This document shows, one piece after another, positions 1-64,000 of a stretch of 64,000 bases of DNA (positions within the stretch are counted from its first letter, which is position 1; each line of letters begins with the position of its first letter). Both the position numbers and the translations under genes were made by a program. Location of the stretch: the IMG/VR virus record IMGVR_UViG_3300032212_000001. One strand, 5' to 3'. The notes beneath the pieces are model-generated. The model ran no database searches. It was given only the letters and a program-made list of their open reading frames with translations, and was not told the DNA's origin. Source of the stretch: an uncultured virus (IMG/VR IMGVR_UViG_3300032212_000001) (Duplodnaviria > Heunggongvirae > Uroviricota > Caudoviricetes).

Positions 1-90
1 CCTGAACATTTCGATAAGGGCGACATGCCGCTCATAATCAACACAATAAATAGGGAGGGACACCACGTCGCCCTTATCGAAATGTTCAGG
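1..90. repeat. 24-bp perfect inverted repeat (1-24 / 67-90) with a 42-nt loop
   Basis: cctgaacatttcgataagggcgac and its exact reverse complement gtcgcccttatcgaaatgttcagg. Confidence 0.9.
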
Positions 91-101
91 AGGTCAACAC
101 C

Positions 102-254
102 ATGAGCAGGACACGACGCCATATCAAGTCACCTGGAAAAGAACACTGGGGAAAGCGACCGGGCAATAAGGGTGGACAGACACCCGGTAAGAATGTCAAG
201 AGAAAAACTCACAAGGCCGAAAGACGAGCCTGGAAGAAAAGCCTCAAGGGTTGA
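102..254 (+). CDS. small basic hypothetical protein (50 aa, not in ORF track)
   Basis: AGGAGG at 88-93; MSRTRRHIKSPGKEHWGKRPG...KTHKAERRAWKKSLKG. Confidence 0.6.
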   Translation: MSRTRRHIKSPGKEHWGKRPGNKGGQTPGKNVKRKTHKAERRAWKKSLKG

Positions 255-494
255 TCGCGCCCCATGAGTCAAGACCTAATCCTTGCCTAATTTACATTTT
301 ACAAAACTTTTACAAATGGATTCAGGCAAGTCGAGCGGCGATCTCTAAGCAAATACCGTTCCTAAAAGAGCCCTAACGGCAAAATAATCTCAATTTACCC
401 CCTTGTGCTGTATAAGAAACGCCCGTATCTTATACAAACCGACTTGAATCAACTAACTAACTACTTAACTCACTCACGAAAAAGGAAAACGACC

Positions 495-599
495 ATGGCT
501 TATCAGGGATCACTCAAGGACCGATACGACATTTACGTGAGGTGTGCAACAGACATGGGATGGCCCATCAAGACTTTCGATGAATGGGTCAAGAGCTAA
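495..599 (+). CDS. small hypothetical protein
   Basis: AAGGA upstream of ATG 495; MAYQGSLKDRY...FDEWVKS. Confidence 0.55.
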   Translation: MAYQGSLKDRYDIYVRCATDMGWPIKTFDEWVKS

Positions 600-633
600 C
601 AATCACAATCACCTATGACAAGGAGAGAGACCA

Positions 634-978
634 ATGAACACGTTACAAAGAATATTCAATGACAACAGACGAACAAGAAACCCCAACCCAGACGCCAGCA
701 AGATACAGGCTTGCATTAAAGAAGGGTTATTCGTTGTCGTGTCAGAGGGGCCAGACTACTGCCCAAGCACAGACGCGATCATGGGCTCCATAACATACTT
801 CGACTCTGCCTTCAAGACTCGTGAGAAAGCTGAAATACAGGCCCACACCCACGAAGCCGGATGCGACGGGGAGATTTCATTCAACGTTCTCCCCGCGCTT
901 CCTCCCGTTGAGCCCAAGACACCCATGGGGAGACCAGTAACAACTAAATACGAAGAAGGCGACGACGTTCCCTTTTGA
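634..978 (+). CDS. hypothetical early protein with SSB-like acidic C-terminus (GDDVPF)
   Basis: GACAAGGAGA RBS at 617; co-oriented ORF. Confidence 0.7.
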   Translation: MNTLQRIFNDNRRTRNPNPDASKIQACIKEGLFVVVSEGPDYCPSTDAIMGSITYFDSAFKTREKAEIQAHTHEAGCDGEISFNVLPALPPVEPKTPMGRPVTTKYEEGDDVPF

Positions 979-1020
979 GCCTGACTGGTGGACGCGGGAG
1001 GTTCGATTCCTCCCCTGGCT
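978..1020 (+). ncRNA. tRNA-like mini-element (T-arm GGAGG-TTCGATT-CCTCC, closing AGCC/GGCT)
   Basis: canonical T-loop hairpin and GG-containing D-like loop, no anticodon arm; starts at the upstream stop codon. Confidence 0.45.
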
Positions 1021-1050
1021 ATTTCAATTAACACTGACAAGGAGATAACC

Positions 1051-1443
1051 GTGAAGATGAACACATTCAAAGAGATTTCAGGAATATTCAAGGTCAAGGT
1101 CAATTACCAGGACAATCCAGTCACACGAGTCGGCGTCGGCGCAGTCGAAGGGCGCGGTATCCATCACGAGTTCAACACCGGATCGGTGAAGTGGAGTAAA
1201 GGCGGAAATAGCTACGTCATTGTCCCCGTAGAGAAGGCAAGCACTAGCGATTATTACAGAGGTTGGAAGTGGACTGACCGCAAGGGCACAGGACACATCG
1301 TCGCGCTGATATCTATAAACGGTATCGGTGAAATCCGCTGGGATACTCAGAGCCCAAGAGACGCCTCGCAAGACTCATGGTATATGGACGGATTGACAAA
1401 AGAAGAAGTCACCGCGTGGGGACTCACGCCTATCAACTCTTAA
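1051..1443 (+). CDS. hypothetical protein
   Basis: GACAAGGAGA at 1036; start GTG 1051 or ATG 1057. Confidence 0.7.
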   Translation: MKMNTFKEISGIFKVKVNYQDNPVTRVGVGAVEGRGIHHEFNTGSVKWSKGGNSYVIVPVEKASTSDYYRGWKWTDRKGTGHIVALISINGIGEIRWDTQSPRDASQDSWYMDGLTKEEVTAWGLTPINS

Positions 1444-1483
1444 GCCCCAAGGTGGTTGTGGCTGGTTCGATTCCGGCCAGGGC
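1441..1483 (+). ncRNA. tRNA-like mini-element, copy 1 of an identical 43-bp repeat
   Basis: taagccccaaggtggttgtggctggttcgattccggccagggc; T-arm GCTGG-TTCGATT-CCGGC. Confidence 0.5.
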
Positions 1484-1539
1484 GATCCGGTTAAAGTGAC
1501 CGGAACTACAAAAGACAATTAGAAGAAAAGGAAATCACC

Positions 1540-1965
1540 ATGGCTTTGAATTACTACTACGGGGACGTGAAGGATAAAGATGAGTTATTCCACCCCGAGG
1601 GTCACCCGCGAGAAGGTTATATGAAAGCGTTCGCCGAGATGATCTTCATGGGCACACTTAGCGTCGGCATGAACCGAATCAAGAACAAGGAAGAGGCTAA
1701 AAAGTATTTCATTCGAGCCCGCTATGTGAACGCGCTCTCTCGCGGCAACGGACCATTCACGATCTCCCGCCACGACAGCGAGAAGGACGAATGGGTCAGC
1801 GAGGAGATCACACTGGGACAGTGCGAGCGCATGATAGGCATGAGCACTAACGCAGATAAGTGGACAGACAACCAGTTCGCAAAGAAGGCTTGGGAAGTCT
1901 TCAAGAGAGACTCTGAAGCACGTATCAAGAGAGAAACGAAGAAGCTTCAAGTCGCAAGCAAGTAA
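1540..1965 (+). CDS. hypothetical protein
   Basis: AAGGA RBS, 141-aa ORF in early block. Confidence 0.75.
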   Translation: MALNYYYGDVKDKDELFHPEGHPREGYMKAFAEMIFMGTLSVGMNRIKNKEEAKKYFIRARYVNALSRGNGPFTISRHDSEKDEWVSEEITLGQCERMIGMSTNADKWTDNQFAKKAWEVFKRDSEARIKRETKKLQVASK

Positions 1966-2005
1966 GCCCCAAGGTGGTTGTGGCTGGTTCGATTCCGGCC
2001 AGGGC
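1963..2005 (+). ncRNA. tRNA-like mini-element, copy 2 of the identical 43-bp repeat
   Basis: exact copy of 1441-1483, again starting at the TAA stop. Confidence 0.5.
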
Positions 2006-2031
2006 TGTTCAAAAATGACAAGGAGAGACAC

Positions 2032-3285
2032 ATGCAAGACATTCCAACAACACGACCCCTGGAACTCAGTAACTTGAGCGACAAGCAGCGCAAAATCCGC
2101 GACAGCTTCAGAGGATCAAAGAGCCAAATTAAGATCCTTGAAGAACTGCGCCAGGGCAAGCAGCCCAAAGAGGGGCGAAGCCTCAAGTCTCTCATCGACA
2201 AAGGGATTGTCTGCCGGAATGAGGATGGTGAAATTCTGGAAAACGCTTTCTGGGCCGAGTTCGATCTGCTCATGGACACCAAGGCGCGCCAACAGCTCGT
2301 CATGCTCTACGACAACGCACCCAAGAGAAAGAATCCTGAGCGCACCCGCCCGCACCAGGACGACCCATTCATAGTCTCCTGTGGCGTCGGCGTTGACAGC
2401 GTAGCTATCCTTGTCGGCCTTGCAAAACTCTACAAGGAAACGGGCAACAGGAAGTTCCGGCCAGACGCCATCCAATTCGCCGACACCCAAGCTGAGAAAC
2501 CCATCACCTACCAATACATCCCTATACTCAATAAATGGCTTCGCCGCCAGGGTTTCCCCTCCCTAACCGTCGTTACCCAAGTGTTCCCCAAGAGCACATA
2601 CACGAGCCCATACGAGAAGATGATCCACAACGAGACCATGCCGTCACCCGCTCTCGGTGGTGGTCACTCCTGCTCACTGTCTTGGAAGGTCGAGCCCATG
2701 AACCGCTGGTGCTCTGGCTACAAAGAGAAACACGCCAAGGCGCGGCTAACAGACGAGCAGCGCGAGGCCAAGGGCGCGTCTGGAACGTGTATGCAGGGCT
2801 GGGAAGGTGGCTGGACTCCCGCTTACCGTTGCTGGGAGCGTGGCGGCAAAGTCCTGAAGGCAATCGGCTACAACGCTGACGAGGCTCATCGTAACTGGTC
2901 TAAGACAGACGACGAGAGCTACCGCTACTGGTATCCCCTCTTAGAGTGGCAATGGGACCGTGAGCGCTGCGAGAAGGAGATCGGAAACGCCGGACTGCCG
3001 GTCCCTCAAAAGTCAGCGTGTTTCTTCTGCCCAGCCAACAAGCCAGAGGAGGTCCGGCTACTCGCCCGTGACTACCCTGAGCTTTTCGAGCAAGCTTTGC
3101 TCATGGAGCGCACAGCCCGCGACGGGAAGCACGGATTTGACACGACCCTGGGGCTTGGCCGAACGTTCTCCTGGGAAGAGGTCGCTTATGACGGTGGGCC
3201 TGTGGCCGAGAGCTTTGGATCGTCGTGCGAAAAGGAATTTACAGGCATTGGAGTTCAAGCTGGACTCTTCAGCTTTGTAGTCTGA
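2032..3285 (+). CDS. PAPS-reductase-like PP-loop (adenine nucleotide alpha hydrolase) protein
   Basis: SCGVGVDS PP-loop, FADTxAE, CSxxWK, IGYNADE, YPLLEW, P.KSACFFCP; start after RBS at 2017. Confidence 0.75.
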   Translation: MQDIPTTRPLELSNLSDKQRKIRDSFRGSKSQIKILEELRQGKQPKEGRSLKSLIDKGIVCRNEDGEILENAFWAEFDLLMDTKARQQLVMLYDNAPKRKNPERTRPHQDDPFIVSCGVGVDSVAILVGLAKLYKETGNRKFRPDAIQFADTQAEKPITYQYIPILNKWLRRQGFPSLTVVTQVFPKSTYTSPYEKMIHNETMPSPALGGGHSCSLSWKVEPMNRWCSGYKEKHAKARLTDEQREAKGASGTCMQGWEGGWTPAYRCWERGGKVLKAIGYNADEAHRNWSKTDDESYRYWYPLLEWQWDRERCEKEIGNAGLPVPQKSACFFCPANKPEEVRLLARDYPELFEQALLMERTARDGKHGFDTTLGLGRTFSWEEVAYDGGPVAESFGSSCEKEFTGIGVQAGLFSFVV

Positions 3286-3301
3286 AAAGGGGAATCGTCT
3301 C

Positions 3302-3553
3302 ATGAGAAAAGCAAAGTTCTTAGTCCAAGTGAAGAAATACGATGGGATGGGAGCAAGGAATCCATACCGGAGGCGGCGAATGAGAATGACAGCCTTCAAG
3401 ACAGTTTCAAAGCACTCATCACTGAAGGAGGCCAAGGACGATTATTTCAAGAAACGCAAGAGGCCAGGGTTACATATGTTCCGTGTCACATACAAAGGAG
3501 AGGTCGTTGTAGACCCTCTTGGCCGCAACTACCCAATCGAAGAAGGGAAATAA
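3302..3553 (+). CDS. hypothetical basic protein
   Basis: tightly packed co-oriented ORF. Confidence 0.6.
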   Translation: MRKAKFLVQVKKYDGMGARNPYRRRRMRMTAFKTVSKHSSLKEAKDDYFKKRKRPGLHMFRVTYKGEVVVDPLGRNYPIEEGK

Positions 3554-3555
3554 AC

Positions 3556-3774
3556 ATGAATCAGTGCGAAGACTACCCCTGCTGTGGACACGAATCTGGA
3601 TGTTGCCCTGACTTTGACGAGTCAGGCAAGCAACTCAATATGAAGTGTGTGTGCGGCGCATCAGTGCCGCTAGACTCACCCACTTCACTTTGCCATGGGT
3701 GCCTCAACCAACCAACGATGGACGACGAATACTATGACTACGATGACGAATACCACATGGGAGAAGATTGCTAG
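3556..3774 (+). CDS. small Cys-rich protein (CEDYPCCGH...)
   Basis: Cys clusters, acidic tail, operon packing. Confidence 0.65.
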   Translation: MNQCEDYPCCGHESGCCPDFDESGKQLNMKCVCGASVPLDSPTSLCHGCLNQPTMDDEYYDYDDEYHMGEDC

Positions 3775-3787
3775 GAAAACGTTTTCC
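3774..3787. promoter_or_regulatory. 14-bp palindrome GGAAAACGTTTTCC (representative of 23 dispersed copies)
   Basis: perfect copies at 3774, 8295, 9812, 15483, 17968, 46009; 17 further copies with 1-2 mismatches. Confidence 0.8.
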
Positions 3788-3820
3788 ACAATGAAATAAC
3801 GCAACAAGAAAGACCGAACA

Positions 3821-4012
3821 ATGAAATCAAAAATCAAGATCAAACCGAGGAAGTTCCCAGGGGCAACGAGACCCACACCTTGCGCCTGGAAGTGCAAGGC
3901 ACCAGCGCCCTCGACATTCTATGTGAGAGACCATCCTTTCAACAAAGAACTAGAAATAAGGAAGTGCCCCGACTGCCTACAAAAAACGGCTTACCCCAAG
4001 AACAAGGTCTAA
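3821..4012 (+). CDS. small Zn-ribbon-like protein
   Basis: CAWKC...CPDC. Confidence 0.5.
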   Translation: MKSKIKIKPRKFPGATRPTPCAWKCKAPAPSTFYVRDHPFNKELEIRKCPDCLQKTAYPKNKV

Positions 4013-4030
4013 AACCTAAAGAGAGCAGCG

Positions 4031-4225
4031 ATGATGATTTACTTAAAAGACTCTATTCACAAAACGCTCGTCAATCTCGTCAACGAAGACGTGGAAGCCT
4101 GGAAGAAAGAGTCTGACGAAAATAAACACAAGAATACGGAGCTTGAAAAGCTCTTTGACGCCTACGTAGCACTCAAAGGAGAACCACACCCAGACGACCA
4201 TGGAGACGAGAACAATGAGCAGTAA
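4031..4225 (+). CDS. hypothetical protein
   Basis: operon packing. Confidence 0.55.
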   Translation: MMIYLKDSIHKTLVNLVNEDVEAWKKESDENKHKNTELEKLFDAYVALKGEPHPDDHGDENNEQ

Positions 4226-4502
4226 ACAAGAGCCTATCAATACCACCAAAGAAGCGAAGCCAATAACAAACTCTGAAGGGCTTTATTATTACCCTGCGAC
4301 GGGAATCTGCATAATGCCCCCCAACAACTCTACCAACAACATTAAATTCTGCACATTCGTAGTCGTCGCAAAAAACAAATTCGAGGCTTTGGGGAAGTCT
4401 ACAACTGTCGCAGACGAATACTACAAGAAAGAAGCAATCATGGGAGCAATCGTCAGATCAGGGATCAGTGATCCTGTATCAGAATCAAATATAGCTCTCT
4501 AG
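4215..4502 (+). CDS. hypothetical protein
   Basis: GGAG RBS before ATG 4215. Confidence 0.55.
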   Translation: MSSKQEPINTTKEAKPITNSEGLYYYPATGICIMPPNNSTNNIKFCTFVVVAKNKFEALGKSTTVADEYYKKEAIMGAIVRSGISDPVSESNIAL

Positions 4503-4519
4503 TAGAAACGGCCAATGCA

Positions 4520-4954
4520 TTGATTGACAGACATATAGAAGAACTTAGAAGATACCTCCACGCGAACCCAGACGATGACCATTCGCGGCTCTCGCTGCTG
4601 AGAGCACTTGAACGAGCTGATGGAGTGAAACGAATCCCAGTCAAAGATGGTGATACTCTTACCAAAGGGCAGATTTCAGCAGTCATACCTATCGCCGATA
4701 AGAAGCCGGAAAAGCCAAAACCAAAGGGAGATGACTTTATGGTTGAAGCGAGGAACCTAATGGCTCCCGTATTCTTCTGGAGCACAGTAGTCTTCGCCCT
4801 CATGGCTGTTTATGCCTTCGGAGGAATGATCGTTACAATCCTAATGCCTGGAGACTTGTTCTGGGAGCCGTTCTTCAATTTCTTCGGAGACTTGACTATT
4901 TCGGCGTCGATAATTCTTCAAATACAAGCTGTCACCAAACAATTCAATAAATAA
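4520..4954 (+). CDS. membrane protein with TIGR02996-like N-terminal motif
   Basis: LHANPDDDHSRLSLLRALER; hydrophobic C-terminal segments. Confidence 0.55.
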   Translation: MIDRHIEELRRYLHANPDDDHSRLSLLRALERADGVKRIPVKDGDTLTKGQISAVIPIADKKPEKPKPKGDDFMVEARNLMAPVFFWSTVVFALMAVYAFGGMIVTILMPGDLFWEPFFNFFGDLTISASIILQIQAVTKQFNK

Positions 4955-4990
4955 ACAAGGAAAACGCTTTCCGAGACAAGGAGACGGTCA

Positions 4991-5254
4991 ATGAAAGCTT
5001 ACATGAAAAGGATTGCCTACGAGAGACAGCCAAGAATAAAGTATCTCGTGTTCGTTGGAAAGAACGGTCGGTCGAACCTCTACAACGTCATGTTTGTAAC
5101 AGGAGAGGACAATCATCAACACATAATATTCCACAGTAATCGAAAGCGTATTGAAGCTCATGCAGTCGGTTACTTCCAAAACCGAGGAAGCACATCAGAC
5201 AAGGCTATCAAAGCCGTATCAAAGGCAATTCGCATTGAACGCAAGACTAACTGA
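4991..5254 (+). CDS. hypothetical protein
   Basis: GACAAGGAGA at 4975. Confidence 0.65.
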   Translation: MKAYMKRIAYERQPRIKYLVFVGKNGRSNLYNVMFVTGEDNHQHIIFHSNRKRIEAHAVGYFQNRGSTSDKAIKAVSKAIRIERKTN

Positions 5255-5268
5255 CAAGGAGAGAAAAC

Positions 5269-5562
5269 ATGTTCCCATTCTACAAAGAAGCCAAGATCGT
5301 TGTCCAAGTTCGCAACGTGCCCGATGGAGAGACAATAACCAAGAGGACCGGGACGAACAAATACACGGTCTGCCGGAAAATCACTGTCTACTACAAAGGC
5401 AATGCAGACAAGCAGGAGATCAACGCAGACGGAAGCGTTGTGTTCATTACATCAAAAAACAATCCAGACAAATTCAATGCCCTTGGCGCTTTCACAGAAG
5501 TTGTTTGGCACACGACATGGGACATCATTGAAGAAATGCTTGAAGAATCAAGAAGCAAGTAA
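5269..5562 (+). CDS. hypothetical protein
   Basis: GACAAGGAGA at 5253. Confidence 0.65.
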   Translation: MFPFYKEAKIVVQVRNVPDGETITKRTGTNKYTVCRKITVYYKGNADKQEINADGSVVFITSKNNPDKFNALGAFTEVVWHTTWDIIEEMLEESRSK

Positions 5563-5933
5563 TGGGAGTCTTCGATATGGAACCAAAAACAGTCAAGGTC
5601 ACCTGCACCAAATGCGAAGGCCAGCGCTATCTCAACGGCGACCAATACGAGGGGCACAAGGGACAACCCAAGGCTTGCTATGCCTGTCATCGCACTGGTG
5701 TTCAAGAAGAGATCCCTGGAGCCCCTGACGCCGTGCCAGGGAGCGTCGTGACGATCCATAGGGGGGAATGGCACTACACATTCAAAGCGCTCTCTGAGAG
5801 GGTCGTAACGCTCCATAGCTACGTTGACAGTATCGAGTGTGGAGTAAGCCCCGCCAAGGTCACTTGGCACCCTGTCGGCATGTCTCGCTGGTTGTTCAAG
5901 AAACTCATCGATCAAGGCTACAAAATCAAATAA
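5562..5933 (+). CDS. protein with DnaJ-type CxxCxG zinc motif
   Basis: CTKCEG...CYACHRTG; TAATG coupling. Confidence 0.6.
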   Translation: MGVFDMEPKTVKVTCTKCEGQRYLNGDQYEGHKGQPKACYACHRTGVQEEIPGAPDAVPGSVVTIHRGEWHYTFKALSERVVTLHSYVDSIECGVSPAKVTWHPVGMSRWLFKKLIDQGYKIK

Positions 5934-5946
5934 GAAAGGCATTGAA

Positions 5947-6153
5947 ATGCGTAAGAACAAAGTCAAAACATTGGCAAGAAAAGTCCAAAACCACTTCGGT
6001 TGCAGCTACTCAACAGCTCGTCGCTTCGTGACTGAAAACCTGGAGGAAATCAGCGAGGACACCTCGAACCTTATCGAGTTAGCTTCGGATTTCGGACTCG
6101 TTAAGACATACTCAAAAAAACTAGAAGAAACGTTTTTGGAAACAATGGAGTAG
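5947..6153 (+). CDS. hypothetical protein
   Basis: operon packing. Confidence 0.55.
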   Translation: MRKNKVKTLARKVQNHFGCSYSTARRFVTENLEEISEDTSNLIELASDFGLVKTYSKKLEETFLETME

Positions 6154-6160
6154 AACACCA

Positions 6161-7063
6161 ATGCCGAAAATCGAATTTGATTACAGCCTAAGCTTCACCG
6201 AAAAATCCCTGGCAATGATAGAGAATATCAACCTGATACTCTTGGAATACGAAGAACAGGGATTCGACCTGACTCTCAGACAGCTCTACTACCAACTCGT
6301 CGCCCGAGACATGATCGAGAATACCCAAAAAAGCTACAAGCGCATTGGAGCCCTTGTGGGAAAGGCCCGCATGGCTGGATGCATCGACTGGGACCACCTC
6401 GTTGACAGAACCCGAAATGTGAAAACACCAGCCTTCTGGAACAGTCCCCAGGAGATCGTCGAGACATGCGCTGACCAGTTCAAAATAGACCTTTGGAAGA
6501 AACAACCACAGCGCGTAGAAGTCTGGATCGAGAAGGACGCCCTGGTAGGCGTTTTCGAGGGGATCTGTAATCGCATGAGACTTCCTCTTTTCTCCTGTCG
6601 CGGCTATACCAGCCTGAGTGAAATGTATTCAGCGGGGAACAGAATAAGAGACTACGGCGGAAACAAGCCAACGATCATACTCCACTTCGGGGACCACGAT
6701 CCCAGTGGAATCGACATGACCCGAGACATCAGGGAGAGACTCAATACCTTTGCCCAAAGAAAAGTCGTGGTTGAAAGGATTGCGCTCAACATGGAGCAGA
6801 TTGAGGAGTTCAACCCGCCCCCCAATCCTGCAAAGCTTGCCGACTCAAGGGCGAAGGATTACTGCGACAAATACGGCAACAGTTCGTGGGAACTCGACGC
6901 CTTGACCCCATCGACCCTTGAGTCACTGGTCGAAAGAAACGTCAATAGAATCGTTGACGGGAAGCTCTGGAACGAATCACTCGACAGAGAGAATGAACTT
7001 AAAACACAGCTCCAATATGTCTCTGACAATTGGATGGAAGTGATAAGAGGCCAAAATGACTAA
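6161..7063 (+). CDS. Topoisomerase VI-A/Spo11-like TOPRIM-domain protein
   Basis: LTLRQLYYQLV wHTH, VWIEKDAL, RGY, GDHDPSG, ELDAL. Confidence 0.75.
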   Translation: MPKIEFDYSLSFTEKSLAMIENINLILLEYEEQGFDLTLRQLYYQLVARDMIENTQKSYKRIGALVGKARMAGCIDWDHLVDRTRNVKTPAFWNSPQEIVETCADQFKIDLWKKQPQRVEVWIEKDALVGVFEGICNRMRLPLFSCRGYTSLSEMYSAGNRIRDYGGNKPTIILHFGDHDPSGIDMTRDIRERLNTFAQRKVVVERIALNMEQIEEFNPPPNPAKLADSRAKDYCDKYGNSSWELDALTPSTLESLVERNVNRIVDGKLWNESLDRENELKTQLQYVSDNWMEVIRGQND

Positions 7064-7346
7064 AGAAAAAGCAATCAAAGAAGAAGTTGTCATACCGTGG
7101 AGACCCCAGTGCTCTTGCTGCAAAAAGCCCATGAACGTTATCATTGAACAACCTGGATTCACTCTCAATAGGACGAGAATGTTAGACGCCGAACAAGCTC
7201 AGATTGTTGTAGAAGTCGATTATCGTTGTCAATTCTCATTCCGCCAAGAAACCTTCTCAATCCCCGCCATTATCTATCAAGGCATAAAAGACGCCTATAT
7301 CATCAAAAACAAAGATCTTTACAAAAACATAAGGAGAAGATCATGA
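7056..7346 (+). CDS. hypothetical protein
   Basis: overlapping start/stop coupling. Confidence 0.55.
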   Translation: MTKEKAIKEEVVIPWRPQCSCCKKPMNVIIEQPGFTLNRTRMLDAEQAQIVVEVDYRCQFSFRQETFSIPAIIYQGIKDAYIIKNKDLYKNIRRRS

Positions 7347-7840
7347 ACAACCAGCCTCCACCCGAATGTTTTCTTTGCGAAGAGGAAATCAACGATCCAT
7401 ACGTTCACTACGGCAAGAACAATAAACCAACATGCCTCAAGTGCTGCGAGGACCACAACGAGATCGTCGAAATAGGAATCACCTTAGATCAATACTCAGC
7501 CCTTGAAGACTATTCGAGCCTCACGCCTTTCGAGATTGGCAAATTGATTACAAAGGGCGTTGCCGCTATCCGCGTCTTGATAAAGAAGGCCCAAGACGAA
7601 AAGAACCCCTCCATTGACATCCCAATGACTAGGGATGTTGAGCAATTCATGAAAAACGGAGGGTACTACAAAAAGATCAGCGTTGAAATCCCGCGCTCCT
7701 ACAAAACAATCATCAACCAACTGGCAAGCTGGATGCCTTGCATACAGCTCAAAAGTGAGAGCGCAAGCGATTGGGTCACAATGGTCGCTCTTGGACAGAC
7801 GATCAACTCAATCAAACCCCAAGGAGGTAAAGAACAGTGA
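7343..7840 (+). CDS. Zn-finger-containing hypothetical protein
   Basis: AAGGAG RBS; CFLC...CLKC. Confidence 0.6.
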   Translation: MNNQPPPECFLCEEEINDPYVHYGKNNKPTCLKCCEDHNEIVEIGITLDQYSALEDYSSLTPFEIGKLITKGVAAIRVLIKKAQDEKNPSIDIPMTRDVEQFMKNGGYYKKISVEIPRSYKTIINQLASWMPCIQLKSESASDWVTMVALGQTINSIKPQGGKEQ

Positions 7841-8295
7841 GAGATTCTCCAATCGTGGAGCCCAAGAACAGCTTCGACGCATTGACAACATATTTGGCTC
7901 AGAGAGACATTGAACGGGATTATTGGAAGAAATCCTACAAGACCGTTTCCGAGTCTGGAGAGAGCCACATAACAATGCCTCTTGGCAAAAATACAGCCCT
8001 AAAGGCTCTTCCTCACGTCCTCGAATGGAGATTACTATTTGACGAGTATGACATCCCAGTCAAACTCGAAATTCATGGCGGCAATGTCCATTTCAAGTTC
8101 AAAAATCACAACGACGCTGAATATGCCTTCCTTATCCTTCACGAAGAACCACACAAGGCACTGACTGAAGAACAATTGAAGGAGTCTGAAGGATTGAAGC
8201 AGACAAACATGTGGAAATGGTTGCCCTTTATTGGACTGTCCTTCGTTGGTCTATTCGCAGAAATCAGCCGCAAGAAAAAGATCCTTAAGAACTAG
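7837..8295 (+). CDS. hypothetical protein with C-terminal hydrophobic segment
   Basis: GGAGG RBS, GTGA coupling. Confidence 0.6.
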   Translation: MRDSPIVEPKNSFDALTTYLAQRDIERDYWKKSYKTVSESGESHITMPLGKNTALKALPHVLEWRLLFDEYDIPVKLEIHGGNVHFKFKNHNDAEYAFLILHEEPHKALTEEQLKESEGLKQTNMWKWLPFIGLSFVGLFAEISRKKKILKN

Positions 8296-8324
8296 GAAAA
8301 CGTTTTCCCGAAAGGAAGAAATTA

Positions 8325-8585
8325 ATGCCTAAGAAGACACGGCGAGTCAACAGGTCTATAGGGGTCGAGACGGACCTCCTAGACTGGTTTGAGGAAATCG
8401 CTCACGAACGGAAGGTGAGCGTCTCTGAAGTCATGAGAGAGGCTCTCTGGCAATACAAAGAACGCAAGAACAAAGAAGAGGACAGCAATGGCACACAAAC
8501 CGAACAAAGAGAGAATGATTCTTGCGATCAGGAACATTCTGACAGATCACATCACGAAGGTCCATGTGCCCCACCAGTGGAATGA
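8325..8585 (+). CDS. ribbon-helix-helix (CopG-like) DNA-binding protein
   Basis: RSIGVETDLLDWFEEIAHERKVSVSEVMREAL. Confidence 0.65.
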   Translation: MPKKTRRVNRSIGVETDLLDWFEEIAHERKVSVSEVMREALWQYKERKNKEEDSNGTQTEQRENDSCDQEHSDRSHHEGPCAPPVE

Positions 8586-8772
8586 GGAGTTGGACGAAGA
8601 GGTTCTAGTCGTAGAAGACGAATCAGCACTCGCGAAAAGCCTTTACACATTCTTTGACGAACTCCAAGACGCCATAAACAAAAAGCATGGTGAACTCTTG
8701 GACGCTGAAATCGAAAAGACTGCCAAGGAGCTGGGATTCAAGCTCAAGACACAGACACCAAAGAATGAATAA
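8488..8772 (+). CDS. hypothetical protein
   Basis: GAGG RBS; protein-like composition. Confidence 0.55.
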   Translation: MAHKPNKERMILAIRNILTDHITKVHVPHQWNEELDEEVLVVEDESALAKSLYTFFDELQDAINKKHGELLDAEIEKTAKELGFKLKTQTPKNE

Positions 8773-8780
8773 ATAATTAC

Positions 8781-8819
8781 TTGATTCAACACACTAATCG
8801 TTATACCATTGGTATAACG
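8781..8819 (+). promoter_or_regulatory. sigma70-like promoter TTGATT-17-TACCAT overlapped by palindromic operator CGTTATACCATTGGTATAACG
   Basis: core TATACCATTGGTATA recurs at 23511, 30456, 46982, with a variant at 29600. Confidence 0.65.
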
Positions 8820-8845
8820 CACTCACTTGACAAGGAGAAACAATA

Positions 8846-9295
8846 ATGGACGCCTACTGGATCAAAAGCGTTATTCGAGAAATGATCGACGAGAAGCTTG
8901 TTCATTCCTACGAAGTCATGAACCGAGACCAACTGGTCGGCATCGGAAAGGCGACTGAAAACGAGCTTCTAAGGGATTCCCTACCAATGGTCAAGTGGTA
9001 TCCCGTGAACCACAATTTTAGTGAACCACATTCGGCAAAAGCTTGGTTTCATGGATTCGTCGCTTACTGCTTCTTCAACCCCGAGAGATCACCGGAGCTT
9101 TGCTTCAAAGCCTTTCAAGATGGTGTCAAAGAGGCTCAAGACGCTATCCAGAACAAGGGCCAGTGGGGGCTTTACGCAAACGTCTTCTGTGACTACGAAG
9201 ACTGCGAGCAAAGACCAAAAGTAGGCTACGAGTCTGGGGTCTACTGCGAGGAGTGTTACCAGGGGCTCGTTCACGCGGAAGGGATATCGCTCTAA
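8846..9295 (+). CDS. hypothetical protein with C-terminal Zn finger
   Basis: GACAAGGAGA at 8829. Confidence 0.65.
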   Translation: MDAYWIKSVIREMIDEKLVHSYEVMNRDQLVGIGKATENELLRDSLPMVKWYPVNHNFSEPHSAKAWFHGFVAYCFFNPERSPELCFKAFQDGVKEAQDAIQNKGQWGLYANVFCDYEDCEQRPKVGYESGVYCEECYQGLVHAEGISL

Positions 9296-9762
9296 TGACC
9301 AAGCTACTCAAGAAAGAGTCTTTGAAACTACAAAGCCTCAAAGAAGAAGCCCATTCAATCGTCGAAAACCTTCGTCAAGCTCGGACCCTGGGGCGGAAAA
9401 AGCGCAAGAACACTGTCAGTCTCAGCGAGAAGAAAGTCATTGAACAGATCAGCAGCGCTGTAAAGGCCGCTATGGCCTTTCGCGACAAAGCCAGCCGTTT
9501 CTGCAAAAAGATATCGGAGGAGAAGAACGACTGGGTTCAAGGGCGCTCAGAGAGCTACTGGAGAAGCCAACGCTGCGTTGACTTCGAGGAATGGTCAAGG
9601 GGCTGGGAGGAAGCAGGTCGATTTATTCAGTCAGCCTGGGTTCGCCACGACTACCTGACCGTGACGAATCTCAAGCACTACGAAGAGGCTCTTTCCGAAT
9701 TACACAATCTAACCAATGAGCCAGAATACCGAGAGGAGATACAATGCTCTGGCTTTCGCTGA
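9295..9762 (+). CDS. hypothetical coiled-coil protein
   Basis: TAATG coupling. Confidence 0.6.
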   Translation: MTKLLKKESLKLQSLKEEAHSIVENLRQARTLGRKKRKNTVSLSEKKVIEQISSAVKAAMAFRDKASRFCKKISEEKNDWVQGRSESYWRSQRCVDFEEWSRGWEEAGRFIQSAWVRHDYLTVTNLKHYEEALSELHNLTNEPEYREEIQCSGFR

Positions 9763-9865
9763 TAACGTCCTAGAAGGCTTGAGTCTCAAGCCAACTGATT
9801 CATGACGCGGTGGAAAACGTTTTCCACCGACTTAAAGTATTCATTCCAAAAGGGGTCAACTGAAA

Positions 9866-10180
9866 ATGAGAAAATCAATCCTGGCTATCATCGTCCTGAT
9901 GAGCACCGTCATCAGCGCTTGCACCGCGCCGATCCAAATCAAAACAGAGCCAAGCGGGGCTCTCATAACTCATGAAGGCGCGAACGCTGGAATGAGCCCT
10001 ACGACAATCCACGCCTCGACTCTCGGATTCACTACAACGACGACTATCCGCGTTGAGAAGGAAGGCTATCACACCGCTCAAAAGACGATATCAGTCCTCG
10101 TCAACCCATGGAACGGCTCGATGACTTGGCCCAACATGGAGTTTATAAGACTCGCCAAAAAGGAAGACAAGGGCAAGTAA
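9866..10180 (+). CDS. PEGA-domain lipoprotein
   Basis: signal peptide with ISAC lipobox; IKTEPSGA...G.SP...VEKEGY. Confidence 0.7.
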   Translation: MRKSILAIIVLMSTVISACTAPIQIKTEPSGALITHEGANAGMSPTTIHASTLGFTTTTTIRVEKEGYHTAQKTISVLVNPWNGSMTWPNMEFIRLAKKEDKGK

Positions 10181-10238
10181 AACCCTCCAGTCCTAAATAA
10201 ACCAACCCATAACAAAAAACTCTGACAAGGAGAGTGCC

Positions 10239-11075
10239 GTGACCGAAGAAGATAAGACTTACAACATCCCCGAAGAAATCATTGACGAGATGGCGAGCGT
10301 GGAAGACAAGGAAGAAAGAGTAAGGGCTCTGTATGACTTGTCCATCAAGATCTTCAACCACTTTGAAGTCAACCAACAAGTCCTTTACAGCCTCATTTCC
10401 ATAGCAAATAAGAAAAAGCTAAAAGAGCCATTCGACTCGGAGGAGCTGGCAGCGGTCCTTGAAATCATCATCTGCGACAAAGACGAACGAAAGAAAACCC
10501 TCGACGAAGCCACTAAAGCGCTTAAGAAAACCATTGAGGAGGCTCACTCTCAAGGGATCTTCAACAAAGGCGGCAAAAAGCCAATGCCGGGTATGACCGC
10601 AGAGGAAATCTTCCAAAAAACAATGAAGGACGAGTTCAAAAATGAACCCGCGCCAGGGCAGCAAGACATCGGGGACGCTCTTGTTGCCCTGGAACTCGCC
10701 ACCGGAATCACTTCATACAACATGTGCATGGTGAACTTCCTCCTGGCACGTCAAGAGCTTGGGTTCAAAGCCAATGATTCGACCGTTGACAAACTCGCAA
10801 AAGAACTGTCAAGGATTGTCATAAACGAGTCTTGTAGACAACTCAAGAAGAACACGTTTCACTTCATTGACCTGAAGTTTGCCAAGCGCGGGGGCTCATC
10901 AACCTTTGACAAGATGACAGGCAATACGCCTGAAAAGGCTAAAGCTGAATTTGACCAATCCATAAGGCGCGTTGTAAAGCGAATTTCCCAAGGAGTGTTC
11001 AACGTCGAAGCCCAACGCCAAGTCATTGAAGGTTTAGCACAAGCAGTCAAGTCGGAAGAAGAGGGCGATGCATAA
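10239..11075 (+). CDS. hypothetical helical protein
   Basis: GACAAGGAGA at 10224; 278 aa. Confidence 0.7.
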   Translation: MTEEDKTYNIPEEIIDEMASVEDKEERVRALYDLSIKIFNHFEVNQQVLYSLISIANKKKLKEPFDSEELAAVLEIIICDKDERKKTLDEATKALKKTIEEAHSQGIFNKGGKKPMPGMTAEEIFQKTMKDEFKNEPAPGQQDIGDALVALELATGITSYNMCMVNFLLARQELGFKANDSTVDKLAKELSRIVINESCRQLKKNTFHFIDLKFAKRGGSSTFDKMTGNTPEKAKAEFDQSIRRVVKRISQGVFNVEAQRQVIEGLAQAVKSEEEGDA

Positions 11076-12042
11076 CCCAACGGCAACTGAAGTATGGAAA
11101 ACCTTCCAGGCCGAGGACTGGGCCTGGAAGGTTCGCGTCTCCAACAAAGGCAACATTCAAAGAATGGATTCTGGTCACTGGATTGACCTTGAGATAAGAA
11201 CCTTTCACAAAAAACATCTCAAGGTCTATATCAAAAGTAAGGGAAAAGACAAACTCGGACAACATTGGTATCACGCGATTAGCATATCAAGCCTTGTCGC
11301 CAAACTATTCCTCACTAACCGAGATGGTAGGTCAGCCGTATCATACAAGGACGGCGACCGAACAAACTGCGCCGCTCACAATCTAGCATGGTCCTATCAC
11401 GCTGAGTTTTTTGAGCCCAAACACAACTACCGCATGAGACGAGAACTATCAAGTGCGGGAATTGGCATACTCAGAGCCATTGAATACAGCGGATCAGCCG
11501 GAGTAAGCTTTGTATCCATGGCTCTTCTTAAAAGACTTCAACATGCGGCAACGGAAGCCAATCCAGAAATTCCAAAGAAATCAGAAAATCCACAGCGCCA
11601 AAAAGTCGTGAAACTACTTGAGTTTGTTAGTGGATTAACTGGAGAACCCATAAGCGATCTCATATCGCAAGACAGTCTTTATGGGCTTCCTACATACGAC
11701 GACTACTTCTCTTGCGCTCAGGAGAGCCTGGAAGATCTTATAGGGGGCGCTGAAAACATTGAAGAAGAAAGCCTAGTCCCCGAAATGGCCGAAGAGAATG
11801 AAAGGAAGGAGCTTGTCCATAAAGCTCTTTCAAAACTGCCTCTGCGTCACGCCCTTGCTATCAAAATGCACTTTGGCCTTAAACCATTTGAGGCCAGATA
11901 CAACTACATGGAGTGTGCTCAACAATTCAACATATCAAGAGAGGGGTTCCGCCAAAGACTCGAAGCGGCTTACATTAAATTCAGGAAAGCACTTGGGGAA
12001 TTAAACGAGGGGATGAAGACAGCGCAAAACGTTTTCCAATAA
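11068..12042 (+). CDS. NUMOD4/HNH-like domain fused to sigma70 region 4
   Basis: EVWK...VSNKGNI, LVAKLFL...YKDGDRTNC..NLAW; ALSKLP.R...I.MHFGL...ECAQQFNISREGFRQ. Confidence 0.7.
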   Translation: MHNPTATEVWKTFQAEDWAWKVRVSNKGNIQRMDSGHWIDLEIRTFHKKHLKVYIKSKGKDKLGQHWYHAISISSLVAKLFLTNRDGRSAVSYKDGDRTNCAAHNLAWSYHAEFFEPKHNYRMRRELSSAGIGILRAIEYSGSAGVSFVSMALLKRLQHAATEANPEIPKKSENPQRQKVVKLLEFVSGLTGEPISDLISQDSLYGLPTYDDYFSCAQESLEDLIGGAENIEEESLVPEMAEENERKELVHKALSKLPLRHALAIKMHFGLKPFEARYNYMECAQQFNISREGFRQRLEAAYIKFRKALGELNEGMKTAQNVFQ

Positions 12043-12195
12043 GACCCATTGCTATGAAGAAAGAAAAAGACAATGACGCCCCAAAACTCACAATACGGAT
12101 GGTATAGTATTGGACTTCTTCTATTAATTGTTTGTAGTCAATGACGCGCATTGTGAATGGTGCGCGTCAAACCTTGTACGCTTGAAGGTTCAGCC

Positions 12196-12687
12196 ATGAA
12201 TGAAGACATAGGTTTATTTCACATTGGAGCTGGTGAAACCGAAGTAGACGCGGCTCATCGCATATCTAAATCACTGCCTTCATTGAGAACAGCCATCTTA
12301 AATCAAATAAGTGAGGCTGGTGACAGAGGAATCATTCCAGACGAAGCCTGGGAGTCCATAGTCAAGTGGAGGCCAGGGACGCCTGAACCGTCTGTCAGGC
12401 CAAGATTCAACGAGCTGTGGGAATCAGGTCTCATTCGCCGGAATGGATCGACTCGAAAGAACAGGCGCGAAGGCGAAGAAGAGGTTTGGGTTTCCGGCGT
12501 AGATCCTGTCGCGATCAATCGACGAAAAGCCAAGAGGCGCAATAAAGCACTTTGCATAGGCTGTCTACTCAAAGGCTCGGTAAAGAAACTAAAAGACAAC
12601 GTTTTAGACCTCATCGAAAAAGGTCGTTCGGTGCGCTGCTCTGATTGCGGCTTCACCATGCAACTTAAGGAAGAAAAAGACAAATGA
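12196..12687 (+). CDS. winged-helix DNA-binding protein with Zn ribbon
   Basis: SVRPRFNELWESGLI; CIGC...CSDC. Confidence 0.55.
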   Translation: MNEDIGLFHIGAGETEVDAAHRISKSLPSLRTAILNQISEAGDRGIIPDEAWESIVKWRPGTPEPSVRPRFNELWESGLIRRNGSTRKNRREGEEEVWVSGVDPVAINRRKAKRRNKALCIGCLLKGSVKKLKDNVLDLIEKGRSVRCSDCGFTMQLKEEKDK

Positions 12688-14042
12688 AAGAATGGCCCGT
12701 TCATTACAAAGAAAGACTGGCAATCCAAGACCCTGAAAGCAACGTCGCCGTTTGCTGCCTATGGTCTCCCCAGAAGTCTATAGTGAGGAAGCTCGGAGAC
12801 TGCAAAGTATCAGTGATTGGCAATCTATACTCACTACAAGGAATCAACTACTTAATCAGGAACATTCTGGCAAAGCCAACAATAACACACTTGGTCATCT
12901 GTGGACATGACCTGACTGGATCTGGAGCGGCCCTATGGAGTCTCTTACAAAACCAAGGCAAGCCTGATTTCATTGACAACGGCATTGATATCAAAACTCT
13001 AAATTTAGTGAGAAGAAACGTCACCCCACACTTATTCTTGGAGGGTGGTAGCTTGGGATTCAAGCCTTCTATGATCGAGGCTATGAAAGGTCATTCGGAG
13101 CCCTGGAGCGATCCTATTGAACTGCCAATACCGAGGGCCAAAGCCGAACAACTACCCAGCCATGAGGTTGTAGAGGTTGTTCGCGAGCCTAAGTTCTACG
13201 ATGCATGGCTTCGAGCGCTCAAAACGATCATGGCATTTGGCAACATTTCCCCAACTCAGTATGGAGATCGTCAACGGGAAATCATAAACATGACTATCGT
13301 GACCGACGAGCCCACTGAAGAAGTTGATTTGTCATTATTTGACATAGATCAACACGAGTTCGACTCCTATGTCAACAGCCTTTTGTTTGGAAGGCATGGA
13401 GCCAATGTCTCTTACACATACGGCTCAAGGTTCACCAAGGATTTTGGCATAAATCAACTCAGCGCAATCACTCAAACTCTTCAAGACAACTATGACTCAC
13501 GACGAGCCGTCGCTTGCACATGGAAGGCCAGTAGCGACGGCTTCTCAAAAAACCCACCATGCCTCATCCTGATTCACGCAATGGTCAGGGGAGGGCTCAT
13601 CATGACCTGCTACATAAGAAGCAATGACATGTATCGAGCTTGGCCTCTCAACGCCTTAGCACTGCGCCGCGTTCAAGAAATCATCGCCCAGGACGTAGGA
13701 GTCGCGACTGGCACCTTGACCATCATTTCTGGCTCCGCTCATGTTTACGAGCCATGTTGGATCGAAGCAAACAAGAGAATCGAATCCGACAAATCCAAAT
13801 ACGCTTTCAAAGTAGACCCTCGCGGAAGCTTTGTCATAAAGGTCAAGGAGGGACAAATCATCGTTGAGCACTTCTCCCCAGAGGGCTTGAAATGCTCTGA
13901 GTTCACTGTCAAGCGATCCGCCGATGCAAAGAGAAAGATGATGCCGATGATTTCCTCTGTGGCCCACGCTCTCTATATCGGTCGCGAACTAGAGAGAGCG
14001 CAAAACGCACTCGATCAAGGATTGGAATACAACAACCAATGA
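12684..14042 (+). CDS. thyA: thymidylate synthase family protein with MtrA-like N-terminal and DUF4346-like C-terminal domains
   Basis: YTYG.R, SRRA, PPCL, RSND...AWPLN, SAHVY; N-terminal VAVCCLWS..IGNLYS..GIN; C-terminal DPRG.F...HALYIGREL. Confidence 0.75.
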   Translation: MKEWPVHYKERLAIQDPESNVAVCCLWSPQKSIVRKLGDCKVSVIGNLYSLQGINYLIRNILAKPTITHLVICGHDLTGSGAALWSLLQNQGKPDFIDNGIDIKTLNLVRRNVTPHLFLEGGSLGFKPSMIEAMKGHSEPWSDPIELPIPRAKAEQLPSHEVVEVVREPKFYDAWLRALKTIMAFGNISPTQYGDRQREIINMTIVTDEPTEEVDLSLFDIDQHEFDSYVNSLLFGRHGANVSYTYGSRFTKDFGINQLSAITQTLQDNYDSRRAVACTWKASSDGFSKNPPCLILIHAMVRGGLIMTCYIRSNDMYRAWPLNALALRRVQEIIAQDVGVATGTLTIISGSAHVYEPCWIEANKRIESDKSKYAFKVDPRGSFVIKVKEGQIIVEHFSPEGLKCSEFTVKRSADAKRKMMPMISSVAHALYIGRELERAQNALDQGLEYNNQ

Positions 14043-14179
14043 GACAGAAAACAGTAACACCAAAGGGTTGCCCCTACTGCGGGGGTACAGCCTACTTCGG
14101 TATGAATGAAGCGTCCATGGCTAATCACATAGCCAGTCACAAACGATAACAACAACGCTCTAATGACAAGGAGAGAGCT

Positions 14180-14698
14180 ATGAAAAATGTAAAGAAACGA
14201 AAAAAACGGTCCTATCACGGATCGGAGACACTCCGAAAATACCGAAGTAGAGCCATGAGAGCCAATGACCTGATCCGAGTCATTGCAAGTCATGGTCGCA
14301 GGTTCTTCGCTCAGTGTTCGGACATGAACACTCCCGACAAAGAAATGACTGGACGGATCTCATACTTCGAGGTCAACAATCAAGGCCACATATTCTTTGT
14401 TAATGCCTACAAACTGAGCAGAGTCTATCTCAATAGAGAGAAATACTATTGGAGACATTGGCAGCACGGTGGGACGCTGAAGGATCTCGTTGAAGCTCTG
14501 CGTGATTACATCAAAACCGGGGAGCCAATACCAGGGCACCTTGGCCCACACCCCCAATGGTATTCCCAGGGTGACCCCTGGGGCTACGGCGAAGAATCCA
14601 TGGGTAAGGTTCGAGACGCCGCTGTAAGACTCGGCATTTATCCAAAAGAAAAGAAGAAGGCTGTAATCACAGAAGTCGAGTCAGGAGAAAAAAAATGA
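14180..14698 (+). CDS. phage-type hypothetical protein
   Basis: GACAAGGAGA at 14165; HGRRFF, HGGTLKDLV, WGYG motifs. Confidence 0.65.
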   Translation: MKNVKKRKKRSYHGSETLRKYRSRAMRANDLIRVIASHGRRFFAQCSDMNTPDKEMTGRISYFEVNNQGHIFFVNAYKLSRVYLNREKYYWRHWQHGGTLKDLVEALRDYIKTGEPIPGHLGPHPQWYSQGDPWGYGEESMGKVRDAAVRLGIYPKEKKKAVITEVESGEKK

Positions 14699-15483
14699 AC
14701 ACCCAAGCACTATCGGACACATCGACTGAAGCCTTCATGAAAGGCAATCCCTTCTCCGACGCTTTTGTCAAGCAAGAATACGACTTCTACGGAGTCAGCG
14801 AGAATTATAAAAAGGACGGACTAAGAGTTATCCAGCAAAACGTCATCGGGCGCTGTGACGACTATCTAAACAAGAATTTCAGAGTCGGAATGAAAAGCCT
14901 CGCTCTAATCAAAGAGGGGGATGTTTGGATGTCTCTCACCCCCATGGAAATCGAATCGAACTACCTGCACATTTTCGAGGCAGAGGGTCAGGTTTTCACT
15001 GGTGGCCTTGGACTTGGATACTTCCCCCTTCGCGCAGCGGCCAAAGAGAGCGTTGAGAGCGTTGTTGTATACGAGACCGATAAAAGAGTCATAGACTTCT
15101 TCAAGAGCGCTCACAGCGCTCGCAAGGAGCTTGAGAAGATCGAAATCCGCGAGTCCTGTTGGAGAGAAGCTCTAAGATCGGGTGATATCGAATACCACGA
15201 CTACATTTACAGCGACATCTACCCTTACCTTTGCGATGACGATATTCTCGACGATATAAGGGAGTTTCACAGCTCGTTCCAATTCTTTCGATTCTGGGGA
15301 ATGGAAAAGGTGATTGTTTCGGCAGCAATGTCCTACGGGCACCAAAGCCACCTCCTATCAACATGGGGCAATCTTCGTCCTTACCTAAAGAAGTGGTTGG
15401 ACAACGAAGAGAAAACAAGCCTCTATTACCCGGCCCCTGACGAAGATTACTGTCTAGAAATTACAAAACTCCTCGAAATCTAG
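14695..15483 (+). CDS. spermidine-synthase-like class I SAM-dependent methyltransferase
   Basis: WMSLTPME, GGLGLGY, VVVYE.D..VI. Confidence 0.65.
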   Translation: MNTQALSDTSTEAFMKGNPFSDAFVKQEYDFYGVSENYKKDGLRVIQQNVIGRCDDYLNKNFRVGMKSLALIKEGDVWMSLTPMEIESNYLHIFEAEGQVFTGGLGLGYFPLRAAAKESVESVVVYETDKRVIDFFKSAHSARKELEKIEIRESCWREALRSGDIEYHDYIYSDIYPYLCDDDILDDIREFHSSFQFFRFWGMEKVIVSAAMSYGHQSHLLSTWGNLRPYLKKWLDNEEKTSLYYPAPDEDYCLEITKLLEI

Positions 15484-15496
15484 GAAAACGTTTTCC

Positions 15497-15871
15497 ATGA
15501 CATGTCATCGATGCCAGGGCGCTCTTGAGTTCAATGTTTCCTCTTCTTCATACCAATGCCCCGCTTGTGCTAAAGAAGAGGAGCGACAACGCGCTCCCAT
15601 GCCGAGAATGAACATTAAGCCGTTATTCGTGCGCGACAGAACGACACAAAACCTTCTCTATACCGATGTCAGAAGATTTTGTGTCTGCGGTCACGAATAC
15701 GAGACTGTAAGAGTAGAAGGTCCAGGCTCCTTTGACTTAAACAATCCAAAGATCATGAAAATGATTAACAAGGGCTGTGAAGACCATGCTTCCATGTGCT
15801 TCACAGTCGAAGGGAACGAATGGCTCGCTCCTGATTGGTATCTAAAAACACTGGAGGAAGACGATGATTGA
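15497..15871 (+). CDS. Zn-ribbon protein
   Basis: CHRC...CPAC. Confidence 0.55.
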   Translation: MTCHRCQGALEFNVSSSSYQCPACAKEEERQRAPMPRMNIKPLFVRDRTTQNLLYTDVRRFCVCGHEYETVRVEGPGSFDLNNPKIMKMINKGCEDHASMCFTVEGNEWLAPDWYLKTLEEDDD

Positions 15872-16229
15872 TTGCTTCATATGCGGCAAATACTGCGCCA
15901 GCGACGTTGCCTGGGCTGTCAAAAGAGAGCGCAAAGAGCCACTCGTCCCATACCACCAAACGACGTGCGGCAAAAGAGAAGACTTTGATGAATTGCTTAA
16001 AGACGAACTCGAACGTATGGAGACAGTCGAGAAAAACAAGCCACGACACCCCTGGCGAGTCAACATCGAAGACCGGGAGTGGGACACAGACGTAACTTGC
16101 CTAGAAGAGTTCGACGACAAGTATAGAACTGGTGACTCCAACTACTCAGACTTACTTTTCAAGTATGAAGAACTTGTTCAAGAGCTTGAAAAAAAGCTTG
16201 GCCTTGAAAAAGAATCGACAGGACGCTGA
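15864..16229 (+). CDS. hypothetical protein
   Basis: GGAGG RBS, coupling. Confidence 0.55.
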   Translation: MIDCFICGKYCASDVAWAVKRERKEPLVPYHQTTCGKREDFDELLKDELERMETVEKNKPRHPWRVNIEDREWDTDVTCLEEFDDKYRTGDSNYSDLLFKYEELVQELEKKLGLEKESTGR

Positions 16230-16289
16230 CAATGCCATAGAAAGACCACATTTAGAAGAGCAACATCACTCAAGACAAGGAGAGATAAA

Positions 16290-16727
16290 ATGTTAAAGGC
16301 AGAAGATCAGGACTATTTCGAGAAGGGTCATTTTTCAGTGGAACGCTGTATCGTCGAGGCTATTAACCCAGATACAGTAACAATAAGAGAGTATGCTGCC
16401 CAACGCATATCAGTCAAAATAAACGATCTTTGCGATGAATTGGTTCGGGGAGGAATGACCTTATACATTTACGTCGTAAACAGAATCGAAGACGAAAGAT
16501 CATGCGCCACCATTCACGGGATCTCTTCGAGATTGAAACGCAAAAGCGAGTATCACGCAGTCCTTACCGAAACCGGACCAAGGGACTATTGGGTCACTTG
16601 GTCCGGTGAATACGAAAAAATGGCGGAAGGTTCAATTGTCGATACCAGGATTCTAATGTCAGTTGAAGAACTAACTCGACCTCAAGCTTGCGAGGAAGTC
16701 AGGCTTATGGAGCTTAAAGGACTATGA
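16290..16727 (+). CDS. hypothetical protein
   Basis: GACAAGGAGA at 16274. Confidence 0.65.
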   Translation: MLKAEDQDYFEKGHFSVERCIVEAINPDTVTIREYAAQRISVKINDLCDELVRGGMTLYIYVVNRIEDERSCATIHGISSRLKRKSEYHAVLTETGPRDYWVTWSGEYEKMAEGSIVDTRILMSVEELTRPQACEEVRLMELKGL

Positions 16728-17119
16728 AGAAAAAGGGCAAGGAGAGCGCTGATCTACCAAAGAGGGAGCACGACCAAGGGTGCGATGGCTCTCCATGGGG
16801 TAAAGGCAAGCGATGCAAGTGCTCTTATTACAAAAAGTGCCCAAACTGTCACTACCTTGAAAATGGAGCCAACTCAAGACACTGCGCTCACTGCAATTTC
16901 GAGCTAAGAGGACCAAACAAGAGGGAGCCACAAAAACAATGTGGATCATGCTCTCAAATGTTCATTGATTCGTCTTTCCTAATATCAATACCAATAAGTG
17001 TTTACGAAGATTCAAGAAGTGAATCTAACTTCGTTTCAATCTGCGACAAGTGCGCCCCCGACTGGTTCGAGAAAGTCCAGAAGTTATGGGCGCAATTCAA
17101 AAAGGAGAAAGACCGTTGA
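16724..17119 (+). CDS. multi-Zn-finger protein
   Basis: four CxxC pairs. Confidence 0.6.
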   Translation: MKKKGKESADLPKREHDQGCDGSPWGKGKRCKCSYYKKCPNCHYLENGANSRHCAHCNFELRGPNKREPQKQCGSCSQMFIDSSFLISIPISVYEDSRSESNFVSICDKCAPDWFEKVQKLWAQFKKEKDR

Positions 17120-17748
17120 GTTACAGACCTATTACAGATGTATGGATTTTAGCCCGTGCCAAGCTTCGAGACGGGCACAAGTATTATGGCGCTTACCCAG
17201 CAGGATTCCTTCACAGGGCTCGTCACATGCTCGGCGTTCGACCTTGCGATCCAGTTCTCCACGTTTGCTCAGGGAAAGTTGATAAGAATCTTTACTCGGG
17301 CTTTGGCCCCAATGACAAAACTCTGGATCTCGATCCCGCTCTCAATCCAGATTTCCACATCGATGCCAGAGATATCGGATCAACCAAAGGCTCTTCCTTC
17401 CCGAGATTGGTTGATAACGAAACACACATCTCCCAGGTTTCAAGCAACGAAGAGGGCCAGGACATTGCAAAACTTGGTGAATGGGGTGCGATATTAATCG
17501 ACCGCCCATACACAAGAGAAGACGCCAAACACTATGCGCCGGGTGAAGGTGCGCTGCCGAATCTCAATGATCTTCTAAAGCATAGCCTGTCTATGCTGCC
17601 CATTGGTCGCCGCGTAGGCGTCATTGATTACCTTTGGCCTCACCCTGGCAAATGGGGCAAAGAAGTCGCGGTCATCGGAGTCGGAACAGGACGAAACAAC
17701 AGAGCCCGCTGGTTCACAGTGTTCGAGCGGATAAAAGACCACAGTTAA
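17116..17748 (+). CDS. putative nucleic-acid amino-methyltransferase
   Basis: YYGAYP, VLHVCSG (motif I), DLDP..NPD, IDRPY (DPPY-like); TTG start after AAGGAG. Confidence 0.55.
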   Translation: MSYRPITDVWILARAKLRDGHKYYGAYPAGFLHRARHMLGVRPCDPVLHVCSGKVDKNLYSGFGPNDKTLDLDPALNPDFHIDARDIGSTKGSSFPRLVDNETHISQVSSNEEGQDIAKLGEWGAILIDRPYTREDAKHYAPGEGALPNLNDLLKHSLSMLPIGRRVGVIDYLWPHPGKWGKEVAVIGVGTGRNNRARWFTVFERIKDHS

Positions 17749-17780
17749 GGCAAACATCCAAATAAGACAAGGAGAGATGA

Positions 17781-17936
17781 ATGTCCGAAAGAGAAGAAGT
17801 CGTCGGGAGACTCGTTAAAACAATCTTTTCGTGGGTTGACGAAGACGAAAGACTTGGAAAAGTCATCACATACAACGACATTAAGAAGCTAGCTGAAAAG
17901 CTCCGCGACGAAATAGACGAACTCCACTTCTTCTAA
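17781..17936 (+). CDS. small hypothetical protein (not in ORF track)
   Basis: GACAAGGAGA at 17766; MSEREEVVGRLV... Confidence 0.55.
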   Translation: MSEREEVVGRLVKTIFSWVDEDERLGKVITYNDIKKLAEKLRDEIDELHFF

Positions 17937-18008
17937 TCCATAACCGCTTCAACAATCCAAGGGGAGCGGAAAACGTTTTCCACAAAAAGAAATGACAAGG
18001 AGATCCCC

Positions 18009-18665
18009 ATGGGAATAGAAAAACCACCCCCGCGTAGAAAAACAAAAAAGTTCAAAGAAGCCTTTGGCAAATGGATTAAAAAGTCAATCGCAGAAGTCGA
18101 TATGAGCATTAAAGACCTCGCTATTGCAGTAGGAGTGAGTCGAACAACGGCATATAACTGGTCGATGGGGCGCAAGTCATTTATATCGGACAGCAATTAC
18201 GAGCTTGTTGAACTGGTCATCGAAAGAAGGGCCGAAAGGCGCGGTATCCAATACAACCATGAGGAGGGCAACGAGAAAGAATCCAATGAGGTATTTGTCG
18301 ATGAAGGACATGTTTCAATCAATGGTTCTCGATTTGAAGTCGCAATGAAGAACAGCTCCTTCTCCATCAGATCCTTTTGCAGAGCGGCTGGTATAGGAGA
18401 GAGAACCCTCTATCGCTGGAAAAGTTCTCAACCAATTCCTATCTATGCTCTATACGGATTAGCCCACATACTAAAAGTCAACCCGCAATGGCTCACCGGC
18501 CAAGATAACAATATCAACCTCATTAGAGAAAAAACCGAAGACCTAAATACCAGGGGGGCGGATCGACTAAAAGACGTAATGAAGAAATCCCTCGCGTCTT
18601 TCAAAACGCGCATGGCTTTTGCCATGGAGGATATTAAAAGCCTCGAAAAAACAATGGAGTTCTAG
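18009..18665 (+). CDS. tandem XRE-family HTH transcription regulator
   Basis: SIKDLAIAVGVSRTTAYNW and SIRSFCRAAGIGERTLYRW...LAHILKVNPQWL. Confidence 0.75.
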   Translation: MGIEKPPPRRKTKKFKEAFGKWIKKSIAEVDMSIKDLAIAVGVSRTTAYNWSMGRKSFISDSNYELVELVIERRAERRGIQYNHEEGNEKESNEVFVDEGHVSINGSRFEVAMKNSSFSIRSFCRAAGIGERTLYRWKSSQPIPIYALYGLAHILKVNPQWLTGQDNNINLIREKTEDLNTRGADRLKDVMKKSLASFKTRMAFAMEDIKSLEKTMEF

Positions 18666-18726
18666 GAGAATCGTCTTCTCATAGAACAAAATCACTAACA
18701 AAAAAAATATTGGAAATAGGTGCTGA

Positions 18727-19017
18727 ATGGCTATAGAACCTGGGCAAATCATTAAAAACAGAGAACTCGCCAAGAAGCGGGAAACTCTTAAAGGGAAAGC
18801 AGAGCGCTACAACACGACAATCGACATGCTTCTCAGAAAGCGCTGGAAAGAAGGCGAAGAAGCCCTCATTAAGTTTGCAGAACTTCCCCGCAGCCGTGAC
18901 GGACTGGGCATACATGATCTTGGAGAAGCAGCCGCCGAAAACTACCGAAAAGCAGGGTGGAAAGTCGTCATCGACTGGAAGAATGAACAGTTCTCGTTCA
19001 CTTACAAGGCGGGTTAA
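18727..19017 (+). CDS. hypothetical protein
   Basis: AGGTG RBS. Confidence 0.6.
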   Translation: MAIEPGQIIKNRELAKKRETLKGKAERYNTTIDMLLRKRWKEGEEALIKFAELPRSRDGLGIHDLGEAAAENYRKAGWKVVIDWKNEQFSFTYKAG

Positions 19018-19066
19018 ATAATCCGCCTTGTCTCCAAATTAAAAACACAAAACGAAAGAAAATCTC

Positions 19067-19639
19067 ATGATTAAAAGCGATAAGTGGATTACCAGGATGT
19101 GCGAGGAGAATGGCATGATAGAGCCATTTCTCACTCAAAAAATCCGTAAAGTAAACAGGCACGGCCTTGGCGAAGTTAAAGTCGTAAGCTTTGGTGTCAG
19201 CTCCTACGGATATGATGTCAGGTTGGCCGACGAGTTCAAAATATTCACGAACATCTACAACACAATCGTCGATCCAAAGGATTTCAACGAAAAGAACTTC
19301 ATCGAACACAAAGGCGATTACTGCATAATCCCACCAAATTCCTTTGCTCTCGGAAGAACCGTTGAACGCTTCAAAATCCCAAAGAACGTCTTGACCGTTT
19401 GCGTCGGCAAAAGCACATACGCCCGCTGTGGAATCATAACGAACGTCACGCCCTTCGAGCCCGGTTGGGAGGGTTATGCCACCCTGGAGATCTCCAACAC
19501 AACTCCGCTCCCAGCAAAGGTCTACGCCCACGAAGGAATCGCTCAGGTGCTCTTCTTTGAGTCTGACGAATACTGCAAGCAACCCTACGAAGGCAAGTAT
19601 CAAGACCAAAAAGAGGAAATCGTGGTCCCACGCATCTAA
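19067..19639 (+). CDS. dcd: dCTP deaminase
   Basis: [34 protein letters not shown]. Confidence 0.95.
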
Positions 19640-19674
19640 GGCGTCCCCGACGAAAATGACAAGGAGAACTTGCC

Positions 19675-19977
19675 GTGAGGAAGAAGAAGAGCTTGGAATC
19701 AATCGCTAAAGGCGCGGCGAAAAGAATGGGTATAAGCGTCGAGGAATACATCAGAGAAAAAGCAAAGGGGAACAAACGCTGTTCTCATTGCAAAACTTGG
19801 AAGCCCCTTGCCACATTCCACAAGTCCAAAGGAGCCAGGAGCAGCGGTTACGCCTCGAATTGCAAGCCATGCTCGACGATAATAATGAAAAAACGGACTA
19901 AGGAAAAATGGGAAAAAAGCCCAATTCCTAAAAAGGAACCATTCAAGTTCTTCTTCCAACCTAAACGGCGTAAATAA
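19675..19977 (+). CDS. Zn-finger protein (HNH-associated type)
   Basis: KRCSHCKTWKPL..F...CKPC; RBS at 19658. Confidence 0.6.
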   Translation: MRKKKSLESIAKGAAKRMGISVEEYIREKAKGNKRCSHCKTWKPLATFHKSKGARSSGYASNCKPCSTIIMKKRTKEKWEKSPIPKKEPFKFFFQPKRRK

Positions 19978-20002
19978 GGCCACTAGAAATAAACTTCTAA
20001 TC

Positions 20003-20314
20003 TTGTATAAGAAGTTATTGTACGCTTGTATAAGAAAGGTTATCATGCGCCTTCTGAAACGATTCATCTGGAGAAAGACTGGCTGGCTGAAGCTTATGCC
20101 AAGGCAATGCCAGGGATTTGGCGGATGTAAAAGAAAAGCTCACTGGCGAGTCGGATACTGCACAGAGTATTTGAGCAGATGGTATTTAGGCCAATTCACC
20201 TACTTTGCTTTTTGCCGAAAATGTGCAAGGAAATTCGAGGATCGATGGTGCTACGAGCTGCACTACAAAGTCGCAACTTTTGAATGGATCAATTGGAATC
20301 TAAGAAAGGACTAA
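20003..20314 (+). CDS. hypothetical Cys-containing protein
   Basis: fills gap in operon; start uncertain. Confidence 0.4.
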   Translation: MYKKLLYACIRKVIMRLLKRFIWRKTGWLKLMPRQCQGFGGCKRKAHWRVGYCTEYLSRWYLGQFTYFAFCRKCARKFEDRWCYELHYKVATFEWINWNLRKD

Positions 20315-20316
20315 AC

Positions 20317-20667
20317 ATGAAGAATCAACGTGTTGCTCTCATTGGAAGCCGGGGTATTTTACTCTTCGTTGCTTGCTTAACTCTCGCACTCTCGTCTATG
20401 ACGGGCTGTGAGAGCATACCCAAAGATAAATATCAAGCCCTCCACAACTCTTTCGAGTCTTACGTCCAAAAAGACAAAGATAAACGCGATTCAATCAAGG
20501 CTTTCCTCACTAATCAGTTGAAGGCCCTTGAGTCGAAGGAACAGAAAACAAAAGCAGACAAGAAAGAAATCTCTCGGATCAAATTCCAACTCTTGAGCAT
20601 GAAGACCTGGGACAGCCGCCAATCCCGCGCCGACAAATTCCTCAAGGACAGTGAGATCGACGACTGA
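20317..20667 (+). CDS. putative lipoprotein
   Basis: hydrophobic signal followed by TGC lipobox. Confidence 0.6.
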   Translation: MKNQRVALIGSRGILLFVACLTLALSSMTGCESIPKDKYQALHNSFESYVQKDKDKRDSIKAFLTNQLKALESKEQKTKADKKEISRIKFQLLSMKTWDSRQSRADKFLKDSEIDD

Positions 20668-20744
20668 AAACAAGTTAAAGGGCCGACTTCTCTTGAAGAA
20701 AGCTTAATTCTAAATTTCATAAAATCCCTAAAAAGGAAAAGAAC

Positions 20745-21122
20745 ATGTCCGAAGAAAACGAAAAAACCAGCTTAGACAAAGCTGTTGACTTCTCTAATAA
20801 AGTCATCAATGCGGCCAAAGAGGCTGGAGACCCTATTCCAGATCAATTCCACGACGACCTAATCATCGTCTCCGAGTCCTACATTTCCCTCGTCGAAGGA
20901 GAAGACGACCAAGAGCTTCTCGACGAGTATTTCAAAACCATGAAGTCAATGATTTCAGACTGGTCATGGAAGGGTTACGAGACCGCTGAAGTGAGCTTCT
21001 GGCAAGAAGCCTTCAACACAGTCGTCGCTGTGGCGAAACCAGCCGCCAAGGAGCTACTCAAGACAGCAACAAAGGCTGCTCTTGAAATGGCTAAAACCCA
21101 ACTCTCAAACCGCTTGGCCTGA
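20745..21122 (+). CDS. hypothetical protein
   Basis: AAGGA RBS. Confidence 0.65.
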   Translation: MSEENEKTSLDKAVDFSNKVINAAKEAGDPIPDQFHDDLIIVSESYISLVEGEDDQELLDEYFKTMKSMISDWSWKGYETAEVSFWQEAFNTVVAVAKPAAKELLKTATKAALEMAKTQLSNRLA

Positions 21123-21198
21123 AAAGCCAAGCTTCGTGGTCACTAGAAAACGTTTTCCGATACGAAAATCGGAATCAAACAAGACAAGGAGAGACATT

Positions 21199-21843
21199 AT
21201 GTCTAGTAAAATAACAGCTCACATCGGGAACGCGAGAACAAACATCGGAGACGATGTTCTTGCGAAAGTTTGGGAACAAAGACTCGAATCATACTGCTTT
21301 GGCGTTGAAGTCGGTCGCGGGGCAGAATGGGATATACCAAAAGACACCGCTAGCGATGCGAGGCTTCACACTGCGGTCGTCAAGGCTAGGGAAATACTCG
21401 AATCTGACAAGTTCTACCTCAAAGAAAGAATGGTTGGCGGCTGCATCGATCTCACTGCAATCCTCTACAAGCTCTACAAGGGCATCCATGTCGCGGCCTA
21501 TGACTTGGGCCATGGACTTCACCCGAATTGCTTCCCCGCCATGATAGAGGCTATTCGAGAGGCCCTTTCAATGAATGAATCTGCTCGATTAACCTGCATC
21601 GTTTACAACCCTCTTGTCGTCAATGAACTCAAGGGCGAAGAAGTCTGGGTTCATGCCCGCGACAAAGGTGGTCAACGTTGGTCGGCCAAGCTCGCCGGTC
21701 ACAAACAGTTCGGAGAAATCGGCAATATGCCTCTCGGAGAATTTTGGCTTGCGAAGGGAGAAGAGTGGGCGATCATCGACATGACCGATCTTCATAAAGG
21801 TGAAATCGGCACTGGCCCCAAAACTCCCCAAGAAGCCTCCTGA
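21199..21843 (+). CDS. degenerate AAA_21/ABC-ATPase-like protein lacking Walker A
   Basis: YDLGHGLHP, IVYNPLVVNEL..EEVWV, LGEFWL; RBS at 21183. Confidence 0.45.
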   Translation: MSSKITAHIGNARTNIGDDVLAKVWEQRLESYCFGVEVGRGAEWDIPKDTASDARLHTAVVKAREILESDKFYLKERMVGGCIDLTAILYKLYKGIHVAAYDLGHGLHPNCFPAMIEAIREALSMNESARLTCIVYNPLVVNELKGEEVWVHARDKGGQRWSAKLAGHKQFGEIGNMPLGEFWLAKGEEWAIIDMTDLHKGEIGTGPKTPQEAS

Positions 21844-22118
21844 TGTCGGTCGAAAGCCAAAAAGTCATCGAAGAACTTGCCCTAATGAACCCAGAGGCAA
21901 TTGTTTTCGATGACTTGGACGAAGCCATAACAGGAATAGATAAAAAAGGTGTCAACGGCTCAGAATCAGTGCTTGTCTACTCGACGAGCAAGATTCTTGA
22001 CTGCCTTCAAAAGCAGGGTCTTAGAAGTCGCGAGGAAGCCATTGAGTATTACGACTTCAACATAGATTGTCTCGGCGCTGGCCCTTACACTCCGAAAATA
22101 ACCGACGACGAAGAATGA
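21843..22118 (+). CDS. phage-type hypothetical protein
   Basis: DDLDEAITG...EEAIEYYDFNI...GPYTP. Confidence 0.65.
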   Translation: MSVESQKVIEELALMNPEAIVFDDLDEAITGIDKKGVNGSESVLVYSTSKILDCLQKQGLRSREEAIEYYDFNIDCLGAGPYTPKITDDEE

Positions 22119-22124
22119 CAAGCC

Positions 22125-23189
22125 ATGGCTCGACGAAAGAAAACGAATAAGAAAGACGACAAGAAGAAAGTCGTCATTTACTGTCGAGCCTCCACTGGCA
22201 AGCAGGAGATAAGCCCCGAAGCTCAAGAGCAAAGGCTTAGACAGCAAGCCGAGTTCAAAGGCTTCGAGGTTATCGACGTTCTCGTTGACAAGGGGATATC
22301 GGGAGGAAAGGGCCAAGATGACCGCCCAGGGCTCAAGAAAGCCCTCTCTATGCTCGAAGAGGACAAAGCAAACACTCTCATGGTCACCAAGCTCGACAGG
22401 CTCTCTAGGAGCGTCTCAGACGGCTCTAAGATGATCGAGCGGTATTTCCGTGGAAGATACGATCTCGTCGTCTTAGAGCCCGAGATAGACACCACCAGCG
22501 ACTTCGGAGAGTTCACTGCGAACCTAATGCTCAATATCGGTCAGCTTGAGCGCCGTCTTATATCAACAAGAACAGCGGAAGCTCTAGCCTATCTGAGCAG
22601 CAAGGGAGTCGTTCTTGGCGGTCGAATGTTTGGGTGGAAACACACAGACAAAAGAGACGAGAGCAAGCGGCGAATAAGAAAAGAGATACCAGAGGAGCAA
22701 GAGGCGATAAAGACCATGATCGACATGCGAGCAAAGGGAGCCACATTCGACAAGATCGCCATGAGAATGAACATGGAAGCCATTCCTACTGTCATGTCTG
22801 GCAAGTGGTATCAAAGCGACGTAAGAAACATAATCGAGAAGAAACTAGAGACCAACAAGGCCATTGATGAAATCATCTCGGCTAAGGTCTCCAAAGACAT
22901 TGAACAATCCGACAAAGAGGCGAACAACTACAAGCCTAGTAAGAACGTGTGCCAGGATATCGCCGAGACTCTTAATAACCTTGGGCTTCAAAAGCCTAAC
23001 GGCGGCAAATGGTATCGAGGGACCGTTCAAAAAATAATCAAGCGCGTTACAGACGCATATAGGGAGTCAAAATCTCATGACAGACCAAAATCACTCGGCC
23101 AGTCCGATCAAGATGAAGACGGACGCGGAGATTCTCCACGAGAGAATGAGAACGCTGGAGAGCCTGACACTCCCATTAAGCAAGGGTGA
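22125..23189 (+). CDS. serine recombinase (resolvase catalytic domain plus recombinase domain)
   Basis: IYCRAST.KQ, D.GISG, RPGL, KLDRLSRS, ER..ISTRT. Confidence 0.9.
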   Translation: MARRKKTNKKDDKKKVVIYCRASTGKQEISPEAQEQRLRQQAEFKGFEVIDVLVDKGISGGKGQDDRPGLKKALSMLEEDKANTLMVTKLDRLSRSVSDGSKMIERYFRGRYDLVVLEPEIDTTSDFGEFTANLMLNIGQLERRLISTRTAEALAYLSSKGVVLGGRMFGWKHTDKRDESKRRIRKEIPEEQEAIKTMIDMRAKGATFDKIAMRMNMEAIPTVMSGKWYQSDVRNIIEKKLETNKAIDEIISAKVSKDIEQSDKEANNYKPSKNVCQDIAETLNNLGLQKPNGGKWYRGTVQKIIKRVTDAYRESKSHDRPKSLGQSDQDEDGRGDSPRENENAGEPDTPIKQG

Positions 23190-23400
23190 TCGGGTTGAAT
23201 TTCTTTACTACAAGGACAAGGACGAAAACCCCATGAAGGGCACCGTCGAAATGATCGCTAGGGGGAGCGGGGGAGGGAACATGAATATCCCTGTCTTTCG
23301 CGTGAAAGCTGACAAGCCCCCAAGCTGGTATAAGCTGAATGATGGACCGATAAACTTCCACCCAAGAGCCGCACTCAAGATCCTCTTCGACGAAAACTAA
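23077..23400 (+). CDS. hypothetical SH3-like protein
   Basis: GGAG RBS; KGDRVEF...GTV. Confidence 0.5.
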   Translation: MTDQNHSASPIKMKTDAEILHERMRTLESLTLPLSKGDRVEFLYYKDKDENPMKGTVEMIARGSGGGNMNIPVFRVKADKPPSWYKLNDGPINFHPRAALKILFDEN

Positions 23401-23418
23401 ATCGGTCGAAAAAGTTTG

Positions 23419-23449
23419 ACCCGCTCTCATAGGAGGCGGGTCGTTTTTT
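23419..23449 (+). terminator. intrinsic terminator
   Basis: gacccgc...gcgggtc hairpin followed by a T-run. Confidence 0.7.
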
Positions 23450-23510
23450 GAAGCTCTCCACGTTTTCCGAAGGAAATTGAGTAAAGCTTTGTTTTTGGAG
23501 AACTTCAATT

Positions 23511-23527
23511 TATACCATTGGTATAAT
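23511..23527 (+). promoter_or_regulatory. TATACCATTGGTATA operator with extended -10 TGgTATAAT
   Basis: lies between a terminator and the next operon. Confidence 0.65.
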
Positions 23528-23553
23528 CGAGTCAAGCCCAAAGAGGAATAAAT

Positions 23554-24660
23554 ATGTCAGGTAGTATCGACGACCGTTATGCAGAAGCCCTAAGAGCCCT
23601 TCACTCCGATCCTGAGAATATCGAAACCATGGCTCGGTTAGCGTCCATGGGTGAACGTCTTGGCGGGAGCATGGCTCACGAAGTAGCAAAACATTTTGCA
23701 GAAAAAGGCTTCGATCCAGAGGACGCTGAAAAGTTTGCCATCGGGTATATGTTTCAGTCATTCCGTGCCTACATGGATCACCTCGAAAGAGAACAAATCC
23801 AGAAATGGTCAGAGATGGTTTGCCCCGCTCAAAACTCAGCAGACCTAATGTTTTTCCGTCAATTGCGCCAGAGGAGAACAGAGTCAAACCTCGACCAGAT
23901 GGGAGTCGTCGGAGTCTGGGAAGAAAAGATTTTCAAGAAGATCACAATAAAGCTTGAAGAAGGCTTTCACGAAAGCGTCTACAACGACTTCTGGAAGAAA
24001 ACATACTTCCGAATAATGATCCAAAAGGACGTGGCTCGCGAACTAAGATACCCCTCAAAGATTCTCAGCAAAAACATAAGATGCTTCAACCCTGGGAATC
24101 TAAGAGTAGGCGCGGGATTCGACATTGACTTCATTGCGTCTTTCTCTGAAAGTCTCTCCACTGATACTGATTTCACTGTTGGCGTTTGCATAGAATCAGC
24201 TACGAGGAAAGACATTCATGGAAATTCGGCGAGGCAAGTCAGAATGGGGGGCAATAATTCATACACTCCATTTCAAGAGGCTCTTCCAGAAAACGCTTTC
24301 CCAGAGCACTTGCAAGACTCCAACGGCATTGATGGTTATGAACAACCTGTTGATGAATGGATCGCCGAAAGTCAAGACGAGGGACATTTAACACAAGCGG
24401 CAACCTATTGCGATGCCGATGGCAACCCCTTGGATATCAACACTGTGCCAGAAGGGACACTTCTATACCTTCCCAATGACAACAATGATCCTCCTGCGCC
24501 TCTCGGCGTAAAAACGACCGACCCTACCCACGGATTCATTGGAGTCACTAATGGAGGAGTGACTCCACAAATGCATGGCATTTATGAAGTCATGGAATCA
24601 ACTGAAAACCAAATAACCATTGAAAATGAAAGCGAGGAAGAAAATGGCAGAGAAGAGTAA
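23554..24660 (+). CDS. hypothetical protein
   Basis: GAGG RBS; 368 aa; N-terminal motif similar to that of ORF 4520. Confidence 0.7.
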   Translation: MSGSIDDRYAEALRALHSDPENIETMARLASMGERLGGSMAHEVAKHFAEKGFDPEDAEKFAIGYMFQSFRAYMDHLEREQIQKWSEMVCPAQNSADLMFFRQLRQRRTESNLDQMGVVGVWEEKIFKKITIKLEEGFHESVYNDFWKKTYFRIMIQKDVARELRYPSKILSKNIRCFNPGNLRVGAGFDIDFIASFSESLSTDTDFTVGVCIESATRKDIHGNSARQVRMGGNNSYTPFQEALPENAFPEHLQDSNGIDGYEQPVDEWIAESQDEGHLTQAATYCDADGNPLDINTVPEGTLLYLPNDNNDPPAPLGVKTTDPTHGFIGVTNGGVTPQMHGIYEVMESTENQITIENESEEENGREE

Positions 24661-25090
24661 CTTCGGATTCCAGGTCATGAGCCAAAAGGAAGCCGATAAA
24701 AAGCCTGAGTGTTGCCTGTGCCACACAGAAGGCAACGACATGACGATTTTTCCAGTTTGGACATCTGGCCCCTGGCGGGACGCTCGCGTCAAACAAGAAC
24801 GCCCTGACCCTCTCAAGACAATCCCTATGTGTATGCCATGCTTCAAGAACTGGGACGCGCAACGATCTCTCGCCTTCGAGAAGTATATCCATCCAAAATG
24901 GCCGCGCAAAAACACGATCTGTTGCCACTGCAACACCAGGGGTAAACAAACAAGGACCGTCTGGATAAAAGGCGTTCACATCGCGTCCAAGAATCAACTA
25001 CCCTTTTCCGTTTCCATGTGCCTTCAATGCGAAGCCGACTGGGAAGGGAGAAAGGTCGAGATTCTTAAAGCCATGTATATCGGTAACTAA
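24644..25090 (+). CDS. duplicated Zn-finger protein
   Basis: two CCxC...VW...MCxxC...W units. Confidence 0.6.
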   Translation: MAEKSNFGFQVMSQKEADKKPECCLCHTEGNDMTIFPVWTSGPWRDARVKQERPDPLKTIPMCMPCFKNWDAQRSLAFEKYIHPKWPRKNTICCHCNTRGKQTRTVWIKGVHIASKNQLPFSVSMCLQCEADWEGRKVEILKAMYIGN

Positions 25091-25663
25091 TTGAAAGAAA
25101 AGAAGGAGAGACTCGTGCTCTACCCTGATGAAATGATTCTGCTTTGTGACTTTGAAACAACTGGTCTTGCCCAGGAAGAGGGCTCAAAAGCGATTCAATT
25201 CGCCGGTCTCTTCCTTCGTCCTGACATGACTATCGAATCCGACTTCAACTATCATATCGACTACAGAGACCTTCAAGACCCTATACCCCTGAACCACATA
25301 CACGGGATCGACAAGAAAACGCTTTCCGAAAAGGGAATGTCCAAAAAGCAAGTCGTAGAGGCCATCCAGAAGAAGCTCATTGGTCTTCATAGAGACGGGG
25401 TGAGAAGGATCTATCTCTCAAGTGACAACAGCTTCTTCGACCAGACCTTTGCCTATAAGCTTGGTTTGATCGGTAAACACTTGCTTCACTACAACCCGCT
25501 TGACTTCAAATGCCTGTGTCGCATGGCTGGTGTGAAAAGACCTGAAAGGTTCAATAAAAAACACTGCGCCATGAACGACACTTTGAACTGGTACAGAAGT
25601 GTCCTGATTTCCTATGACCGACTTAAAATGGCTGTAGAAAAACGACGATTTGAAGCCTCCTAG
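25091..25663 (+). CDS. DEDDh 3'-5' exonuclease (DnaQ-like)
   Basis: DFETTGL, HGI, N..FD, H.AMND. Confidence 0.8.
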   Translation: MKEKKERLVLYPDEMILLCDFETTGLAQEEGSKAIQFAGLFLRPDMTIESDFNYHIDYRDLQDPIPLNHIHGIDKKTLSEKGMSKKQVVEAIQKKLIGLHRDGVRRIYLSSDNSFFDQTFAYKLGLIGKHLLHYNPLDFKCLCRMAGVKRPERFNKKHCAMNDTLNWYRSVLISYDRLKMAVEKRRFEAS

Positions 25664-26805
25664 TTCAATCCAAATCTCTTAATGAAATCAGCCTTGCTCG
25701 CCTTGAAGGTTGGAAGATTCCACAAGACCCAACGAGACAAAGCCCCTGGCGTCGTTGGGTCTTTCCAATTCTCCCGCTTGCTGTGCCTCTTTATGTAGTT
25801 TGCTTTGCGCCCATCGTCCTTGTGCTTTGTGTAATCCGAGTAACCTGCGCCGCCGAAATGAACCTTTTTAACCTTGTTCGTTTTTCGGTTCTCAAATCGC
25901 GCAAGAAGCTTTTTATCCGCCCTGGTGCTCTTCACAATGCCAAGAAGCTTCCACTTTGACTTTTTCTTAAGATTCATCTGAGCCTCTCTTAAAATCTGTT
26001 CGAGCTTCTCTACAAGATCATAGACAGTAGGTCTGAGAGAAGGATCTTTCTTGAGCATACGGAATATAAGATGACGCACTTCGTCGGGGACGTTGCTTGG
26101 AAGATCTATGACGGGCTTGCGCGAGACATGACCAATGATGACCTCTTTGCTAGTGCGACCATCGATAGGCAATCTATTGGTTATCGCGTTGTAATAAGTC
26201 ACTCCAAGAGCATAAATATCGGACTCGTTTAGATAATCACCATTCTTTAAGTATTCTGGAGCTAAGAAATTAAGTGTTCCACAAACCTGATCCTTTTCTT
26301 CTTTTAAGTCCAGATGTGACGACCATGCAAGGCCAAAGTCAATCAAAACAGCCTTGCCTGATTTGTCTACAAGGATATTCTCAGGCTTTATGTCTCTGTG
26401 ATAAACACCCATGTCTTCAAGGTGCGGAAAAGTCTTAGCAATATCGAGAATGATCTTGGTCGCATCAATGTAGTCAATACCAAAACCACAACCGACGATT
26501 TCAGCAAGATTATTTCCATCGATAAGATCCAGGGCAAGATAAACAAAACCTCTATCTGACCCATGGCCGGAATGACCAACGATGTTTTCATGGGAGAGAA
26601 TAGATAGAAGTTTGCTCTCATGATCGAATCGTTCCCTGTTCTCTCCCTCATACGTAATCGCCTTAGCCACTTTCAAAGCAACAAAAGGAGAGTCCTTGTG
26701 ACCAGTATCAACAGCCTTAAACACTGTTGCAAATCCGCCTTTGCCAATCTGGTTTTCAATTCGATATTGACCGACCATTTCCCCAGGCTTTAGTTTGACA
26801 ATCAA
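25660..26805 (-). CDS. Hanks-type Ser/Thr protein kinase with C-terminal DUF5754-like domain
   Basis: GKGGFATV, VALK, HRDIKPEN, DFG, GT..FLAPE, SDIYALG; tail VHFG..GYSDYTKHKD..RK..Y..RH. Confidence 0.85.
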   Translation of the reverse strand: MIVKLKPGEMVGQYRIENQIGKGGFATVFKAVDTGHKDSPFVALKVAKAITYEGENRERFDHESKLLSILSHENIVGHSGHGSDRGFVYLALDLIDGNNLAEIVGCGFGIDYIDATKIILDIAKTFPHLEDMGVYHRDIKPENILVDKSGKAVLIDFGLAWSSHLDLKEEKDQVCGTLNFLAPEYLKNGDYLNESDIYALGVTYYNAITNRLPIDGRTSKEVIIGHVSRKPVIDLPSNVPDEVRHLIFRMLKKDPSLRPTVYDLVEKLEQILREAQMNLKKKSKWKLLGIVKSTRADKKLLARFENRKTNKVKKVHFGGAGYSDYTKHKDDGRKANYIKRHSKRENWKDPTTPGALSRWVLWNLPTFKASKADFIKRFGLN

Positions 26806-26963
26806 AAAATGCCTCCTATGGAAGCTGTGCGAGGCTCTCTGTGGGGCCTTCGCTAAAACTATCGAGCGAACTAGGCAACTGTTTCCAAAAAGCCGCAGAG
26901 GGGCTTAGAAAGAGACGGTGGCTTGTATAAAGAAAGCACCGCCTCTTCTTTCACAATGCCTCT

Positions 26964-27314
26964 TCAGGCTTCATTCTTCTCATTGGTGGAGGGGTCAGGG
27001 GGAGGAGGAGTATCCTTCATGTTCAAAGCCAGCTTGGTAAGCATCTCTATCTTCTCAAGGTCGAGACCTGTTGCCTTGTTAAACTCTTCCTTCTTTGCTT
27101 CTTTTCCGAAGTCAGCGGCCCCCTGGCCGATCATGTAACTTCCGGCCAAAGTCACAACACCAGCGGCGATTGAGTTGCCAAGCTCCAATGCCCTCTCTGG
27201 TGGCAAGTCAAGTCCTATGTATGAAACCAAATACCCAATGATCGTAACGATCAAAGAAGCGATCCAAACTTTCGCCTTCTTGCTTTTTATAAGTTCCCAC
27301 AAAATGTCGTTCAC
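26964..27314 (-). CDS. holin-like two-TM membrane protein
   Basis: SKK-TM1-TM2-YMIGQGAAD, charged C-terminus. Confidence 0.45.
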   Translation of the reverse strand: MNDILWELIKSKKAKVWIASLIVTIIGYLVSYIGLDLPPERALELGNSIAAGVVTLAGSYMIGQGAADFGKEAKKEEFNKATGLDLEKIEMLTKLALNMKDTPPPPDPSTNEKNEA

Positions 27315-27375
27315 GTTCTCTCTCCTTGCCTGGAAAACCGTTCTTCATAAATAATAGATCTTGTCAGGCTTTTAG

Positions 27376-27732
27376 CTAACCAGGGGGGTGTCCCTGCATT
27401 TGATTGAATGTCGCAACGCCTTGTGGCTGGGCTGTTTCGCCTGAATGTCCTTGGCTCACAGCTTGAGGCTTTTTACTTAAAGCCGCTTGCGACTGCTTAC
27501 TATGTAACTGCATTTCTCTAGCTTTTTCAAGAACATAAAGACCAGAACGACCAACTTGGAAGGCCCCATAAACCAAGAGGACCGCTCGGACAGGCAATGG
27601 CAGTTGATCCGCCTTCCAACCAGCCCAAATAGACATCGGCCCGGTAATCGTCAGGTTCGTTAAAGCCTCAACTCGCTCTGGGTTGATCTCAACCTGATAG
27701 CTGTTCTGGCTTTGTTGTTCTAAATTGGACAT
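27376..27732 (-). CDS. small membrane protein
   Basis: AGGAGG RBS; hydrophobic segments. Confidence 0.55.
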   Translation of the reverse strand: MSNLEQQSQNSYQVEINPERVEALTNLTITGPMSIWAGWKADQLPLPVRAVLLVYGAFQVGRSGLYVLEKAREMQLHSKQSQAALSKKPQAVSQGHSGETAQPQGVATFNQMQGHPPG

Positions 27733-27793
27733 GGCTTCTTCCTCCTATAAAGCCTGAAGTATAGCAAACACCAACGCAGTGCCCAAATAAGAA

Positions 27794-27830
27794 GAATCCT
27801 CGAAAGGAACTTGACTCCTTTCGAGGATTC
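27794..27830 (-). terminator. intrinsic terminator after the ParB-like gene
   Basis: 15-bp perfect stem gaatcctcgaaagga/tcctttcgaggattc, T-rich tail on the minus strand. Confidence 0.7.
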
Positions 27831-27895
27831 GGGAGTGCCGAAGGGAGTAGGTAAGCAACAAGCTCACCAAGAGACCATCCGGCTATTCAGGTTTT

Positions 27896-29533
27896 CTAAT
27901 CGTTGAGAGTCGTCAACAACTCAACGACTGTTCTGTCGCCCTTGACGGTAACGCTCCCTGTCTGATCTTTGTTTATAATCATCTCGCCCTTGGCCCCGCT
28001 TGGGGCATAAGGCCCGTCACCAAGCTTCTCTTTGATCCACTCGACGGCACCCGATTCGGTCTTGCAAACCTTCTGCAAAACCTTCGATTTAGGATTCGAG
28101 ATGTCTTTGTACCGGAGCCTGATATTCTCGGCCCCTTCAACCTCTCCCGTATCGGGCTCTTCGTAGAGCCCTTGGTCGGCCAAAGTCTTAGCAAGTGAAG
28201 GGAATCGCTGAACAAGCGTCTCAACGGAAACGTCTCCGCAGAACCAAAGGATCATGTCCCTGGCTTGATCGGAATCACCAGCCTTCAGATTGTTCGCCAC
28301 TTTCCGAAGATCGGCCACCTTCGGAGCTTTGAACTTTGACTTCTTCTTATTGACTGCTCGCGGCTTCCAAGAGCCGTCCTTGCGACCCTCGGCGATCTTT
28401 TCCGCGAAAGCCACTCTCGCGGATTCCGTCTTCTTCTCTTTTCGGACGGTATGAAGATCGCTGACAGTGATCTCCCCCTCCAGGCAAAGACCAAGGACCG
28501 GCTTAGGGACTTCGAGAAGAGCCAAGCGGTTCTTCACGGTCTTAACAGTGCAATTGTGCTCGCGAGCGACCTCTTCGATCTCGATGCCCTTATCAAGACC
28601 GATCTTCATATTGAAGGCTTCTTCAAATTGGCTATCACCGGAGCGATAGCTATTCGCGACTCGACTTCTTCGCCAGAAAGTGCTGTTCTCGTCGATCTTG
28701 ACTTCGCGAGCCTTGACGCGGTTGAGACCCTCATAACATTCTTTGGCATCATTCGCCGCCAACTCTCTCAGCTTCTTGAGTAAGCCAGGGCCTCTCTCAA
28801 GCTCAACGCCAAGGAAAGCCTCGAACTTGCGACAGATATACTCGCGACCGTTTATGATCCTCTGGCGACCTTCCGTGACGTATTTCCCAGCCGCCCATGC
28901 TCCTTTCTTAGCCTCAAGCTCGACATAGTCAATCGGATACAGAACCTCGTCCACATCAATCGAATCGACAATATCGTCCTTCGGCTGTCTCATCGCTCTC
29001 GGATCGAACGTGGGATTATTCACGTCCGTCGATACCTCGAAAGCCAGCATCCCATATAAAAAGTATTCGGTCACAGGAACAGCAGGAATAGGCTTGTATC
29101 CTGCCTTCTCTGCTTTCTTGACAGGCTTGGCCTTCTCTGCTTTCTTGGCGGGCTTGGCCTTCTCTGCTTTCTTGGCGGGCTTGGCCTTCTCTGCTTTCTT
29201 GGCGGGCACTTCCACTGACTTGGAAGTATTCTCTACCTCAATAGTTTCAGGGCCTTTGTCAACGTCGATGTGAACTCTTCCCTGAAAGATTTTCCCGTCT
29301 TTGCTTACCTTTACAGATGTGACACGTCGATTGCCCACACCGGCCTTCTTACGAAGAAGACTGACAGCTTTCTTCTTGTTCGGATCTTGGCTGTGAACGT
29401 TCTTCCAAGTCTTCTTGTCTGGAGCTTTTGTAGACATATCTTTCTCCTCCCCAGAATCTAATTCCGGGGATTCATCATCTAAAACAATTTGGGCGGATTG
29501 AGTATTCTTACGAATACGTGGTGATGGTGCCAT
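27896..29533 (-). CDS. ParB-family protein with histone-H1-like PAKKAEKAK repeats
   Basis: FDPR...SI...VLYPI...EGRQR; HTH EEVAREHNCTVKTVKNRLALL.VP; start ATG 29533 after GACAAGGAG. Confidence 0.7.
   Translation of the reverse strand: MAPSPRIRKNTQSAQIVLDDESPELDSGEEKDMSTKAPDKKTWKNVHSQDPNKKKAVSLLRKKAGVGNRRVTSVKVSKDGKIFQGRVHIDVDKGPETIEVENTSKSVEVPAKKAEKAKPAKKAEKAKPAKKAEKAKPVKKAEKAGYKPIPAVPVTEYFLYGMLAFEVSTDVNNPTFDPRAMRQPKDDIVDSIDVDEVLYPIDYVELEAKKGAWAAGKYVTEGRQRIINGREYICRKFEAFLGVELERGPGLLKKLRELAANDAKECYEGLNRVKAREVKIDENSTFWRRSRVANSYRSGDSQFEEAFNMKIGLDKGIEIEEVAREHNCTVKTVKNRLALLEVPKPVLGLCLEGEITVSDLHTVRKEKKTESARVAFAEKIAEGRKDGSWKPRAVNKKKSKFKAPKVADLRKVANNLKAGDSDQARDMILWFCGDVSVETLVQRFPSLAKTLADQGLYEEPDTGEVEGAENIRLRYKDISNPKSKVLQKVCKTESGAVEWIKEKLGDGPYAPSGAKGEMIINKDQTGSVTVKGDRTVVELLTTLND
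29103..29207 (-). repeat. about 4 x 27-bp tandem repeat encoding PAKKAEKAK
   Basis: gccttctctgctttcttggcgggcttg repeated. Confidence 0.9.
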
Positions 29534-29572
29534 GGCTTGCTCCTTGTCATTCAAGCGGGTCGGCTGTCGTAT

Positions 29573-29660
29573 GCGGAAAACGCTTTCCGCTTCCTTCGTT
29601 ATACGTTTGGTATAAAAAAAGTGTCAAGAGGAAATTCAATCCAACTTGACACTTTTTTTT
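29573..29660 (-). promoter_or_regulatory. ParB promoter region: TTGACA-18-TATAAC, TATAC-type operator variant, GCGGAAAACGCTTTCCGC palindrome, upstream terminator hairpin
   Basis: read directly; aaaaaaagtgtcaag...cttgacactttttttt inverted repeat. Confidence 0.65.
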
Positions 29661-29685
29661 ACACCGATTGTCGAGATTGGCTATT

Positions 29686-30015
29686 TTACTCGACCGAAGA
29701 GATATTTGAGACGATTTCAAGAATCTGGCTGGCGTCACTTTCCAATACGGCCCGATCAAAATCGGGGAACTCATCAACCAATCCGGTCAACAAAAGAGTT
29801 TGACCATTGACCGCGAAGAACTCAACCGGCGTTTCATCAGTTAGGGCTGAATCAACAGCAAGATGCTCCTTGCCAGGGTAGGGCTGTCCGTCGTCAAGCC
29901 AGCCAGGAGTAAATTGTCGCACTGCGCCGAGAGTCGTCTTATAGACCGGCTCAAGGGTCTCGTAGGAAAGGACTTGCATTGACATTTCTTCCATGGTTTC
30001 CATTTTCTTTTTCAC
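29686..30015 (-). CDS. hypothetical protein
   Basis: GAGGTG RBS. Confidence 0.55.
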   Translation of the reverse strand: MKKKMETMEEMSMQVLSYETLEPVYKTTLGAVRQFTPGWLDDGQPYPGKEHLAVDSALTDETPVEFFAVNGQTLLLTGLVDEFPDFDRAVLESDASQILEIVSNISSVE

Positions 30016-30092
30016 CTCTAAGTTAAGTGTTTATGGGAACTGTTATCCTGTTTCCTCTTATCGGCAAGCGAATGACATGCCTTTAATCTTTC

Positions 30093-30416
30093 TCAAGTTT
30101 TTTCTTGGAAAGCGTTTTCCGAATCCTCCACTTCAATCAAATCAGGGCTCACGAACTCAACAGTGACCCACGTTTCTATCGTGAACTCATATTCGCACTC
30201 AACACATTCGATCTCATGCTTGCCCTCTTCTCGGATCTCTGGGTGATCCCAATCTTCTCCAACATAATCCCAGATATGACGACACTTAGGGCACCTGACA
30301 TGTCTTTTATGACTTGCTTCCGACTTCTGAGACTCTAAACGTCTGCAAGCACCACATGGATTCGTATCCAGCGCTGTCACATAGGAATCACAACGAAAGC
30401 ATTTATCCAAGGCCAT
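30093..30416 (-). CDS. Zn-ribbon protein
   Basis: CxxC pairs; GGAGGTG RBS. Confidence 0.65.
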   Translation of the reverse strand: MALDKCFRCDSYVTALDTNPCGACRRLESQKSEASHKRHVRCPKCRHIWDYVGEDWDHPEIREEGKHEIECVECEYEFTIETWVTVEFVSPDLIEVEDSENAFQEKT

Positions 30417-30450
30417 TCTTCACCTCCATGAAATTGGTAATGGAAAGATG

Positions 30451-30475
30451 GATTCTATACCATTGGTATAGAATC
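30451..30475. promoter_or_regulatory. 25-bp palindrome GATTCTATACCATTGGTATAGAATC (operator over leftward promoter TTGATG-18-TAGAAT)
   Basis: perfect dyad around the central base. Confidence 0.7.
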
Positions 30476-30512
30476 CATCAAGGCAAAAAGAAATGATAAG
30501 GAATAGCGATTT

Positions 30513-30830
30513 TCAAACTAAGCTTTGCCAAGCTCTAGAGATGTTGTCAACCGCACCTCTGAGACTGTCACGGTCACGACTTAACTCGTCAATACTATCT
30601 TTCAGTTGACGGCACTCGTCCTTTAGACGCTTGTTTTCAAGTTCTCTAAGGTCATCACGGCGATTGAGCCTGATGAACTCAGGATCGTTCGCATGAAAGT
30701 CTGCGGTGGTCCTGAACCTCTTGCTATTCTCCAGGCACCATAGCCAATAAAGGAAGCAGTTTAGTAGAAGCGATAACGAAAAAACGACAGCCAGAGAGGC
30801 GATGATAACTCCTAGTATTGCTTCTTCCAT
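30513..30830 (-). CDS. N-terminal TM plus coiled-coil protein
   Basis: hydrophobic N-terminus, heptads, AGGAG RBS. Confidence 0.6.
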   Translation of the reverse strand: MEEAILGVIIASLAVVFSLSLLLNCFLYWLWCLENSKRFRTTADFHANDPEFIRLNRRDDLRELENKRLKDECRQLKDSIDELSRDRDSLRGAVDNISRAWQSLV

Positions 30831-30840
30831 GACTTTGCTC

Positions 30841-31293
30841 CTATGTTGACCAAACCTCGACTACAAAAACCGGAACCTTCTGACCCTTGATTGATTGCCA
30901 GTCATATTCCTCATGGACATGAGCGATGTCGTCGTCGTAAAGGAATGGCAATTGACCGGGCACCTTCATCTTACCCAGACCTTTCACATTACGCACAACA
31001 CTAACTAAGAGCTTGTCTGTGATGAGCTTATTAAAAGACCCTATGGCGTTTGAGAAATCTCGTGGCCTGGAAGAGCGACAGCGAAAAACAACAACACGTT
31101 TCTCACCCTTACTTGGCTTCGCCGGATGCTTACACATCGCTTCAACAACAAGCTTAGACTCCCATTCTTTGCCAAGCCTATGACGAGCCTTGTGATTCAT
31201 TCTGAGATAAGCATTGAGCCCAGGGGGAATATTGTCGAACTCCAATCGAATCAATAGATTCTTTTTCTCAATCACCTTCTTTCTCCCAACCAT
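30841..31293 (-). CDS. RusA-like Holliday junction resolvase
   Basis: PPGLNAY, RD.SN...K...D.L, DDD..HV. Confidence 0.5.
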   Translation of the reverse strand: MVGRKKVIEKKNLLIRLEFDNIPPGLNAYLRMNHKARHRLGKEWESKLVVEAMCKHPAKPSKGEKRVVVFRCRSSRPRDFSNAIGSFNKLITDKLLVSVVRNVKGLGKMKVPGQLPFLYDDDIAHVHEEYDWQSIKGQKVPVFVVEVWST

Positions 31294-31462
31294 TTTTTCC
31301 TAATGACCAGCCGTTCGCTAACAAAACCCTTTCTGCCTTCTTCTTCGCTTTCAACCAAGGGCATGGTCCGACAGGATGGCCCATCTCATTCTCACCGAAA
31401 CAGGCACGGCACTCTCCCGTTCTCATAAGAGAAACAAGAACGGCAAGATAATCATCAGTCAT
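31268..31462 (-). CDS. hypothetical protein
   Basis: operon packing. Confidence 0.45.
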   Translation of the reverse strand: MTDDYLAVLVSLMRTGECRACFGENEMGHPVGPCPWLKAKKKAERVLLANGWSLGKNGWEKEGD

Positions 31463-31739
31463 AGAGGGTCTCCAAAGAATGAGACTTTTTATCCCAAGCC
31501 CACTTCATTCGTTCGCGTCGAGAATCAAGAAAAGCGAAGACGAACTTTGCCGTCCGAGGCGACAAAGCGTCTTCTATTTCATTGACTTCCTTTTTACCGT
31601 AAATCGCCGCAATAAAGCCTTGAGTCTTTCGAGCTTTTCTTATAGGAGTTTTCCCATCAAACTCTTCTGGGAATCGGCCTCCAAATGGATCATTCGGCTG
31701 CAAGATGTAGCTGGCCGATATGACACGCTCGACATTCAC
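31455..31739 (-). CDS. hypothetical protein
   Basis: operon packing. Confidence 0.5.
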   Translation of the reverse strand: MNVERVISASYILQPNDPFGGRFPEEFDGKTPIRKARKTQGFIAAIYGKKEVNEIEDALSPRTAKFVFAFLDSRRERMKWAWDKKSHSLETLYD

Positions 31740-31750
31740 TTTCTTAGGCT

Positions 31751-32662
31751 TTACTTTCTTGTTTTCCTTCGGCTTTTTGACTTCGACGCTGGCGCTGATT
31801 TTTTTTTTGAAGAAGTTGATTTCTCAGGGGCCTTCTTTGCAGCCTTTGCCTTCTTCTCATCTACCAAAGCCGCCATACTCTTGATATTCTTCATCCAGTC
31901 AACCAAGGCGTTCACTGAGACTTCAATGGGAATCTTCTTGTTCTCGAATCCAGCGGCGACAAACAACTCCAGTCCGTCAGCCTGGACTGCATATTTGTTC
32001 TGGCAAGCCCAAACCCATGCATCTTCCTCAATAGCTTGACGCAGTAAATCATCAACTAGAGCAGTCCCTCGCGGATCTGTTGAAGTATAAGCTTTATGCA
32101 AGTCTCTCTTTGTTTCACTTTTAAGCCAGGGGTATTCCGGCTTCTTCTCCTCTCTTCCGTGACTCCCATCTTGTTTATCGGTTTTTGATTCTCTCTTCTT
32201 ACTGGACTTAGGAGAATCAGCTTTGCTCCTGACTGGCAAAGCTGGCTTTTTCTCTGGAAAACGTTTTCTACCGCTCACTCCAACAAGACTCAAAGCGGCC
32301 TCTAAAAAGGCTTTCCTCTCAGCCTCTTCCATCGAACCATCAATGGAAGCCTCTGGGCTCACACCCCTTTTCGTATTGCTGCTTGAGGCACTTCGCCAAC
32401 AAAGAACGTCCCCTGTCGGATGTATCTCCAGCTTCACGCGAGCATAAGAGACAGATACGTAACAATCTGACTTCTTGTCATATTCAGGGGCCTGAAGTAT
32501 CGCACTTTCCACGATTGTCTCAGACCAACCGAATGGGCCGAAGAGATCATTCAACTTAGGAACTATGTCAACCTTGGGATCACCCAGATTGGAATCTCTT
32601 AGCCTCTTTTCGTAGAAGTCGTAAAGGGGCTTATTCATATGTTCAAAAACTAATTCTGACAT
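31751..32662 (-). CDS. Rad52/Sak-like single-strand annealing protein
   Basis: KLNDLFGPFGWS...ARVKLEI...EAERKAF..AA; GACAAGGAGA RBS. Confidence 0.55.
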   Translation of the reverse strand: MSELVFEHMNKPLYDFYEKRLRDSNLGDPKVDIVPKLNDLFGPFGWSETIVESAILQAPEYDKKSDCYVSVSYARVKLEIHPTGDVLCWRSASSSNTKRGVSPEASIDGSMEEAERKAFLEAALSLVGVSGRKRFPEKKPALPVRSKADSPKSSKKRESKTDKQDGSHGREEKKPEYPWLKSETKRDLHKAYTSTDPRGTALVDDLLRQAIEEDAWVWACQNKYAVQADGLELFVAAGFENKKIPIEVSVNALVDWMKNIKSMAALVDEKKAKAAKKAPEKSTSSKKKSAPASKSKSRRKTRK

Positions 32663-32683
32663 TCGGGATTCTCTCCTTGTCAC

Positions 32684-34300
32684 CTAGAGATCAATGGACT
32701 TGAGCACACGCTCTTTACGTCTCAGTATTGAATGAATAATACGGTCAATTGGATGGTTCGCGATAACGTCTTCGATGGTTACTCTTCGCTTTTGGCCGCG
32801 CCTGTGTACGCGGTCACAGATTTGGCTATTAATAGACGGCGAAAATGTCAGATCCACCCGAATCAGATGAGAACATGTTTCTTGCAAGTTTATTCCAACA
32901 GCGCCAGCCGTTGTCATTGCAACACCCTTAAGAAGACCCTTGTTGAAATCGTTCATTATTCTGTTACGACGACTCGCCGAAACACCCCCAACAATTTTCC
33001 CCCAGCCAGGGCGATCTCCAAATCCACTTGTTATTTCTTCGTGGTAACAGAAGACGACAAGAGGCTCTCTACGGTCCTCGAACTCTTGAATACGCTCCAA
33101 AACATAAGGAGCCTTGGCAATTGCGATAAGGCGTCTGATTCTTTGTAAATGCTCTTCTCTATCACCGTCTCTCTTTGCTCCAATAGACTTCTCAATGACT
33201 TTTCGGATACCGTCTTCGCCACCAAAAACAGCCATCGCTTTCGAGCACTTCTGGCGTAACTCGTTGTCCTTAAGACTCACGAAGAACTCTGTAAATCGCT
33301 TCGGTGGCAAACCAGGGACCAAGTTCTTCATTCTCCTCAGTCGAACATGGGAAAAAGCTTCCTTCGTCTCAGGATATCCCTCAACAGCTTCTCCCCCCTT
33401 CCCGAAACGGAAAAATGTTTCCTCAAATGTTGCCGCTGGACCGAAGATCTTATTGTATCCGCCAAGACGCATGACTTGATAGAGATCTCTGGGCTTGTTC
33501 ATTAAAGGTGTCCCAGTAAGAACCCAAACAGCCTGACAAAGAGCCCTCAAAGCTCTGATATTCTTAGATATGTCCGTTGTTGGAGTTTTTGCCACCTGGG
33601 CCTCGTCCATAACACAGTGGACAGGATTGGGAGGGGGATCTTGAGTTCCCTTTTCGGGGAGAGAGTGCCATTTAGCAATAATGACTTCACCAATGCGCGG
33701 CCAACGGAAGTTTTTCCTGTCAACAGCTTCGACATGATAGAAGTCAGGTCTCCATTTCTTTGTCTCCGCAACCCAGTTCAACTGAACAGACTTCGGGCAA
33801 ATAACAAGAACGCCGCATTTGGAGGGTTCCCCCAATGCCATAAGGACTTGGACCGTCTTGCCAAGGCCCATGTCATCGAAAAGGAGCCTGTTTTGAGACT
33901 CTACGAGGTAATTAACCCCCTCAACCTGATGAGGGTCTAGGGAAAGAGGGACGCCTTGATGTCTTTGGAATCTTAGCCGATTTATCCGAGTCCTTAACTC
34001 AGCCTTTGAAGGAAGGAAAGAGGCAGGGGCAAAAGGGCCAAACCTGCGATGCTTCCAATCCTTTGCTTTCTTCACAGCTTCCCTTCGAGAATACTGTCTA
34101 TCTAGGACAACCTTCTCTTTCGTACTGCGCTTCCTGGGTCTTTGCTTTTTTGGCGAAGAAAGAGACTCTTTCGGCTTCGAGTTCACGAAGACCAAACCGC
34201 CAAATCCAGCGGCGGAACTAGCTCGACGCTTCTCTCCTCCGATTCTGGAGGGAGAATTGGGCCTTTTCTTACGAAATCGGATGTCTCTGTTTTCAGCCAT
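32684..34300 (-). CDS. SNF2-family (HARP-like) helicase/ATPase
   Basis: DDMGLGKT, DEAQ, LTGTP, GINLQ, Q..DRVHRRGQ. Confidence 0.9.
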   Translation of the reverse strand: MAENRDIRFRKKRPNSPSRIGGEKRRASSAAGFGGLVFVNSKPKESLSSPKKQRPRKRSTKEKVVLDRQYSRREAVKKAKDWKHRRFGPFAPASFLPSKAELRTRINRLRFQRHQGVPLSLDPHQVEGVNYLVESQNRLLFDDMGLGKTVQVLMALGEPSKCGVLVICPKSVQLNWVAETKKWRPDFYHVEAVDRKNFRWPRIGEVIIAKWHSLPEKGTQDPPPNPVHCVMDEAQVAKTPTTDISKNIRALRALCQAVWVLTGTPLMNKPRDLYQVMRLGGYNKIFGPAATFEETFFRFGKGGEAVEGYPETKEAFSHVRLRRMKNLVPGLPPKRFTEFFVSLKDNELRQKCSKAMAVFGGEDGIRKVIEKSIGAKRDGDREEHLQRIRRLIAIAKAPYVLERIQEFEDRREPLVVFCYHEEITSGFGDRPGWGKIVGGVSASRRNRIMNDFNKGLLKGVAMTTAGAVGINLQETCSHLIRVDLTFSPSINSQICDRVHRRGQKRRVTIEDVIANHPIDRIIHSILRRKERVLKSIDL

Positions 34301-34448
34301 ACCAAACGCTTTAACGTGCTATATAACTCATGGGATTACCATCAAGGTCGATTACTGTGCTTGCATATTCTACGATACGAATGGTATAAATTCCATCCCT
34401 TTGCGTCAAATCGCTTTTTGTATCTTTGAGTTTCGAGAGTGTACATAA

Positions 34449-34482
34449 GTGAAGGGCACGTCGATTAGACAATGCCCTTCAC
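34449..34482. other. hairpin in the divergent SNF2/primase intergenic region
   Basis: gtgaagggca...tgcccttcac. Confidence 0.55.
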
Positions 34483-34655
34483 CGGATAACTCAAGCTCAA
34501 AACAACTCAAAGTTTGACAAGGAGAGAGGAAGAGAGCAGGGAGAGTTAATCCACTGGGAATATCTTATTGAATTAACCTCTCTCGTCAACCCAAAACGTG
34601 AGGGAATATTTTGTGTGGGGACACGAATTTAGTTTTTAAGCTTTGGAGCAAACCT

Positions 34656-36452
34656 ATGAATATGCCGTTTTCGGAGAAAGTTCTTACCGCTGCTATATCC
34701 TATGCGACTGAACTTGGCTGGAGAATAACACCTCTTAGAAACAAAGGAAAAGTTCCGTATCAATCCAAGTGGCAAGAGAAAGCAACAACCAACCCTGAAG
34801 AAATAAAAGAATGGATCGGTGGCAAAGAAAACAACATTGGCATCGCAACTGGAGAAGAAAGCGGAATCATCGTCCTCGACGTTGATGTCAAAAGCGGTGG
34901 CCTTGATACTCTCAAGCAGTGGATCGACAAACATGGACTGCTACCCGAGGTTCCTGTTCAGCAAACAGGGTCATCTTGTCCGAAAACCCAAGCTCGTGGT
35001 CGGCACTACTTCTTTAAGTATCCCACCGACGAAAAGGGAAAGCCCTTAGAAATCGGCAACAAGGCCAATATTGACCCAGGCGAAGGTATCAAGGTTAAGA
35101 ATGGTCAGTCTGGGATAGATATAAGGGCCAATGGGGGCCAAGTTGTCGCGGCTCCCTCTATACACCCAAGCGGAACAGCCTATGAATGGGTTCTTGAACG
35201 GAGCCCCTTCGAGGTAGAACCTTTAGACATGCCGAAGTGGCTTCTTGATCTCATCGTCGATAAGAAGCCCTACAAGAGCAAGTTTCGCAACACAACAAAA
35301 GTTGTTGACTCTGGATCGCTAATCGACCTCATGGACCCCGTTGGCGAAGGTGGACGCAACGAGGCTCTTTTCAAATTCGCAAGTAAACTCCGAGGGCAAA
35401 AGGGGCTTGGAGAAAGCGATATTCTTTACTTCATCAAAAGGGCCAATTCGGAGCGATGCAGTCCACCAATACCAGAGAGGGAAATACAAACAATCGTTGC
35501 AAGCGTTTGCGGTCGATATTCACCCAAAGAACGCTTGAAGAAATACAGAAACAAGCCAAGATCGAAGCCAGCTCCTAAAAAGGAAGAAGAACCCTGGGGC
35601 GACAACATGGTTTCCGACAACGGGACTCAACCACCTGAAAAAGTTGAGATTCATAGGTTTATGCGCGACGACGATGAACGCTATCGAATCTACGATCTTA
35701 TTTTAGCTTGGCTCGACGGCGTTGGACCGGAAACTCCAAAGCTTGTCTGGCGTGATGGTCCTCAAGCATACTCCGAGACCTTCAAGCGTTATATGAAGGC
35801 TCCCGAGATACTTAAATATCACCAGCCTGATATTCTTTGCTGGCTAGCAGAGAAGTCCTACGAGTGCATTTGCGACCCCGCCGAGGTCAAAAAGAAAGTC
35901 ACTCCGGTAGGCAAGGCAACAAAGCTATGGAAGCACTGGAGCCAAACATGCTTCCTAAAGCACCTCTCTCGAATCCCTGATAAGTCTTTGGTCAACGGAG
36001 TTGCAGACAGTGAGAAACAAAAGCTCGCTTCTTCGATCTATGCTGTCCTGTCGAAATCTATCCGCGTAAACGACAATACAGACCAAATTCCTGTAAACAC
36101 CACAGTCCTACAGCAAGCAGACGATTCAACGGCTCCAGGGTGGAAGAGGGTTGGAAAATATGGCGCATACGTGCGAAATCCTAAGAAAACGTTTGATGCT
36201 TCGATAGGACTTCGCTACGATTTCGTGGTACAGGTCGGTGCGACGTGGCTAGGTGAACTTCCCAGGAAGAGACTCAGCCGACTGCTAAGAGAAAACTCGA
36301 TAGCAACGACCGGCGTTATCAAAGACGCCAGAAGATCCGTACGCTGTCTAATGATCGACTCAAATTGGTTGAATGAATACCATGGGTATCTTGCCCAGCA
36401 AGAAGAAGACCAGTCAGTCGAATCGTCGGAAGAAAAAAGCGCCTCTCAATGA
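34656..36452 (+). CDS. bifunctional primase-polymerase (Prim-Pol) with PriCT domain
   Basis: K.PY..KWQ..AT, NIGIATG..SGI.VLDVD, GRHYFF, GIDIR..GG.VVAAPSIH; GEGGRN..LF...CSPP. Confidence 0.9.
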   Translation: MNMPFSEKVLTAAISYATELGWRITPLRNKGKVPYQSKWQEKATTNPEEIKEWIGGKENNIGIATGEESGIIVLDVDVKSGGLDTLKQWIDKHGLLPEVPVQQTGSSCPKTQARGRHYFFKYPTDEKGKPLEIGNKANIDPGEGIKVKNGQSGIDIRANGGQVVAAPSIHPSGTAYEWVLERSPFEVEPLDMPKWLLDLIVDKKPYKSKFRNTTKVVDSGSLIDLMDPVGEGGRNEALFKFASKLRGQKGLGESDILYFIKRANSERCSPPIPEREIQTIVASVCGRYSPKERLKKYRNKPRSKPAPKKEEEPWGDNMVSDNGTQPPEKVEIHRFMRDDDERYRIYDLILAWLDGVGPETPKLVWRDGPQAYSETFKRYMKAPEILKYHQPDILCWLAEKSYECICDPAEVKKKVTPVGKATKLWKHWSQTCFLKHLSRIPDKSLVNGVADSEKQKLASSIYAVLSKSIRVNDNTDQIPVNTTVLQQADDSTAPGWKRVGKYGAYVRNPKKTFDASIGLRYDFVVQVGATWLGELPRKRLSRLLRENSIATTGVIKDARRSVRCLMIDSNWLNEYHGYLAQQEEDQSVESSEEKSASQ

Positions 36453-36454
36453 TT

Positions 36455-36880
36455 GGTTTCGATTACCGCTTTCCGGTTACGATTCCAGCGCTTGAAATCG
36501 TAACCGGCAAATCCTTTAACACCAGTATGTTACGAAGAATGGTTACAATTCCTGTTTTGGAATCGTGCCAAGCTCTATCCCTTTGTTTTTGCGGCTTTCT
36601 AGCTGAAAAAAGCCATTGGGTTACGATAATGCGCGTATATGTGAGTTTTTATTCTTCATCGACTTATTTTCAGGGTTTATTTTCAAAAAATAGCAAAAAT
36701 AACGTGCGCGTATAAATCGTGCCATCGTAACCATTCTACACATGTGTATGTGATTAAAGGACTTACAGGTTACGATTTTGATTTCGGAATCGTAACTAGA
36801 CCGGGGATTCAAAGGCCAAACTGGCTACAAACCAATTAAAACAAAGACCGGCACTGGTTACGATTCTAATTGTAACCAGT
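36455..36880. other. putative replication origin: GGTTACGAT iterons in both orientations flanking an AT-rich core
   Basis: copies at 36475, 36497(rc), 36541, 36619, 36724(rc), 36768, 36789(rc), 36856, 36869(rc); directly downstream of primase. Confidence 0.7.
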
Positions 36881-36918
36881 TTTTAGCTACAAACCTAACA
36901 TGGCAGTGGGGACTTTCC

Positions 36919-38796
36919 ATGAATGATTTTGAACAGGCGATTCAAGGTGCTGAATCGAAACTTGGCCTTAATTTCCGAGATTTCCAACATAAGGCACTAA
37001 GCTCTCTTTACTCTGGCCGAGACACAATTCTCTCGGCTGGGACCGGCGCTGGTAAGTCAGCGGTTTATATGGGCGCTTCTCTTATGTTGAGAGATCGGGG
37101 CATAACGGTCCTGGTGACGCCTCTGGTGGCTCTTCTTCATGACCAATTGCGTCGATATAGAGAGATCGGTCTTCGGTGCGCTCCTCTTTACGGAGAAATC
37201 CAGGGGTCGAAGAGGAAGGCTCTGATCGACTCCATAGCGAAGGACGAGGTTGATACGGTCTTGACGACTCCAGAGACTCTCCAGGCGTCTAAGCCTCTTC
37301 AGTATGCTCTCTGGGAGGCTGGCGGCTGTGCTATGGTCGCTATCGACGAGGCTCACGCTTACGAAGAATGGGCTTTTAGCTTTCGCTCGGCTTATCGCCG
37401 CCTTGGCCGGACTATCAAGACTTTGAGCAAGGAGCCCCCAATAGTTCTTCTTTGCTCGGCAACGATCACTGCTCATGGTGCCGCCGAGGCGGCTTTGAGC
37501 TTGGATCGTTTCGATTGGGACGTTCACTGTTTAGATAATGAGCGAACGAATCTCCATTACGAATCCTGGGAATGTCCAAGTCATGTCCAGGGGTTTGTGA
37601 ATATCGTTCAGGACGAGGCAAAAGCACCAGGGATTGCTTATTGCGTTTCAGCGGCGCGGGCTCGACAGCTATGCACGGCGGTAAACAGGATTTTAGAGCT
37701 AAAGGGAACGGATCGAGAGGTTTTGCTTTACACGGGACAGATGAAGAAAGCTGACCGGATAAAAAGTCAGAGAGCATGGCAGGAAGGTAAGCGTTGGATC
37801 GTTGCGACGAAGGCTTTTGGCATGGGCGTTGATAAAGCTGACGTGCGAACGGTTTGTCACTTTGAGTTACCGAGTTCTATCATCGACTATGCTCAGGAGA
37901 CAGGACGAGCTGGCCGTGACGGAAAAGACTCTTACTGCCTTCTGGCAGATACAGCGGAGTCTGAGATTGCGACCTATCTTACGGACCTTCAATATCCGAG
38001 TCTTGAAGTGGTTGAGAACGTTTGGCTCTACTTGGATGAGGTTTGCAATAAAGACGATTGGAAAACGGTCTCTAACAAAGATATTTCGGAGGCTTGCAAG
38101 ATTAGCGTTCAGTCGGCTATGAGCGTGAGAGGTTGGTTGGCCGGTTCGGGTATGATTTTGAGTCTTCCAGCGGAGAATAGATGGATCATCAAGATACCTC
38201 TGGAGCTTAAGGGCCAGCTTGAGAAAACGGGGGGAGCAAAAAACGAAAGGAGAATGAAACTTCTTGAAGCTGTCGAAAATGCCGGTAAAAAAGTCCCAGG
38301 TGGTTTTCGTGTTTCTCCTACCGAAGAAGAGATCATGGAGGTCTACAAAAACCCGAAGGTTGTTCTGGATCAGATGGTCAAGGAAAAACTCATAGTCATC
38401 GAGAAGCCCCCCCGGTCAAGCAGGGTAAGACTCATGGCGGATTCATTTATGGATTTTGACCCGTCTGATTTGGAGAGAGCCAAGAATCTTGCTTATGGAA
38501 GGTTTCAAGACATGAAGGATTTTCAATGTCTTGAAAACGATGAAAGAGCAGGGGCAATAAGTAGGGCTGTATCCCTGGAAGTCTCCGACATTCGTAATGA
38601 GCTTCGGAACAAAGAGATAAATTCGGAGCAAGAACTTACGATTGTTTCCGTAGCTGCCAACCTGGAAGTCAAGAGTGAAGATACGATTAAGCTTTGTGAA
38701 TGTGGAAGCGAAGCAACGCTTCAAGGTGGATTCGTCCATTGCTCGGAGTGTGTTGAAAAGCTTTTGACTTCTAAAACATTCCCTATTAAGGCATAG
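36919..38796 (+). CDS. recQ: RecQ-family DNA helicase
   Basis: TGAGKS, PLVAL..DQ, DEAH...W...FR..Y, SAT, ATKAFGMGVDKADVR, QETGRAGRDG. Confidence 0.85.
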   Translation: MNDFEQAIQGAESKLGLNFRDFQHKALSSLYSGRDTILSAGTGAGKSAVYMGASLMLRDRGITVLVTPLVALLHDQLRRYREIGLRCAPLYGEIQGSKRKALIDSIAKDEVDTVLTTPETLQASKPLQYALWEAGGCAMVAIDEAHAYEEWAFSFRSAYRRLGRTIKTLSKEPPIVLLCSATITAHGAAEAALSLDRFDWDVHCLDNERTNLHYESWECPSHVQGFVNIVQDEAKAPGIAYCVSAARARQLCTAVNRILELKGTDREVLLYTGQMKKADRIKSQRAWQEGKRWIVATKAFGMGVDKADVRTVCHFELPSSIIDYAQETGRAGRDGKDSYCLLADTAESEIATYLTDLQYPSLEVVENVWLYLDEVCNKDDWKTVSNKDISEACKISVQSAMSVRGWLAGSGMILSLPAENRWIIKIPLELKGQLEKTGGAKNERRMKLLEAVENAGKKVPGGFRVSPTEEEIMEVYKNPKVVLDQMVKEKLIVIEKPPRSSRVRLMADSFMDFDPSDLERAKNLAYGRFQDMKDFQCLENDERAGAISRAVSLEVSDIRNELRNKEINSEQELTIVSVAANLEVKSEDTIKLCECGSEATLQGGFVHCSECVEKLLTSKTFPIKA

Positions 38797-38965
38797 CTTG
38801 GTAAACTCCAGTCTTTACAAGCGTTTTTTTGATTTGGTGGTTTGAGTTATGGTCGTTCGTTTCTTGGAAAACGTTTTCTCTTTTTTAACTAAGGGAGAAT
38901 AAAGCGAATGGTTTTATCAGTAAGTCTTTGCTACCCTGGGTCGAAACTGATTTCGGAGGACCAAG

Positions 38966-39574
38966 ATGGTTAGGGCTTTAAGGAGAGTCGGCAATAAGGC
39001 TCACCATATAGAGATTAGCGATGCTGAAACTATTAACGTCGGGGGTCTGGGCAGATTAGTTTCGGGAGCGGCTGCTCTCTACTCCGAAAACTTCACAACA
39101 GGCATTGTTATCGGCGGTGGAACAGCTTTAACAGGTGCTTCTGCTATCGACATTAGCGGCGTAGGAAACACCGCTGCGGGAGTTAGAATCCGCGCTGGCG
39201 CGACGGCTGATTTGACATTGGGAGCCCGTGGAACAACCATCGCTCTTAATGACGCTGTTGAGCTTTCTCTTGACGGTTCTTTCTCCGCGACAAGCCTCAT
39301 TGGTGCTCTCAACGAATTAAAGTCAAGCGGTGGCGGATCACCGACCGTTGCCAAACTTGACATAGCGTCTAACATGGCAAATTATGTTATGACTTTGCCA
39401 GCGGCGGCGGAAGGCCCTTTTTGGTGGGTCATAAACGGCGTGATGTATTCCAATCTTGGTGGACACTTCGGAGTGACAACCGTTACCAACACCAATGACA
39501 CATGGACATGGAACGACTTGATACCGATAGGTCAGCTTCAGACATCAGACCTTTCTTATTACTGGCATTATTGA
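38966..39574 (+). CDS. putative virion fibre/spike protein
   Basis: Gly/Ala/Thr-rich; ATSLIGALNEL fibre-type motif. Confidence 0.55.
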   Translation: MVRALRRVGNKAHHIEISDAETINVGGLGRLVSGAAALYSENFTTGIVIGGGTALTGASAIDISGVGNTAAGVRIRAGATADLTLGARGTTIALNDAVELSLDGSFSATSLIGALNELKSSGGGSPTVAKLDIASNMANYVMTLPAAAEGPFWWVINGVMYSNLGGHFGVTTVTNTNDTWTWNDLIPIGQLQTSDLSYYWHY

Positions 39575-39582
39575 GGCGCATA

Positions 39583-40110
39583 ATGGTTGATGGAAGACAG
39601 ATACAGATTCGTTCTATACCAACGACGCGCCATGAACTTGCTTCGATAACATCGGACGAGCTGGCAAGCAATTCTATAACAACAGCTAAAATAGCAGACT
39701 CCTCTGTGACACCGGCAAAGCTTGATAGAGAGTATGCCGAAGATCCTGTTGTTAAAGTCCTTGACACGGTTTCTTCTGTTGATCTCAAAGCCATTGGGAC
39801 AACAAGTTTTTCTCCAGTCCCCGCTGGGAAGAAGTGGCTTGTAACGAGAGTTGAAGTCGAATGTTCTGCTGCTGTTGCAATCACTGCTGAAGCGATTGCT
39901 GGAATTGGTGTCGCGGCTGGAGAAGACGATATCTTCGCTTCGCAGTCTCTCGTTTCTCTGAAGGCCGCTGGCGATCTGTTTATTTTTGAAGGGATCGAGG
40001 GTGTTGTTGCAAATGCTGCCGACGTTATAAAAGCAGGAATTGACACAGGATCGGTTGGGACAAGTCAGGAAGCTACATTCAGGATAATCGGAATAGAGGT
40101 AAATGCATGA
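39583..40110 (+). CDS. putative structural protein, paralog of 42400-43152
   Basis: ITTAKIADSSVTPAKL repeat; GIGVAAGEDD.F.SQSLV. Confidence 0.6.
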   Translation: MVDGRQIQIRSIPTTRHELASITSDELASNSITTAKIADSSVTPAKLDREYAEDPVVKVLDTVSSVDLKAIGTTSFSPVPAGKKWLVTRVEVECSAAVAITAEAIAGIGVAAGEDDIFASQSLVSLKAAGDLFIFEGIEGVVANAADVIKAGIDTGSVGTSQEATFRIIGIEVNA

Positions 40111-40388
40111 AAGCTTACAGGGTCAAGGTAGACAGTGAAGAAGAGGTAAGGTTCACCGCTCGCGAAGCGGTGAACGGCAAGCCTGTGGAGCTTTGCGTTC
40201 ACCAAGTTGACGATCAGACTTATTCGAAGTGCCCAATGCCGATCAAAGACGTTTACACATATTATTATGGGGCAACTCCGGCCAAGTCCGTCTATATATG
40301 CGTTTGCAAGCTCTACACGGGGTCTTGCGAAGGTTCACCGGGCACGGTTCTTATCACCGATATGGAAGAGTTTGAGGTGGAGCGATGA
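40107..40388 (+). CDS. hypothetical protein
   Basis: ATGA coupling. Confidence 0.6.
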   Translation: MKAYRVKVDSEEEVRFTAREAVNGKPVELCVHQVDDQTYSKCPMPIKDVYTYYYGATPAKSVYICVCKLYTGSCEGSPGTVLITDMEEFEVER

Positions 40389-42400
40389 AGACATTGTTTA
40401 TGGACTGGAAAGAGTCCACTGTTGCGCCATACCTCGTCGATGGTGTGTCGATTGAGAAACTCGGCGGCGATCTCCATAGAGAAACTCCTCAAGCAAACTC
40501 AAACAATCTAAATTCAACCAATCGCGCTGCCTCGCTATTCTCTCGCGCTTTTTGCTACCACGCAAGCGAAGCCATTGGTCGCATACACCAGTATGACCCG
40601 GATGCCTACAAGGTTGCTCTCGGAACATACAGCAACCAGACAAACTTCAACGGCTTCCAAAAGGACAACACTTGGTCAGCGTCGGGAGGAGCAACAGGTC
40701 ATTTTGTCGAGAATGGCGTGAGCACAGACGGTCATATGCTTCTGGCCTTCGATACCGGAAGCTCTATCGGCCTCGGCGAAACCATAACGATCACAAACGG
40801 CCCAGCCAATACAGAAACAGCAGTCACAACGGAAGCCGCCACGCAGGGCGGAAGCCCAAGCCAACTTGGAGAGAACAAGGTCGTAAAGGCTTTCACTAAC
40901 ACGATGAGCCGGATATCCTGCACGATGCAGCCGGTGGTCGTCAACGGTGTCGATAGTATCGCGGTTGTCGCAAGAAGGTCTGGATCGTCAACGATAGTCG
41001 ATGCCATGATCTACGATGTCATAACTGACACTTGGACTGAGTATCTGTCAGTCGGCACTATAGCAGCTGGCTCATGGGGTATGAGCTATGTCCTGAACGA
41101 CTCTATTTACTGCTCAACCGCTAATTCTACAACTTTCGGTCAACCTGGATTTGTTTTCAACCCAAGCACCGTGGTTTTCGGTCCATACGATTTAGCCCAA
41201 GCTAGTACTGGCGCTGACCGCGAGTTATCAGACGCGCAGCCAATGGGCTACTACAAAGCCCAGATCTTCAACGCCACGCCGAATCAATCAAGCTTGTTCG
41301 CGATGAAGAAGTTGTCCGGTGCCGGATTTGCAACTCTTTACACCATGGCCGCTCATTCAGGATTTTCGCCATCGACCAACCAACAGGCAAGAGGCGGCTT
41401 GCTCGTCGAACACGGCAACAAACTGTGGGTCTTCCCCTACAACGACGTGGCTATCGACGGGTGGTCAGTCCTGTGCTTTTCTATTCGCGACAACTTCCTG
41501 GTGTGTGAGAATTACGCGAAGGTTGATCCTGGTTATGGATTCGATGCTCAAGCTCTCGCTGCCCGCATCTTGCCTTCGGCTTTAGCCGCTGGTATTGGAG
41601 CGCCCAACACTGGCATTGGCATTAGATGGCGGCATATACGAAACCAAGTCACCAACAACCCGGACGGCCAAGACACACTTCGTCTCTATCACATCGGAGA
41701 CAGCAACGGAGGAATCACAGAGCTTCTTGAATGGGGGGCTGTCTTTAGCGACTTGACTGTTGTTCTCGACTGGGCAAACGCAATAGATCAGACCGGAGGC
41801 GTATGGAGAGTCCCAGTCACTTCTGGCACTCCCTCCTCAGAACTCACCGCAAATGTTGATTGGGTTCGAGATAGAGACCATGGAGGCTCTGAAGAGGGCG
41901 TTATCTTCAGGGTCGTGACGGTTAATGACGGGTCGGCCTATATTGAGGTTGAGAATCCAAACGACGCTGAGATTTCCCTCCCATCTGCGAACACGACTCC
42001 TCAAAAACTGGTCCCTCCCACCTCGGTCGGGACCACGGCGGGCATCGCTCACATGGCCTTTCCTGATGGGAATGAAGGCGGCGGCGGTAAGGTCTTTTTC
42101 AATGGGATCAAGAGCGGGGTCATTAAGAGCACTCAGAACCAAGTCAACAAGCAGCGTATCACCATGATGTTCAACGGTGGCGGGACGATTTCCTGCAAGC
42201 TTTATCACGGTGAGGCTCCAGACCGTATCATGGACTCTGAATCGACGATATCGAAACCAGCCGGGGAAACCTGGACCCTGGCCTCGAACGAAATGACAAA
42301 CGTCCCTGCTGACGCTTCGGACGTTTTGGTCGATCATGAGGCGGCTATTGACTTAATTGATAATGGGGCGCTTATTCGTCGCTGCAATAGGACGGTCTAA
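40385..42400 (+). CDS. putative receptor-binding/structural beta-rich protein
   Basis: 671 aa, S/T/G/N-rich. Confidence 0.6.
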   Translation: MKTLFMDWKESTVAPYLVDGVSIEKLGGDLHRETPQANSNNLNSTNRAASLFSRAFCYHASEAIGRIHQYDPDAYKVALGTYSNQTNFNGFQKDNTWSASGGATGHFVENGVSTDGHMLLAFDTGSSIGLGETITITNGPANTETAVTTEAATQGGSPSQLGENKVVKAFTNTMSRISCTMQPVVVNGVDSIAVVARRSGSSTIVDAMIYDVITDTWTEYLSVGTIAAGSWGMSYVLNDSIYCSTANSTTFGQPGFVFNPSTVVFGPYDLAQASTGADRELSDAQPMGYYKAQIFNATPNQSSLFAMKKLSGAGFATLYTMAAHSGFSPSTNQQARGGLLVEHGNKLWVFPYNDVAIDGWSVLCFSIRDNFLVCENYAKVDPGYGFDAQALAARILPSALAAGIGAPNTGIGIRWRHIRNQVTNNPDGQDTLRLYHIGDSNGGITELLEWGAVFSDLTVVLDWANAIDQTGGVWRVPVTSGTPSSELTANVDWVRDRDHGGSEEGVIFRVVTVNDGSAYIEVENPNDAEISLPSANTTPQKLVPPTSVGTTAGIAHMAFPDGNEGGGGKVFFNGIKSGVIKSTQNQVNKQRITMMFNGGGTISCKLYHGEAPDRIMDSESTISKPAGETWTLASNEMTNVPADASDVLVDHEAAIDLIDNGALIRRCNRTV

Positions 42401-43152
42401 TGGGATTATCGAGTGCTCATACGACAACAGTAAGATTCACTCAACCGGCTTTGAGTCCGGCGCACCCGGTCACGTCTGCCTTTCAATCGGCAAACCTTTC
42501 CCCAGCTCACCCTATGGCCTCGAACGGTGCTATTTCTCTATCCCAACAACACCCTATGGCCTCGAACGGTGCTATTTCTCTTTCGCCAGCTTTGGCGCGA
42601 GAGGTCGAGATTATTAATGGAGGTATCGACGGGCGGCAATTTGGAATAAGAGAAATACCTCCTGATCGTTTAGAAGCTGAGTCTTTGACCGCGCTAGAAA
42701 TAGCTGACGATGCGGGATTAACTGACAAATTCAATGACGGTGCTGTGACTCCAGTTAAGCTTGACAGGGCCTACGTTGAACAGCCCTTCATTGACGCCAT
42801 TGGGATTGCCTTGTCGGTTGACCTGACAGCAATTGGGGTGACGAATATAGTGACGGTCCCTGGCGGTGAGACCTATCACATCGTAGGTGCGTTGGTCGAG
42901 TGTGACGCAGCGGCAAATGTTGATTCTCCCGCAACATGTGGTATTGGAGTGGCCGCTGGTGAAGACGATCTATTTGATTCACAGTCGCTTGTGGGTCTTG
43001 TTTCAGCGGGTAAAGTATTTCGGTTCATAACACTGGAAAGCATAATTGCAACGGCTGGGCAAACAATAAAGTTTGGAGTTGATATTGTTGCAACAGGTGT
43101 TGGGGCTACAACGCAAACTGCCGATATTTACCTTCTCGGCTTCAAGGTTTAG
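42400..43152 (+). CDS. putative structural protein with internal HPMASNGAISLS repeat
   Basis: direct repeat at about 42508 and 42550; paralog of 39583. Confidence 0.6.
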   Translation: MGLSSAHTTTVRFTQPALSPAHPVTSAFQSANLSPAHPMASNGAISLSQQHPMASNGAISLSPALAREVEIINGGIDGRQFGIREIPPDRLEAESLTALEIADDAGLTDKFNDGAVTPVKLDRAYVEQPFIDAIGIALSVDLTAIGVTNIVTVPGGETYHIVGALVECDAAANVDSPATCGIGVAAGEDDLFDSQSLVGLVSAGKVFRFITLESIIATAGQTIKFGVDIVATGVGATTQTADIYLLGFKV

Positions 43153-43163
43153 GAGTGTGAATA

Positions 43164-44030
43164 ATGGTTGACTTTACCCCATATGGACTGAATGTAACGA
43201 CTGGCCGATACGGACCAATGCCCGGAAACGCTAATGTCAAAGGGTTTAATCCAGGCCCCAATTCCTTACTACTGCCTTCCGTATTGACGAGGTTTCATAC
43301 GTCTGTTCAAACGGCTAGTTTTATTCCTTCGGGCACTGAAAGCGGTAAAATATACCCTCTCGACGCTTCGGCTGGGAATATCACAGTCACTCTTCCAACA
43401 GCTCCCGCTGAAGGAACAAGGATAGGCTTTATTCTCCATGCTGCAACGGGATCGGCCTTCGACGTGACGATTCTTAGGGGTGGTGGGGATACGATCATTC
43501 ACAGCGGGACACTTCTTGTTGTCTTCAGAATGGGCAAGGCTCTCGGCTCCTACTGCGAGCTTGTTTATAGAACCGTTGGTGGTGTAACTCAGTGGCAAGT
43601 TTTGATTAACACCGGGGCTTCATACTTCGCTGGCCGTTATTCAGCCCAGGTCGCAGTCGTTGGTGCATCAAACAACATGGTTTTTGGGAACACTCTTCCT
43701 TCAGCCATCAACGAGAAAATAACCCACAGCGTATCGGACGGATCTTTCACGGTTTCTGATGAGGGGGCTTACTTCGTTCACATGCCCATGAACAACGGCA
43801 GCAATGCTTGTGACGTTAGGATTCAATCCCCGGCATTAACAAGCCCGAATCCGGCTGTGCCCAGTAATGATGTGAAAGGCAAGAACTTTCAACTTAACGG
43901 ATTTACCAATGAAATGCAGAACACTGGAGCCCTCCTTTATCTTCTTGCAGGGGGAACCTTTGACGTTCGTATTATTAGCGGTTCGCCCGCGTCCAATGAA
44001 ACATTCCTGCACGTATTCAAGGTGAACTAA
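43164..44030 (+). CDS. fibre-like protein
   Basis: DASAGNITVTLP.AP..G motif typical of phage fibres. Confidence 0.6.
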   Translation: MVDFTPYGLNVTTGRYGPMPGNANVKGFNPGPNSLLLPSVLTRFHTSVQTASFIPSGTESGKIYPLDASAGNITVTLPTAPAEGTRIGFILHAATGSAFDVTILRGGGDTIIHSGTLLVVFRMGKALGSYCELVYRTVGGVTQWQVLINTGASYFAGRYSAQVAVVGASNNMVFGNTLPSAINEKITHSVSDGSFTVSDEGAYFVHMPMNNGSNACDVRIQSPALTSPNPAVPSNDVKGKNFQLNGFTNEMQNTGALLYLLAGGTFDVRIISGSPASNETFLHVFKVN

Positions 44031-44031
44031 T

Positions 44032-44592
44032 ATGGCCGCAACAACTTATTTCATGCTCTGTTCAACGGGGAACGTCATTACAGCTATCAGCCTTGCCGAT
44101 GATTTTGATTCGGCCCTTGTTGGTGGTATCGTTCGGAGTGCAAGCTTTTCAAGCTCTGAAGGAGACAGCCCCGACGTGCTGCGAGAGAAGCCCGTGACGG
44201 GCGATCTGTTCGTGGAAGACCCTTTGGCCTATACGCCACAGAACATCGGCTCTATCAAGCCCTGTGTGAAGCTGGAGTGGTCAGGACATGGAGCCGCTGA
44301 CCCTGACGACTCTGTTTATGAAATGGAAGCCAATGGTGTCAATCAATGTACGCTGACTGTTCGGAAGTGGAGCATGGGAGACGACGTGGCTATTCAGGAG
44401 GCTGGTGACAAGTTTGGAGTCTGTGTTATTGGTCATACGAATTGCCCAGATTCTCGCTTTTCTTTGGACGCCAATGGTGAGCACACTATTCTTTTTACGC
44501 CCCAGGACGGTGATCTCGGAGAGATCGAGGTCGTTATCGTTCCTATTTCTTCAGATTGCGGTAAGGTCGGCATAAGGCTACGACTTGTTTAA
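44032..44592 (+). CDS. putative fibre-associated/Ig-like protein
   Basis: acidic, beta-rich, follows the fibre gene. Confidence 0.5.
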   Translation: MAATTYFMLCSTGNVITAISLADDFDSALVGGIVRSASFSSSEGDSPDVLREKPVTGDLFVEDPLAYTPQNIGSIKPCVKLEWSGHGAADPDDSVYEMEANGVNQCTLTVRKWSMGDDVAIQEAGDKFGVCVIGHTNCPDSRFSLDANGEHTILFTPQDGDLGEIEVVIVPISSDCGKVGIRLRLV

Positions 44593-45140
44593 GAATTTAT
44601 TATAATCCGTCGTTTTTTTAGCTTTTCTAGTAAAGCCCTTATATCTATGCCTTTTCTTTCCATGTCTTCCAAGAGATCCATATAGATCTCTATTTCGCCA
44701 GTTGGACCGAAGAATCCACGTTGTCTTCTATAGACTGTATTAGGAGCGATGCAAGTTAATTCGCAGTATTCTTCGACGGAGATATCGTTTCTCCTAAGAA
44801 AAGAACTGAATCGCTCACCAAACCCGTCCTTCCTTTTTTTGATAGCTTCTTTTTCGATTCGCTTGAGTCTCTCAAGGGACGAATTTAGGTCTCTTATGAT
44901 TTTCACATAGGAGGGTCTTTGGTGTTTCACCTTGCGTAAGAGCTTTTCCAGTCTCTTGCGGAAATGCCTGTTCTTTATGATATCGGGACTTCCCTCTTTG
45001 ATAGACTTACTGCTTTTTATAAGGCCCCAAGCCATCTCTCGAAAGTTAGTAATCCGACTTTTGGTCGCGTTATGGTTCATGACTTTCCTCTCGACTTTAT
45101 GTGCTATGCTTTTATATTTTATACTTTGCGTATAGGACAC
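44589..45140 (-). CDS. putative HTH regulator
   Basis: FLRRNDISVEEYCELTCIAPNTVYR; start may be 45080. Confidence 0.5.
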   Translation of the reverse strand: MSYTQSIKYKSIAHKVERKVMNHNATKSRITNFREMAWGLIKSSKSIKEGSPDIIKNRHFRKRLEKLLRKVKHQRPSYVKIIRDLNSSLERLKRIEKEAIKKRKDGFGERFSSFLRRNDISVEEYCELTCIAPNTVYRRQRGFFGPTGEIEIYMDLLEDMERKGIDIRALLEKLKKRRIIINS

Positions 45141-45170
45141 AAATTTTAATTTTTCAAGGGTGATTCTTCA

Positions 45171-46964
45171 ATGGCTAAATTTAACGATCAGATTGACAAG
45201 GAAACTCAAGAGCAAGTGGAGAAGCTTGAAGTTTTCACCAAGGGCAAGGAAAACCTAGCCATTGAAGAAGTAAAATCACGAATGAGTGAAGCCTTTAATG
45301 AGAACGGTGGTCCAATACTTGAAGTCATTGAAAGCATTTTCAGGGACGAGGCAAAGGGCTACATAAAATTCCTAAAGGGAGTCATTAGAGATCATGAAAC
45401 ATCAGACTCTTACGAGAGGTTCAAGAACAAGCTTGGTTGGGATCTTCGCAAATTTCACAACACTAAAATAAGTGATTCACTTCGCTACGCAAAGAACAAG
45501 GCTTTTGATGAGAAGGTTACTTATCTTGACCGATATCAATGGGATGATTATCGCGGCGCTGTAGACTTATTCGAGATAGACGAAGAGAAGGTTGTCAGTG
45601 ATGCCCTTATTCATTATGAGAACACTCGTGACATGTTTATTTACAAGAACGTCTACAAGCTCGCCAGGGTTTTAGGTGACAGGACGGATCTCGACAAGCT
45701 TGATGTTGAAATAAAATACAGTCGCCAAGCTATTGAAGGTCACGTTTCAATTGAACTGCGTGACGGAACTTCGTTTGACATCAAGATTCAAGTCATTTAT
45801 GCGTGGAGAACTGAGCCTCGACGCACTTTCTATACCCAATACAGGGCAACGTTCCACAATATCCGCGTGGCTGGAAAGGACATCTCTGGCAATAGTCTGT
45901 TGGACGTTGGCATAGCCATGGGCTCTATTGACCCAAAGACCAAGCTGGCCGCTATTGATCGTGTTGAGAGTGGATTCAAGCTGGCAAAGGCAGAGCTTAA
46001 GGAAACGAGGAAAACGTTTTCCGATGAGCATGAATGGTGGAAGCGCTGGCTAGATATGACTCAAGACCGGAAGGAAGTCTATTATGGTTGGATGAGGAAT
46101 CCTCCGAAAAGCCTTGAGAATGTGAGCCATGGTGATTATCAATGGATTAAGAAACAGTCTGACAAGACCTTGAAAGACCTCAAAGCTAGGTCTTCCAATA
46201 TATCGAAGGCTTTCAAGAGGTTATTTTCAGTATTCGACGCTGGTGGTCGTTTTGAAGAATGGCTTTCTATAGGGACGATTCTCCCTCTAAACCCCCCTGT
46301 GACGTGGTATTCATCGAATCCTGAAATTCATCAGAATCGTTACTTAGAGGCTCTTCAGTATGATTACGGATGGCATGTAACAAACATTGATGGTCGTTGG
46401 GTTCCAGGGGCAAGTCGCTTTTTGCTGTTCCGATCTGATAATCTTTCTGGACCGTTTCGCATCGTTTCGTTCAAGAAGAGAGAAGACGCAAAGACGGCGG
46501 TTGTAAAATATGGCTTGGGGCGGGAGTTTAGCTCAGGTGTTTATATATGGGGGAGAGACGCAGAACACGCTAATTCCAAGGCTGAGAATCGTAAGTTTGA
46601 CAGAATAGACAATGTGCCTATTTCAGAAAGGGATAAGATTTCAAGTATTCAGAAGCTTCAATCAGAATCCGGCCCCCTCTTCTTTTGGTTTCTCACGTTG
46701 ATCGAAGATCTATATGTGGAGGAAGGCGAGAAGATTGAAATGAGAAGAGTAAAAGCGGCGGAAAAGGAATGGTGGGAGGAAACTGACGACTTCGGAGGTT
46801 TGAGATCTAGGCTCAAAGCAACGAAGCAGCCAAACATACTGCGCCTTGTTGAGTCAATGAAGCTTTGCGGCCTTCTCGACAATCTTTATCAATACACCCC
46901 CCTGGCTAGTGAATTAAAACGTTACGCGGGCGCTCTAAAAAAGACATCGAGCTATATTAGTTGA
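45171..46964 (+). CDS. large hypothetical multidomain protein
   Basis: 597-aa ORF. Confidence 0.75.
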   Translation: MAKFNDQIDKETQEQVEKLEVFTKGKENLAIEEVKSRMSEAFNENGGPILEVIESIFRDEAKGYIKFLKGVIRDHETSDSYERFKNKLGWDLRKFHNTKISDSLRYAKNKAFDEKVTYLDRYQWDDYRGAVDLFEIDEEKVVSDALIHYENTRDMFIYKNVYKLARVLGDRTDLDKLDVEIKYSRQAIEGHVSIELRDGTSFDIKIQVIYAWRTEPRRTFYTQYRATFHNIRVAGKDISGNSLLDVGIAMGSIDPKTKLAAIDRVESGFKLAKAELKETRKTFSDEHEWWKRWLDMTQDRKEVYYGWMRNPPKSLENVSHGDYQWIKKQSDKTLKDLKARSSNISKAFKRLFSVFDAGGRFEEWLSIGTILPLNPPVTWYSSNPEIHQNRYLEALQYDYGWHVTNIDGRWVPGASRFLLFRSDNLSGPFRIVSFKKREDAKTAVVKYGLGREFSSGVYIWGRDAEHANSKAENRKFDRIDNVPISERDKISSIQKLQSESGPLFFWFLTLIEDLYVEEGEKIEMRRVKAAEKEWWEETDDFGGLRSRLKATKQPNILRLVESMKLCGLLDNLYQYTPLASELKRYAGALKKTSSYIS

Positions 46965-46996
46965 CTTGCTCGGGTAGATTCTATACCATTGGTATA
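46961..46996 (+). promoter_or_regulatory. promoter TTGACT-17-TACCAT with TATACCATTGGTATA operator
   Basis: same geometry as 8781; followed by GACAAGGAGA at 47005. Confidence 0.7.
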
Positions 46997-47020
46997 AATC
47001 CTATGACAAGGAGAGATCCA

Positions 47021-47704
47021 ATGGATATTATTTACGGCTACGAGAGGGGCACGTTTAGGCTCCCTAAGACCGTTTACCAAAGAGTTAAGCGATCTGTTCG
47101 CAAAGAGTTCATGGCTCGTAGAGAGCTTTCTTATGAACTCGCTCTCGATTTATACAAGCAACTGATGAGCAAGAAAGGGCGAGGGGTTGACTACAAGGCT
47201 CTCTACGAGTCTATGGCGTCCAAGGAAGTCCCCATGACTTTTGAAGAGATTGCCAAGGCCACAGGCACGACAGACCCCTCTGAGTGGCCTTCAAACCTTC
47301 CAGGCCGGAAGAACATGACTCTAGATCCTCATAATTGGATTCGAGACTCATTGTTTCCAGAAATCAAGTCAGGCGAACAGCTTGAGCTTACTTCATCGAA
47401 CAAGAAACCTCGAAAACCGACTAAGAAAGCGTTTTCTCGGATAGATCCGGGTGATTTCATTAAGTTGTTCGACGGCGAAGTATGGATCATGTTTGACGAG
47501 GGCTCTACGGTCTACTGGAATTGTTGTCAGTTAAAGGATTGGGGCGGCTCTAGGCTAAGAGCTTTTTGTCGCAAAGACACTATTGTCAAAGCCTTCTTTG
47601 ACGGCATCGAAGGTGTTTCAAGGTGGGGCTCCAATGGCGGTGAGATCGTTGCTTGTGACGGTCAGTATGTCTTAAAAGGCTATGGGAAGGGTATCAATGC
47701 CTAG
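47021..47704 (+). CDS. hypothetical protein
   Basis: start after GACAAGGAGA. Confidence 0.7.
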   Translation: MDIIYGYERGTFRLPKTVYQRVKRSVRKEFMARRELSYELALDLYKQLMSKKGRGVDYKALYESMASKEVPMTFEEIAKATGTTDPSEWPSNLPGRKNMTLDPHNWIRDSLFPEIKSGEQLELTSSNKKPRKPTKKAFSRIDPGDFIKLFDGEVWIMFDEGSTVYWNCCQLKDWGGSRLRAFCRKDTIVKAFFDGIEGVSRWGSNGGEIVACDGQYVLKGYGKGINA

Positions 47705-47969
47705 TGACGAAGACGATTACCTGAATTATGTTGTCAATAGGACTGGCATAGCCATGTTTTTCCTTCTTGTGACAGCCTGTCTTTTCTATCCCATTGGATC
47801 AAATAGGGATGTGAATAAAGATGTAGTTCAAGCTCATAAGATAAAGGGGGATATAGGCTTCATGGAGATAAGTGAAGAGGGACGTAAGATAGTGGTGACT
47901 TTGAAAAACGGTCACGTTTATGAAATTACTTCTCACAAACACCCTATGAAGTTAAAGAAAAAGTCTTGA
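47697..47969 (+). CDS. small membrane protein
   Basis: single TM. Confidence 0.5.
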   Translation: MPSDEDDYLNYVVNRTGIAMFFLLVTACLFYPIGSNRDVNKDVVQAHKIKGDIGFMEISEEGRKIVVTLKNGHVYEITSHKHPMKLKKKS

Positions 47970-48075
47970 CGATCTTCCTATTGGGTCTTATAAGAATCTT
48001 AAGCTTTGCTTAGTCAGTTAGCAGGATTGATCGAAGCTCGCGTTCGGAGTCCCCACCCGATCATCATAAGAGTTG

Positions 48076-48116
48076 AAAGAAAATGCCAGGGATTCGCTCC
48101 TTGGCATTTTCCTTTT
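48076..48116 (+). terminator. intrinsic terminator
   Basis: gaaaatgccaggga/tccttggcattttc followed by a T-run. Confidence 0.65.
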
Positions 48117-48201
48117 GTGGCTCGACAAAGATCCCCCGGTCTGGTAAATCTTCAGTAGGCCCGTGATCGGAACCGTGCAAGGAACCATGCGGTTACGGGT
48201 C

Positions 48202-48687
48202 ATGGCTAAATCTCTGTACTGTGCTTGGAAAAGGAGGTGTGTGTTGGACCCCTGGCATTTTAGGAAATACGTAAAGAAGATTGAGCAGAAAAGAGATCGC
48301 CACAGGGCAAGAGATATATCGACAGGAGGCCACATCGTATGCCCTGGATCATACGCCATGGCTAACACCAAGGGTCTCATGGGAATCCATTCGTGTGAGA
48401 TTTTCAGAAGACCATCCCTGAAAATACAGGGTCGTTTTTCGACTCATGCGGCTTGTGACAAGTGTGGAGTGGCTTTTAAGTTGTGGGGTGATGGCTGGAC
48501 CAATGGGACGCCCCCAATCTTTTCCCTTGACGGGGAACGAATGAATCAACTCATGTTGGTCTTAAATGGCGTAATGGCCGAATTGGAGAGAGTATGGCAG
48601 CAGGAAGCTTTGGAAATACACCGTCAGCAGACTTCTATGATGACGACGACGAGCCCATCAGAGTTCGAGGAAGCAGAAGAGAAGTGA
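48202..48687 (+). CDS. hypothetical Cys/His-containing protein
   Basis: ORF ahead of the late operon; start uncertain. Confidence 0.45.
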   Translation: MAKSLYCAWKRRCVLDPWHFRKYVKKIEQKRDRHRARDISTGGHIVCPGSYAMANTKGLMGIHSCEIFRRPSLKIQGRFSTHAACDKCGVAFKLWGDGWTNGTPPIFSLDGERMNQLMLVLNGVMAELERVWQQEALEIHRQQTSMMTTTSPSEFEEAEEK

Positions 48688-50276
48688 ATCAAGACGACGT
48701 TTTTGACAAGATTGGAAGCGTTGTCAAGGACGCTCTCAACCCGGACCCAGGCGGCATGACAATCAAGGTCTATCGCCTTTGGCCTATCTCTAAGAGACAC
48801 CCAGCGGGTCAGTGGTATAAGACTTATCCTTACGGTAAGTTGCCTGATATTGAGTCTCTTGTGAGTGAAGACTACGGACGCGGTAAATACCGATACGAAG
48901 TGTGGTCTGACGGTCGCAAATGTAACGATCAGACGGTCGTGGTTGGTGGTGGTCCAGCTCTTGACACTATGAACGAAGAGATCCCTGTTGATAAGAGGGA
49001 GCCCATGCCGGATGACGACGCTTCGCAGTCTGCTTTCGGCGCTCAAGGGGATGTGATGAACACGGGCCGGGGGATGGCTCTTGGTGGAAACGGTTTTCGA
49101 GGAGATCCTTTTCACGGTATGGGAACCACGATGGCCGCTTCATTCGAGCAGATGAAGCGGAAAGAGCAGGAGTGGCATCGCAAGGAATACGAATACGAGC
49201 AGACGAAAATTCGTATGGAGCAACAAATACGCGAGATGGAGAACTCTGTTCGAGAGAAAGACCGAAAGCTTTATGATTTGGAAATCGAAAAGCGTGGTCA
49301 CGAAGACATTGAAGAGCGTAATCGTAAGCTTAAGGAAGATCTTCGCAAGAGCCAGGGAGAGACTGACCAGGAGCGCCAAAAGATCTATGGCATAGAGCTT
49401 GAGAACAATCGCTTGAAAGCCATGGTCGAAAGCAAGAACATTGAACTCAAGAAGATCGACGAGATGAAGCTTGAGATGCAGCGCATGAAAGATCAGAAAG
49501 AGACCGCTGACAGGCAGGTCTATCAGCTTCAGATCGAGCGAAATGCCTTGCAGACAAAGCTTGAATCTGAGAAGGCTGAGACTGTTCGTCAGGTTGAGCT
49601 TGCCAAGGTTCAAGCAAAGTCTGGTCAAGGTGGTGACGCGATGACCATGATGCTTCTAAACTCTATTTTGGAGAAGAAGGGCGGGAATGGCATGGACGAC
49701 ATGCGAAATATGTTTAGCATGTTCCGTGAGATGAAGCAGACAACGGAGGAGTTTGCTCCCCCTGCTATTGAGTCCGGCGGCGGTGGTGGAACGGACATCG
49801 CTGGTATTCTTAACGGGGTCGGCAGTGTTCTTGGCGCGGCGAGAGGATTTATCATGCCTCCCCAGGCCCCTCCGGGTTCTCCCCAGGCTGCTCCTCCTCC
49901 CCAGGCCCCTCCTCCTCATAGGCAACCCCCAGCGATAGCTCCAAGCGAGCCTGTCGCCCGATTCGATGGCCCAACAGATCCGCAAGTTCCGAATGAGCCG
50001 GTCGCGACTCAGGAATTTGCCGCCATTCTTGACCAAGGTTTGTCAGAGCTTCCGTCTCCCGAAGAATGGGCGACTCAAGCTATTCCATACGTTACAGGCA
50101 GCGGAGCCCGCTCTTTAATGGAAGTGAAGGACGAAGTTGGTTTGAATGAGTGGGCCAAGGCCATTGACGGTATGAGTATGGATAAGCTCTATTCAGTTCT
50201 TGTTTCGGACCCAAAGAAAGCCGAATGGATACAACACGCCTTCGGTGCATTGCAAGGAGTAATTAGCCGTGGCTGA
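48594..50276 (+). CDS. coiled-coil, Pro-rich protein (probably morphogenetic)
   Basis: long heptad region and PPQAPP tract; start may be GTG 48684. Confidence 0.7.
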   Translation: MAAGSFGNTPSADFYDDDDEPIRVRGSRREVNQDDVFDKIGSVVKDALNPDPGGMTIKVYRLWPISKRHPAGQWYKTYPYGKLPDIESLVSEDYGRGKYRYEVWSDGRKCNDQTVVVGGGPALDTMNEEIPVDKREPMPDDDASQSAFGAQGDVMNTGRGMALGGNGFRGDPFHGMGTTMAASFEQMKRKEQEWHRKEYEYEQTKIRMEQQIREMENSVREKDRKLYDLEIEKRGHEDIEERNRKLKEDLRKSQGETDQERQKIYGIELENNRLKAMVESKNIELKKIDEMKLEMQRMKDQKETADRQVYQLQIERNALQTKLESEKAETVRQVELAKVQAKSGQGGDAMTMMLLNSILEKKGGNGMDDMRNMFSMFREMKQTTEEFAPPAIESGGGGGTDIAGILNGVGSVLGAARGFIMPPQAPPGSPQAAPPPQAPPPHRQPPAIAPSEPVARFDGPTDPQVPNEPVATQEFAAILDQGLSELPSPEEWATQAIPYVTGSGARSLMEVKDEVGLNEWAKAIDGMSMDKLYSVLVSDPKKAEWIQHAFGALQGVISRG

Positions 50277-50757
50277 TTCAATTTTAAGCGGAAACCGTTT
50301 TCCAGATAAGCCAGCGCATCAGTTTAAGACTGCCGGAGCTGGAGTGGCAAAGCAGCCCGTCGCTGCACAAAACGACTATTCGGGTCAGCCCAGGGAAGGT
50401 TCGCCTTTCAACTGTCATGAAGACAAGCTTCCTTGTATCACGACTCAGTGCCCTAAGTGGGTCGAGGTTGAAGGAGAGTCTCTTGAACAATACCCTTATG
50501 GGGGCTATTGTGTTTCAGCAAGCAAAGACGAAGCTGTCGAGGAACTTGCGAAAGACGCAAAGGAAACTCTCAATACGGTCGTCGAAATGTTCACAACTTA
50601 TGCACCGATTGTAAAAACTATGGTAGTAAGTTGGGTCCAGAAGGATATGATGAGCGGCAAAAGTGTTGTTGGAGGTTTTCTCGGTAGATTTACCGAAGGA
50701 AATGACGAAGAGAATGACAGCGAAACCGAGGAGGATAAACCAACCTTCGAGGTTTGA
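50269..50757 (+). CDS. hypothetical protein
   Basis: GGAG RBS, coupling. Confidence 0.65.
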   Translation: MADSILSGNRFPDKPAHQFKTAGAGVAKQPVAAQNDYSGQPREGSPFNCHEDKLPCITTQCPKWVEVEGESLEQYPYGGYCVSASKDEAVEELAKDAKETLNTVVEMFTTYAPIVKTMVVSWVQKDMMSGKSVVGGFLGRFTEGNDEENDSETEEDKPTFEV

Positions 50758-50769
50758 TCGAGGGTTGGT

Positions 50770-51729
50770 GTGCTTTTAGATAGGCGATTTGACGTTTCAT
50801 TGAAGATTGTTCCCCCAGGGAACCAAGCGATCTCACACACCCTTGGTCAGATGGTCGCCTATGCAAAAGACCCACAGACTCTAGTTGAAGCAAGACGCTA
50901 CGCGCTTTACATAACGAAAGGATCTAAATCTCGTTATGAACGTGTGAAGCGTCTTTTTTCTTGGGCTCGCAAAAATGTTGAATATGTCAACGATATACAC
51001 GGTATCGAGCACGTTCAAGATCCGGTCTTTATTCTTGAGAAAGCGTTTTCCAGAAACCCACAAGAGAAAGCCCTCTCGGCTGGTGATTGTGACTGCCATG
51101 CGGTCCTTCTCGCTGTCATGTGCATAAGCCTTGGTATTCCTGCTCGATACACGGTCACAGAGGACAAGAAGAACCCTGGTTCAGCGACAAGGCCGAATTG
51201 GGCTCATGTCCACGCGGAAGCGTTTGCTAATAACGAATGGATTCCAATGGATACTTCGATGTGGTTCGTTGACTACGACCGAAGAGTCCCTGGGCGTCGT
51301 TCTTATATCAAGATTCCCTTTGCTTCTGAGGCGGGGTCTGTTGGTGAAGAGCGCTTCATTCCTTTTGAGAAAAACAAGAATCTTGGTTGGGCTCAAGTGG
51401 TTACGGCTGGTATAAGGTCTGTTGCCGATATCACAAAGGCCCTTATCAATCAGGGTATTGCTAAGGACACTATTGAGGCCCAGGAGCTTGCTCTGAGGCT
51501 TAAGTCTGAAGTTCAGGAGCGTTATCTTACAACAAAGGCAGAACTTGATGCTGAGATCGTGAAGCTTGCTCTCGAAATGAAGAATCGCGATAAATTGGAA
51601 AGAGAATCTGCTGAAAAGTTTCGCAAAAAGAGTCTAACAGATACTATAGTGACTGTGACATTGGCCCTTGGCGCTTTGGGCGCGATTATGTTTTCGGAGG
51701 AGATTAAAAAATTATGGACTACGGAATGA
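50770..51729 (+). CDS. transglutaminase-like cysteine protease with C-terminal TM anchor
   Basis: Y.ND..G.E.VQ.P, GDCDCHAVLLA...LG.PAR, HVHAE, WIPMD (Cys-His-Asp triad). Confidence 0.8.
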   Translation: MLLDRRFDVSLKIVPPGNQAISHTLGQMVAYAKDPQTLVEARRYALYITKGSKSRYERVKRLFSWARKNVEYVNDIHGIEHVQDPVFILEKAFSRNPQEKALSAGDCDCHAVLLAVMCISLGIPARYTVTEDKKNPGSATRPNWAHVHAEAFANNEWIPMDTSMWFVDYDRRVPGRRSYIKIPFASEAGSVGEERFIPFEKNKNLGWAQVVTAGIRSVADITKALINQGIAKDTIEAQELALRLKSEVQERYLTTKAELDAEIVKLALEMKNRDKLERESAEKFRKKSLTDTIVTVTLALGALGAIMFSEEIKKLWTTE

Positions 51730-52037
51730 GGAATCCTGTGGATCGTCTTCACGGATCAGGTTGGGAGGGTTTTGGACAAAACCTTGCCACTGGTTTGGTG
51801 CAGACTGGTCAAGCTGTGACAGGACAAGCTATTAACTACGGTATGCAGCAAGGACAGAAGGAACTCGACAAAGCTTTGGGCATCAATCAGCCTAAGCCTA
51901 AAACGAGTAGCTGGCTTCCCAGCTTTTCTGGCTCTGCTTCTGGGTCTGCTAAAGGCGGAACACCGAAATGGGTCTATGGACTCGGTGCGGTTGTTGTCAT
52001 TGGCGGCGGGCTTTTCTTTTTCTACAAGAAAAAGTGA
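51726..52037 (+). CDS. small tail-anchored membrane protein
   Basis: C-terminal TM followed by KKK. Confidence 0.7.
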   Translation: MRNPVDRLHGSGWEGFGQNLATGLVQTGQAVTGQAINYGMQQGQKELDKALGINQPKPKTSSWLPSFSGSASGSAKGGTPKWVYGLGAVVVIGGGLFFFYKKK

Positions 52038-52049
52038 AGTGAGGTTCGC

Positions 52050-52433
52050 ATGATTTATGGCAATAGACTCTCTGCCAGAAACAACGGGAACCTTGGTTTC
52101 TTTGGCACTTCACCGGGCTCTCCTATTTCGGGTGCCGGTGCCGGTGGCATAGGTTTTGGTGACATCATTGGAGCCGGAACTCAGATTTACGGTATGCATT
52201 TGCAAGCCGGAATCAAAGAAGACGAGATCAAGATGAAAGAGCGAGTCGGAATGGCTCAAGCGGATGCTCAGAAGTGGGGCTACCAAGCCCAGGCTGAAGT
52301 CGCTGGAGAACGTTCCGAGTCAAAAGGTCTCTACATCGCTATTGGTCTTGCTGGATTGACAGGTCTTGCTTTATTCACCCTTGGTTATGTTTATGTTTCC
52401 AGGGGCGATGATGACGAGGCCGAAGGGGAGTGA
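52050..52433 (+). CDS. small membrane protein (GNLGF motif)
   Basis: GAGG RBS; C-terminal TM. Confidence 0.7.
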   Translation: MIYGNRLSARNNGNLGFFGTSPGSPISGAGAGGIGFGDIIGAGTQIYGMHLQAGIKEDEIKMKERVGMAQADAQKWGYQAQAEVAGERSESKGLYIAIGLAGLTGLALFTLGYVYVSRGDDDEAEGE

Positions 52434-52436
52434 ATC

Positions 52437-52685
52437 ATGGCTGGTGCCATTGGTCACAATCGTTACTCTTACAAGAGAGGACCACTACCTTGTAAGAGTG
52501 TTTCTGCATGGGCGAAGGGGCCTGATATTGTTCTGGCAACGCCACAGCATTTGACCAATGCTCAGTCCATGCCTGTTGTTCACGAAGAACAATCATTTAT
52601 TGACAAATTGTCAAATCCGTCATTCCTTCGTATTCTCGTAGGTGCTGGTTTGACTTGGTACTTTCTTAGGAGTATGGAGAAATGA
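52437..52685 (+). CDS. small tail-anchored membrane protein
   Basis: C-terminal TM. Confidence 0.65.
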   Translation: MAGAIGHNRYSYKRGPLPCKSVSAWAKGPDIVLATPQHLTNAQSMPVVHEEQSFIDKLSNPSFLRILVGAGLTWYFLRSMEK

Positions 52686-52966
52686 AATTCTACCGACAAA
52701 TGGACGAGCCTGGGCACCTTGCTGGAACCAGTCTTTATCCTGCTAGTTCCATGCCGGGTCACTTGGCCGAGGCTCAACCTTACAGTGATTCGTCACTCCC
52801 TGGTCACTTGGGCTGTGGTCTTGGTTCGTCTTCTCCCGCCCCCTCTGGTGGGCCAGGGATGGTTGACAAGTTGAGAACGAAGCTCAACGATCCTCTTTAT
52901 TTGCTTTTGGCTGGTGCGTCTCTTTATGGCGCTTTCTACTTGGCTAAAAAGAACAAGTGGATCTGA
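52682..52966 (+). CDS. small tail-anchored membrane protein with three PGHL[AG] repeats
   Basis: C-terminal TM followed by KK. Confidence 0.7.
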   Translation: MKFYRQMDEPGHLAGTSLYPASSMPGHLAEAQPYSDSSLPGHLGCGLGSSSPAPSGGPGMVDKLRTKLNDPLYLLLAGASLYGAFYLAKKNKWI

Positions 52967-52990
52967 TCCCAAAGCGTCGAGAGGTTATCA

Positions 52991-53167
52991 ATGAGTGAGA
53001 ATGGTTATTCCTATGGTCACGAGTATAGGGGTGATGGGAACCTTGGCTTCCTGCCATTCTCGCTTGTTGTTCACGCTCCTGCTCTTGATGTCGATAAAGA
53101 AGCCGCTGGCGATTATGTGAAGGGCCTCCTTTTTGGTGCGGCTATTTACATGTTTTTTGGAAAGTGA
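52991..53167 (+). CDS. small tail-anchored membrane protein (58 aa, not in ORF track)
   Basis: GAGG RBS; MSENGYSYGHEYRGDGNLGF...LLFGAAIYMFFGK. Confidence 0.65.
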   Translation: MSENGYSYGHEYRGDGNLGFLPFSLVVHAPALDVDKEAAGDYVKGLLFGAAIYMFFGK

Positions 53168-53173
53168 AATAGG

Positions 53174-54076
53174 ATGAAGAAATATCCTCATGGTGTCATG
53201 CCGGATGGCTGGCCCCCTTTTACAAGGGCTCCTTATTGCCCAAAGCCCAAGCCGATTGTTGGTCCCTACAATCGTTCCCGACCTTGTTACGACGAAAGTA
53301 AATCAACCCAAACGTCGTTCTACGGCTGGCGTATTCCCTCCTATGTGGCTCCTCAGATCATGAATTGCCCGAATCCATCAGAGGGTTATCTTGACCCTGA
53401 AATGCCAGAGCATTTGGGTGGCTCGTCCCTTGGCGGCTGTGATAAGGATAAGCTTCGCCTTACCGATCTCCAGTGGCGCTATATGTATGGCGGCGGTTCG
53501 TCTGGTCAAGCTTGTGAGCTTATTGCAGGAGTCGCGAGAAGACTTGCTACTTCAGACATGGCAACGAAGAGAGGGGATCTCAAAGCAGCCCAGCATTTCA
53601 TTAACGAGGCCGCAGCGTCAGCGAGGAGAGAGCTTACAGGGCATGACCTTGAGGGCGCTCTGAGTTATGTTGTGGACGCTCAAGATCGCCTGAACGTTCG
53701 TATTCAAGCCGACAAGGAAAAGGACGTGGCGTTCGCTAACATTCAGGCCGGTGCTCGCGAAGAAAACCTTGTCGCTGCTGAAGAGAAGCGACAAGAGCAA
53801 AAAGAGAAAGACGAAGCCGCCTGGACGCCTGAAGATCAAGAGAAGGATAATCAAGCGACGGAATGGGCAAAGCGTGGTGATTGGTGGGGCAAAATGAAGT
53901 ATGCCTTCTCCTCTCTCCCAGGCGGTCACAAGGCTATGTCAACATTGCCTAAAGAGGCTCCTAAAGTTCCAGATCCCGCAAAGAAGGTTATGCTTGTTGC
54001 TGGTCTCGCCCTGGCTGGCTATGTTGGCTTTCAGGTTTTCGTCACAGGGAAAACGATAAAAAAAGCCCTTTTCTGA
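53174..54076 (+). CDS. tail-anchored membrane protein
   Basis: EHLGGSSLGG motif; C-terminal TM. Confidence 0.7.
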   Translation: MKKYPHGVMPDGWPPFTRAPYCPKPKPIVGPYNRSRPCYDESKSTQTSFYGWRIPSYVAPQIMNCPNPSEGYLDPEMPEHLGGSSLGGCDKDKLRLTDLQWRYMYGGGSSGQACELIAGVARRLATSDMATKRGDLKAAQHFINEAAASARRELTGHDLEGALSYVVDAQDRLNVRIQADKEKDVAFANIQAGAREENLVAAEEKRQEQKEKDEAAWTPEDQEKDNQATEWAKRGDWWGKMKYAFSSLPGGHKAMSTLPKEAPKVPDPAKKVMLVAGLALAGYVGFQVFVTGKTIKKALF

Positions 54077-57000
54077 TTGAGGAGCGCAAACGTGCTATTC
54101 GGACGACAACGGAATCCCGCAGCCACGACTTTGGCGAGGGGCGGGGCTGGTTGGGCTCCGAGACATTCAGACCAACGGAGAACCACGTCTTCCCTTGGTG
54201 AAGCTCAGGCTGATGAAATTGGGAGTGTGATAAGCTTCACCAAGGAAAGCGTTTTCCAAACCCTTCGCAAGATAGCGACCGATTATCCTTGTGACTCTCC
54301 GTTTTATGTCGATGAATACGACGGAAGCTACAATGTCAAGCCAGACGCTTCCCCTTCGATTCATAGCTTAGTGTCAGCTATCAGAGCCGGTTCTGTCCCA
54401 GTGTCTTTTCTTGAGGACATTGTGAGAGATCCTGACATGACACGTATGCATGGCATTGTCGATTTCGCCAGGGATATGCTTCTTGCGGCAAACAAGAGCC
54501 TACAGGGCTTCGGAGTGGCTCTGAGTGAGCGTCCTGTAGGAAGTGATATTTCGGATCTCTACAACCGGATTATGAGGACAGGTTTCTCTTCAAGATCGAC
54601 GGTGAGGCGAACCATACTTTTAGGTCGGGTTGGAGAGGATAACTTCTCTTATGATCTAACGCCTAAAGTGCCGTCTCCTTATGGAGCAATCGTCATTGGA
54701 GATTCTTCAACGGATTCTGATTTCTTTAGTAAAGCTTCGGCATTGTTCCCAGGTGGCCCTAAGATTGGCACCATCGCTAAGTATGCAAAAACGATTGAAT
54801 ACCACTCCGATGTCAACGGCAAGATCATTGTCAAGAAGGCCGAGAAAGACAAGGATTCAGGTCAGTTCTTTGTTCGGAGGATTTGGCAGAAGTGGTCGAA
54901 TGTCCCAGCGACACACTACATTGATAAAATTCGATTCGATCAGTATTTGAACACCTTCGCGCCCGCCAAAAATGTGACAGGGACTCCAGACGAGATTGAG
55001 GCGAAGCGAATAGAGACCGTTGATAATAGGCTCTCTCAGTCTCCCACAGGATTGTCTGTCAATCTTTGGTATGGAATGACTGCTCCTGCGACACAGGTGG
55101 AATGGGAAAGAGCAAAGGTCGCTCGCGCCCAAATCGCTGGTTCTCCAGTCAACTATCCTGTCGATATCATCGAAGAGCTTAACACGATCCCATTTGGCAC
55201 GAACTATAAGAATATCGACGCTCAAGAGAAAACAGCCGTCTCCTACAATGGTGTTGCCCAATCTCCAAAGAATCGCTTGCGCGTGAACTTCGAGGCTTCA
55301 AATTGGACGAATCCAGGCCCATGGAACGAAATAAAGCCGATTGACGTTGTGATTGCCTTGGAATCACTCAGCCCAGATGAGATTGATCGACTCGAACGTT
55401 ACTTCGACTGGAATCATGACGGATCGACGCAGCCATATGTGCCCTCTCCCGGTGGTTTCAATATTCAGATAGACTTTGGTTCGTCATTCAATTCGTGGGC
55501 TCAATCGATGAACGATTCCCACGCCCGGAAGAGAAAAGGTCAAGCAGACAGGTATAGCTTGGCCTTTATGCTTGAGACAATATTCAACCTTACATTTGAG
55601 CCGAAGAAGGCTCTTCTTGCAGGTGATCTTGCAAGGCAAATCGAAATAGAGCAACCAGGGATCGACGAGTCCGATTTACGCATGAATTGGAAGGACATGG
55701 TTAATTGGGTCAGGGATAACAAGAAACTGCCTTACATCATGGCTCGGGCCAAAGATCCTTATGCTGACAAACGAATCGAAAATATTGTTGAGATAAGGGA
55801 GAAGGACAAGACAGAGGAAGAAAAGAGCATTAATTACAAGGTCAATGCTTTGTTTCTTTGGGAGGAAGAAAAGCCTACGGGTCTTGCGAAAAACATCACG
55901 ATTGGCTTGATGAGGGTCGGAGTTCACATTGGCCTTGGAAGGATCGCTTCGGCCAGGGCGCTTTTTGGTCAAATTCGTGAATTTGTTTGTTCTCAAAAGC
56001 TGGCGGGCAACACTCTTTCGGATGGTGAAATTGTCGAGATTGATCGGCTGCTAGAGAACGCCGGTCATTTTGCAAAGAACGGTGTTTTACCGCCGCCAAA
56101 GCCAGTGTCAGCCGATGCAACTCTGGCCTTGGAAGAGCTTGCAAACCGTGTGACGAAAATCGATGCGAGTGAATACATGAGTATGCGCTCAGAAGAGCTT
56201 GCGGTCGCGGCTGACGATTTGAAGAAGGGTAAGTTCACTGAAGAGGACGCGCCTGAGCTTGCTTTGAAGGCTTTGAACGAAGAACGAAAGCTTGATCTAG
56301 AAATTGAAAACTCACGGAAAGAAGTCGAAGCAGCGGAGTTTGAGAAGGAAAAGCTCGAAGAGAAGAAGATCTTGACGCAAGATCGTTTGCACAAGGCTTT
56401 GAAGGGCGATAATGGTCAACTCGATGGTTGGCTGAGTGATAGCCTGAAAAGCGTCGAGCGTAAATTCCGTCATGAGATGAAGCGTGTTGCCAGGAGCGTT
56501 GATAGAACGTTCAGCAGTCTCACTGAAGAGGCTATGGAAGTTCTTGAGCCAAAGAGTGTCTTCGGATTTTTCAAAGACGTTTACGGCGATATTGAAGACG
56601 AGGCGAAGCGGTTTAGTCGTCGTGTCGAGAATGAAACACAGCGCTTTGGTCGGCAAATTGAAAAGGGAGGTAAGAGCTTCGGTCGGCGCTTTGACAAAAA
56701 CCTTCAGAGAGTCGTAAAGTCGATTGCTCAGAACGCTGTGTGGATCAATGCCGTCGCTGGCGTTTTGTGGTATATCCCGGTGATTGGCTGGATTATAAAT
56801 CTCGTAGTCATGTCAATCGTGGCTGTCGCTGAAATCGTTTTTACTTACAAAATGAAGACAGCTATCAAAGGTCAGTTGAAGGACGCTCTTAAGATTCTTC
56901 GTCAACAGATTGCGAAGTTAAACGCGGAAATCGCTGACTTGGAGAGACAAGCTGAAGAGGCAGAGGCCCAGCGTAAAGTTGTGAGGGCTCTTGCCGAAGA

Positions 57001-57370
57001 GGAGAGGGCCATTCGCGTCATTCATGAGGAGAAAGTGGAAGAACGTCGAGCTTCGTTACGTCGCGAAATGATAATCGGATCGGCTGTTGCTGTGGGTGCC
57101 GCGACCATTGCGGAAAGAAATGGGACTGTTTCTAAGCCGGTGGCCTTGGGTCTGAGTGCTCTCTCGATCTCTCTACTCGCAGCCAGGAGCCTGAGCAGGG
57201 GTATAGGCTCCATTGAGCGCTTGCCTGTTGCAAAACGCCCTGAAGGGCTTCCTCCGGCTCCAGAGCCTCCTGTTAAAATGACGATCTCTGCTCCAGATAC
57301 AACAAAGGATCAGAAGCCAAGTGCCGCGAAGGACAAAGAAGCTAAACAAAGAGAAACAAATCTTCGTTGA
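54077..57370 (+). CDS. large membrane-associated coiled-coil virion protein
   Basis: 1097 aa; hydrophobic hairpin W.IPVIGW, coiled coils, C-terminal TMs; start may be GTG about 54092. Confidence 0.7.
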   Translation: MRSANVLFGRQRNPAATTLARGGAGWAPRHSDQRRTTSSLGEAQADEIGSVISFTKESVFQTLRKIATDYPCDSPFYVDEYDGSYNVKPDASPSIHSLVSAIRAGSVPVSFLEDIVRDPDMTRMHGIVDFARDMLLAANKSLQGFGVALSERPVGSDISDLYNRIMRTGFSSRSTVRRTILLGRVGEDNFSYDLTPKVPSPYGAIVIGDSSTDSDFFSKASALFPGGPKIGTIAKYAKTIEYHSDVNGKIIVKKAEKDKDSGQFFVRRIWQKWSNVPATHYIDKIRFDQYLNTFAPAKNVTGTPDEIEAKRIETVDNRLSQSPTGLSVNLWYGMTAPATQVEWERAKVARAQIAGSPVNYPVDIIEELNTIPFGTNYKNIDAQEKTAVSYNGVAQSPKNRLRVNFEASNWTNPGPWNEIKPIDVVIALESLSPDEIDRLERYFDWNHDGSTQPYVPSPGGFNIQIDFGSSFNSWAQSMNDSHARKRKGQADRYSLAFMLETIFNLTFEPKKALLAGDLARQIEIEQPGIDESDLRMNWKDMVNWVRDNKKLPYIMARAKDPYADKRIENIVEIREKDKTEEEKSINYKVNALFLWEEEKPTGLAKNITIGLMRVGVHIGLGRIASARALFGQIREFVCSQKLAGNTLSDGEIVEIDRLLENAGHFAKNGVLPPPKPVSADATLALEELANRVTKIDASEYMSMRSEELAVAADDLKKGKFTEEDAPELALKALNEERKLDLEIENSRKEVEAAEFEKEKLEEKKILTQDRLHKALKGDNGQLDGWLSDSLKSVERKFRHEMKRVARSVDRTFSSLTEEAMEVLEPKSVFGFFKDVYGDIEDEAKRFSRRVENETQRFGRQIEKGGKSFGRRFDKNLQRVVKSIAQNAVWINAVAGVLWYIPVIGWIINLVVMSIVAVAEIVFTYKMKTAIKGQLKDALKILRQQIAKLNAEIADLERQAEEAEAQRKVVRALAEEERAIRVIHEEKVEERRASLRREMIIGSAVAVGAATIAERNGTVSKPVALGLSALSISLLAARSLSRGIGSIERLPVAKRPEGLPPAPEPPVKMTISAPDTTKDQKPSAAKDKEAKQRETNLR

Positions 57371-57373
57371 GAA

Positions 57374-57763
57374 GTGGCGGCTATGAGGAAATCTGTATTT
57401 ACAAAATTGCCCTACCAGTATCGCTGGATTTCGATTGATACAGTGAAGGCTGTGGAATCCCTAATACAGCGTGGCGGTGATTATAAAACGGAGCGTGACA
57501 AGTACCGCTTCTTGAAGTATTTTGATTCGCTTGGAGGGGTCCATCGTAGGTTATCCAAGGAAATCAAAGCGGAGAGGAAGGCTGTATTGAGCAGTGTCAT
57601 CTTGCTTTTCCTTGAGCGTGAGACGCCGCTTTGGATTTGGACGAAGGCTGATCGCAGTGATATATATCCTACGACAGCCCACTGCTTCCTTGCCCTATGG
57701 GCCTACTCTCCAACCCCAATGTTATTGAATAAATATCTTAGAGAGAATGGTTTCCTACTATGA
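57374..57763 (+). CDS. hypothetical protein
   Basis: operon packing. Confidence 0.5.
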   Translation: MAAMRKSVFTKLPYQYRWISIDTVKAVESLIQRGGDYKTERDKYRFLKYFDSLGGVHRRLSKEIKAERKAVLSSVILLFLERETPLWIWTKADRSDIYPTTAHCFLALWAYSPTPMLLNKYLRENGFLL

Positions 57764-57927
57764 TTCTTTTACACACAGAGCCCGTGTTTATTGACAATGG
57801 CTCTCATTACCTCGACGCAGTGAGTCATGAGTCTTGCGTTGTTATGGTAGGCTGTCCCGTTGAATTTGACCCTCTGCTATTAGAGTCCAGGGAAAACGCT
57901 TTCCTTGGATAAGACAAGGAGAATGAC

Positions 57928-58176
57928 GTGCTAGGTAACTTCCTGAAGAAAGCCGCTCGGAGCTTGGCTAATGAAGCCCTGAAAGATTTTCAGTGGTTCC
58001 GCAAGGGCAAAGGCGGGCATTGGGAGAAGTGGCGTATTGGTCACCCTGTAAATGAAGAGCGTTGGTATCAAATAGATACTAGGTCCAGCAACAAGAGTGA
58101 AGTTGTCTTTGCTGAGAATGGTCAGCAGATGAAGCTGAACAATGATATGGAAAAGCTTGAGGAAGAGGACTGGTAA
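57928..58176 (+). CDS. hypothetical protein
   Basis: palindrome at 57891 and GACAAGGAGA at 57913. Confidence 0.65.
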   Translation: MLGNFLKKAARSLANEALKDFQWFRKGKGGHWEKWRIGHPVNEERWYQIDTRSSNKSEVVFAENGQQMKLNNDMEKLEEEDW

Positions 58177-58177
58177 A

Positions 58178-58843
58178 TCAGACCGCTTCCGCTTGGTAGC
58201 TTATTTTCCTATTTTCCTGCTCAACCTTTTCTTCATAAAGCCGTTTTGCAATTGGACACTTATCGGGGGACGTGCCACAAATGGCAACGACTTCTGCATC
58301 CGGGCAAAGTGGCTTTATTTCATTATAGAACCTGTCGAATTGCGGGTTCTTATCGCGCCGCTCTTTATCATCGTCATGATCGAATGAAAAGAAGCAGGGG
58401 CCATGGCCTTCTTTCGCCATGTCGATGATGAGGTAAATCATATCGTAAGACTTTTCAGCCATCACCCCCATGGCTTCCGAGAGGCTTTTGGCGCAATCAT
58501 AGTCAGCGTTGGAGTTGGCGTCGAGCAACAGGGACGATAGAAGATTCTCGTTCGAGGAGAATGGGACGACAAGAATCTTGCGTTTCTTGTTACGGCGAGT
58601 GATGAAAGAAATACGTTTTCTTAGGTCATAAATCCTTGTAATAGATTCATTCATCTCCGTCATTTGAGAGAACGCCATCGTTTTCTTTTTGTTGAGTTCT
58701 TGAAGTCTCTTTATGTCTTCGTCGTCTTCTTCTTCGTAAAAAGATTTGTAGAAGGTGGCTTTTGAGCTTCTTCTTTTTGCTTTGCCTCTTAACCAATCAA
58801 GCATTTCCCTGCGCCTTTCTCTCGGACTCGTCCAGTTTCGCAT
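58178..58843 (-). CDS. degenerate response-regulator receiver domain protein
   Basis: KILVV...AKSLSEAM......YDMIYL.IDM...G...VVAICG. Confidence 0.5.
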   Translation of the reverse strand: MRNWTSPRERRREMLDWLRGKAKRRSSKATFYKSFYEEEDDEDIKRLQELNKKKTMAFSQMTEMNESITRIYDLRKRISFITRRNKKRKILVVPFSSNENLLSSLLLDANSNADYDCAKSLSEAMGVMAEKSYDMIYLIIDMAKEGHGPCFFSFDHDDDKERRDKNPQFDRFYNEIKPLCPDAEVVAICGTSPDKCPIAKRLYEEKVEQENRKISYQAEAV

Positions 58844-59186
58844 TTAGGCGAGTTATGAGAGTCTGAGCATCTTTGAGTGTGTTGTCCATCCTCTTGAGTG
58901 TATCATTGGTTGTCGTAATCATAGCAGTTTGTGGTTCAGCTTGAGCAAGTTGGTCCTTGAGAAGTTTTTTGGATTCTTCTCTAAACTCCCTCTCCAAGCC
59001 TATATATTTGCGAACAAGCCATGCAATAACGAGGCAAGAGATTACGAACAGAACTCCCAGTATAAGGGCAGGGCCACCTTCGATAACACGCTCGACGTAG
59101 CCTATTCCCTCTTCTGGATCTGTTGCAAGCAGGTTTAGCATTAAATTCACCTCGTTTTCGTAGTTGCTATTGTTTGTATCCGACAA
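58797..59186 (-). CDS. single-TM coiled-coil protein (holin-like)
   Basis: GGPALILGVLFV TM followed by heptads. Confidence 0.5.
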   Translation of the reverse strand: MSDTNNSNYENEVNLMLNLLATDPEEGIGYVERVIEGGPALILGVLFVISCLVIAWLVRKYIGLEREFREESKKLLKDQLAQAEPQTAMITTTNDTLKRMDNTLKDAQTLITRLNAKLDESERKAQGNA

Positions 59187-59240
59187 TATAGCTTTTTAGA
59201 TTATAGGTAGGGTCTCAAAAAGCTATACGGGTATAGCGTT

Positions 59241-60704
59241 GTGCATAACCGTGACGAAAGGAAGTATCGTATCGTGAGCGCAATTTGTCACGTCTGGGAC
59301 GAGAATAAAATGTCTCGATCTCTTCCAAAGATACCCTTTGGAAAGCAAACTCAATCGGCATTTTACATACACAAAACGGTCAAAGAAGACCTTCCTGTCT
59401 TTATTCAAAGGCTCATAGAAAAAGCTGAGAGGAAAGCGTTTTCCCAGATAGGTTTTTACAATGTCATCAAGGTTCATAAGTATGAACCCAGGATATCTTT
59501 TCTTGCCTATCCGAATTTTGATAAGGACGAAACTCCTTCATTGAAACGCTCTGTTGTCGTAAACTTTAGAACCGGCAAGGTTGCGGAGTGGTCCTATGGT
59601 GAACATTCAGAACCACCAATCTTGCACAAGAAACAACTTCTCTTGCAAGGTGAAGCTATGAGAAATCCAACAACAGCCATTGCCAGGAGCGAAAGCTCTA
59701 TGCCCTTCCGTGTCGCCGTCGATAAGAAATTAGTAAGCGCCCCCGCTCTTGACTGGGGTTGCGGAAAGGGCGCTGATGTGCGCTCTCTTAGAGACATGGG
59801 CATTATGACGGCTTGTTACGATCCTGCTTATGCGCCGCGTCTTCCAAAGAAGAAGGGCTTCTATAGCTACGGCCACGCTATCTACGTTGTAAACACGATA
59901 GAAGACTCAAGTGAAAGAACGAGGACTTTGAAAAGATTTCGGAGTCACTTGAAGAAAGGGGCCTCCTGGTTGGTCGCGGTAAGGAGTCGAAGCGCGATAG
60001 AACGGGCTGCGGAAGAGAGCGGTTGGCGTAAACACAAAGACGGTTATCTCACTGGCTCGGGAACATTTCAAAAAGGATACAGCAAAAAAGGTCTCGCGTC
60101 TCTTCTGGCTAAGGTCGGATTCAGTGACTTTGACACCTACAAACAAGGCGATTCGATAATCGCTCATACCCCTGTTAAGAAAAGAAACCCAAGACGAGTT
60201 GAAGTCTCCAATGCTCAACAACGGGAGGCCGGTTCTTCAAGGTCGGTAGAGGTCGAAGAGGTCTTGCCCGAATATGATTGGGCCTTCTTTAGTTCTGACG
60301 ATGATTCTGAAGAGGAAGAGTTGATAAGGAACCCATTGGTTTTAGCTGGAAATCCTAAAAGCACGAAGCGTCTTAATTGTGAACGGATCGAGAGATTCGT
60401 TGAAGAGTGTGTTGGTTGGCTTATTGATGTCCAGGGTATGATTCAGGACGAATCCGGCACCGATATGGCCGAAGTGAATCGGCTCGTTCGATCAGCGAGA
60501 GACACTTTGAGTTCTTCTGTGCCTGATTGCGATGAAAACTTGGAAGTTTTTCATCGGGCCTATCATACGGCTTGTCGAAAAATCGAGAGGGCTATTCGTC
60601 TTGAAAGAGGCGAGTTCCGTGGTCATAAGTCTTTCAAGGCTCTTCGAGAGATCTCAACGGAGATTCATCGTTTCGATAAGTGGATGCATGAACTCCAAAG
60701 TTGA
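59241..60704 (+). CDS. protein resembling the DNA-phosphorothioation-associated putative methyltransferase (TIGR04096-like)
   Basis: ISFLAYPNFD.D..PSL..S....PPILHKK; TAIARS..S.P...LDWGCGKG.DV..L....YDP; YVVNTIED..ER..TL; GTFQK; start may be 59310. Confidence 0.7.
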   Translation: MHNRDERKYRIVSAICHVWDENKMSRSLPKIPFGKQTQSAFYIHKTVKEDLPVFIQRLIEKAERKAFSQIGFYNVIKVHKYEPRISFLAYPNFDKDETPSLKRSVVVNFRTGKVAEWSYGEHSEPPILHKKQLLLQGEAMRNPTTAIARSESSMPFRVAVDKKLVSAPALDWGCGKGADVRSLRDMGIMTACYDPAYAPRLPKKKGFYSYGHAIYVVNTIEDSSERTRTLKRFRSHLKKGASWLVAVRSRSAIERAAEESGWRKHKDGYLTGSGTFQKGYSKKGLASLLAKVGFSDFDTYKQGDSIIAHTPVKKRNPRRVEVSNAQQREAGSSRSVEVEEVLPEYDWAFFSSDDDSEEEELIRNPLVLAGNPKSTKRLNCERIERFVEECVGWLIDVQGMIQDESGTDMAEVNRLVRSARDTLSSSVPDCDENLEVFHRAYHTACRKIERAIRLERGEFRGHKSFKALREISTEIHRFDKWMHELQS

Positions 60705-60716
60705 AGAGGTTCGATC

Positions 60717-63700
60717 ATGGAAGTGAAGTCTGTCGGGAACGTGCGATGTCCAGAAACAGAGCGCGACATTAAGATACATACACCAGCCTCCTGGCCTAAG
60801 ACGGTTCGAGCTTTTGTAGAAGAGTCATTGACCAAGAAAATTCTTGAAGGTTGTCCAGAGACTCAGAGCAGAGTTATTAAAAACCCTGCTGGGCGGCGCA
60901 GGAACCCCGTCAACGTGTCGATCATTACTGACAGGAAGAAAGTCATAGACGCTTTCTTGAAGGGCTCCAAGGAGCTTCATGAGGCCCTGGAGTCTTATGA
61001 GCCGTCGAGGAGTGTGAAGAAAGTCGAGACCATTCTTCAAAAAGCGATTCAGCAAGGGAATCTTGAAAGGCGTGGGTACGAAGTCAAGAAGAAGACTAAG
61101 ACCATAGGAAACGCTAAGTATTTTAGCTTTGCTATCCAGTCTCATGATAGTTCTTTCTTCTGGCTCACCCAGGAAGCGACGAAGGCCGAGAAAAGTGATG
61201 AGGATCACTTGAAAGAACTCAGTGACATACTGAGATACTGGTCTATGCAGAGAAAACTCTCGGGAAATCTTCCGTATCAAGTCAATGAGAAAATAGGAGA
61301 GATTGAGCGCTATTACAGGACTACGAAAAGGGAAGAAATCAAATATTTCATGGATTTCCTTCCGCCCGCTCCAGACTTAACCGATTATCACATCATCGCT
61401 GTCAACACGAGCGCCGGTAAAGACTCCCAGGCAATGATGGATTATGTCGTTGAGCTTGCGAAAGAAGTCGGTGTCATGGATCGCCTGATTTCGGTCCATG
61501 CCGATCTTGGAGAGCTTGAATGGGAGGGGACCAAAGAACTGGCTCTTGACCATACAAAGCACTACAACATGCCTTTTTACACTGTCCAGAGAGACCGGGA
61601 TCTTCTGCATCAGATCGAGCACGAAAGGGAAGACTTCCCTGGTCAGAGTGCCCGATTCTGCACAAGCGAACACAAGACGAGTCAGGTTCAAAAGCTCTAC
61701 ACCCGTTTCTCCGATAAGAAGCTTGCTGACTACTTGACGGATCTTTTGGATCTCGAAGTGGAGAAATGGATTAAGGATTGGCGCGAAGCGGGAAAGAACG
61801 CCAAGGCTGATAAAGCCGCCCTTTGGTTTGAAGGTAAAGATCGCATTACGGCTTTGCGTATGGAACAGGTCGATTTTTCAGAGGGTGAGCTGTCTGTCAA
61901 GGATACTGAAAGGCTTCGCGAATTAAGAGCCGAGGTAGACAAAGAGGCTCTTCGCTTTTTCAACAAGAGCGACTGGAGCAAGATTCGCAAAAGTGCTAAG
62001 GACAAGCTTCCAAGGATGCGTGTTCTTTCATGCTTGGGAATCAGAGCCCTGGAGGGTCATGAGAGGGCTCGCAAGAATCCCTTTGAAACGATTGAAGACA
62101 TCGGTATTCGCCAGACAGAACGCTGGTTTCCTATTTTCCGATGGACTGAAGCTGATGTTTGGAATCGCATTGACAATATGGAAACGCGCTATGCGACTCC
62201 CTACGACCTTGGAATGAGTCGATTGTCTTGTGCCTTCTGTGTCTTCGCAACACTCGATGATTTATTGATTTCTGCGGAACACAATCCAGAGCTACTCGAT
62301 AAGTATGTGGGCTTGGAGGAGCGGCTCGCGGAGAAGCATAAAAAGATGACCTTGAAGAAGCAGGTCTCGGCTGGTGAGAAAGCTTACAAAAAAGCCAAGG
62401 CGAAGGGTCTTTCTGAGAAAGAGGCAGAAGAGTCAAGAGTTTCGGCGATGAAGAACGTTCCGATGCCTCAGTTTAAGACGGATCTTTCAATCAAGGAAGT
62501 GAAGGAGAAGTTCAAAGAGGGCGAGCGCGGTCGTAAGTGGTCGCGTGGGAAGAGAAGGCTTCAAGTCGTTGCTTCAGAGCCACCACCGATCCCCGAGAGC
62601 CTTCAGAAGTTCCCCGAAAAGGTTGTCCACGAGGAACAGGCGGAAGTGGATTTATCATGTGCCCCTGACAAAAATGGTGAAAACCTGCGTGTTGGTGATA
62701 AGGTCACAACTTTGATAGCCGGGGTCAAAGACACAAAAAAAAAGCCTCTAGAGTTTTACGAGTTCGAGATAAAGAGGATCTTCCCTGGGAAGACGGGGCC
62801 ACAGGTCAAACTTTTTTGTTTGGATGCCCCTTCAAAGAACATGACGCTGGCAAGTAATTCGGTGTCAAAGATCAAAGTCCTTGAAGAGACGATAAGCAGC
62901 GGTGAGGTTGATAGCGTGGGCAAAAGCGATTGGTCTATAAAGAAAGACGGCAAGAGTTACACGTTGAGCCGTCCCGAGGGTGTTGTTGCCCCTGATATCC
63001 GATTCAAGAAAGCAGCGCTTTTTCTGTCTGAACAGCTTCAATCATTAGAGATGGACTGGTCTGACTTTCCTTCTAATCCGAGAAGGAAGAAAGAAAAGGC
63101 CCTGGCTCTCATACATCGCGTTCGCCGGGTTCGCGATATCTCTGATATCGACACTATTTTAAGTGATATTGAAAGCGAGAAACCTTCAAGCGAAGCTGAG
63201 ACTCTTAAATTCAAAGTGTCTCCGTCGCTTGTTGAATACATCGACCACTTGGTTCTGGATAGGTATATCGACAAGGATGGCGAGCGATATGACATTGATT
63301 CCGAACAGGAATACCAAGCAGCGGTTTTCCTTCGTGATCGCCTGTATGACGGCGTTCTCGAATTGCCCGCCTATGGCGATGTTCTGGAGTCTGTCTATCA
63401 AATCATTCTCGATTCTCTGAACAGTGATGACGAAGACGGCACGGCACATATCGGTCGAGCTTCACGTTCATTTGACAGCTTGTCTAAAAAGCTCCTGGCT
63501 GCTCAGAGAAAATATAAGGACAAGAAGTATTTCTCAAAGAAGAAAGAGAAAACGTTTTCCATGAGAAGTGATAATGATGCCTTCGTCGGCGGTTCTGTTT
63601 GGAAGCCCAGCGAAGTTCTGGATAGTGTTGGTTTTATACTTGCCGACAAGCAAGGCGTCTTGACGATGATTGCGAAGTCTTCTGGAGGCTTCCTTGTTGG

Positions 63701-64000
63701 ACCTAAAGACTTCAATGATTCTCAGGAAGTGGCTCGTTGGCTTTCGAGCAAAGGTTTTGATCTTTCAACGAAGCATCGCGATTTGGGTTCTGCGGAGCAT
63801 GAAGATCCAGAATACGTCCTTCGCTATCTTGGTAATCATGACTACGACGAAGCCGTTGCTCTTGTTGATAGGCAATACAAGATTCACTTGGACAATGTGA
63901 AGGCCGATAACAGATCGGACAATCATCTTCTCTGGGAAGGAATGAACGTTTGCGAGGACCAAACCAATAGAGACGCTGTTGTTGTCAGCTTCGATGAAGA
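60717..64000 (+). CDS. giant multidomain protein (>1090 aa, runs off the window) containing a PAPS-reductase/DndC-like PP-loop domain
   Basis: no stop from ATG 60717 (GAGG RBS) to the window end; NTSAGKDSQAM, HADLG, RFCTSEHK, LGIRA.E, PIF.W...DVW, RLSCAFC. Confidence 0.8.
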   Translation, partial: MEVKSVGNVRCPETERDIKIHTPASWPKTVRAFVEESLTKKILEGCPETQSRVIKNPAGRRRNPVNVSIITDRKKVIDAFLKGSKELHEALESYEPSRSVKKVETILQKAIQQGNLERRGYEVKKKTKTIGNAKYFSFAIQSHDSSFFWLTQEATKAEKSDEDHLKELSDILRYWSMQRKLSGNLPYQVNEKIGEIERYYRTTKREEIKYFMDFLPPAPDLTDYHIIAVNTSAGKDSQAMMDYVVELAKEVGVMDRLISVHADLGELEWEGTKELALDHTKHYNMPFYTVQRDRDLLHQIEHEREDFPGQSARFCTSEHKTSQVQKLYTRFSDKKLADYLTDLLDLEVEKWIKDWREAGKNAKADKAALWFEGKDRITALRMEQVDFSEGELSVKDTERLRELRAEVDKEALRFFNKSDWSKIRKSAKDKLPRMRVLSCLGIRALEGHERARKNPFETIEDIGIRQTERWFPIFRWTEADVWNRIDNMETRYATPYDLGMSRLSCAFCVFATLDDLLISAEHNPELLDKYVGLEERLAEKHKKMTLKKQVSAGEKAYKKAKAKGLSEKEAEESRVSAMKNVPMPQFKTDLSIKEVKEKFKEGERGRKWSRGKRRLQVVASEPPPIPESLQKFPEKVVHEEQAEVDLSCAPDKNGENLRVGDKVTTLIAGVKDTKKKPLEFYEFEIKRIFPGKTGPQVKLFCLDAPSKNMTLASNSVSKIKVLEETISSGEVDSVGKSDWSIKKDGKSYTLSRPEGVVAPDIRFKKAALFLSEQLQSLEMDWSDFPSNPRRKKEKALALIHRVRRVRDISDIDTILSDIESEKPSSEAETLKFKVSPSLVEYIDHLVLDRYIDKDGERYDIDSEQEYQAAVFLRDRLYDGVLELPAYGDVLESVYQIILDSLNSDDEDGTAHIGRASRSFDSLSKKLLAAQRKYKDKKYFSKKKEKTFSMRSDNDAFVGGSVWKPSEVLDSVGFILADKQGVLTMIAKSSGGFLVGPKDFNDSQEVARWLSSKGFDLSTKHRDLGSAEHEDPEYVLRYLGNHDYDEAVALVDRQYKIHLDNVKADNRSDNHLLWEGMNVCEDQTNRDAVVVSFDE

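Follow-up and report, generated by a model that had tools for sequence, protein, structure and literature searches.

Anticodon-less mini-tRNA elements at consecutive stop codons of a phage-like DNA as candidate punctuation marks of its messages

What does a tRNA-like fold that cannot decode do at the junction of two protein genes? The question is raised by the first kilobases of a 64,000-nucleotide viral DNA (the window, meaning the whole stretch analysed), in which the original prediction placed three tRNA-elbow mimics at the stop codons of consecutive genes. This placement was borne out. The stop codons lie at 976-978 (TGA), 1441-1443 (TAA) and 1963-1965 (TAA), the conserved block begins within the stop in 3/3 cases, and the third base of the stop (A978, A1443 and A1965, respectively) is also the first position of the closing helix. 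The features of the locus are listed below.

634..978, + strand: gene A, 114 aa, without family match; its TGA overlaps element 1
978..1020, + strand: mini-tRNA element 1, 53.2 bits, part of the model seed
1051..1443, + strand: gene B, 130 aa from GTG 1051, without family match; its stop overlaps element 2
1443..1484, + strand: mini-tRNA element 2, 27.4 bits, E = 1.4e-5, outside the seed
1486..1504, + strand: small hairpin immediately past element 2, stem 1486-1491 with 1499-1504, 7-nt loop
1540..1965, + strand: gene C, 141 aa, without family match, bracketed by the identical elements 2 and 3
1965..2006, + strand: mini-tRNA element 3, 31.4 bits, E = 8.2e-7, outside the seed
2032..3285, + strand: gene D, PAPS-reductase-like, phrog_424, E = 1.1e-24

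Genes A-D are the first genes of a long co-directional block, A-C being small, and the co-oriented elements, each on the coding strand, separate A/B, B/C and C/D (3/3, + strand). Nothing was found in Pfam or PHROGs for genes A-C, and the protein Atlas gave no usable match for gene C. Gene A is preceded by a conserved ribosome-binding context, GACAAGGAGAGA. Gene B has AAGGAG 6 nt upstream of GTG 1051, and the mechanical ORF from 988 begins within element 1. Gene D is the first gene past element 3 and is not followed by an element. The best non-self homologue of its PAPS-reductase-like product is 47% identical (among 233 proteins), and with this protein as query no relative was found in viral contigs. 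Overall, elements occupy 3/6 junctions in the first 3.3 kb and 0 in the remaining ~60 kb. Six terminator-like sites were found in 1-4000, all on the - strand. Since the + strand carries no such site in this range, genes A-D can share one transcript. The elements were rejected as intrinsic terminators because no T-run stands behind them and all terminator-like sites are on the - strand. The palindrome GGAAAACGTTTTCC was considered as a second punctuation mark and rejected, about half of its 22 copies lying inside ORFs. The hairpin at 1486..1504 was read from the letters and lies within the MFE fold of 1435-1500; it follows element 2 only, while elements 1 and 3 run straight into a ribosome-binding site context. 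Blastn of 1-8000 against cultured phages returned 13 records, the best covering 3% of the query.

The letters of the elements agree with the remaining description in the original prediction. The blocks 1441-1483 and 1963-2005 were said to be identical and are, at 100% over 43 nt; the block 977-1019 is 60% identical to them (repeat family D6), and similarity between copies ends sharply at either edge. Because elements 2 and 3 are identical, the window offers only two independent examples. The predicted T-arm with a TTCGATT loop is present in all three, as GG TTCGATT CC, the form of a canonical tRNA T-arm, in which G53-C61 closes a 5-bp stem and the 7-nt loop is of the TTCRANY type. Its exact core GGTTCGATTCC, an 11-mer, has 3 copies versus 0.03 expected, and 0/100 shuffles reach 3. 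Every element also has a D-loop remnant containing GGT. In element 1, the helix joins 978-981 with 1017-1020 plus 983:1015, GGTGG stands at 987-991, and the T-stem (996-1001 with 1009-1014) encloses the T-loop at 1002-1008. In element 2, the helix joins 1444-1447 with 1480-1483, A1443 facing G1484 without pairing; GGTGG stands at 1451-1455, and the T-stem (1459-1465 with 1473-1479, one U-G pair) encloses the T-loop at 1466-1472. In element 3, a pair forms between A1965 and T2006, which brings the 3' strand to 5 + 7 = 12 pairs without interruption. The T-stem is 6 pairs long in element 1 and 7 pairs long in the other two elements; at two positions both partners have changed, which upholds the claim that the stems vary and stay paired. 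The 3' strand measures exactly 12 nt in the window elements, running in element 1 from the T-loop to T1020. A984 and A1449 are unpaired, both opposite C, and helix position 3:70 is C-G in 3/3 elements. The 5' helix strand and the T-stem are only 11-14 nt apart, and the cloverleaf of a canonical tRNA, with its D-stem and anticodon arm, is absent. CCA is not encoded, and the bases after the helix vary: A in element 1, G then A in element 2 and G in element 3.

Within the window, the T-arm is the robust part of the fold and the closing helix is weak. With 30-nt flanks, the predicted pair probability is at least 0.93 for the T-arms, 0.02-0.04 for the closing stems of elements 1 and 2, and ~0.6 for that of element 3. 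The closing helices of elements 1, 2 and 3 have 5/6, 4/6 and 5/6 positions paired, respectively, with 4, 4 and 5 contiguous pairs. Runs of at least 4 contiguous pairs arise in 38% of contexts when flanks are swapped as a control. The short closing stem of the original prediction is thus present at 4-5 pairs, but judged alone it lies within chance and is not significant. Fold energies of the regions around elements 1 and 3 were no better than shuffled (z = -0.09 and -0.54, respectively). The expectation that tRNA callers would be negative proved correct, ARAGORN calling 0 tRNA genes in 64 kb. Rfam at gathering score gave nothing across the whole window, and its tRNA model had no match in 1-6000 even at E up to 10. 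A covariance model run over the window with filters off found no fourth copy, the next best match having E = 2. Genuine tRNA 3' halves sharing GGTGG also score about 33 bits with this model, so the score alone does not discriminate.

Judged by their sequences, the window elements are members of a widespread, apparently undescribed family of phage intergenic mini-tRNAs. Family members, which recur in unrelated viral and metagenome contigs, are built from a 6-pair helix resembling a tRNA acceptor stem, an unpaired A at position 7, a GGT motif and a 5-pair T-stem. They are spaced as 6 helix positions, the A, 1-3 nt, GGT, 4-5 nt that remain of a variable loop and the T-arm, and the 3' strand ends 11-13 nt past the T-loop. 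From T-loop to helix end this gives 12 layers, the number found in a tRNA, with no D-stem and no anticodon arm. The window elements have this order and spacing (model R1; alignments A5 and A7). Members lie on the coding strand in gaps between co-directional, mostly small genes, in the window as in G006, L235/L236, G001 and the mycobacteriophages Indlulamithi and Zenon. Those in G006, Indlulamithi and L235 have closing helices with 5-6 Watson-Crick pairs, and closing stems of at least 6 contiguous pairs occur in 21/103 viral contexts versus 4.4 expected. In G006, a single strand has 7 non-tRNA T-loop sites, and 5 of these occupy consecutive small-gene junctions. One metagenome contig has 4 copies between consecutive ORFs of ~320-400 aa with similar N-termini, and G001 has 2 copies separated by 1.1 kb. 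In the cultured Mycobacterium phage Indlulamithi, a T-arm-like element is present in 10/10 junctions longer than 20 nt within gp40-gp51; 8/10 have the exact motif, and 0 are annotated. Zenon, also a cultured mycobacteriophage, has 7 model matches in its junctions. The order of element, small hairpin and ribosome-binding site recurs in G006, L235/L236, G001 and Indlulamithi and at element 2 of the window. Element 2 has 24 nt in common with elements of unrelated proviruses (the L002 group), 6 of these positions being free in the search pattern. For L016-type contigs, no cultured relative was matched. Among 64 viral loci with a topoisomerase-like gene (911,474 bases), 3 weak model matches were found, the best at E = 0.043 and none convincing. 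A search of the openly available literature at the level of abstracts found no description of anticodon-less tRNA-like elements at phage gene junctions.

Covariation in these relatives, which the original prediction had named as a check, is present. In alignments fitted to the model (A5 also includes members picked for their stems), the 18 elements outside the model seed had 93.8% of cells paired, versus 61.2% when shuffled and 39-54% when slid, and both sides changed at 10/12 pairs. Alignment A6, with the rows of its 5' strand out of register, was left out of these counts. A distance-class test of 5' partner strands among metagenome matches had a high null as soon as it admitted G-U pairs and runs of 5. 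Conservation within the family is highest in the parts that form the elbow, namely the GG of the D-loop remnant and the canonical T-loop, and the window elements also carry the family quirk of an unpaired A at helix position 7 opposite C. Support for the proposed selection on structure comes chiefly from relatives in other DNA, the window by itself not being enough. These alignments support the reading of the elements as mimics of the tRNA elbow or top half that lack an anticodon arm and are probably selected as structure.

Several known systems share parts of this design. In mitochondrial tRNA punctuation, tRNA-shaped units between genes signal processing, and the cut can leave stop codons incomplete. 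Those marks are working tRNAs, whereas the window elements cannot decode and the window is without a tRNA gene. The tRNA-like module mascRNA / MEN-beta (RF01684) lies at the end of a longer RNA and is excised by RNase P and RNase Z; unlike the window elements, it is vertebrate nuclear and has a reduced anticodon arm. The window elements had no match to RF01684 at E up to 10, and two L235 relatives match it weakly (24.3 and 22.9 bits), far short of the 42.5 bits set as gathering score. The tRNA-like domain of tmRNA and the tag-less tmRNA-like RNAs of phages share with the mini-tRNAs an acceptor helix, a T-arm, a stem-less D-loop analogue and the lack of an anticodon. tmRNA differs in its alanine G3-U70 pair and its CCA, whereas the window elements have C-G at 3:70, no CCA and a position in cis within an mRNA instead of genes of their own. 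The elements were rejected as a tmRNA tRNA-like domain, because the match of the Rfam tmRNA model is confined to 17 nt, the T-arm of element 1, and scores 9.9 bits versus a gathering score of 47, and because G3-U70 and CCA are both missing.

The t-elements of plant mitochondria, as described by Forner et al. 2007 (PMC1920247), combine the T-arm motif GGTTCRANYCC with a non-canonical tRNA-like fold in a longer transcript, and both motif and fold are found in the window too. According to the same paper, t-elements adjoin protein genes and are proposed or shown to guide RNase P and RNase Z in generating mRNA ends by cleavage; their 3' ends inside reading frames (nad6, ccmC) parallel the stop-codon overlap in the window. 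They are organellar, few per genome and termed a 'non-canonical cloverleaf'. The window elements are unlike them in their bacterial phage-like carrier, their uniform ~43-nt fold, their placement in consecutive junctions and the hairpin and ribosome-binding site that often follow, and cleavage here would be by analogy. [quoted passage not shown] As reviewed in PMC11143913, these parts are the least that RNase P RNA needs for cleavage at the canonical site, with 12 coaxial layers and a true T-loop as in the mini-tRNAs; with the T-loop replaced, efficiency falls and the site moves. The model substrates described there are synthetic, fully paired and usually end in 3' RCCA (PMC11143913), whereas in the natural elements an internal loop of 11-14 nt holds a D-loop remnant, position 7 is unpaired and CCA is not encoded; those of the window also contain mismatches.

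A punctuation role would fit the anatomy, namely the 12 layers and, often, a downstream hairpin and ribosome-binding site. We consider it quite possible, if a little short of probable, that the elements are cis-acting mimics of the tRNA top half that guide RNase P and RNase Z-type cutting of a polycistronic message. The elements would be transcribed within the message of the first small genes, fold in vivo and be read in cis by host tRNA-processing enzymes. RNase P would act on the 5' edge, placing its cut at the upstream gene's stop codon or within it, and an RNase Z-type or RNase E-type cut would follow just 3' of the helix. The operon RNA would thereby yield distinct mRNAs that differ in their fates. 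Past element 2, the downstream mRNA would start with a protective hairpin (if cut after A1485) followed by the ribosome-binding site. Anatomy, family membership, family covariation and junction placement are the directly established parts of this hypothesis, and RNase P is described in PMC11143913 as cutting mRNAs and phage RNAs too. Against cutting stand the weak closing helices, with elements 1 and 2 predicted mostly open in context, and the 3/6 junctions in the first 3.3 kb that lack an element, as well as the restriction of the downstream hairpin to element 2. A cut exactly at the helix edge would also deprive the stop codon of its last base, a loss that seems costly. A bolder version, which we regard as unlikely, turns this cost into a function. 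Phages of several bacterial phyla would use mitochondrion-like tRNA punctuation through dedicated 43-nt anticodon-less mini-tRNAs, and RNase P cutting on the last base of the stop would yield stop-less (UA-/UG-ended) messages. Translating these would either require 3' A-addition or lead to ribosome rescue, as a timer that shuts off the earliest genes.

Other readings place the function in the element itself or in the uncut message. An excised or embedded mini-tRNA could be the functional product, an abundant early decoy or sponge for a host factor that reads the tRNA elbow and the acceptor/T-arm, such as a tRNA-targeting defence nuclease, a modification enzyme, EF-Tu, the CCA-adding enzyme or RNase P. 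Junction placement would then be merely a convenient route to many copies. The strong conservation of the elbow-forming parts is as a decoy would have it, many diverse copies per genome would raise its dose, and members in L069 and L013 are followed by a hairpin and T-run, like stand-alone small RNA genes. The elements also sit among the first small genes, probably the usual site of host-takeover functions. A decoy has no need, however, to fill nearly every junction or to keep a fixed layout of hairpin and ribosome-binding site, and neither a tRNA-targeting system nor a partner was identified. Lacking an anticodon arm, it cannot pass for a substrate of anticodon nucleases. We hold this reading to be rather doubtful; it is compatible with processing, because release of a decoy needs cleavage. 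The predicted T-arm stability beside weak closing helices in elements 1 and 2 would also suit an mRNA structure that is never cut, a stable hairpin that blocks 3'-to-5' exonucleases or tunes termination and re-initiation, with tRNA likeness as ancestry only. With a start at the stop codon, the 3' end of an upstream cistron under protection could not be set any tighter. Blocking an exonuclease, however, does not call for an exact T-loop, a GGT, an unpaired A or a length of 12 layers, all of which the family keeps while its stem sequences vary freely. Ordinary hairpins also adjoin the elements, so hairpins and elements serve different roles. An uncleaved structure is in our judgement distinctly improbable.

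The elements could instead have no RNA function and be decayed tRNA genes or 3' fragments of host tRNAs left at att sites, and the original prediction had named a match to host tRNA 3' halves as an outcome that would count against it. Such a match exists in part. The T-arm and 3' helix strand of elements 2 and 3 (23 nt) equal those of tRNA-Leu genes that ARAGORN calls in metagenome contigs, and the same sequence recurs in tRNA-Leu 3' fragments in L269, L276, L286 and L302, although the search pattern fixes 18/23 positions and so imposes most of this identity. The 3' part of element 1 resembles the tRNA-Phe-type 3' ends that flank proviruses, and its helix has one broken pair relative to a G006 copy with the same 3' part; mismatches are present in the helices. 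The window further encodes a repressor-like protein and a recombinase, but this sole recombinase is of the serine type and lies at 22125-23189, 20 kb away. True att fragments, like the window elements, carry a T-arm and 3' acceptor strand identical or nearly so to real tRNAs. They also keep the anticodon stem and loop, discriminator and CCA, have no local 5' partner strand, and occur once per element end, singly or at both ends of a provirus. The window elements have no anticodon stem and no CCA, their discriminator is unlike that of tRNA-Leu, and the identity of elements 2 and 3 takes in the T-arm and 6-7 helix bases and ends before it. They were rejected as an att-site fragment, with three copies lying within 1.03 kb, ORFs of only 130-141 aa between them and no integrase adjoining. 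Exact 24-nt variants of T-arm plus 3' strand occurred in 0/7 matches from representative genomes of 185,579 species, a scan whose pattern excluded the tRNA-Leu type by its first two letters and so does not bear on that type. None of these 7 matches was called by ARAGORN or Rfam (E 0.001), and by comparison with att fragments they look like tRNA-Phe-type 3' ends. The family shows covariation, and the sharp 43-nt identity of elements 2 and 3 in unrelated flanks points to maintenance or precise duplication. The att-relic idea therefore fits poorly, and non-functional relics of any origin are very unlikely. The same identity, bracketing a single gene, and the 24 nt common to element 2 and the L002-group proviruses could mark junction linkers, short conserved boundaries at the DNA level where cassettes such as gene C are exchanged or gained through homologous recombination. 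Copies in G006 and Indlulamithi are diverse within the genome yet paired, the opposite of what a linker needs. Conservation of strand and structure points to RNA, and cassette exchange may be a side effect. We give linkers very little credence.

Cutting by RNase P and RNase Z-type enzymes can be directly tested, because cultured phage-host pairs carry the family. If it is true, an RNA class absent from Rfam and from phage annotation would be added, and the regular ~90-nt gaps between the small genes of Indlulamithi and Zenon would be explained. A 43-nt processing tag for synthetic operons would also become available. The principle of a split message is known from mitochondria and plant t-elements, and for phages no description was found in the literature searched. 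The overlap with the stop codon bears on whether bacteria treat deliberately stop-less messages as organelles do. If host tRNA enzymes cut these folds, phages would own a compact and portable signal for splitting operon messages.

The positions of the three tRNA-elbow-like elements, claimed in the original prediction to sit at the stop codons of consecutive genes, were exactly as claimed for genes A, B, and C. The region is organized as follows:

634–978, + strand: gene A, stop TGA at 976–978
978–1020, + strand: element 1
1051–1443, + strand: gene B, likely start GTG 1051 with AAGGAG 6 nt before it, stop TAA at 1441–1443
1443–1484, + strand: element 2
1540–1965, + strand: gene C, stop TAA at 1963–1965
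1965–2006, + strand: element 3
2032–3285, + strand: gene D, PAPS-reductase-like

A mechanical ORF for gene B, taken from 988, would start within element 1. At each junction, a conserved block starts within the stop codon and ends 42–43 nt on, and beyond this block the three junctions are unrelated to one another. Element 2 matches element 3 at all 43 nt, and element 1 shares 60% identity with both. The T-arm core, GGTTCGATTCC, occurs in three exact copies versus 0.03 expected, 3/3 on the coding strand, and three copies were reached in 0 of 100 shuffles. The three T-arms are not chance. ARAGORN called 0 tRNAs in 64 kb, the negative result that had been anticipated. Rfam returned no match in the whole window at gathering score; at E ≤ 10 in 1–6000, the sole match was the 17-nt T-arm of element 1 to the tmRNA model (9.9 bits).

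Each element reads as a mini-tRNA, with a closing helix, a GGT-bearing D-loop remnant, and a T-arm. The order is 5′ strand, 1–2 bases, GGTGG, 4–5 bases, T-arm, and 3′ strand. The 5′ strand has seven positions, the first of which doubles as stop-codon base 3 (A978, A1443, and A1965, respectively). The 3′ strand ends exactly 12 nt past the T-loop in all elements, the same 12 as the T-stem plus acceptor stem of a tRNA. Element 3 forms 5 + 7 = 12 pairs without interruption, element 2 lacks the outermost of these, where A faces G, and element 1 has four outer pairs, a T–T mismatch, one further pair, and a six-pair T-stem. Position 7 is A opposite C in all three. The tRNA-like fold of each isolated element lies at most about 1 kcal/mol above the minimum free energy. 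With 30-nt flanks, the T-arm pair probability is at least 0.93; that of the closing helix reaches about 0.6 in element 3 but only 0.02–0.04 in elements 1 and 2. Fold energies of the element 1 and element 3 regions were no better than shuffles (z = −0.09 and −0.54, respectively), and that of element 2 was marginal (z = −1.99). When 5′ and 3′ flanks were swapped among 103 listed T-arm contexts, at least four contiguous pairs still formed in 38%; the closing helices of the window, taken alone, could be explained by chance. Because they fall within this range, the window alone presents a 43-nt unit, repeated directly at stop codons and bearing a tRNA-type T-arm in each of its three copies, and leaves a closed mini-tRNA unproven. 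Support for the structural reading comes mainly from relatives elsewhere.

A pattern derived from the elements retrieved three distinct non-tRNA sequences from viral contigs, each with a 6–7-pair closing helix. A looser pattern matched at least 119 stretches. Among the matches listed were 103 distinct contexts, 21 of which had closing stems of at least six pairs versus 4.4 expected, about 10 of the 21 belonging to one single family. Whole contigs were then searched with R1, a covariance model built in this analysis, and elements were found to occur in groups. Contig G001 carries two copies 1.1 kb apart, in which all stems differ and pairing is kept. Metagenome contig L235/L236 carries four between consecutive ORFs of about 320–400 aa with similar N-termini; helix base 1 is the G of a TAG stop in two, and the stop lies 1–2 nt upstream in the other two. 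The 72-kb viral contig G006, which has no protein similarity to the window, holds seven T-loop sites of non-tRNA type, all on the same strand; five of them fall in consecutive small-gene junctions.

A blastn search with the G006 region led to cultured phages. In gp40–gp51 of Mycobacterium phage Indlulamithi, an element is present in 10 of 10 junctions longer than 20 nt, with the exact T-loop motif in 8 and annotation in 0. Model matches in this genome occur only at 35.0–42.4 kb, on one strand. Papyrusvirus phage Zenon has seven model matches, in the roughly 90-nt junctions of gp45–gp54. Viewed across the small-gene blocks of both phages (NC_048824.1 34410–40913 and KY969628.1 36516–42602, respectively), unannotated mini-tRNA plus hairpin units stand in nearly every ~90-nt junction. 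G006, Indlulamithi, L235/L236, and G001 share one layout: stop, 0–12 nt, mini-tRNA, 1–4 nt, small hairpin, ribosome-binding site, and start codon. Of the three window elements, element 2 alone is followed by the small hairpin (1486–1504). Several mini-tRNAs of G006 (25.1–23.5 kb, locus L403) are separated from the stop codon by a conserved leader, (A)TC(A/G)TGGT, that recurs in the Indlulamithi region L419 at 1619–1710 and 3604–3694.

Covariation was assessed in a set of 18 elements drawn from G006, Indlulamithi, and Zenon, 0 of which were in the model seed. In this set, fitted to the covariance model and thus biased toward structure, 93.8% of cells were paired versus 61.2% after shuffling (93.8% was reached in 0 of 500 shuffles) and 39–54% with partners slid. 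Both sides changed in 10 of 12 pairs, and the covariation score was 0.557 versus 0.116. Of 10 informative rows, 8 left position 7:66 unpaired, the 5′ base being A, a feature that the window elements share. A second alignment of 23 sequences, carrying the same fitting bias and partly circular because it includes members selected by their stems, gave 93.0% versus 57.1%. Real tRNA 3′ halves with GGTGG scored about 33 bits versus 27–31 for elements 2 and 3; the R1 score fails to separate the two classes, and membership was therefore based on anatomy and context.

Other viral loci showed different arrangements. In L016, L017, L018, L037, and related gut-type loci (~230–390), a single gene is preceded by two different mini-tRNAs, which are spaced about 130 nt apart and have short GGT-rich repeat runs between them. 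In loci L069 (388–470) and L013 (390–480), a terminator-like hairpin and T-run directly follow the mini-tRNA, so some family members may be stand-alone small RNA genes rather than junction elements. L019, L020, L021, L026, L057, L078, and about 20 similar loci carry tRNA-like genes that have GTA in an anticodon-loop context, encode CCA, and contain an over-long variable region. ARAGORN did not call these, which are possibly unusual tRNA-Tyr-like genes.

The window lies in a 124,372-bp contig of an uncultured phage-like element and has a G+C content of 47.5%. With 1–8000 as the blastn query, cultured phages gave 13 records with a best coverage of 3%, and no similar phage. The best homologue of the PAPS-reductase-like protein is 47% identical. 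Serine recombinase, repressor-like, ParB-like, primase, helicase, topoisomerase-like, and thymidylate-synthase-like proteins are encoded. Genes on the + strand run from base 102 onward with a strongly conserved ribosome-binding context (repeat families D4, D7, D8, D10, and D17), and an unusually long, conserved translation-start context, (T)GACAAGGAGAGA, stands ahead of many genes throughout the window (601–628, 1020–1047, 2014–2037, 5253–5273, and many more). An inverted repeat at 1–90 (27-nt arms, 96% complementary, 36 nt apart) adjoins the first small ORF (102–254) upstream; candidate roles are a regulatory hairpin, an origin, and an end structure. Three tandem 27-nt repeats, 96–100% identical, lie at 29103–29207 within a 552-aa ParB-like ORF (27896–29554, − strand). 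The 452-aa protein encoded at 12684–14042 joins a thymidylate-synthase-like core to a DUF4346 domain (pterin-binding) and has a weakly MtrA-like N-terminus. Methyltransferases are encoded at 14695–15483 and 17050–17748, and the set hints at modified DNA bases. The 14-nt palindrome GGAAAACGTTTTCC has 22 sites in 2238–63560 (at most two mismatches; e.g., 3774, 8295, 15483, and 46009) versus 0.54 expected, and in three copies the first base is the G of a stop TAG. About half lie inside called ORFs, making an RNA punctuation mark unlikely; the palindrome probably serves for binding or modification at the level of DNA.

The original prediction had also raised the contrary case of attachment-site relics matching host tRNA 3′ halves. 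The tRNA resemblance was borne out in part, but the attachment-site reading fits poorly. The T-arm and 3′ strand of elements 2 and 3 (23 nt, 18 of them preset by the search pattern) equal those of ARAGORN-called tRNA-Leu genes in metagenomes, where the scan gave 114 distinct contexts, 58 in called tRNAs and 11 of these tRNA-Leu. Four tRNA-Leu 3′ fragments also carry this sequence. In its 3′ part, element 1 resembles the tRNA-Phe-type ends flanking proviruses; largely owing to the search pattern, this part also shares 26 identical nt with one G006 copy that has a perfect helix. Genuine attachment fragments in our scans keep the anticodon stem/loop, discriminator, and CCA, often at both contig ends; all of these features are absent from the window elements. 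The three elements lie within 1 kb, separated by ORFs of just 130–141 aa, and the sole recombinase in the window is of the serine type, 20 kb away. Exact 24-nt pattern variants (T-arm plus 3′ strand) made up 0 of 7 matches in representative genomes. The elements are likely descended from tRNAs and not likely mere debris; that they are decaying sequences appears improbable, and a main role as recombination linkers, with the identical copies around gene C reflecting cassette exchange, is very improbable.

5′-Terminal hairpins protect bacterial mRNAs. RNase P docks on the elbow, gauging a distance of 12 bp from the T-loop, and its substrates include mRNAs and phage RNAs (excerpt of PMC11143913). 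Plant-mitochondrial t-elements, found via the same T-arm motif that the window elements carry, mark mRNA ends cut by RNase P and RNase Z, and their 3′ ends can fall within reading frames (excerpt of PMC1920247). Because the window elements show the anatomy that RNase P requires, the t-elements offer a precedent, and 1–4000 has no terminator-like site on the + strand, we tentatively favor cis-acting RNA processing signals. Cleavage at the 5′ edge of an element would create the end of the upstream message, and cleavage past the helix would create the start of the downstream message, hairpin-first after element 2. A cut at the helix edge would leave the stop codon without its last base, which might be a cost, might inactivate the earliest messages, or might be mended by A-addition. 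It is unlikely that the excised mini-tRNA is itself the product, acting as a decoy. A role for the T-arm as a stabilizer only seems quite unlikely. Our search of titles and abstract openings found no description of such elements in phages. Indlulamithi and Zenon provide a laboratory system in which the mini-tRNA family is testable.

Follow-up and report, generated by a model that had tools for sequence, protein, structure and literature searches.

A dispersed array of palindromic 14-mers in a phage genome, with an orphan ParB-like protein as candidate reader

A palindromic 14-mer is present in 23 copies in a 64-kb stretch of phage DNA (referred to here as the window), far beyond chance, and one of these copies is located at the promoter of a gene for an orphan protein with a predicted ParB/KorB/Noc fold. 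The array and the genes were surveyed in the window, which covers roughly half of a contig of 124,372 bp. A regulatory or marking network similar to KorB and its OB operators appears to be the best fit to these 23 dispersed palindromes, ten of them deep in genes. The coordinates of the sites and of the relevant genes are given in Table 1.

The 14-mer array

The perfect sequence GGAAAACGTTTTCC occurs six times (starting at positions 3774, 8295, 9812, 15483, 17968 and 46009), with 0.00 copies expected and none found in any of 100 shuffled sequences. Allowing up to two mismatches gives 22 copies, compared to a mean of 0.54 and a maximum of 3 in the shuffles, and the degenerate form RGAAARCGYTTTCY has 21 matches where 0.02 are expected. 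The 23rd copy, at 47424, has three mismatches to GGAAAACGTTTTCC, yet it matches RGAAARCGYTTTCY. The copies at 12024 and 50290 are each placed outside RGAAARCGYTTTCY by a single transversion. All 23 starts listed in the original prediction are therefore real, and its count of six perfect copies is borne out.

The copies are found in both intergenic and intragenic DNA, about one per 2.8 kb, and their spacing is more regular than chance (coefficient of variation of 0.62, versus 0.96 for random placement; P = 0.009). Most of the variation among them is symmetric: transitions at positions 1/14 and 6/9, which mirror each other, account for 21 of the 23 deviations. The two half-sites vary independently, with 6, 14 and 3 sites having two, one and no perfect halves, respectively (7.3, 11.3 and 4.3 expected). 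The central CG is invariant, and conservation among the 23 copies stops at the ends of the 14-mer.

Non-coding DNA makes up 6.4% of the window and holds 8 of the 23 copies (P = 6e-5). About half of the copies are at gene boundaries, just 5′ of ribosome-binding sites, with nine or ten located 0–41 nt upstream of start codons. Of the approximately 93 genes, 11 have a copy in the 100 nt upstream, and three of the four well-supported genes for DNA-binding proteins are among these 11 (post hoc P = 0.005). Besides the ten copies deep in genes, two are in the last 6–9 codons (12024 and 30107) and one is in codons 8–12 (50290), and all three codon phases are occupied. Thirteen copies inside coding sequences in different frames had been predicted, which is about right by the ORF list, and the overlaps with stop codons and the positions ahead of leaders were also correctly described (for example, the TAG stops at 3774 and 8295, and the GACAAGGAG leader after 4959).

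Table 1. Sites of the 14-mer array and associated features in the window
Feature	Coordinates	Strand	Context
Site GGAAAACGCTTTCT	2238..2251		Deep in PAPS-reductase-like gene 1978-3285
Exact site	3774..3787		First G completes TAG stop of ORF 3556-3774
Site	4959..4972		4 nt past stop of 4520-4954; 18 nt 5′ of ATG 4991; GACAAGGAG leader directly next
Exact site	8295..8308		Overlaps TAG stop of 7837-8295; 16 nt 5′ of ribbon-helix-helix gene 8325-8585
Ribbon-helix-helix (RHH, CopG-type) protein, 86 aa; rival reader	8325..8585	+	PF01402, E 9.8e-6, 25.8 bits (cut-off 20.5)
Exact site	9812..9825		Intergenic; 22-bp extended palindrome; 40 nt 5′ of PEGA-domain gene 9866
Site GCAAAACGTTTTCC	12024..12037		Last 6 codons of HNH/sigma-region-4 gene 11068-12042
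Exact site	15483..15496		Fills entire gap from stop of 14695-15483 to ATG 15497
Exact site	17968..17981		Intergenic; 27 nt 5′ of double-HTH regulator gene 18009-18665
Protein with two HTH motifs, 218 aa; rival reader	18009..18665	+	
Site	21145..21158		22 nt past stop of 20745-21122; 40 nt 5′ of SD-supported ATG 21199
Site	24288..24301		Deep in gene 23554-24660
Site	25314..25327		Deep in exonuclease-like gene 25091-25663
Orphan ParB/KorB/Noc-like protein (predicted), 545 aa	27896..29533	-	Lysine-rich N-tail, ParB N-domain, HTH, unmatched C-terminal part
Site, 18-bp extended palindrome	29575..29588		ParB-like gene, between -10 box and SD
Putative sigma-70-like promoter of ParB-like gene	29589..29632	-	TTGACA, 18 nt, TATAAC; read from sequence
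Site	30107..30120		Last codons of 30093-30416(-); 91 nt upstream of 29686-30015(-) start
Site	32256..32269		Deep in gene 31751-32683(-)
Site	38866..38879		Intergenic; 69 nt past helicase gene 36919-38796; 86 nt 5′ of 38966
Exact site	46009..46022		Deep in 597-aa gene 45171-46964
Site AGAAAGCGTTTTCT, 3 mismatches, fits degenerate form	47424..47437		In gene 46961-47704
Site GGAAACCGTTTTCC	50290..50303		13 nt past stop of 48594-50276; codons 8-12 of 50269-50757
Site	51038..51051		In transglutaminase-like gene 50770-51729
Site	54244..54257		In 1097-aa gene 54077-57370
Site, imperfectly extended symmetry	57891..57904		23 nt 5′ of GTG 57928; only within doubtful 50-codon ORF
Site	59431..59444		In methyltransferase-domain gene 59241-60704
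Site	63547..63560		In large PAPS-reductase-domain gene 60717-64000, open at window end

As all codon phases are used, the flanks are not conserved and the hairpins are mostly weak, the data support an action of the 14-mers at the level of DNA, rather than through protein coding or RNA. A role as an RNA hairpin, in termination, processing or translational repression beside the ribosome-binding sites, is very improbable. The copies close to start codons would be compatible with it, and three copies with extended stems have folding energies of -9.7 to -13.8 kcal/mol. However, the other 8 of the 11 folded copies reach only -0.5 to -6.4 kcal/mol, the same as shuffles, and for two of these eight the predicted fold is not the hairpin of the motif itself. 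Moreover, the variants disrupt pairs and have no compensating change (A1 faces C14, for instance), and the ten copies deep in genes are distant from starts. An intrinsic terminator or structured RNA was rejected based on these folds, the lack of a T-run after most copies, and an Rfam search with 0 matches.

It is equally hard to view the 14-mer as the target or by-product of DNA transactions, whether as a recombination linker between modules, as a site for the HNH nuclease or the serine recombinase, or as the sequence recognized by a DNA-modification enzyme of the phage. In the early region many copies are exactly at gene junctions, and the genes of the window include those for a serine recombinase, an HNH/sigma-region-4 protein and a dCTP deaminase, as well as for three methyltransferase-like proteins, two PAPS-reductase-like proteins and a thymidylate-synthase-like fusion. 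On the other hand, the ten intragenic copies, in all phases, are not at junctions, and 23 active sites of recombination or double-strand cleavage would break up the genome. Targets of modification are normally short and not enriched, and the conserved flanks typical of mobile repeats are absent. A repeat of the REP/MITE type was rejected, as nothing is conserved beyond the 14-mer and ten copies are deep in genes.

The 14-mers are bare, vary symmetrically, occupy all phases at even spacing, are in excess in non-coding DNA and mostly form weak hairpins, and so they resemble sites at which a symmetric dimer binds DNA. They are very probably binding sites for a protein.

The ParB-like protein and its promoter

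The model of protein 27896–29533 and its sequence matches support a ParB/KorB/Noc fold with an HTH domain. The AF2 model has a pLDDT of 79.7. In a search with Foldseek, all 29 of the matches at E ≤ 0.001 among those listed are ParB, KorB or Noc, the best with an E value of 4e-6, and 222–252 columns are aligned to chains of the three proteins. These include KorB chains 8qa9 and 8qa8, and Noc structures 7ol9, 6y93 and 7nfu. The HTH region fits the DNA-binding domains of KorB (1r71), ParB (6s6h), Noc (6y93) and SopB (3mkw). Across the N-domain and the HTH, the family profile of the protein finds Spo0J at 2e-29, and phrog_1033 (ParB-like partition protein) matches with an E value of 6.3e-8. The match to PF17762 (HTH_ParB), with an E value of 2.4e-4 and 21.6 bits, is just under the gathering cut-off of 22.6. 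Both the N-terminal ParB/Srx-type domain and the ParB-type HTH of the family are thus found in the protein.

The Pfam ParB_N model has no match to the protein, and its N-domain reads EGRQRI where GERRxR is usual. Of the two nucleotide-binding boxes of the family, GxxRxxA and ENxxR, the first is only partly kept (GRQRIIN), without the third arginine and the alanine. In the homologue alignment, the GxxR and NxxR boxes are invariant at Gly63, Arg66, Asn135 and Arg138 (numbering of the 386-aa fragment). The C-terminal 80 residues, where the dimerization domain of the family would be expected, have pLDDT values of 61–71 and are without homologues in the alignment. The lysine-rich N-terminal tail named in the original prediction is real, with four copies of a KKAEKA(KPA) repeat in residues 112–144.

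Matches to the ParA-binding motif [LFI]G[KR]G[LFI], as defined in an excerpt of PMC12704722, number 0 in this protein. No gene of the ParA/CbiA type is present among the 112 ORFs scanned in the 64-kb window of the approximately 124-kb contig. A combined centromere and regulon had been proposed originally; the ParB-like identity of the protein behind that proposal is supported, while the ParABS centromere is unsupported, with neither a ParA gene among these ORFs nor a ParA-binding motif.

The upstream region of the ParB-like gene has the order -35 box, 18 nt, -10 box, 9 nt, the 18-bp palindrome, a GACAAGGAG leader and the ATG at 29533, as read from the sequence. The 14-mer begins 9 nt past the -10 box, and the extended copy was thus correctly placed between promoter and start in the original prediction. 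This arrangement supports an operator position for the 14-mer on the putative promoter of the ParB-like gene itself.

Candidate readers of the sites

In the proposed explanation, the 14-mers would be the docking sites or operators of a DNA-binding protein that the phage encodes and that binds as a dimer with two-fold symmetry. The ParB-like protein is the leading candidate for this reader, although the assignment is tentative. The HTH domains of its dimer would bind each palindrome, and by analogy with KorB on RK2 the dimer may then close as a nucleotide-dependent clamp and slide into the flanking DNA. With one site per approximately 2.8 kb, the entire phage chromosome would be within reach of the clamp. 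We infer three possible outcomes. Transcription or read-through could be controlled at gene boundaries, because about half of the sites are there, just upstream of ribosome-binding sites. The ParB-like gene could be autoregulated, because one site is between its -10 box and SD. Finally, the phage DNA could be marked or compacted, with help from the lysine-rich repeat tail.

There is a second palindrome, TATACCATTGGTATA, with four copies and a further, degenerate one at the promoter of the ParB-like gene, each 31–776 bp from a 14-mer. It is conceivable, but unlikely, that the two palindromes form a two-operator sliding-clamp network in the style of KorB and KorA. The orphan ParB would load at the 14-mers, slide, and be captured at promoters with the second palindrome by a small phage regulator, and its tail would compact the DNA or mark it as 'self'. 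The phage would then be one case of a widespread, undescribed system of chromosome organization, with a private palindrome for each lineage.

The argument from its own promoter is not unique to the ParB-like gene, because the RHH and double-HTH genes each have a perfect site upstream (16 and 27 nt 5′, respectively). The 14-mers may therefore be operators of another dimeric regulator of the phage, with the ParB gene merely one of its targets. The candidates would be the RHH protein, the double-HTH protein or a product encoded outside the window, and a single repressor, bound within genes and at many of their boundaries, would block transcription throughout the genome. This reading is possible but doubtful. 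Many 14-mers run into stop codons or take up short gaps between genes, like the stoperators of mycobacteriophages, and a different reader, or a ParA, may be encoded in the approximately 60 kb of the contig beyond the window. Stoperators, however, lack symmetry, point in the direction of transcription and are the targets of an HTH immunity repressor, whereas the 14-mers are perfect palindromes with symmetric degeneracy, and a stoperator system in the strict sense was rejected for this reason. A monomer with a tandem pair of HTH motifs is a poor match to a two-fold symmetric site. An RHH dimer usually contacts fewer than 12 base pairs and an RHH tetramer needs more, so that the twelve invariant base pairs would be too many for one dimer and too few for a tetramer. 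In addition, evenly spaced sites across structural genes are atypical of classical repressors.

A regulator of the LacI/GalR family from the host (for example, CcpA-like) could also be considered, which would tie phage expression to host physiology and place roadblocks in genes. The 14-mer conforms to GnAAnCGnTTnC, the core that operators of the LacI family share, with the variable positions 6/9 equivalent to the 'n' beside the central CG. As in the cre site of CcpA, the 14-bp palindrome has an invariant CG, AA/TT at positions 4–5/10–11 and G/C at 2/13, and is tolerant at 6/9. Operators of the cre and LacI type also carry an outer TG...CA, but among the 46 half-sites of the array 36 have an outer G, 10 have an outer A and none (0/46) has an outer T. 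A LacI-family domain is absent from the 112 window ORFs scanned, and the copy number and even spacing of the 23 sites are hard to square with a metabolic regulator. The LacI-type alternative, which the original prediction had raised, is therefore weakened to an improbable one, with its core pattern confirmed. Literature matches to the 10–12-letter core of the motif include excerpts of CcpA/cre papers (PMC8359418, PMC3510511, PMC10989752, PMC6090898).

Comparison with known systems

As in the system of KorB and its OB sites on the IncP-1 plasmid RK2, the ParB-family protein of the window combines an N-domain with an HTH, and a short perfect palindrome (13–14 bp) is dispersed near and far from promoters, with a site at the promoter of the protein itself. 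There are clear differences, however. The replicon is a phage of approximately 124 kb rather than a plasmid, and it has about 23 sites per 64 kb, many of them intragenic and evenly spaced, compared to the 12 KorB operators of RK2. The window protein has the added lysine-rich repeat tail, and neither an equivalent of ParA (IncC) nor a partner of the KorA/TrbA type is seen here. An excerpt of PMC11790492 describes dispersed operators in RK2 from which KorB slides, acting up to 1.5 kb from the loading site; the system is also covered in excerpts of PMC13584720 and PMC13768133.

The protein is similar to Noc of Bacillus subtilis in being an orphan ParB paralogue without ParA, with a 14-bp palindrome that has a central CG-type core and is found throughout the replicon, mostly within genes. 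The Noc-binding sites, of about 14 bp, are scattered over the B. subtilis chromosome, and the N-terminal amphipathic helix of Noc tethers the DNA to the membrane, which blocks division. The window protein differs in its long charged tail and in the enrichment of its putative sites at gene boundaries.

Phage N15 has several palindromes for a ParB-family protein among its genes, which affect expression. N15 is a linear plasmid-prophage, maintained in that form with dispersed centromeres of the SopB/sopC type and the partner SopA. It has few sites, whereas the window has 23 in 64 kb, with no ParA seen and no ParA-binding motif. Mycobacteriophage stoperators are also covered in an excerpt of PMC6550527. 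Those of Cluster A, bound by gp71 of L5, are similar in number and size (some two to three dozen sites of 13–14 bp) and in being often located in short gaps or across stops and starts, but the 14-mers here are palindromic and orientation-free.

If the ParB-like protein reads the sites, a phage that shows no evidence of partition of the plasmid type would reach all of its chromosome from private sites arranged in a regular lattice. Long-range silencing by the KorB sliding clamp would extend from one plasmid family to viruses, and the compact pair of protein and site could be used to test how a virus discriminates its own DNA from that of the host. It would also provide a function for orphan phage ParBs, many of which are catalogued without a known role in an excerpt of PMC12704722.

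A full-text search of open-access papers and bioRxiv found no description of a phage with such a site lattice. No sequenced relatives of the phage were found; several homologue searches with the ParB-like protein retrieved only itself, and the next match in another had an E value of 3.5e-6. Such an array is absent from three phage records with distant ParB homologues (25–28% identity). Two of these, KS9 and Klebsiella ST405-OXA48phi1.2, were covered as complete phages, and the third, from a Staphylococcus phage, over a stretch of 40.7 kb. In the ParAB-bearing record ON073792.1, a 16-bp palindrome with ACGT at its centre is found at four dispersed positions, including one within parB.

Sequence and spacing of the palindrome

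The palindromic 14-mers of the window very probably serve as DNA sites at which a phage protein docks as a symmetric dimer. The sequence GGAAAACGTTTTCC occurs in six exact copies in the 64-kb window, and none of 100 dinucleotide-preserving shuffles contained any. With up to two mismatches allowed, there are 22 copies in the window, compared to a mean of 0.54 and a maximum of 3 in the shuffles. The copy at 47424 has three mismatches to this sequence, yet it matches the degenerate form RGAAARCGYTTTCY, for which 21 matches were found in the window against 0.02 expected. The original prediction had placed 23 copies between 2238 and 63560, and all of its coordinates are right, as rechecked with exact, mismatch and degenerate searches of the window.

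Positions 3–5, 7–8 and 10–13 have the same base in all 23 copies. There are 23 deviations from the consensus, and 21 of them are transitions that fall on two pairs of mirror positions: six G to A and four C to T changes at 1/14, and five A to G and six T to C changes at 6/9. The 46 half-sites comprise GGAAAAC (26), GGAAAGC (8), AGAAAAC (7), AGAAAGC (3), GCAAAAC (1) and GGAAACC (1). Perfect and imperfect half-sites combine as expected for independent halves, with two, one and no perfect halves in 6, 14 and 3 copies, respectively (7.3, 11.3 and 4.3 expected under independence). No position is conserved within eight bases on either side of the 23 copies, and therefore the unit is the bare 14-mer rather than a piece of a longer repeat.

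The copies are more evenly spaced than random placement. The mean spacing is 2,787 bp, with a coefficient of variation of 0.62 compared to 0.96 for random placement (P=0.009, 20,000 simulations), and the two widest gaps are 6.6 and 7.1 kb. A collection scan for the exact 14-mer matched at least 123 stretches, with no window-like contig among the matches listed. The 80 listed matches are single, chance-like copies, except for two contigs with two each, and three of the collection records, searched whole, have one copy each.

Placement of the sites relative to genes and transcripts

The ORF list used for placement spans 93.6% of the window. Eight of the 23 copies are located in the remaining 6.4%, either wholly or all but one base (binomial P 6e-5), and the first base of three of these is the G of a TAG stop codon. 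If translation really begins at the SD-supported ATG at 21199, the copy at 21145 is intergenic as well, and the copy at 57891 lies 23 nt ahead of a GTG start and is covered solely by a doubtful 50-codon ORF. The copies at 12024 and 30107 are within the final 6–9 codons of genes, the copy at 50290 is at codons 8–12 of a gene, and ten copies are deep in genes. The ORF-internal copies occupy all three codon phases (encoding, for example, ENAF, KTFS, KAFS and KRFP), which bears out the earlier claim that protein coding does not explain them.

Five of the six exact copies are at gene boundaries within the early block (1–25.6 kb). Of about 93 genes, 11 have a 14-mer in the 100 nt preceding them, including three of the four well-supported DNA-binding genes (post hoc hypergeometric P 0.005). 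These three encode a ribbon-helix-helix (RHH) protein, a double-HTH protein and a ParB-like protein; the sole exception is the HNH/sigma-region-4 gene at 11068.

A function of the 14-mer as a promoter was rejected, as the gap to the start codon is only 0, 16 and 18 nt in three cases, which leaves no room for a promoter. Moreover, sigma-70 scans of the window found 15, 20 and 20 promoters against shuffle means of 18.1, 18.5 and 19.6, so that the 14-mer is not part of a recognisable promoter. A general RNA hairpin or terminator was rejected as well. Among 11 copies folded with 6-nt flanks, eight have energies of -0.5 to -6.4 kcal/mol, the same as shuffles, and for two of these eight the predicted fold is not the hairpin of the motif itself. 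Extended stems are present in only three of the 11 (9812, 29575 and 57891). The variants disrupt base pairs without compensation, most copies have no T-run, and the tRNA and Rfam scans each gave no hits. An excess of terminator-like hairpins was observed in window 20001–60000 (34 compared to 22.2, sd 4.5, and 38 compared to 20.2, sd 4.0, in shuffles), and it is not associated with the 14-mer.

Two other repeated elements were observed. A second palindrome, TATACCATTGGTATA, has four exact copies in the window, all intergenic, which overlap -10-like TATAAT, TATAAC or TATAAA boxes with TGG at the extended -10 position; two of them extend to about 27 bp. Each is 31–776 bp from a 14-mer (P about 0.035 by simulation). 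A different regulator probably uses this palindrome as its operator at phage promoters. The second element, ACAAGGAG, mostly in the form TGACAAGGAGAGA, is present at 18 places in the window, each 5–9 nt ahead of a start codon. It is a ribosome-binding leader of unusual length and uniformity, for which pairing with 16S rRNA may not be the whole reason.

Positions of features in the window and in record ON073792.1
Feature	Position	Strand	Remark
14-mers outside the ORF list	3774, 4959, 8295, 9812, 15483, 17968, 29575, 38866		non-coding, wholly or all but one base
RHH gene	8325-8585		preceded by 14-mer
Double-HTH gene	18009-18665		preceded by 14-mer
ParB-like gene	27896-29533	minus	545 aa; preceded by 14-mer
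Second palindrome	8803-8817, 23512-23526, 30457-30471, 46983-46997		degenerate copy about 29601-29617
Uniform leader, examples	618, 2018, 4976, 14166, 17995, 21184, 29547(-), 47006, 57914
Inverted repeat	29625-29672		upstream of ParB promoter
Ser/Thr protein kinase	25660-26805	minus	PF00069
PAPS-reductase-like (phrog_424) proteins	1978-3285; 60717-64000		second >1,090 aa, cut by window end
Methyltransferase-like genes	14695-15483; 17050-17748; 59241-60704
phrog_6247 protein	6161-7063
Fusion protein	12684-14042		452 aa
dCTP deaminase	19067-19639
GTTCAGACGTCTGAAC in ON073792.1	3727, 15525, 31876, 38138		one inside parB

Candidate proteins for reading the sites

Residues 1–160 of the ParB-like protein form a charged stretch rich in lysine, in which a KKAEKA(KPA) repeat occurs four times. 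An AlphaFold2 model of the region beyond these residues has a mean pLDDT of 79.7. With this model, Foldseek displayed 29 matches at E<=0.001, each of them to a chain of ParB, KorB or Noc (best E 4e-6, alignments of 222–252 columns), and weaker matches are to structures of the DNA-binding domain alone, from KorB, ParB, Noc and SopB. A family profile, built from the window protein and 15 distant homologues (21–28% identity), matches Thermus Spo0J with E 2e-29, Myxococcus ParB with E ~1e-26, Noc with E ~3e-21 and KorB with E 6e-10. In every sequence of this alignment, the GxxR box keeps its G and R and the NxxR box its N and R, and the window protein has EGRQRIIN at the place of the GERRxRA of ParB. 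The score for the Pfam HTH_ParB domain is just under the gathering threshold (21.6 bits compared to 22.6). The centromere function proposed originally is unsupported, with no ParA-binding motif in the ParB-like protein and no ParA-like gene among the 112 window ORFs scanned.

The region upstream of the ParB-like gene consists of TTGACA, 18 nt, TATAAC, 9 nt, an 18-bp extended palindrome, 24 nt, GACAAGGAG, 6 nt and the ATG. A protein bound at this site would occupy the start of the ParB transcript. The -10 region of this promoter is also a half-degenerate copy of the second palindrome. Directly upstream is an inverted repeat, AAAAAAAAGTGTCAAG ... CTTGACACTTTTTTT, the right arm of which includes the -35 box; the repeat may act as a bidirectional terminator or as another operator. 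On the downstream side, the ParB-like gene is followed at about 1 kb, after two small ORFs, by a Ser/Thr protein kinase of the eukaryotic type (PF00069, E 4e-48) that has DUF5754 at its C-terminus.

We tentatively consider this orphan ParB/KorB/Noc-like protein the most likely reader of the 14-mers. The array would then be a network of the KorB/OB type (the ParB-family protein and operators of IncP plasmid RK2) or the Noc/NBS type (Noc and its binding sites), placed in a phage. In terms of mechanism, the nearest model is KorB of RK2. KorB is described to load at OB palindromes, to undergo CTP-dependent clamp closure and to slide up to 1.5 kb, and KorA locks the sliding KorB at promoters (PMC11790492). 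With a lattice period of 2.8 kb, no base of the phage genome would on average be more than about 1.4 kb away from a loading site. The location of sites at gene boundaries and at the ParB promoter suggests transcription control and autoregulation, and the lysine-rich tail suggests extra non-specific DNA binding or compaction.

The RHH protein or the double-HTH protein could instead be an autoregulated reader, as there is an exact 14-mer just upstream of each of their genes. On the other hand, the degeneracy of the 14-mer is strictly two-fold symmetric, which speaks against a monomer with tandem HTH motifs. A site of twelve invariant base pairs would probably be a poor fit to one RHH dimer.

An operator of the LacI/GalR type, the alternative raised in the original prediction, shares with the 14-mer the GnAAnCGnTTnC core and the freedom at positions 6/9, and papers that contain this core include ones on CcpA cre sites. 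However, the outer T of the LacI/GalR consensus is missing from all 46 half-sites, and the scan of the window ORFs turned up no LacI-family domain. The contig that contains the window is 124,372 bp long, and another reader may be encoded in its other 60 kb.

A ParB-dependent thymine dioxygenase was also considered and rejected, since a Tet/JBP-type domain is absent from the window ORFs scanned and the relevant ParBs have no DNA-binding domain. These enzymes are reported to be activated by a ParB subclass without a DNA-binding domain (PMC13229309). Phages are reported to carry orphan ParBs commonly, with no role assigned to them (PMC12704722). A phage-wide palindrome lattice tied to ParB was not found described in the full text of open-access papers and bioRxiv.

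The replicon and its relatives

The replicon is a novel tailed-phage-like virus. The ParB-like protein has no match but itself in IMG/VR, INPHARED and a word search of 5.8 billion proteins, and its next match by HMMER among 1.84 billion cluster representatives has E 3.5e-6. The 560-aa, RHH and double-HTH proteins have no close relatives in IMG/VR, and a search with a 597-aa protein returned itself alone. For the 8.8-kb structural region, megablast against phages (50,697 records) gave no nucleotide match, and the last 40 bases of the window have no match in viral or metagenome contigs. The sole sequencing run with window DNA is one microbial-mat metagenome, probably its source, and no RNA run is among the matches listed.

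Public records with distant homologues of the ParB-like subfamily provide a weak cross-lineage check. No repeated palindrome array was found in Burkholderia phage KS9 and Klebsiella phage ST405-OXA48phi1.2 (both whole) or in a 40.7-kb stretch of a Staphylococcus phage record, and a ParB-HTH gene alone therefore does not predict a lattice. Dispersed ParB-type palindromes do occur: in the plasmid-like record ON073792.1, which encodes ParAB, the 16-bp palindrome GTTCAGACGTCTGAAC, with a central ACGT, is found at four scattered positions. The record was deposited as that of a cyanophage, and its genes are, one by one, those of a plasmid-like replicon (polysaccharide genes, Rep, ParA and ParB).

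PHROG and Pfam matches in the window include a primase-polymerase, SNF2 and DEAD helicases, a dCTP deaminase, a thymidylate-synthase-like fusion, two PAPS-reductase-like proteins, methyltransferases, a serine recombinase and a Ser/Thr kinase. The fusion consists of an MtrA-like N-terminal part, a thymidylate-synthase-like domain of the methanogen type (TIGR03283, E 9.6e-43, under its cut-off) and a pterin-binding DUF4346. Together with the dCTP deaminase, it suggests a modified pyrimidine in the phage DNA. The phrog_6247 protein is 45–51% identical to proteins in 84 phage records, and its gene, taken together with the PAPS-reductase-like and methyltransferase-like genes, suggests that the phage has a rich repertoire for DNA modification. 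AT skew is strong on the coding strand in the early block (window 1–24000), at +0.16 to +0.25, and drops to about 0 or below in the minus-strand block.

What the first reader, a model, noticed from the sequence alone, without database searches (positions are those of the whole stretch)
59241..64000. Dnd-associated-type methyltransferase next to a giant protein with a DndC/PAPS-reductase-like domain
Seen: adjacent, co-oriented genes 12 bp apart. The first has both signature parts of the methyltransferase family found beside dnd loci. The second (missed by the ORF track) has SAGKDS...RFCTS..K...GIRA.E...RLSCAFC with a helical insertion of about 100 aa, within a >1090-aa multidomain chain. Known: DndC is a PAPS-reductase-family enzyme of DNA phosphorothioation, and phage polyvalent proteins carry anti-defence enzymes. 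Inference: a virus-borne, possibly virion-delivered DNA-modification or anti-Dnd module. No dndA/B/D/E is seen, so a full PT pathway is not claimed.
Basis: partly seen in the sequence, partly recalled or inferred. Interest (0 to 1): 0.7.

Follow-up and report, generated by a model that had tools for sequence, protein, structure and literature searches.

The report
Viral giant protein with PAPS-reductase-like enzyme
An uncultured virus encodes a 3,504-residue patchwork protein with an iron-sulfur, ATP-using enzyme module next to a cut-down methyltransferase; both look like separately acquired counter-defence tools, probably carried in the particle and clipped at repeated linker motifs, not a conserved DNA-sulfur-modification pair.

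Summary
Two co-oriented ORFs lie 12 bp apart, and the second is the first 1,094 residues of a 3,504-aa protein on a 124-kb contig. The interpretation needs correcting.

The PP-loop domain is not DndC. It belongs to a large phage/mobile-element 'PAPS reductase' clade (PHROG 424, Gilgamesh gp116). That clade is separate from DndC and SspD, has three conserved cysteines and lacks the CysH catalytic tail. It is repeatedly fused into polyvalent proteins (14 of 17 long homologues carry polyvalent domains).

The methyltransferase is a chimera. A TIGR04096 accessory domain is joined to a core that groups with solo viral methyltransferases, and it scores just under the family cut-off.

The pairing is not conserved: 0 of 160 loci and 0 of 50 virus records.

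In the methyltransferase, two sites lie exactly at disordered domain borders.

Best reading: separately recruited counter-defence enzymes, likely packaged and processed. The PP-loop/[4Fe-4S] module probably modifies DNA or jams host phosphorothioate systems, as a Vibrio phage PAPS-Dam fusion does. Substrates, cleavage and packaging are all untested. New variant of a known kind.

The parts
59241..60704 (+). Chimeric class I SAM methyltransferase gene (487 aa from GTG; true start probably 59274 or 59310)
59310..59654 (+). TIGR04096 accessory domain (YPxFD...P.LH(R/K)K motif); function unknown; 32-40% identical to the copies in long dnd/ssp-linked MTases
   Evidence: folded in the model
59661..59669 (+). 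R-N-P linker 1; replaces a ~70-aa segment of the long form, exactly between the accessory domain and the MTase core; model pLDDT under 50
59673..60173 (+). Rossmann MTase core (TAIAR, DWGCGKG, YVVNTIE, GTFQKG); no NPPY-type motif; groups with solo viral MTases
60183..60191 (+). R-N-P linker 2 (KKRNP), directly after the MTase fold ends; low pLDDT
60327..60356 (+). Two more NP sites (IRNP, AGNP) after an acidic spacer
60357..60701 (+). C-terminal segment of the MTase protein; no family hit
60705..60716 (+). 12-bp spacer with a GAAGAGG ribosome-binding-like site
60717..64000 (+). First 1094 aa of a 3504-aa patchwork protein (P0001); no recognised domain other than the PP-loop module
60879..60908 (+). 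KNPAGRRRNP: double basic-NP motif closing a 60-aa leader
61371..62381 (+). PP-loop 'PAPS reductase'-fold domain of the phage/mobile-element clade (PHROG 424), with Cys315, Cys505 and Cys508
61410..61427 (+). PP-loop SAGKDS (ATP pyrophosphatase motif)
   Evidence: S, G, K, D, S each in 69 of 70 rows
61677..62036 (+). Helical insertion (120 aa against a median of 30 in homologues)
62220..62240 (+). RLSCAFC: CxxC pair, with both cysteines in 70 of 70 rows
63072..63092 (+). SNPRRKK candidate linker motif

Best explanation
These are two separately recruited counter-defence cargo proteins of a large uncultured virus, built from modules strung on basic-Asn-Pro linkers. Step 1 (shown): the giant protein holds an intact PP-loop enzyme of the phage 'PAPS reductase' clade with three conserved cysteines. 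Step 2 (inferred from family chemistry): it binds a [4Fe-4S] cluster, adenylates a nucleic-acid or nucleotide substrate and transfers sulfur, as DndC, SspD and TtuA do; it does not reduce sulfate. Step 3 (inferred): it shields incoming viral DNA from, or jams, host restriction or phosphorothioate-based defence, using host sulfur supply; it does not form a full PT pathway. Step 4 (inferred): the proteins are late products loaded into the particle and clipped or sorted at the NP linkers so the modules act at entry. The MTase is a second, independent tool: a solo viral-type core that gained the accessory domain of dnd/ssp-linked MTases. The two genes are neighbours because both sit in this cargo block, not because they form a fixed pair.
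For: PP-loop and three cysteines are nearly invariant; the fold is confident (pLDDT 87.7) and matches PAPS/APS reductases, FAD synthase, TilS and the TtuA/NcsA thiolases. The clade is separate from DndC and SspD at 99% SH-aLRT. No ECG(L/I)H tail in 70 of 70 rows. 14 of 17 long homologues carry InPase, ddrB-ParB, ART-PolyVal or LPD1. Of 11 viral loci scanned, 3 have a portal gene nearby and 2 a DarB-like N6-MTase/SNF2 protein. Among 150 of 154 neighbours of solo clade genes, 18 had a Pfam hit, 5 of them ArdA, ArdC or DNA methylases and none a desulfurase or sulfate-assimilation gene. Precedent: acquiring two genes, one a PAPS-Dam fusion, made a Vibrio phage Dnd-resistant (10.1101/2021.05.05.442762, passages). 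[RK]NP: 8 sites against 1.66 expected after background correction, p 3e-4; NP is the top dipeptide and RNP the top tripeptide; two MTase sites lie in low-pLDDT borders.
Against: No activity, cleavage or packaging was measured. P0001 has no catalogued polyvalent domain, and its 2,900 residues outside the PP-loop domain match nothing held here. NP enrichment in P0001 alone is weak (13 against 8.9, p 0.12; [RK]NP 5 against 1.45, p 0.016), the motif was chosen after seeing it, and two sites (454, 523) lie inside the folded domain. Whether the Vibrio anti-Dnd PAPS domain belongs to this clade was not established; that phage was not among the 60 listed of 82 hits. No capsid gene was identified in the window, and no close viral relative was found. 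The MTase fold resembles small-molecule and tRNA MTases more than DNA MTases.
Confidence: 0.5

Rival explanations
1. A coupled two-enzyme module: the MTase and the PP-loop enzyme work together, for example thiolation followed by methylation, or jointly mimicking the host dnd/ssp locus. The pair would be specific to this virus lineage.
For: Adjacent, co-oriented and 12 bp apart. Long TIGR04096 MTases really do sit beside DndC- or SspD-like genes (21 of 80 metagenome loci; 2 of 32 viral loci). Only this protein, among the solo-type cores, carries their accessory domain. An AU test does not reject its core being sister to the long forms (p 0.35). The Vibrio anti-Dnd protein fuses a PAPS domain to a methylase.
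Against: 0 of 80 viral and 0 of 80 genome loci of the clade have this MTase in the DNA held; 0 of 50 whole virus records (control 5 of 5). Of 32 MTase-bearing virus records, 1 matches the PAPS profile and that is a true DndC. The core lies on the solo side of a 100/100 branch. No close relative of this virus was available, so a lineage-restricted pair cannot be excluded.
Confidence: 0.15
2. The enzymes modify something other than viral DNA: host tRNA or rRNA (thiolation, methylation), a signalling nucleotide or cofactor, or a defence protein, as host-takeover effectors delivered at entry.
For: The best structural neighbours of the PP-loop model include FAD synthase, TilS/MesJ, TtuA, NcsA and Cap9, all at similar Z of 12-15. 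The MTase model's neighbours are small-molecule MTases, Trm9 and METTL6; some atlas clusters carry Bmt2. No P-loop ATPase partner, which known PT systems need (PMC12914056 passages), is seen beside the gene in the window.
Against: Homologues are fused to or lie beside C5 and N6 DNA methylases, Mom-like, ArdA and ArdC proteins. The C...CxxC spacing matches DndC and SspD.
Confidence: 0.2
3. An auxiliary metabolic gene: a real PAPS/APS reductase (CysH) that boosts host sulfate assimilation, as phage PAPS reductases are often annotated.
For: CysH is the top Foldseek hit (E 1.5e-4). Papers routinely read phage PAPS reductases this way (passages).
Against: No ECG(L/I)H tail in 0 of 70 rows carrying it (the motif's catalytic role is recalled). 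CysH models score far below cut-off (13 bits against 154). Fusion into a 3,504-aa protein and into polyvalent proteins makes no metabolic sense. No sulfate-pathway neighbours.
Confidence: 0.05
4. The giant protein is mainly structural (core, membrane or DNA-condensing), and the NP motifs are turn or capping preferences or DNA-binding basic patches rather than processing sites. The enzyme modules are passengers.
For: NP is about twice over-represented in unrelated proteins generally. Most of P0001 has no enzymatic match. Many sites are flanked by Lys/Arg runs.
Against: Catalytic motifs are fully intact. In the MTase the motifs fall exactly at both domain borders, and one replaces a ~70-aa homologous segment.
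Confidence: 0.1

Closest known systems
Phage 'PAPS reductase' clade PHROG 424 (Streptomyces phage Gilgamesh gp116, Pseudomonas phages Dolphis and Jeremy)
   Same: Same PP-loop, CT(S)..K, G.R..E and RLSCxFC motifs. Best matched segments are about 45-55% identical to metagenomic members; clade member P0029 is 52% identical to gp116.
   Different: Here it is embedded in a 3504-aa protein, has a ~90-aa extra helical insert and sits among NP linkers. It groups with solo members rather than with the tailed-phage polyvalent group, suggesting separate recruitment (support 87-92, unstarred).
Polyvalent proteins of phages and conjugative elements (Iyer et al. 2017, PMC5512222)
   Same: Giant multidomain viral protein; 14 of 17 long homologues of the domain carry InPase, ddrB-ParB, ART-PolyVal or LPD1; portal-linked in 3 of 11 loci.
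   Different: P0001 itself has none of the catalogued domains. The paper's main text has 0 occurrences of 'PAPS', 'DndC', 'PP-loop', 'sulfur', 'tailless' or 'jelly'; its supplementary files were not seen.
Vibrio phage P5a-red anti-Dnd PAPS-Dam fusion p0018 (Piel et al., bioRxiv 10.1101/2021.05.05.442762)
   Same: A phage PAPS-family domain linked to a methyltransferase, with no other dnd genes described; the closest functional precedent.
   Different: There it is one 479-aa protein with a Dam adenine methylase. Here the genes are separate, the MTase is of another family, and membership of the same PAPS clade was not shown.
DndC / SspD / BrxP of DNA phosphorothioation
   Same: PP-loop fold and a C...CxxC cysteine set; weak BrxP (E 2e-10) and SspD (E 1e-5) model hits.
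   Different: No DndC model hit, separate clade, no significant BLAST match to a true DndC, and no DndD/SspC ATPase or desulfurase seen in the window.
TIGR04096 DNA phosphorothioation-associated putative methyltransferase
   Same: Accessory domain plus MTase core, in the order of the N-terminal half of the ~650-720-aa long form.
   Different: 146 bits, under the 150 cut-off. Lacks the middle helical region and the C-terminal accessory copy. The core groups with 150-200-aa solo MTases, mostly viral.

Membership tests
DndC | Score over TIGR03183 or PADLOC DndC models | tested here: not met
   No hit; control L090 scores 698 bits
DndC | Falls in the DndC clade | tested here: not met
   Separate 40-row clade against 13 DndC-like and 9 SspD-like rows, each 99% SH-aLRT; quick tree with a long-branch warning
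DndC/SspD/BrxP PT systems | Linked P-loop ATPase (DndD/SspC/BrxC) and cysteine desulfurase | tested here: inconclusive
   None among the window ORFs scanned; about 60 kb of the contig is not visible
DndC/SspD/TtuA-type sulfur transferases | PP-loop plus three conserved cysteines for a [4Fe-4S] cluster | tested here: met
   SAGKDS; C315 in 69 of 70, C505 and C508 in 70 of 70; cluster binding itself not tested
DndC/SspD/BrxP PT systems | Produces phosphorothioate in DNA | not testable with these tools
   Needs iodine cleavage or LC-MS
CysH (assimilatory PAPS/APS reductase) | C-terminal ECG(L/I)H catalytic motif (recalled) and score over CysH models | tested here: not met
   0 of 70 rows and none in P0001; PRK02090 13 bits against 154
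Phage PAPS-reductase-like clade (PHROG 424) | Profile match and placement among clade members | tested here: met
   E 4e-29; nests among solo members
TIGR04096 dnd_rel_methyl | Score at or over the curated cut-off (150 bits) | tested here: not met
   146.2 bits; true members score 289-627
TIGR04096 dnd_rel_methyl | MTase core plus accessory domain | tested here: met
   Both present; the middle region and C-terminal copy are absent
TIGR04096 dnd_rel_methyl | Core groups with long dnd/ssp-linked members | tested here: inconclusive
   On the solo side of a 100/100 branch, but a sister position is not rejected (AU p 0.35)
DNA amino-methyltransferases (Dam, DarB type) | [NDS]PP[YFW] catalytic motif | tested here: not met
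   Absent; YVVNTIE at that position
Polyvalent proteins | Large protein with several conflict-related domains | tested here: inconclusive
   3504 aa, but only one domain recognised; homologues qualify
Polyvalent proteins | Packaged and delivered with the DNA | not testable with these tools
   Indirect only: late-looking gene block here; portal linkage of homologues
Double jelly-roll (tailless) prokaryotic viruses | DJR major capsid protein and packaging ATPase | tested here: inconclusive
   None found in the window, and no tailed-phage head or terminase gene either. A transglutaminase and small Gly-rich proteins with hydrophobic tails occur in similar order in L113, ahead of a candidate capsid gene judged by a recalled motif with no HMM or PDB support

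The most novel reading that the evidence does not exclude
A large, probably tailless virus packages a protease-cleavable, NP-linked enzyme kit. Its [4Fe-4S] PP-loop module puts sulfur on incoming viral DNA without the DndD/SspC ATPase, and the neighbouring MTase, steered by the accessory domain of dnd/ssp-linked MTases, methylates the new sulfur or the marked site. This would give an unreported DNA modification and a first function for both the phage 'PAPS reductase' clade and TIGR04096.
Probability: 0.08. Interest if true: 0.85.

Novelty: new variant of a known kind. Interest (0 to 1): 0.48.

Why it matters
Phage 'PAPS reductases' are widely counted as sulfur-metabolism genes. Finding this clade inside giant cargo-type proteins, without the CysH catalytic tail and beside anti-restriction genes, argues that they are counter-defence or nucleic-acid-modifying enzymes. 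The question is directly testable in a cultured phage: Gilgamesh gp116 is in the same clade, and its host, S. lividans 1326, is a phosphorothioate strain. The NP linkers point to a processing or packaging signal for enzyme cargo in a poorly known virus group. The specific MTase-PAPS pair, though, is a one-off in the data searched.

Tried and rejected
No whole genome is held for this window. Single-sequence scans found no relatives of the giant protein, the MTase or the transglutaminase in viral contigs, or of P0001 in metagenome contigs, so the other ~60 kb of the contig and any capsid gene could not be seen.

Residues 600-3504 of P0001 matched nothing among the proteins and loci held, in Pfam, PHROGs or the PDB, and BLAST found no internal repeat at E under 0.05.

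Rejected: DndC identity; a conserved MTase-PAPS pair; a duplication from the window's other PAPS-family gene at 1978-3285 (24% identity over 108 aa, separate branch).

No RNA holder was listed. The promoter/terminator scan was at chance level: 3 against 4.4 and 6 against 3.8. The accessory domain's fold was barely tested, because the MTase core filled the hit lists. The atlas search for the 48594 protein gave only sub-threshold leads, and it shows no similarity to the positional counterpart in L113. No complex prediction was run, since no binding is claimed.

Ten paper searches listed no paper that, by title or abstract opening, describes PAPS-reductase domains in polyvalent proteins, an NP linker motif in such viruses, or a function for TIGR04096. 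The library lacks most subscription papers, and supplements were not read.
Full report
OBSERVATION. The window has a + strand ORF at 59241-60704 (487 aa from GTG) and, 12 bp on, an ORF from ATG 60717 that runs off the end after 1094 codons. A GAAGAGG site precedes the second start. The protein database holds the full product, P0001, 3504 aa, 100% identical over the window part, on a 124,372-bp contig. Only one public run, X1 (a microbial mat metagenome), holds the stretch. There it is one contig with no differences, but X1 may be the source of this DNA.

GENOME CONTEXT. The window looks viral. It encodes a serine recombinase, a prim-pol, SNF2 and DEAD-box helicases, a thymidylate-synthase-like fusion, two other methyltransferases, a Ser/Thr kinase and a second PAPS-family gene. 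From about 48.6 kb there is a block with a transglutaminase-like protein and small Gly-rich proteins with hydrophobic C-termini. No terminase, portal or capsid gene was recognised. One distant transglutaminase relative in IMG/VR (L113, 31% identity) shows a similar gene order, followed by a gene I take for a jelly-roll capsid protein from a recalled motif; no HMM or PDB match backs this. A tailless double-jelly-roll virus is therefore a lead, not a result.

THE PP-LOOP DOMAIN. Residues ~219-555 match PF01507 (E 2.7e-12) and phrog_424 (E 4e-29) but no DndC model. A control DndC scores 698 bits, and BLAST against it is not significant. There are 1475 cluster representatives at E up to 0.001, and 22 of the 150 listed exceed 800 aa. 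In a 70-row alignment the PP-loop residues and C315 are kept in 69 rows and C505 and C508 in all 70. The spacer between the CT..K and GIR motifs is 120 aa against a median of 30. No row has an ECG(L/I)H tail. The AlphaFold model (pLDDT 87.7) matches CysH and TtuA by Foldseek. By VIA-align it matches FAD synthase, MesJ/TilS, CysD, APS reductase and NcsA at similar Z of 13-15, so the fold does not name the substrate. A 63-row quick tree separates three groups at 99% SH-aLRT: DndC-like (13), SspD-like (9, three checked against PADLOC) and this clade (40), with a long-branch warning. The closest cultured relatives include Streptomyces phage Gilgamesh gp116.

COMPANY THE CLADE KEEPS. Of 17 long homologues, 14 carry InPase, ddrB-ParB, ART-PolyVal or LPD1, one carries a C5 methylase and two have nothing else recognised. 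In 80 viral loci, 15 have the domain in an open frame of 800 aa or more (some are near-duplicates). I scanned 40 selected proteins from 11 of these loci: 3 loci have a portal gene nearby, 2 a DarB-like N6-MTase/SNF2 protein, and 9 have SNF2 or polyvalent-type domains. For solo genes I scanned 150 of 154 neighbours from 56 loci; 18 had a Pfam hit, including ArdA, ArdC-MPTase, two C5 methylases and a DAM-like/GNAT protein, and none was a desulfurase or sulfate-pathway gene. P0001 itself shows no second known domain.

THE METHYLTRANSFERASE. It scores 146.2 bits on TIGR04096 (cut-off 150). It consists of the family's accessory domain followed by the Rossmann core, as in the N-terminal half of the long form, without the middle helical part or the C-terminal accessory copy. 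The model has two folded domains. The core matches class I small-molecule and tRNA MTases (Z up to 17.6) and has no NPPY-type motif. In trees the core falls with 150-200-aa solo MTases, mostly viral, across a 100/100 branch from the long forms, although a sister position is not rejected (AU p 0.35). The long forms do lie beside DndC- or SspD-like genes (21 of 80 metagenome loci, many of them short). None of those neighbours belongs to the window's PP-loop clade.

IS THE PAIR CONSERVED? No. 0 of 80 viral and 0 of 80 genome loci of the clade hold this MTase family in the DNA fetched; 57 and 54 of them are 15 kb or longer. 0 of 50 whole virus records match TIGR04096 (50 of the 80 were searched), while a positive control rang in 5 of 5. 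Of 32 MTase-bearing virus records, 1 matches the PAPS profile, and that gene is a true DndC. No close relative of this virus was found, so a lineage-limited pair is not excluded.

Asn-Pro is the most enriched dipeptide and RNP the most enriched tripeptide in the two proteins. [RK]NP occurs 8 times against 1.66 expected after correcting for the general excess in 28 other large proteins (p 3e-4; the motif was picked after seeing it). It is also enriched in ORFs from 45 to 59 kb (6 against 1.0 raw) but barely before 45 kb (5 against 3.2). In the MTase, one RNP replaces the ~70-aa segment between accessory domain and core, and another follows the last strand. Both lie in low-confidence stretches of the model. 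Against this, NP in P0001 alone is not significant (13 against 8.9), and sites 454 and 523 are inside the folded domain. An earlier scan note (e1-5992750) reports a similar motif in large jelly-roll viruses; it is an unchecked AI note and not independent support.

MECHANISM. Shown: an intact PP-loop with three conserved cysteines; a clade distinct from DndC, SspD and CysH; recurrent fusion into polyvalent proteins; a chimeric MTase; NP motifs at MTase domain borders; no conserved pairing. Inferred: a [4Fe-4S] cluster and adenylation-driven sulfur transfer, by analogy with DndC and SspD and the RNA thiolases named in PMC12914056 (passages); a counter-defence role, by analogy with the Vibrio phage whose PAPS-Dam gene pair conferred escape from Dnd (10.1101/2021.05.05.442762, passages; also cited in PMC13551039, passages); and packaging with processing at NP. 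I put this reading at 0.5, a non-DNA target at 0.2, a coupled two-enzyme module at 0.15, structural passenger at 0.1 and sulfate metabolism at 0.05.

LITERATURE SEEN. Only term-search passages were read, no whole texts or supplements: PMC5512222 (0 occurrences of PAPS, DndC, PP-loop or sulfur in the main text), PMC7824862 (0 for PAPS), PMC5894146 (0 for transglutaminase or PAPS), PMC10853773, PMC11437467, PMC8879888, 10.1101/2021.07.29.453957 (66), 10.64898/2026.02.18.706556 (106) and PMC12839542. The supplementary architecture files of the polyvalent-protein paper could list this domain.

VERDICT. A real and unusual locus, but a variant of known themes: phage PAPS-family counter-defence enzymes and polyvalent cargo proteins. 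The additions are the non-DndC clade assignment, the chimeric MTase, the NP-linked architecture and a ready test in phage Gilgamesh. Interest 0.48.

Noticed in passing
window 1978-3285 (+): A second PAPS-family gene of a different clade (phrog_424 E 1.4e-24, weak SspD hit, atypical PP-loop SCGVGVDS, CFFC). The virus carries two unrelated PP-loop enzymes.
   Followed up: partly
window 12684-14042, 14695-15483, 17050-17748 (+): A thymidylate-synthase-like protein fused to MtrA-like and PterinBD-DUF4346 domains, plus two further methyltransferases: a possible base-modification set.
   Followed up: no
window 50770-51729 (+): Transglutaminase-like protein (GDCDCH) with a hydrophobic C-terminus, among small Gly-rich proteins with LG motifs; a candidate maturation protease. 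Only two other homologues were found.
   Followed up: partly
window 25660-26805 (-): Ser/Thr protein kinase with a DUF5754 domain.
   Followed up: no
window 50329-50349 and 58414-58434: One 6.6-kb high-depth contig of run X1 has two 21-nt near-matches (one mismatch each) to the window. Its flanks do not resemble each other, so there is no sign of a CRISPR repeat; it may be chance.
   Followed up: no
L087:9722-10564: A related solo-type MTase sits behind a YGYGGYYGYGG linker in a virus whose neighbouring genes start with M-x-F/W-G motifs: possibly a parallel case of motif-tagged enzyme cargo.
   Followed up: partly
L199:4839-7611 (phage Gilgamesh): gp116, of the same PP-loop clade, lies two genes from a queuine tRNA-ribosyltransferase-like gene; the host is S. 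lividans 1326.
   Followed up: no
window 58178-59186 (-): Two antisense genes (a receiver-like domain, weak E 0.026, and a small membrane/coiled-coil protein) interrupt the + strand block just upstream of the MTase.
   Followed up: no
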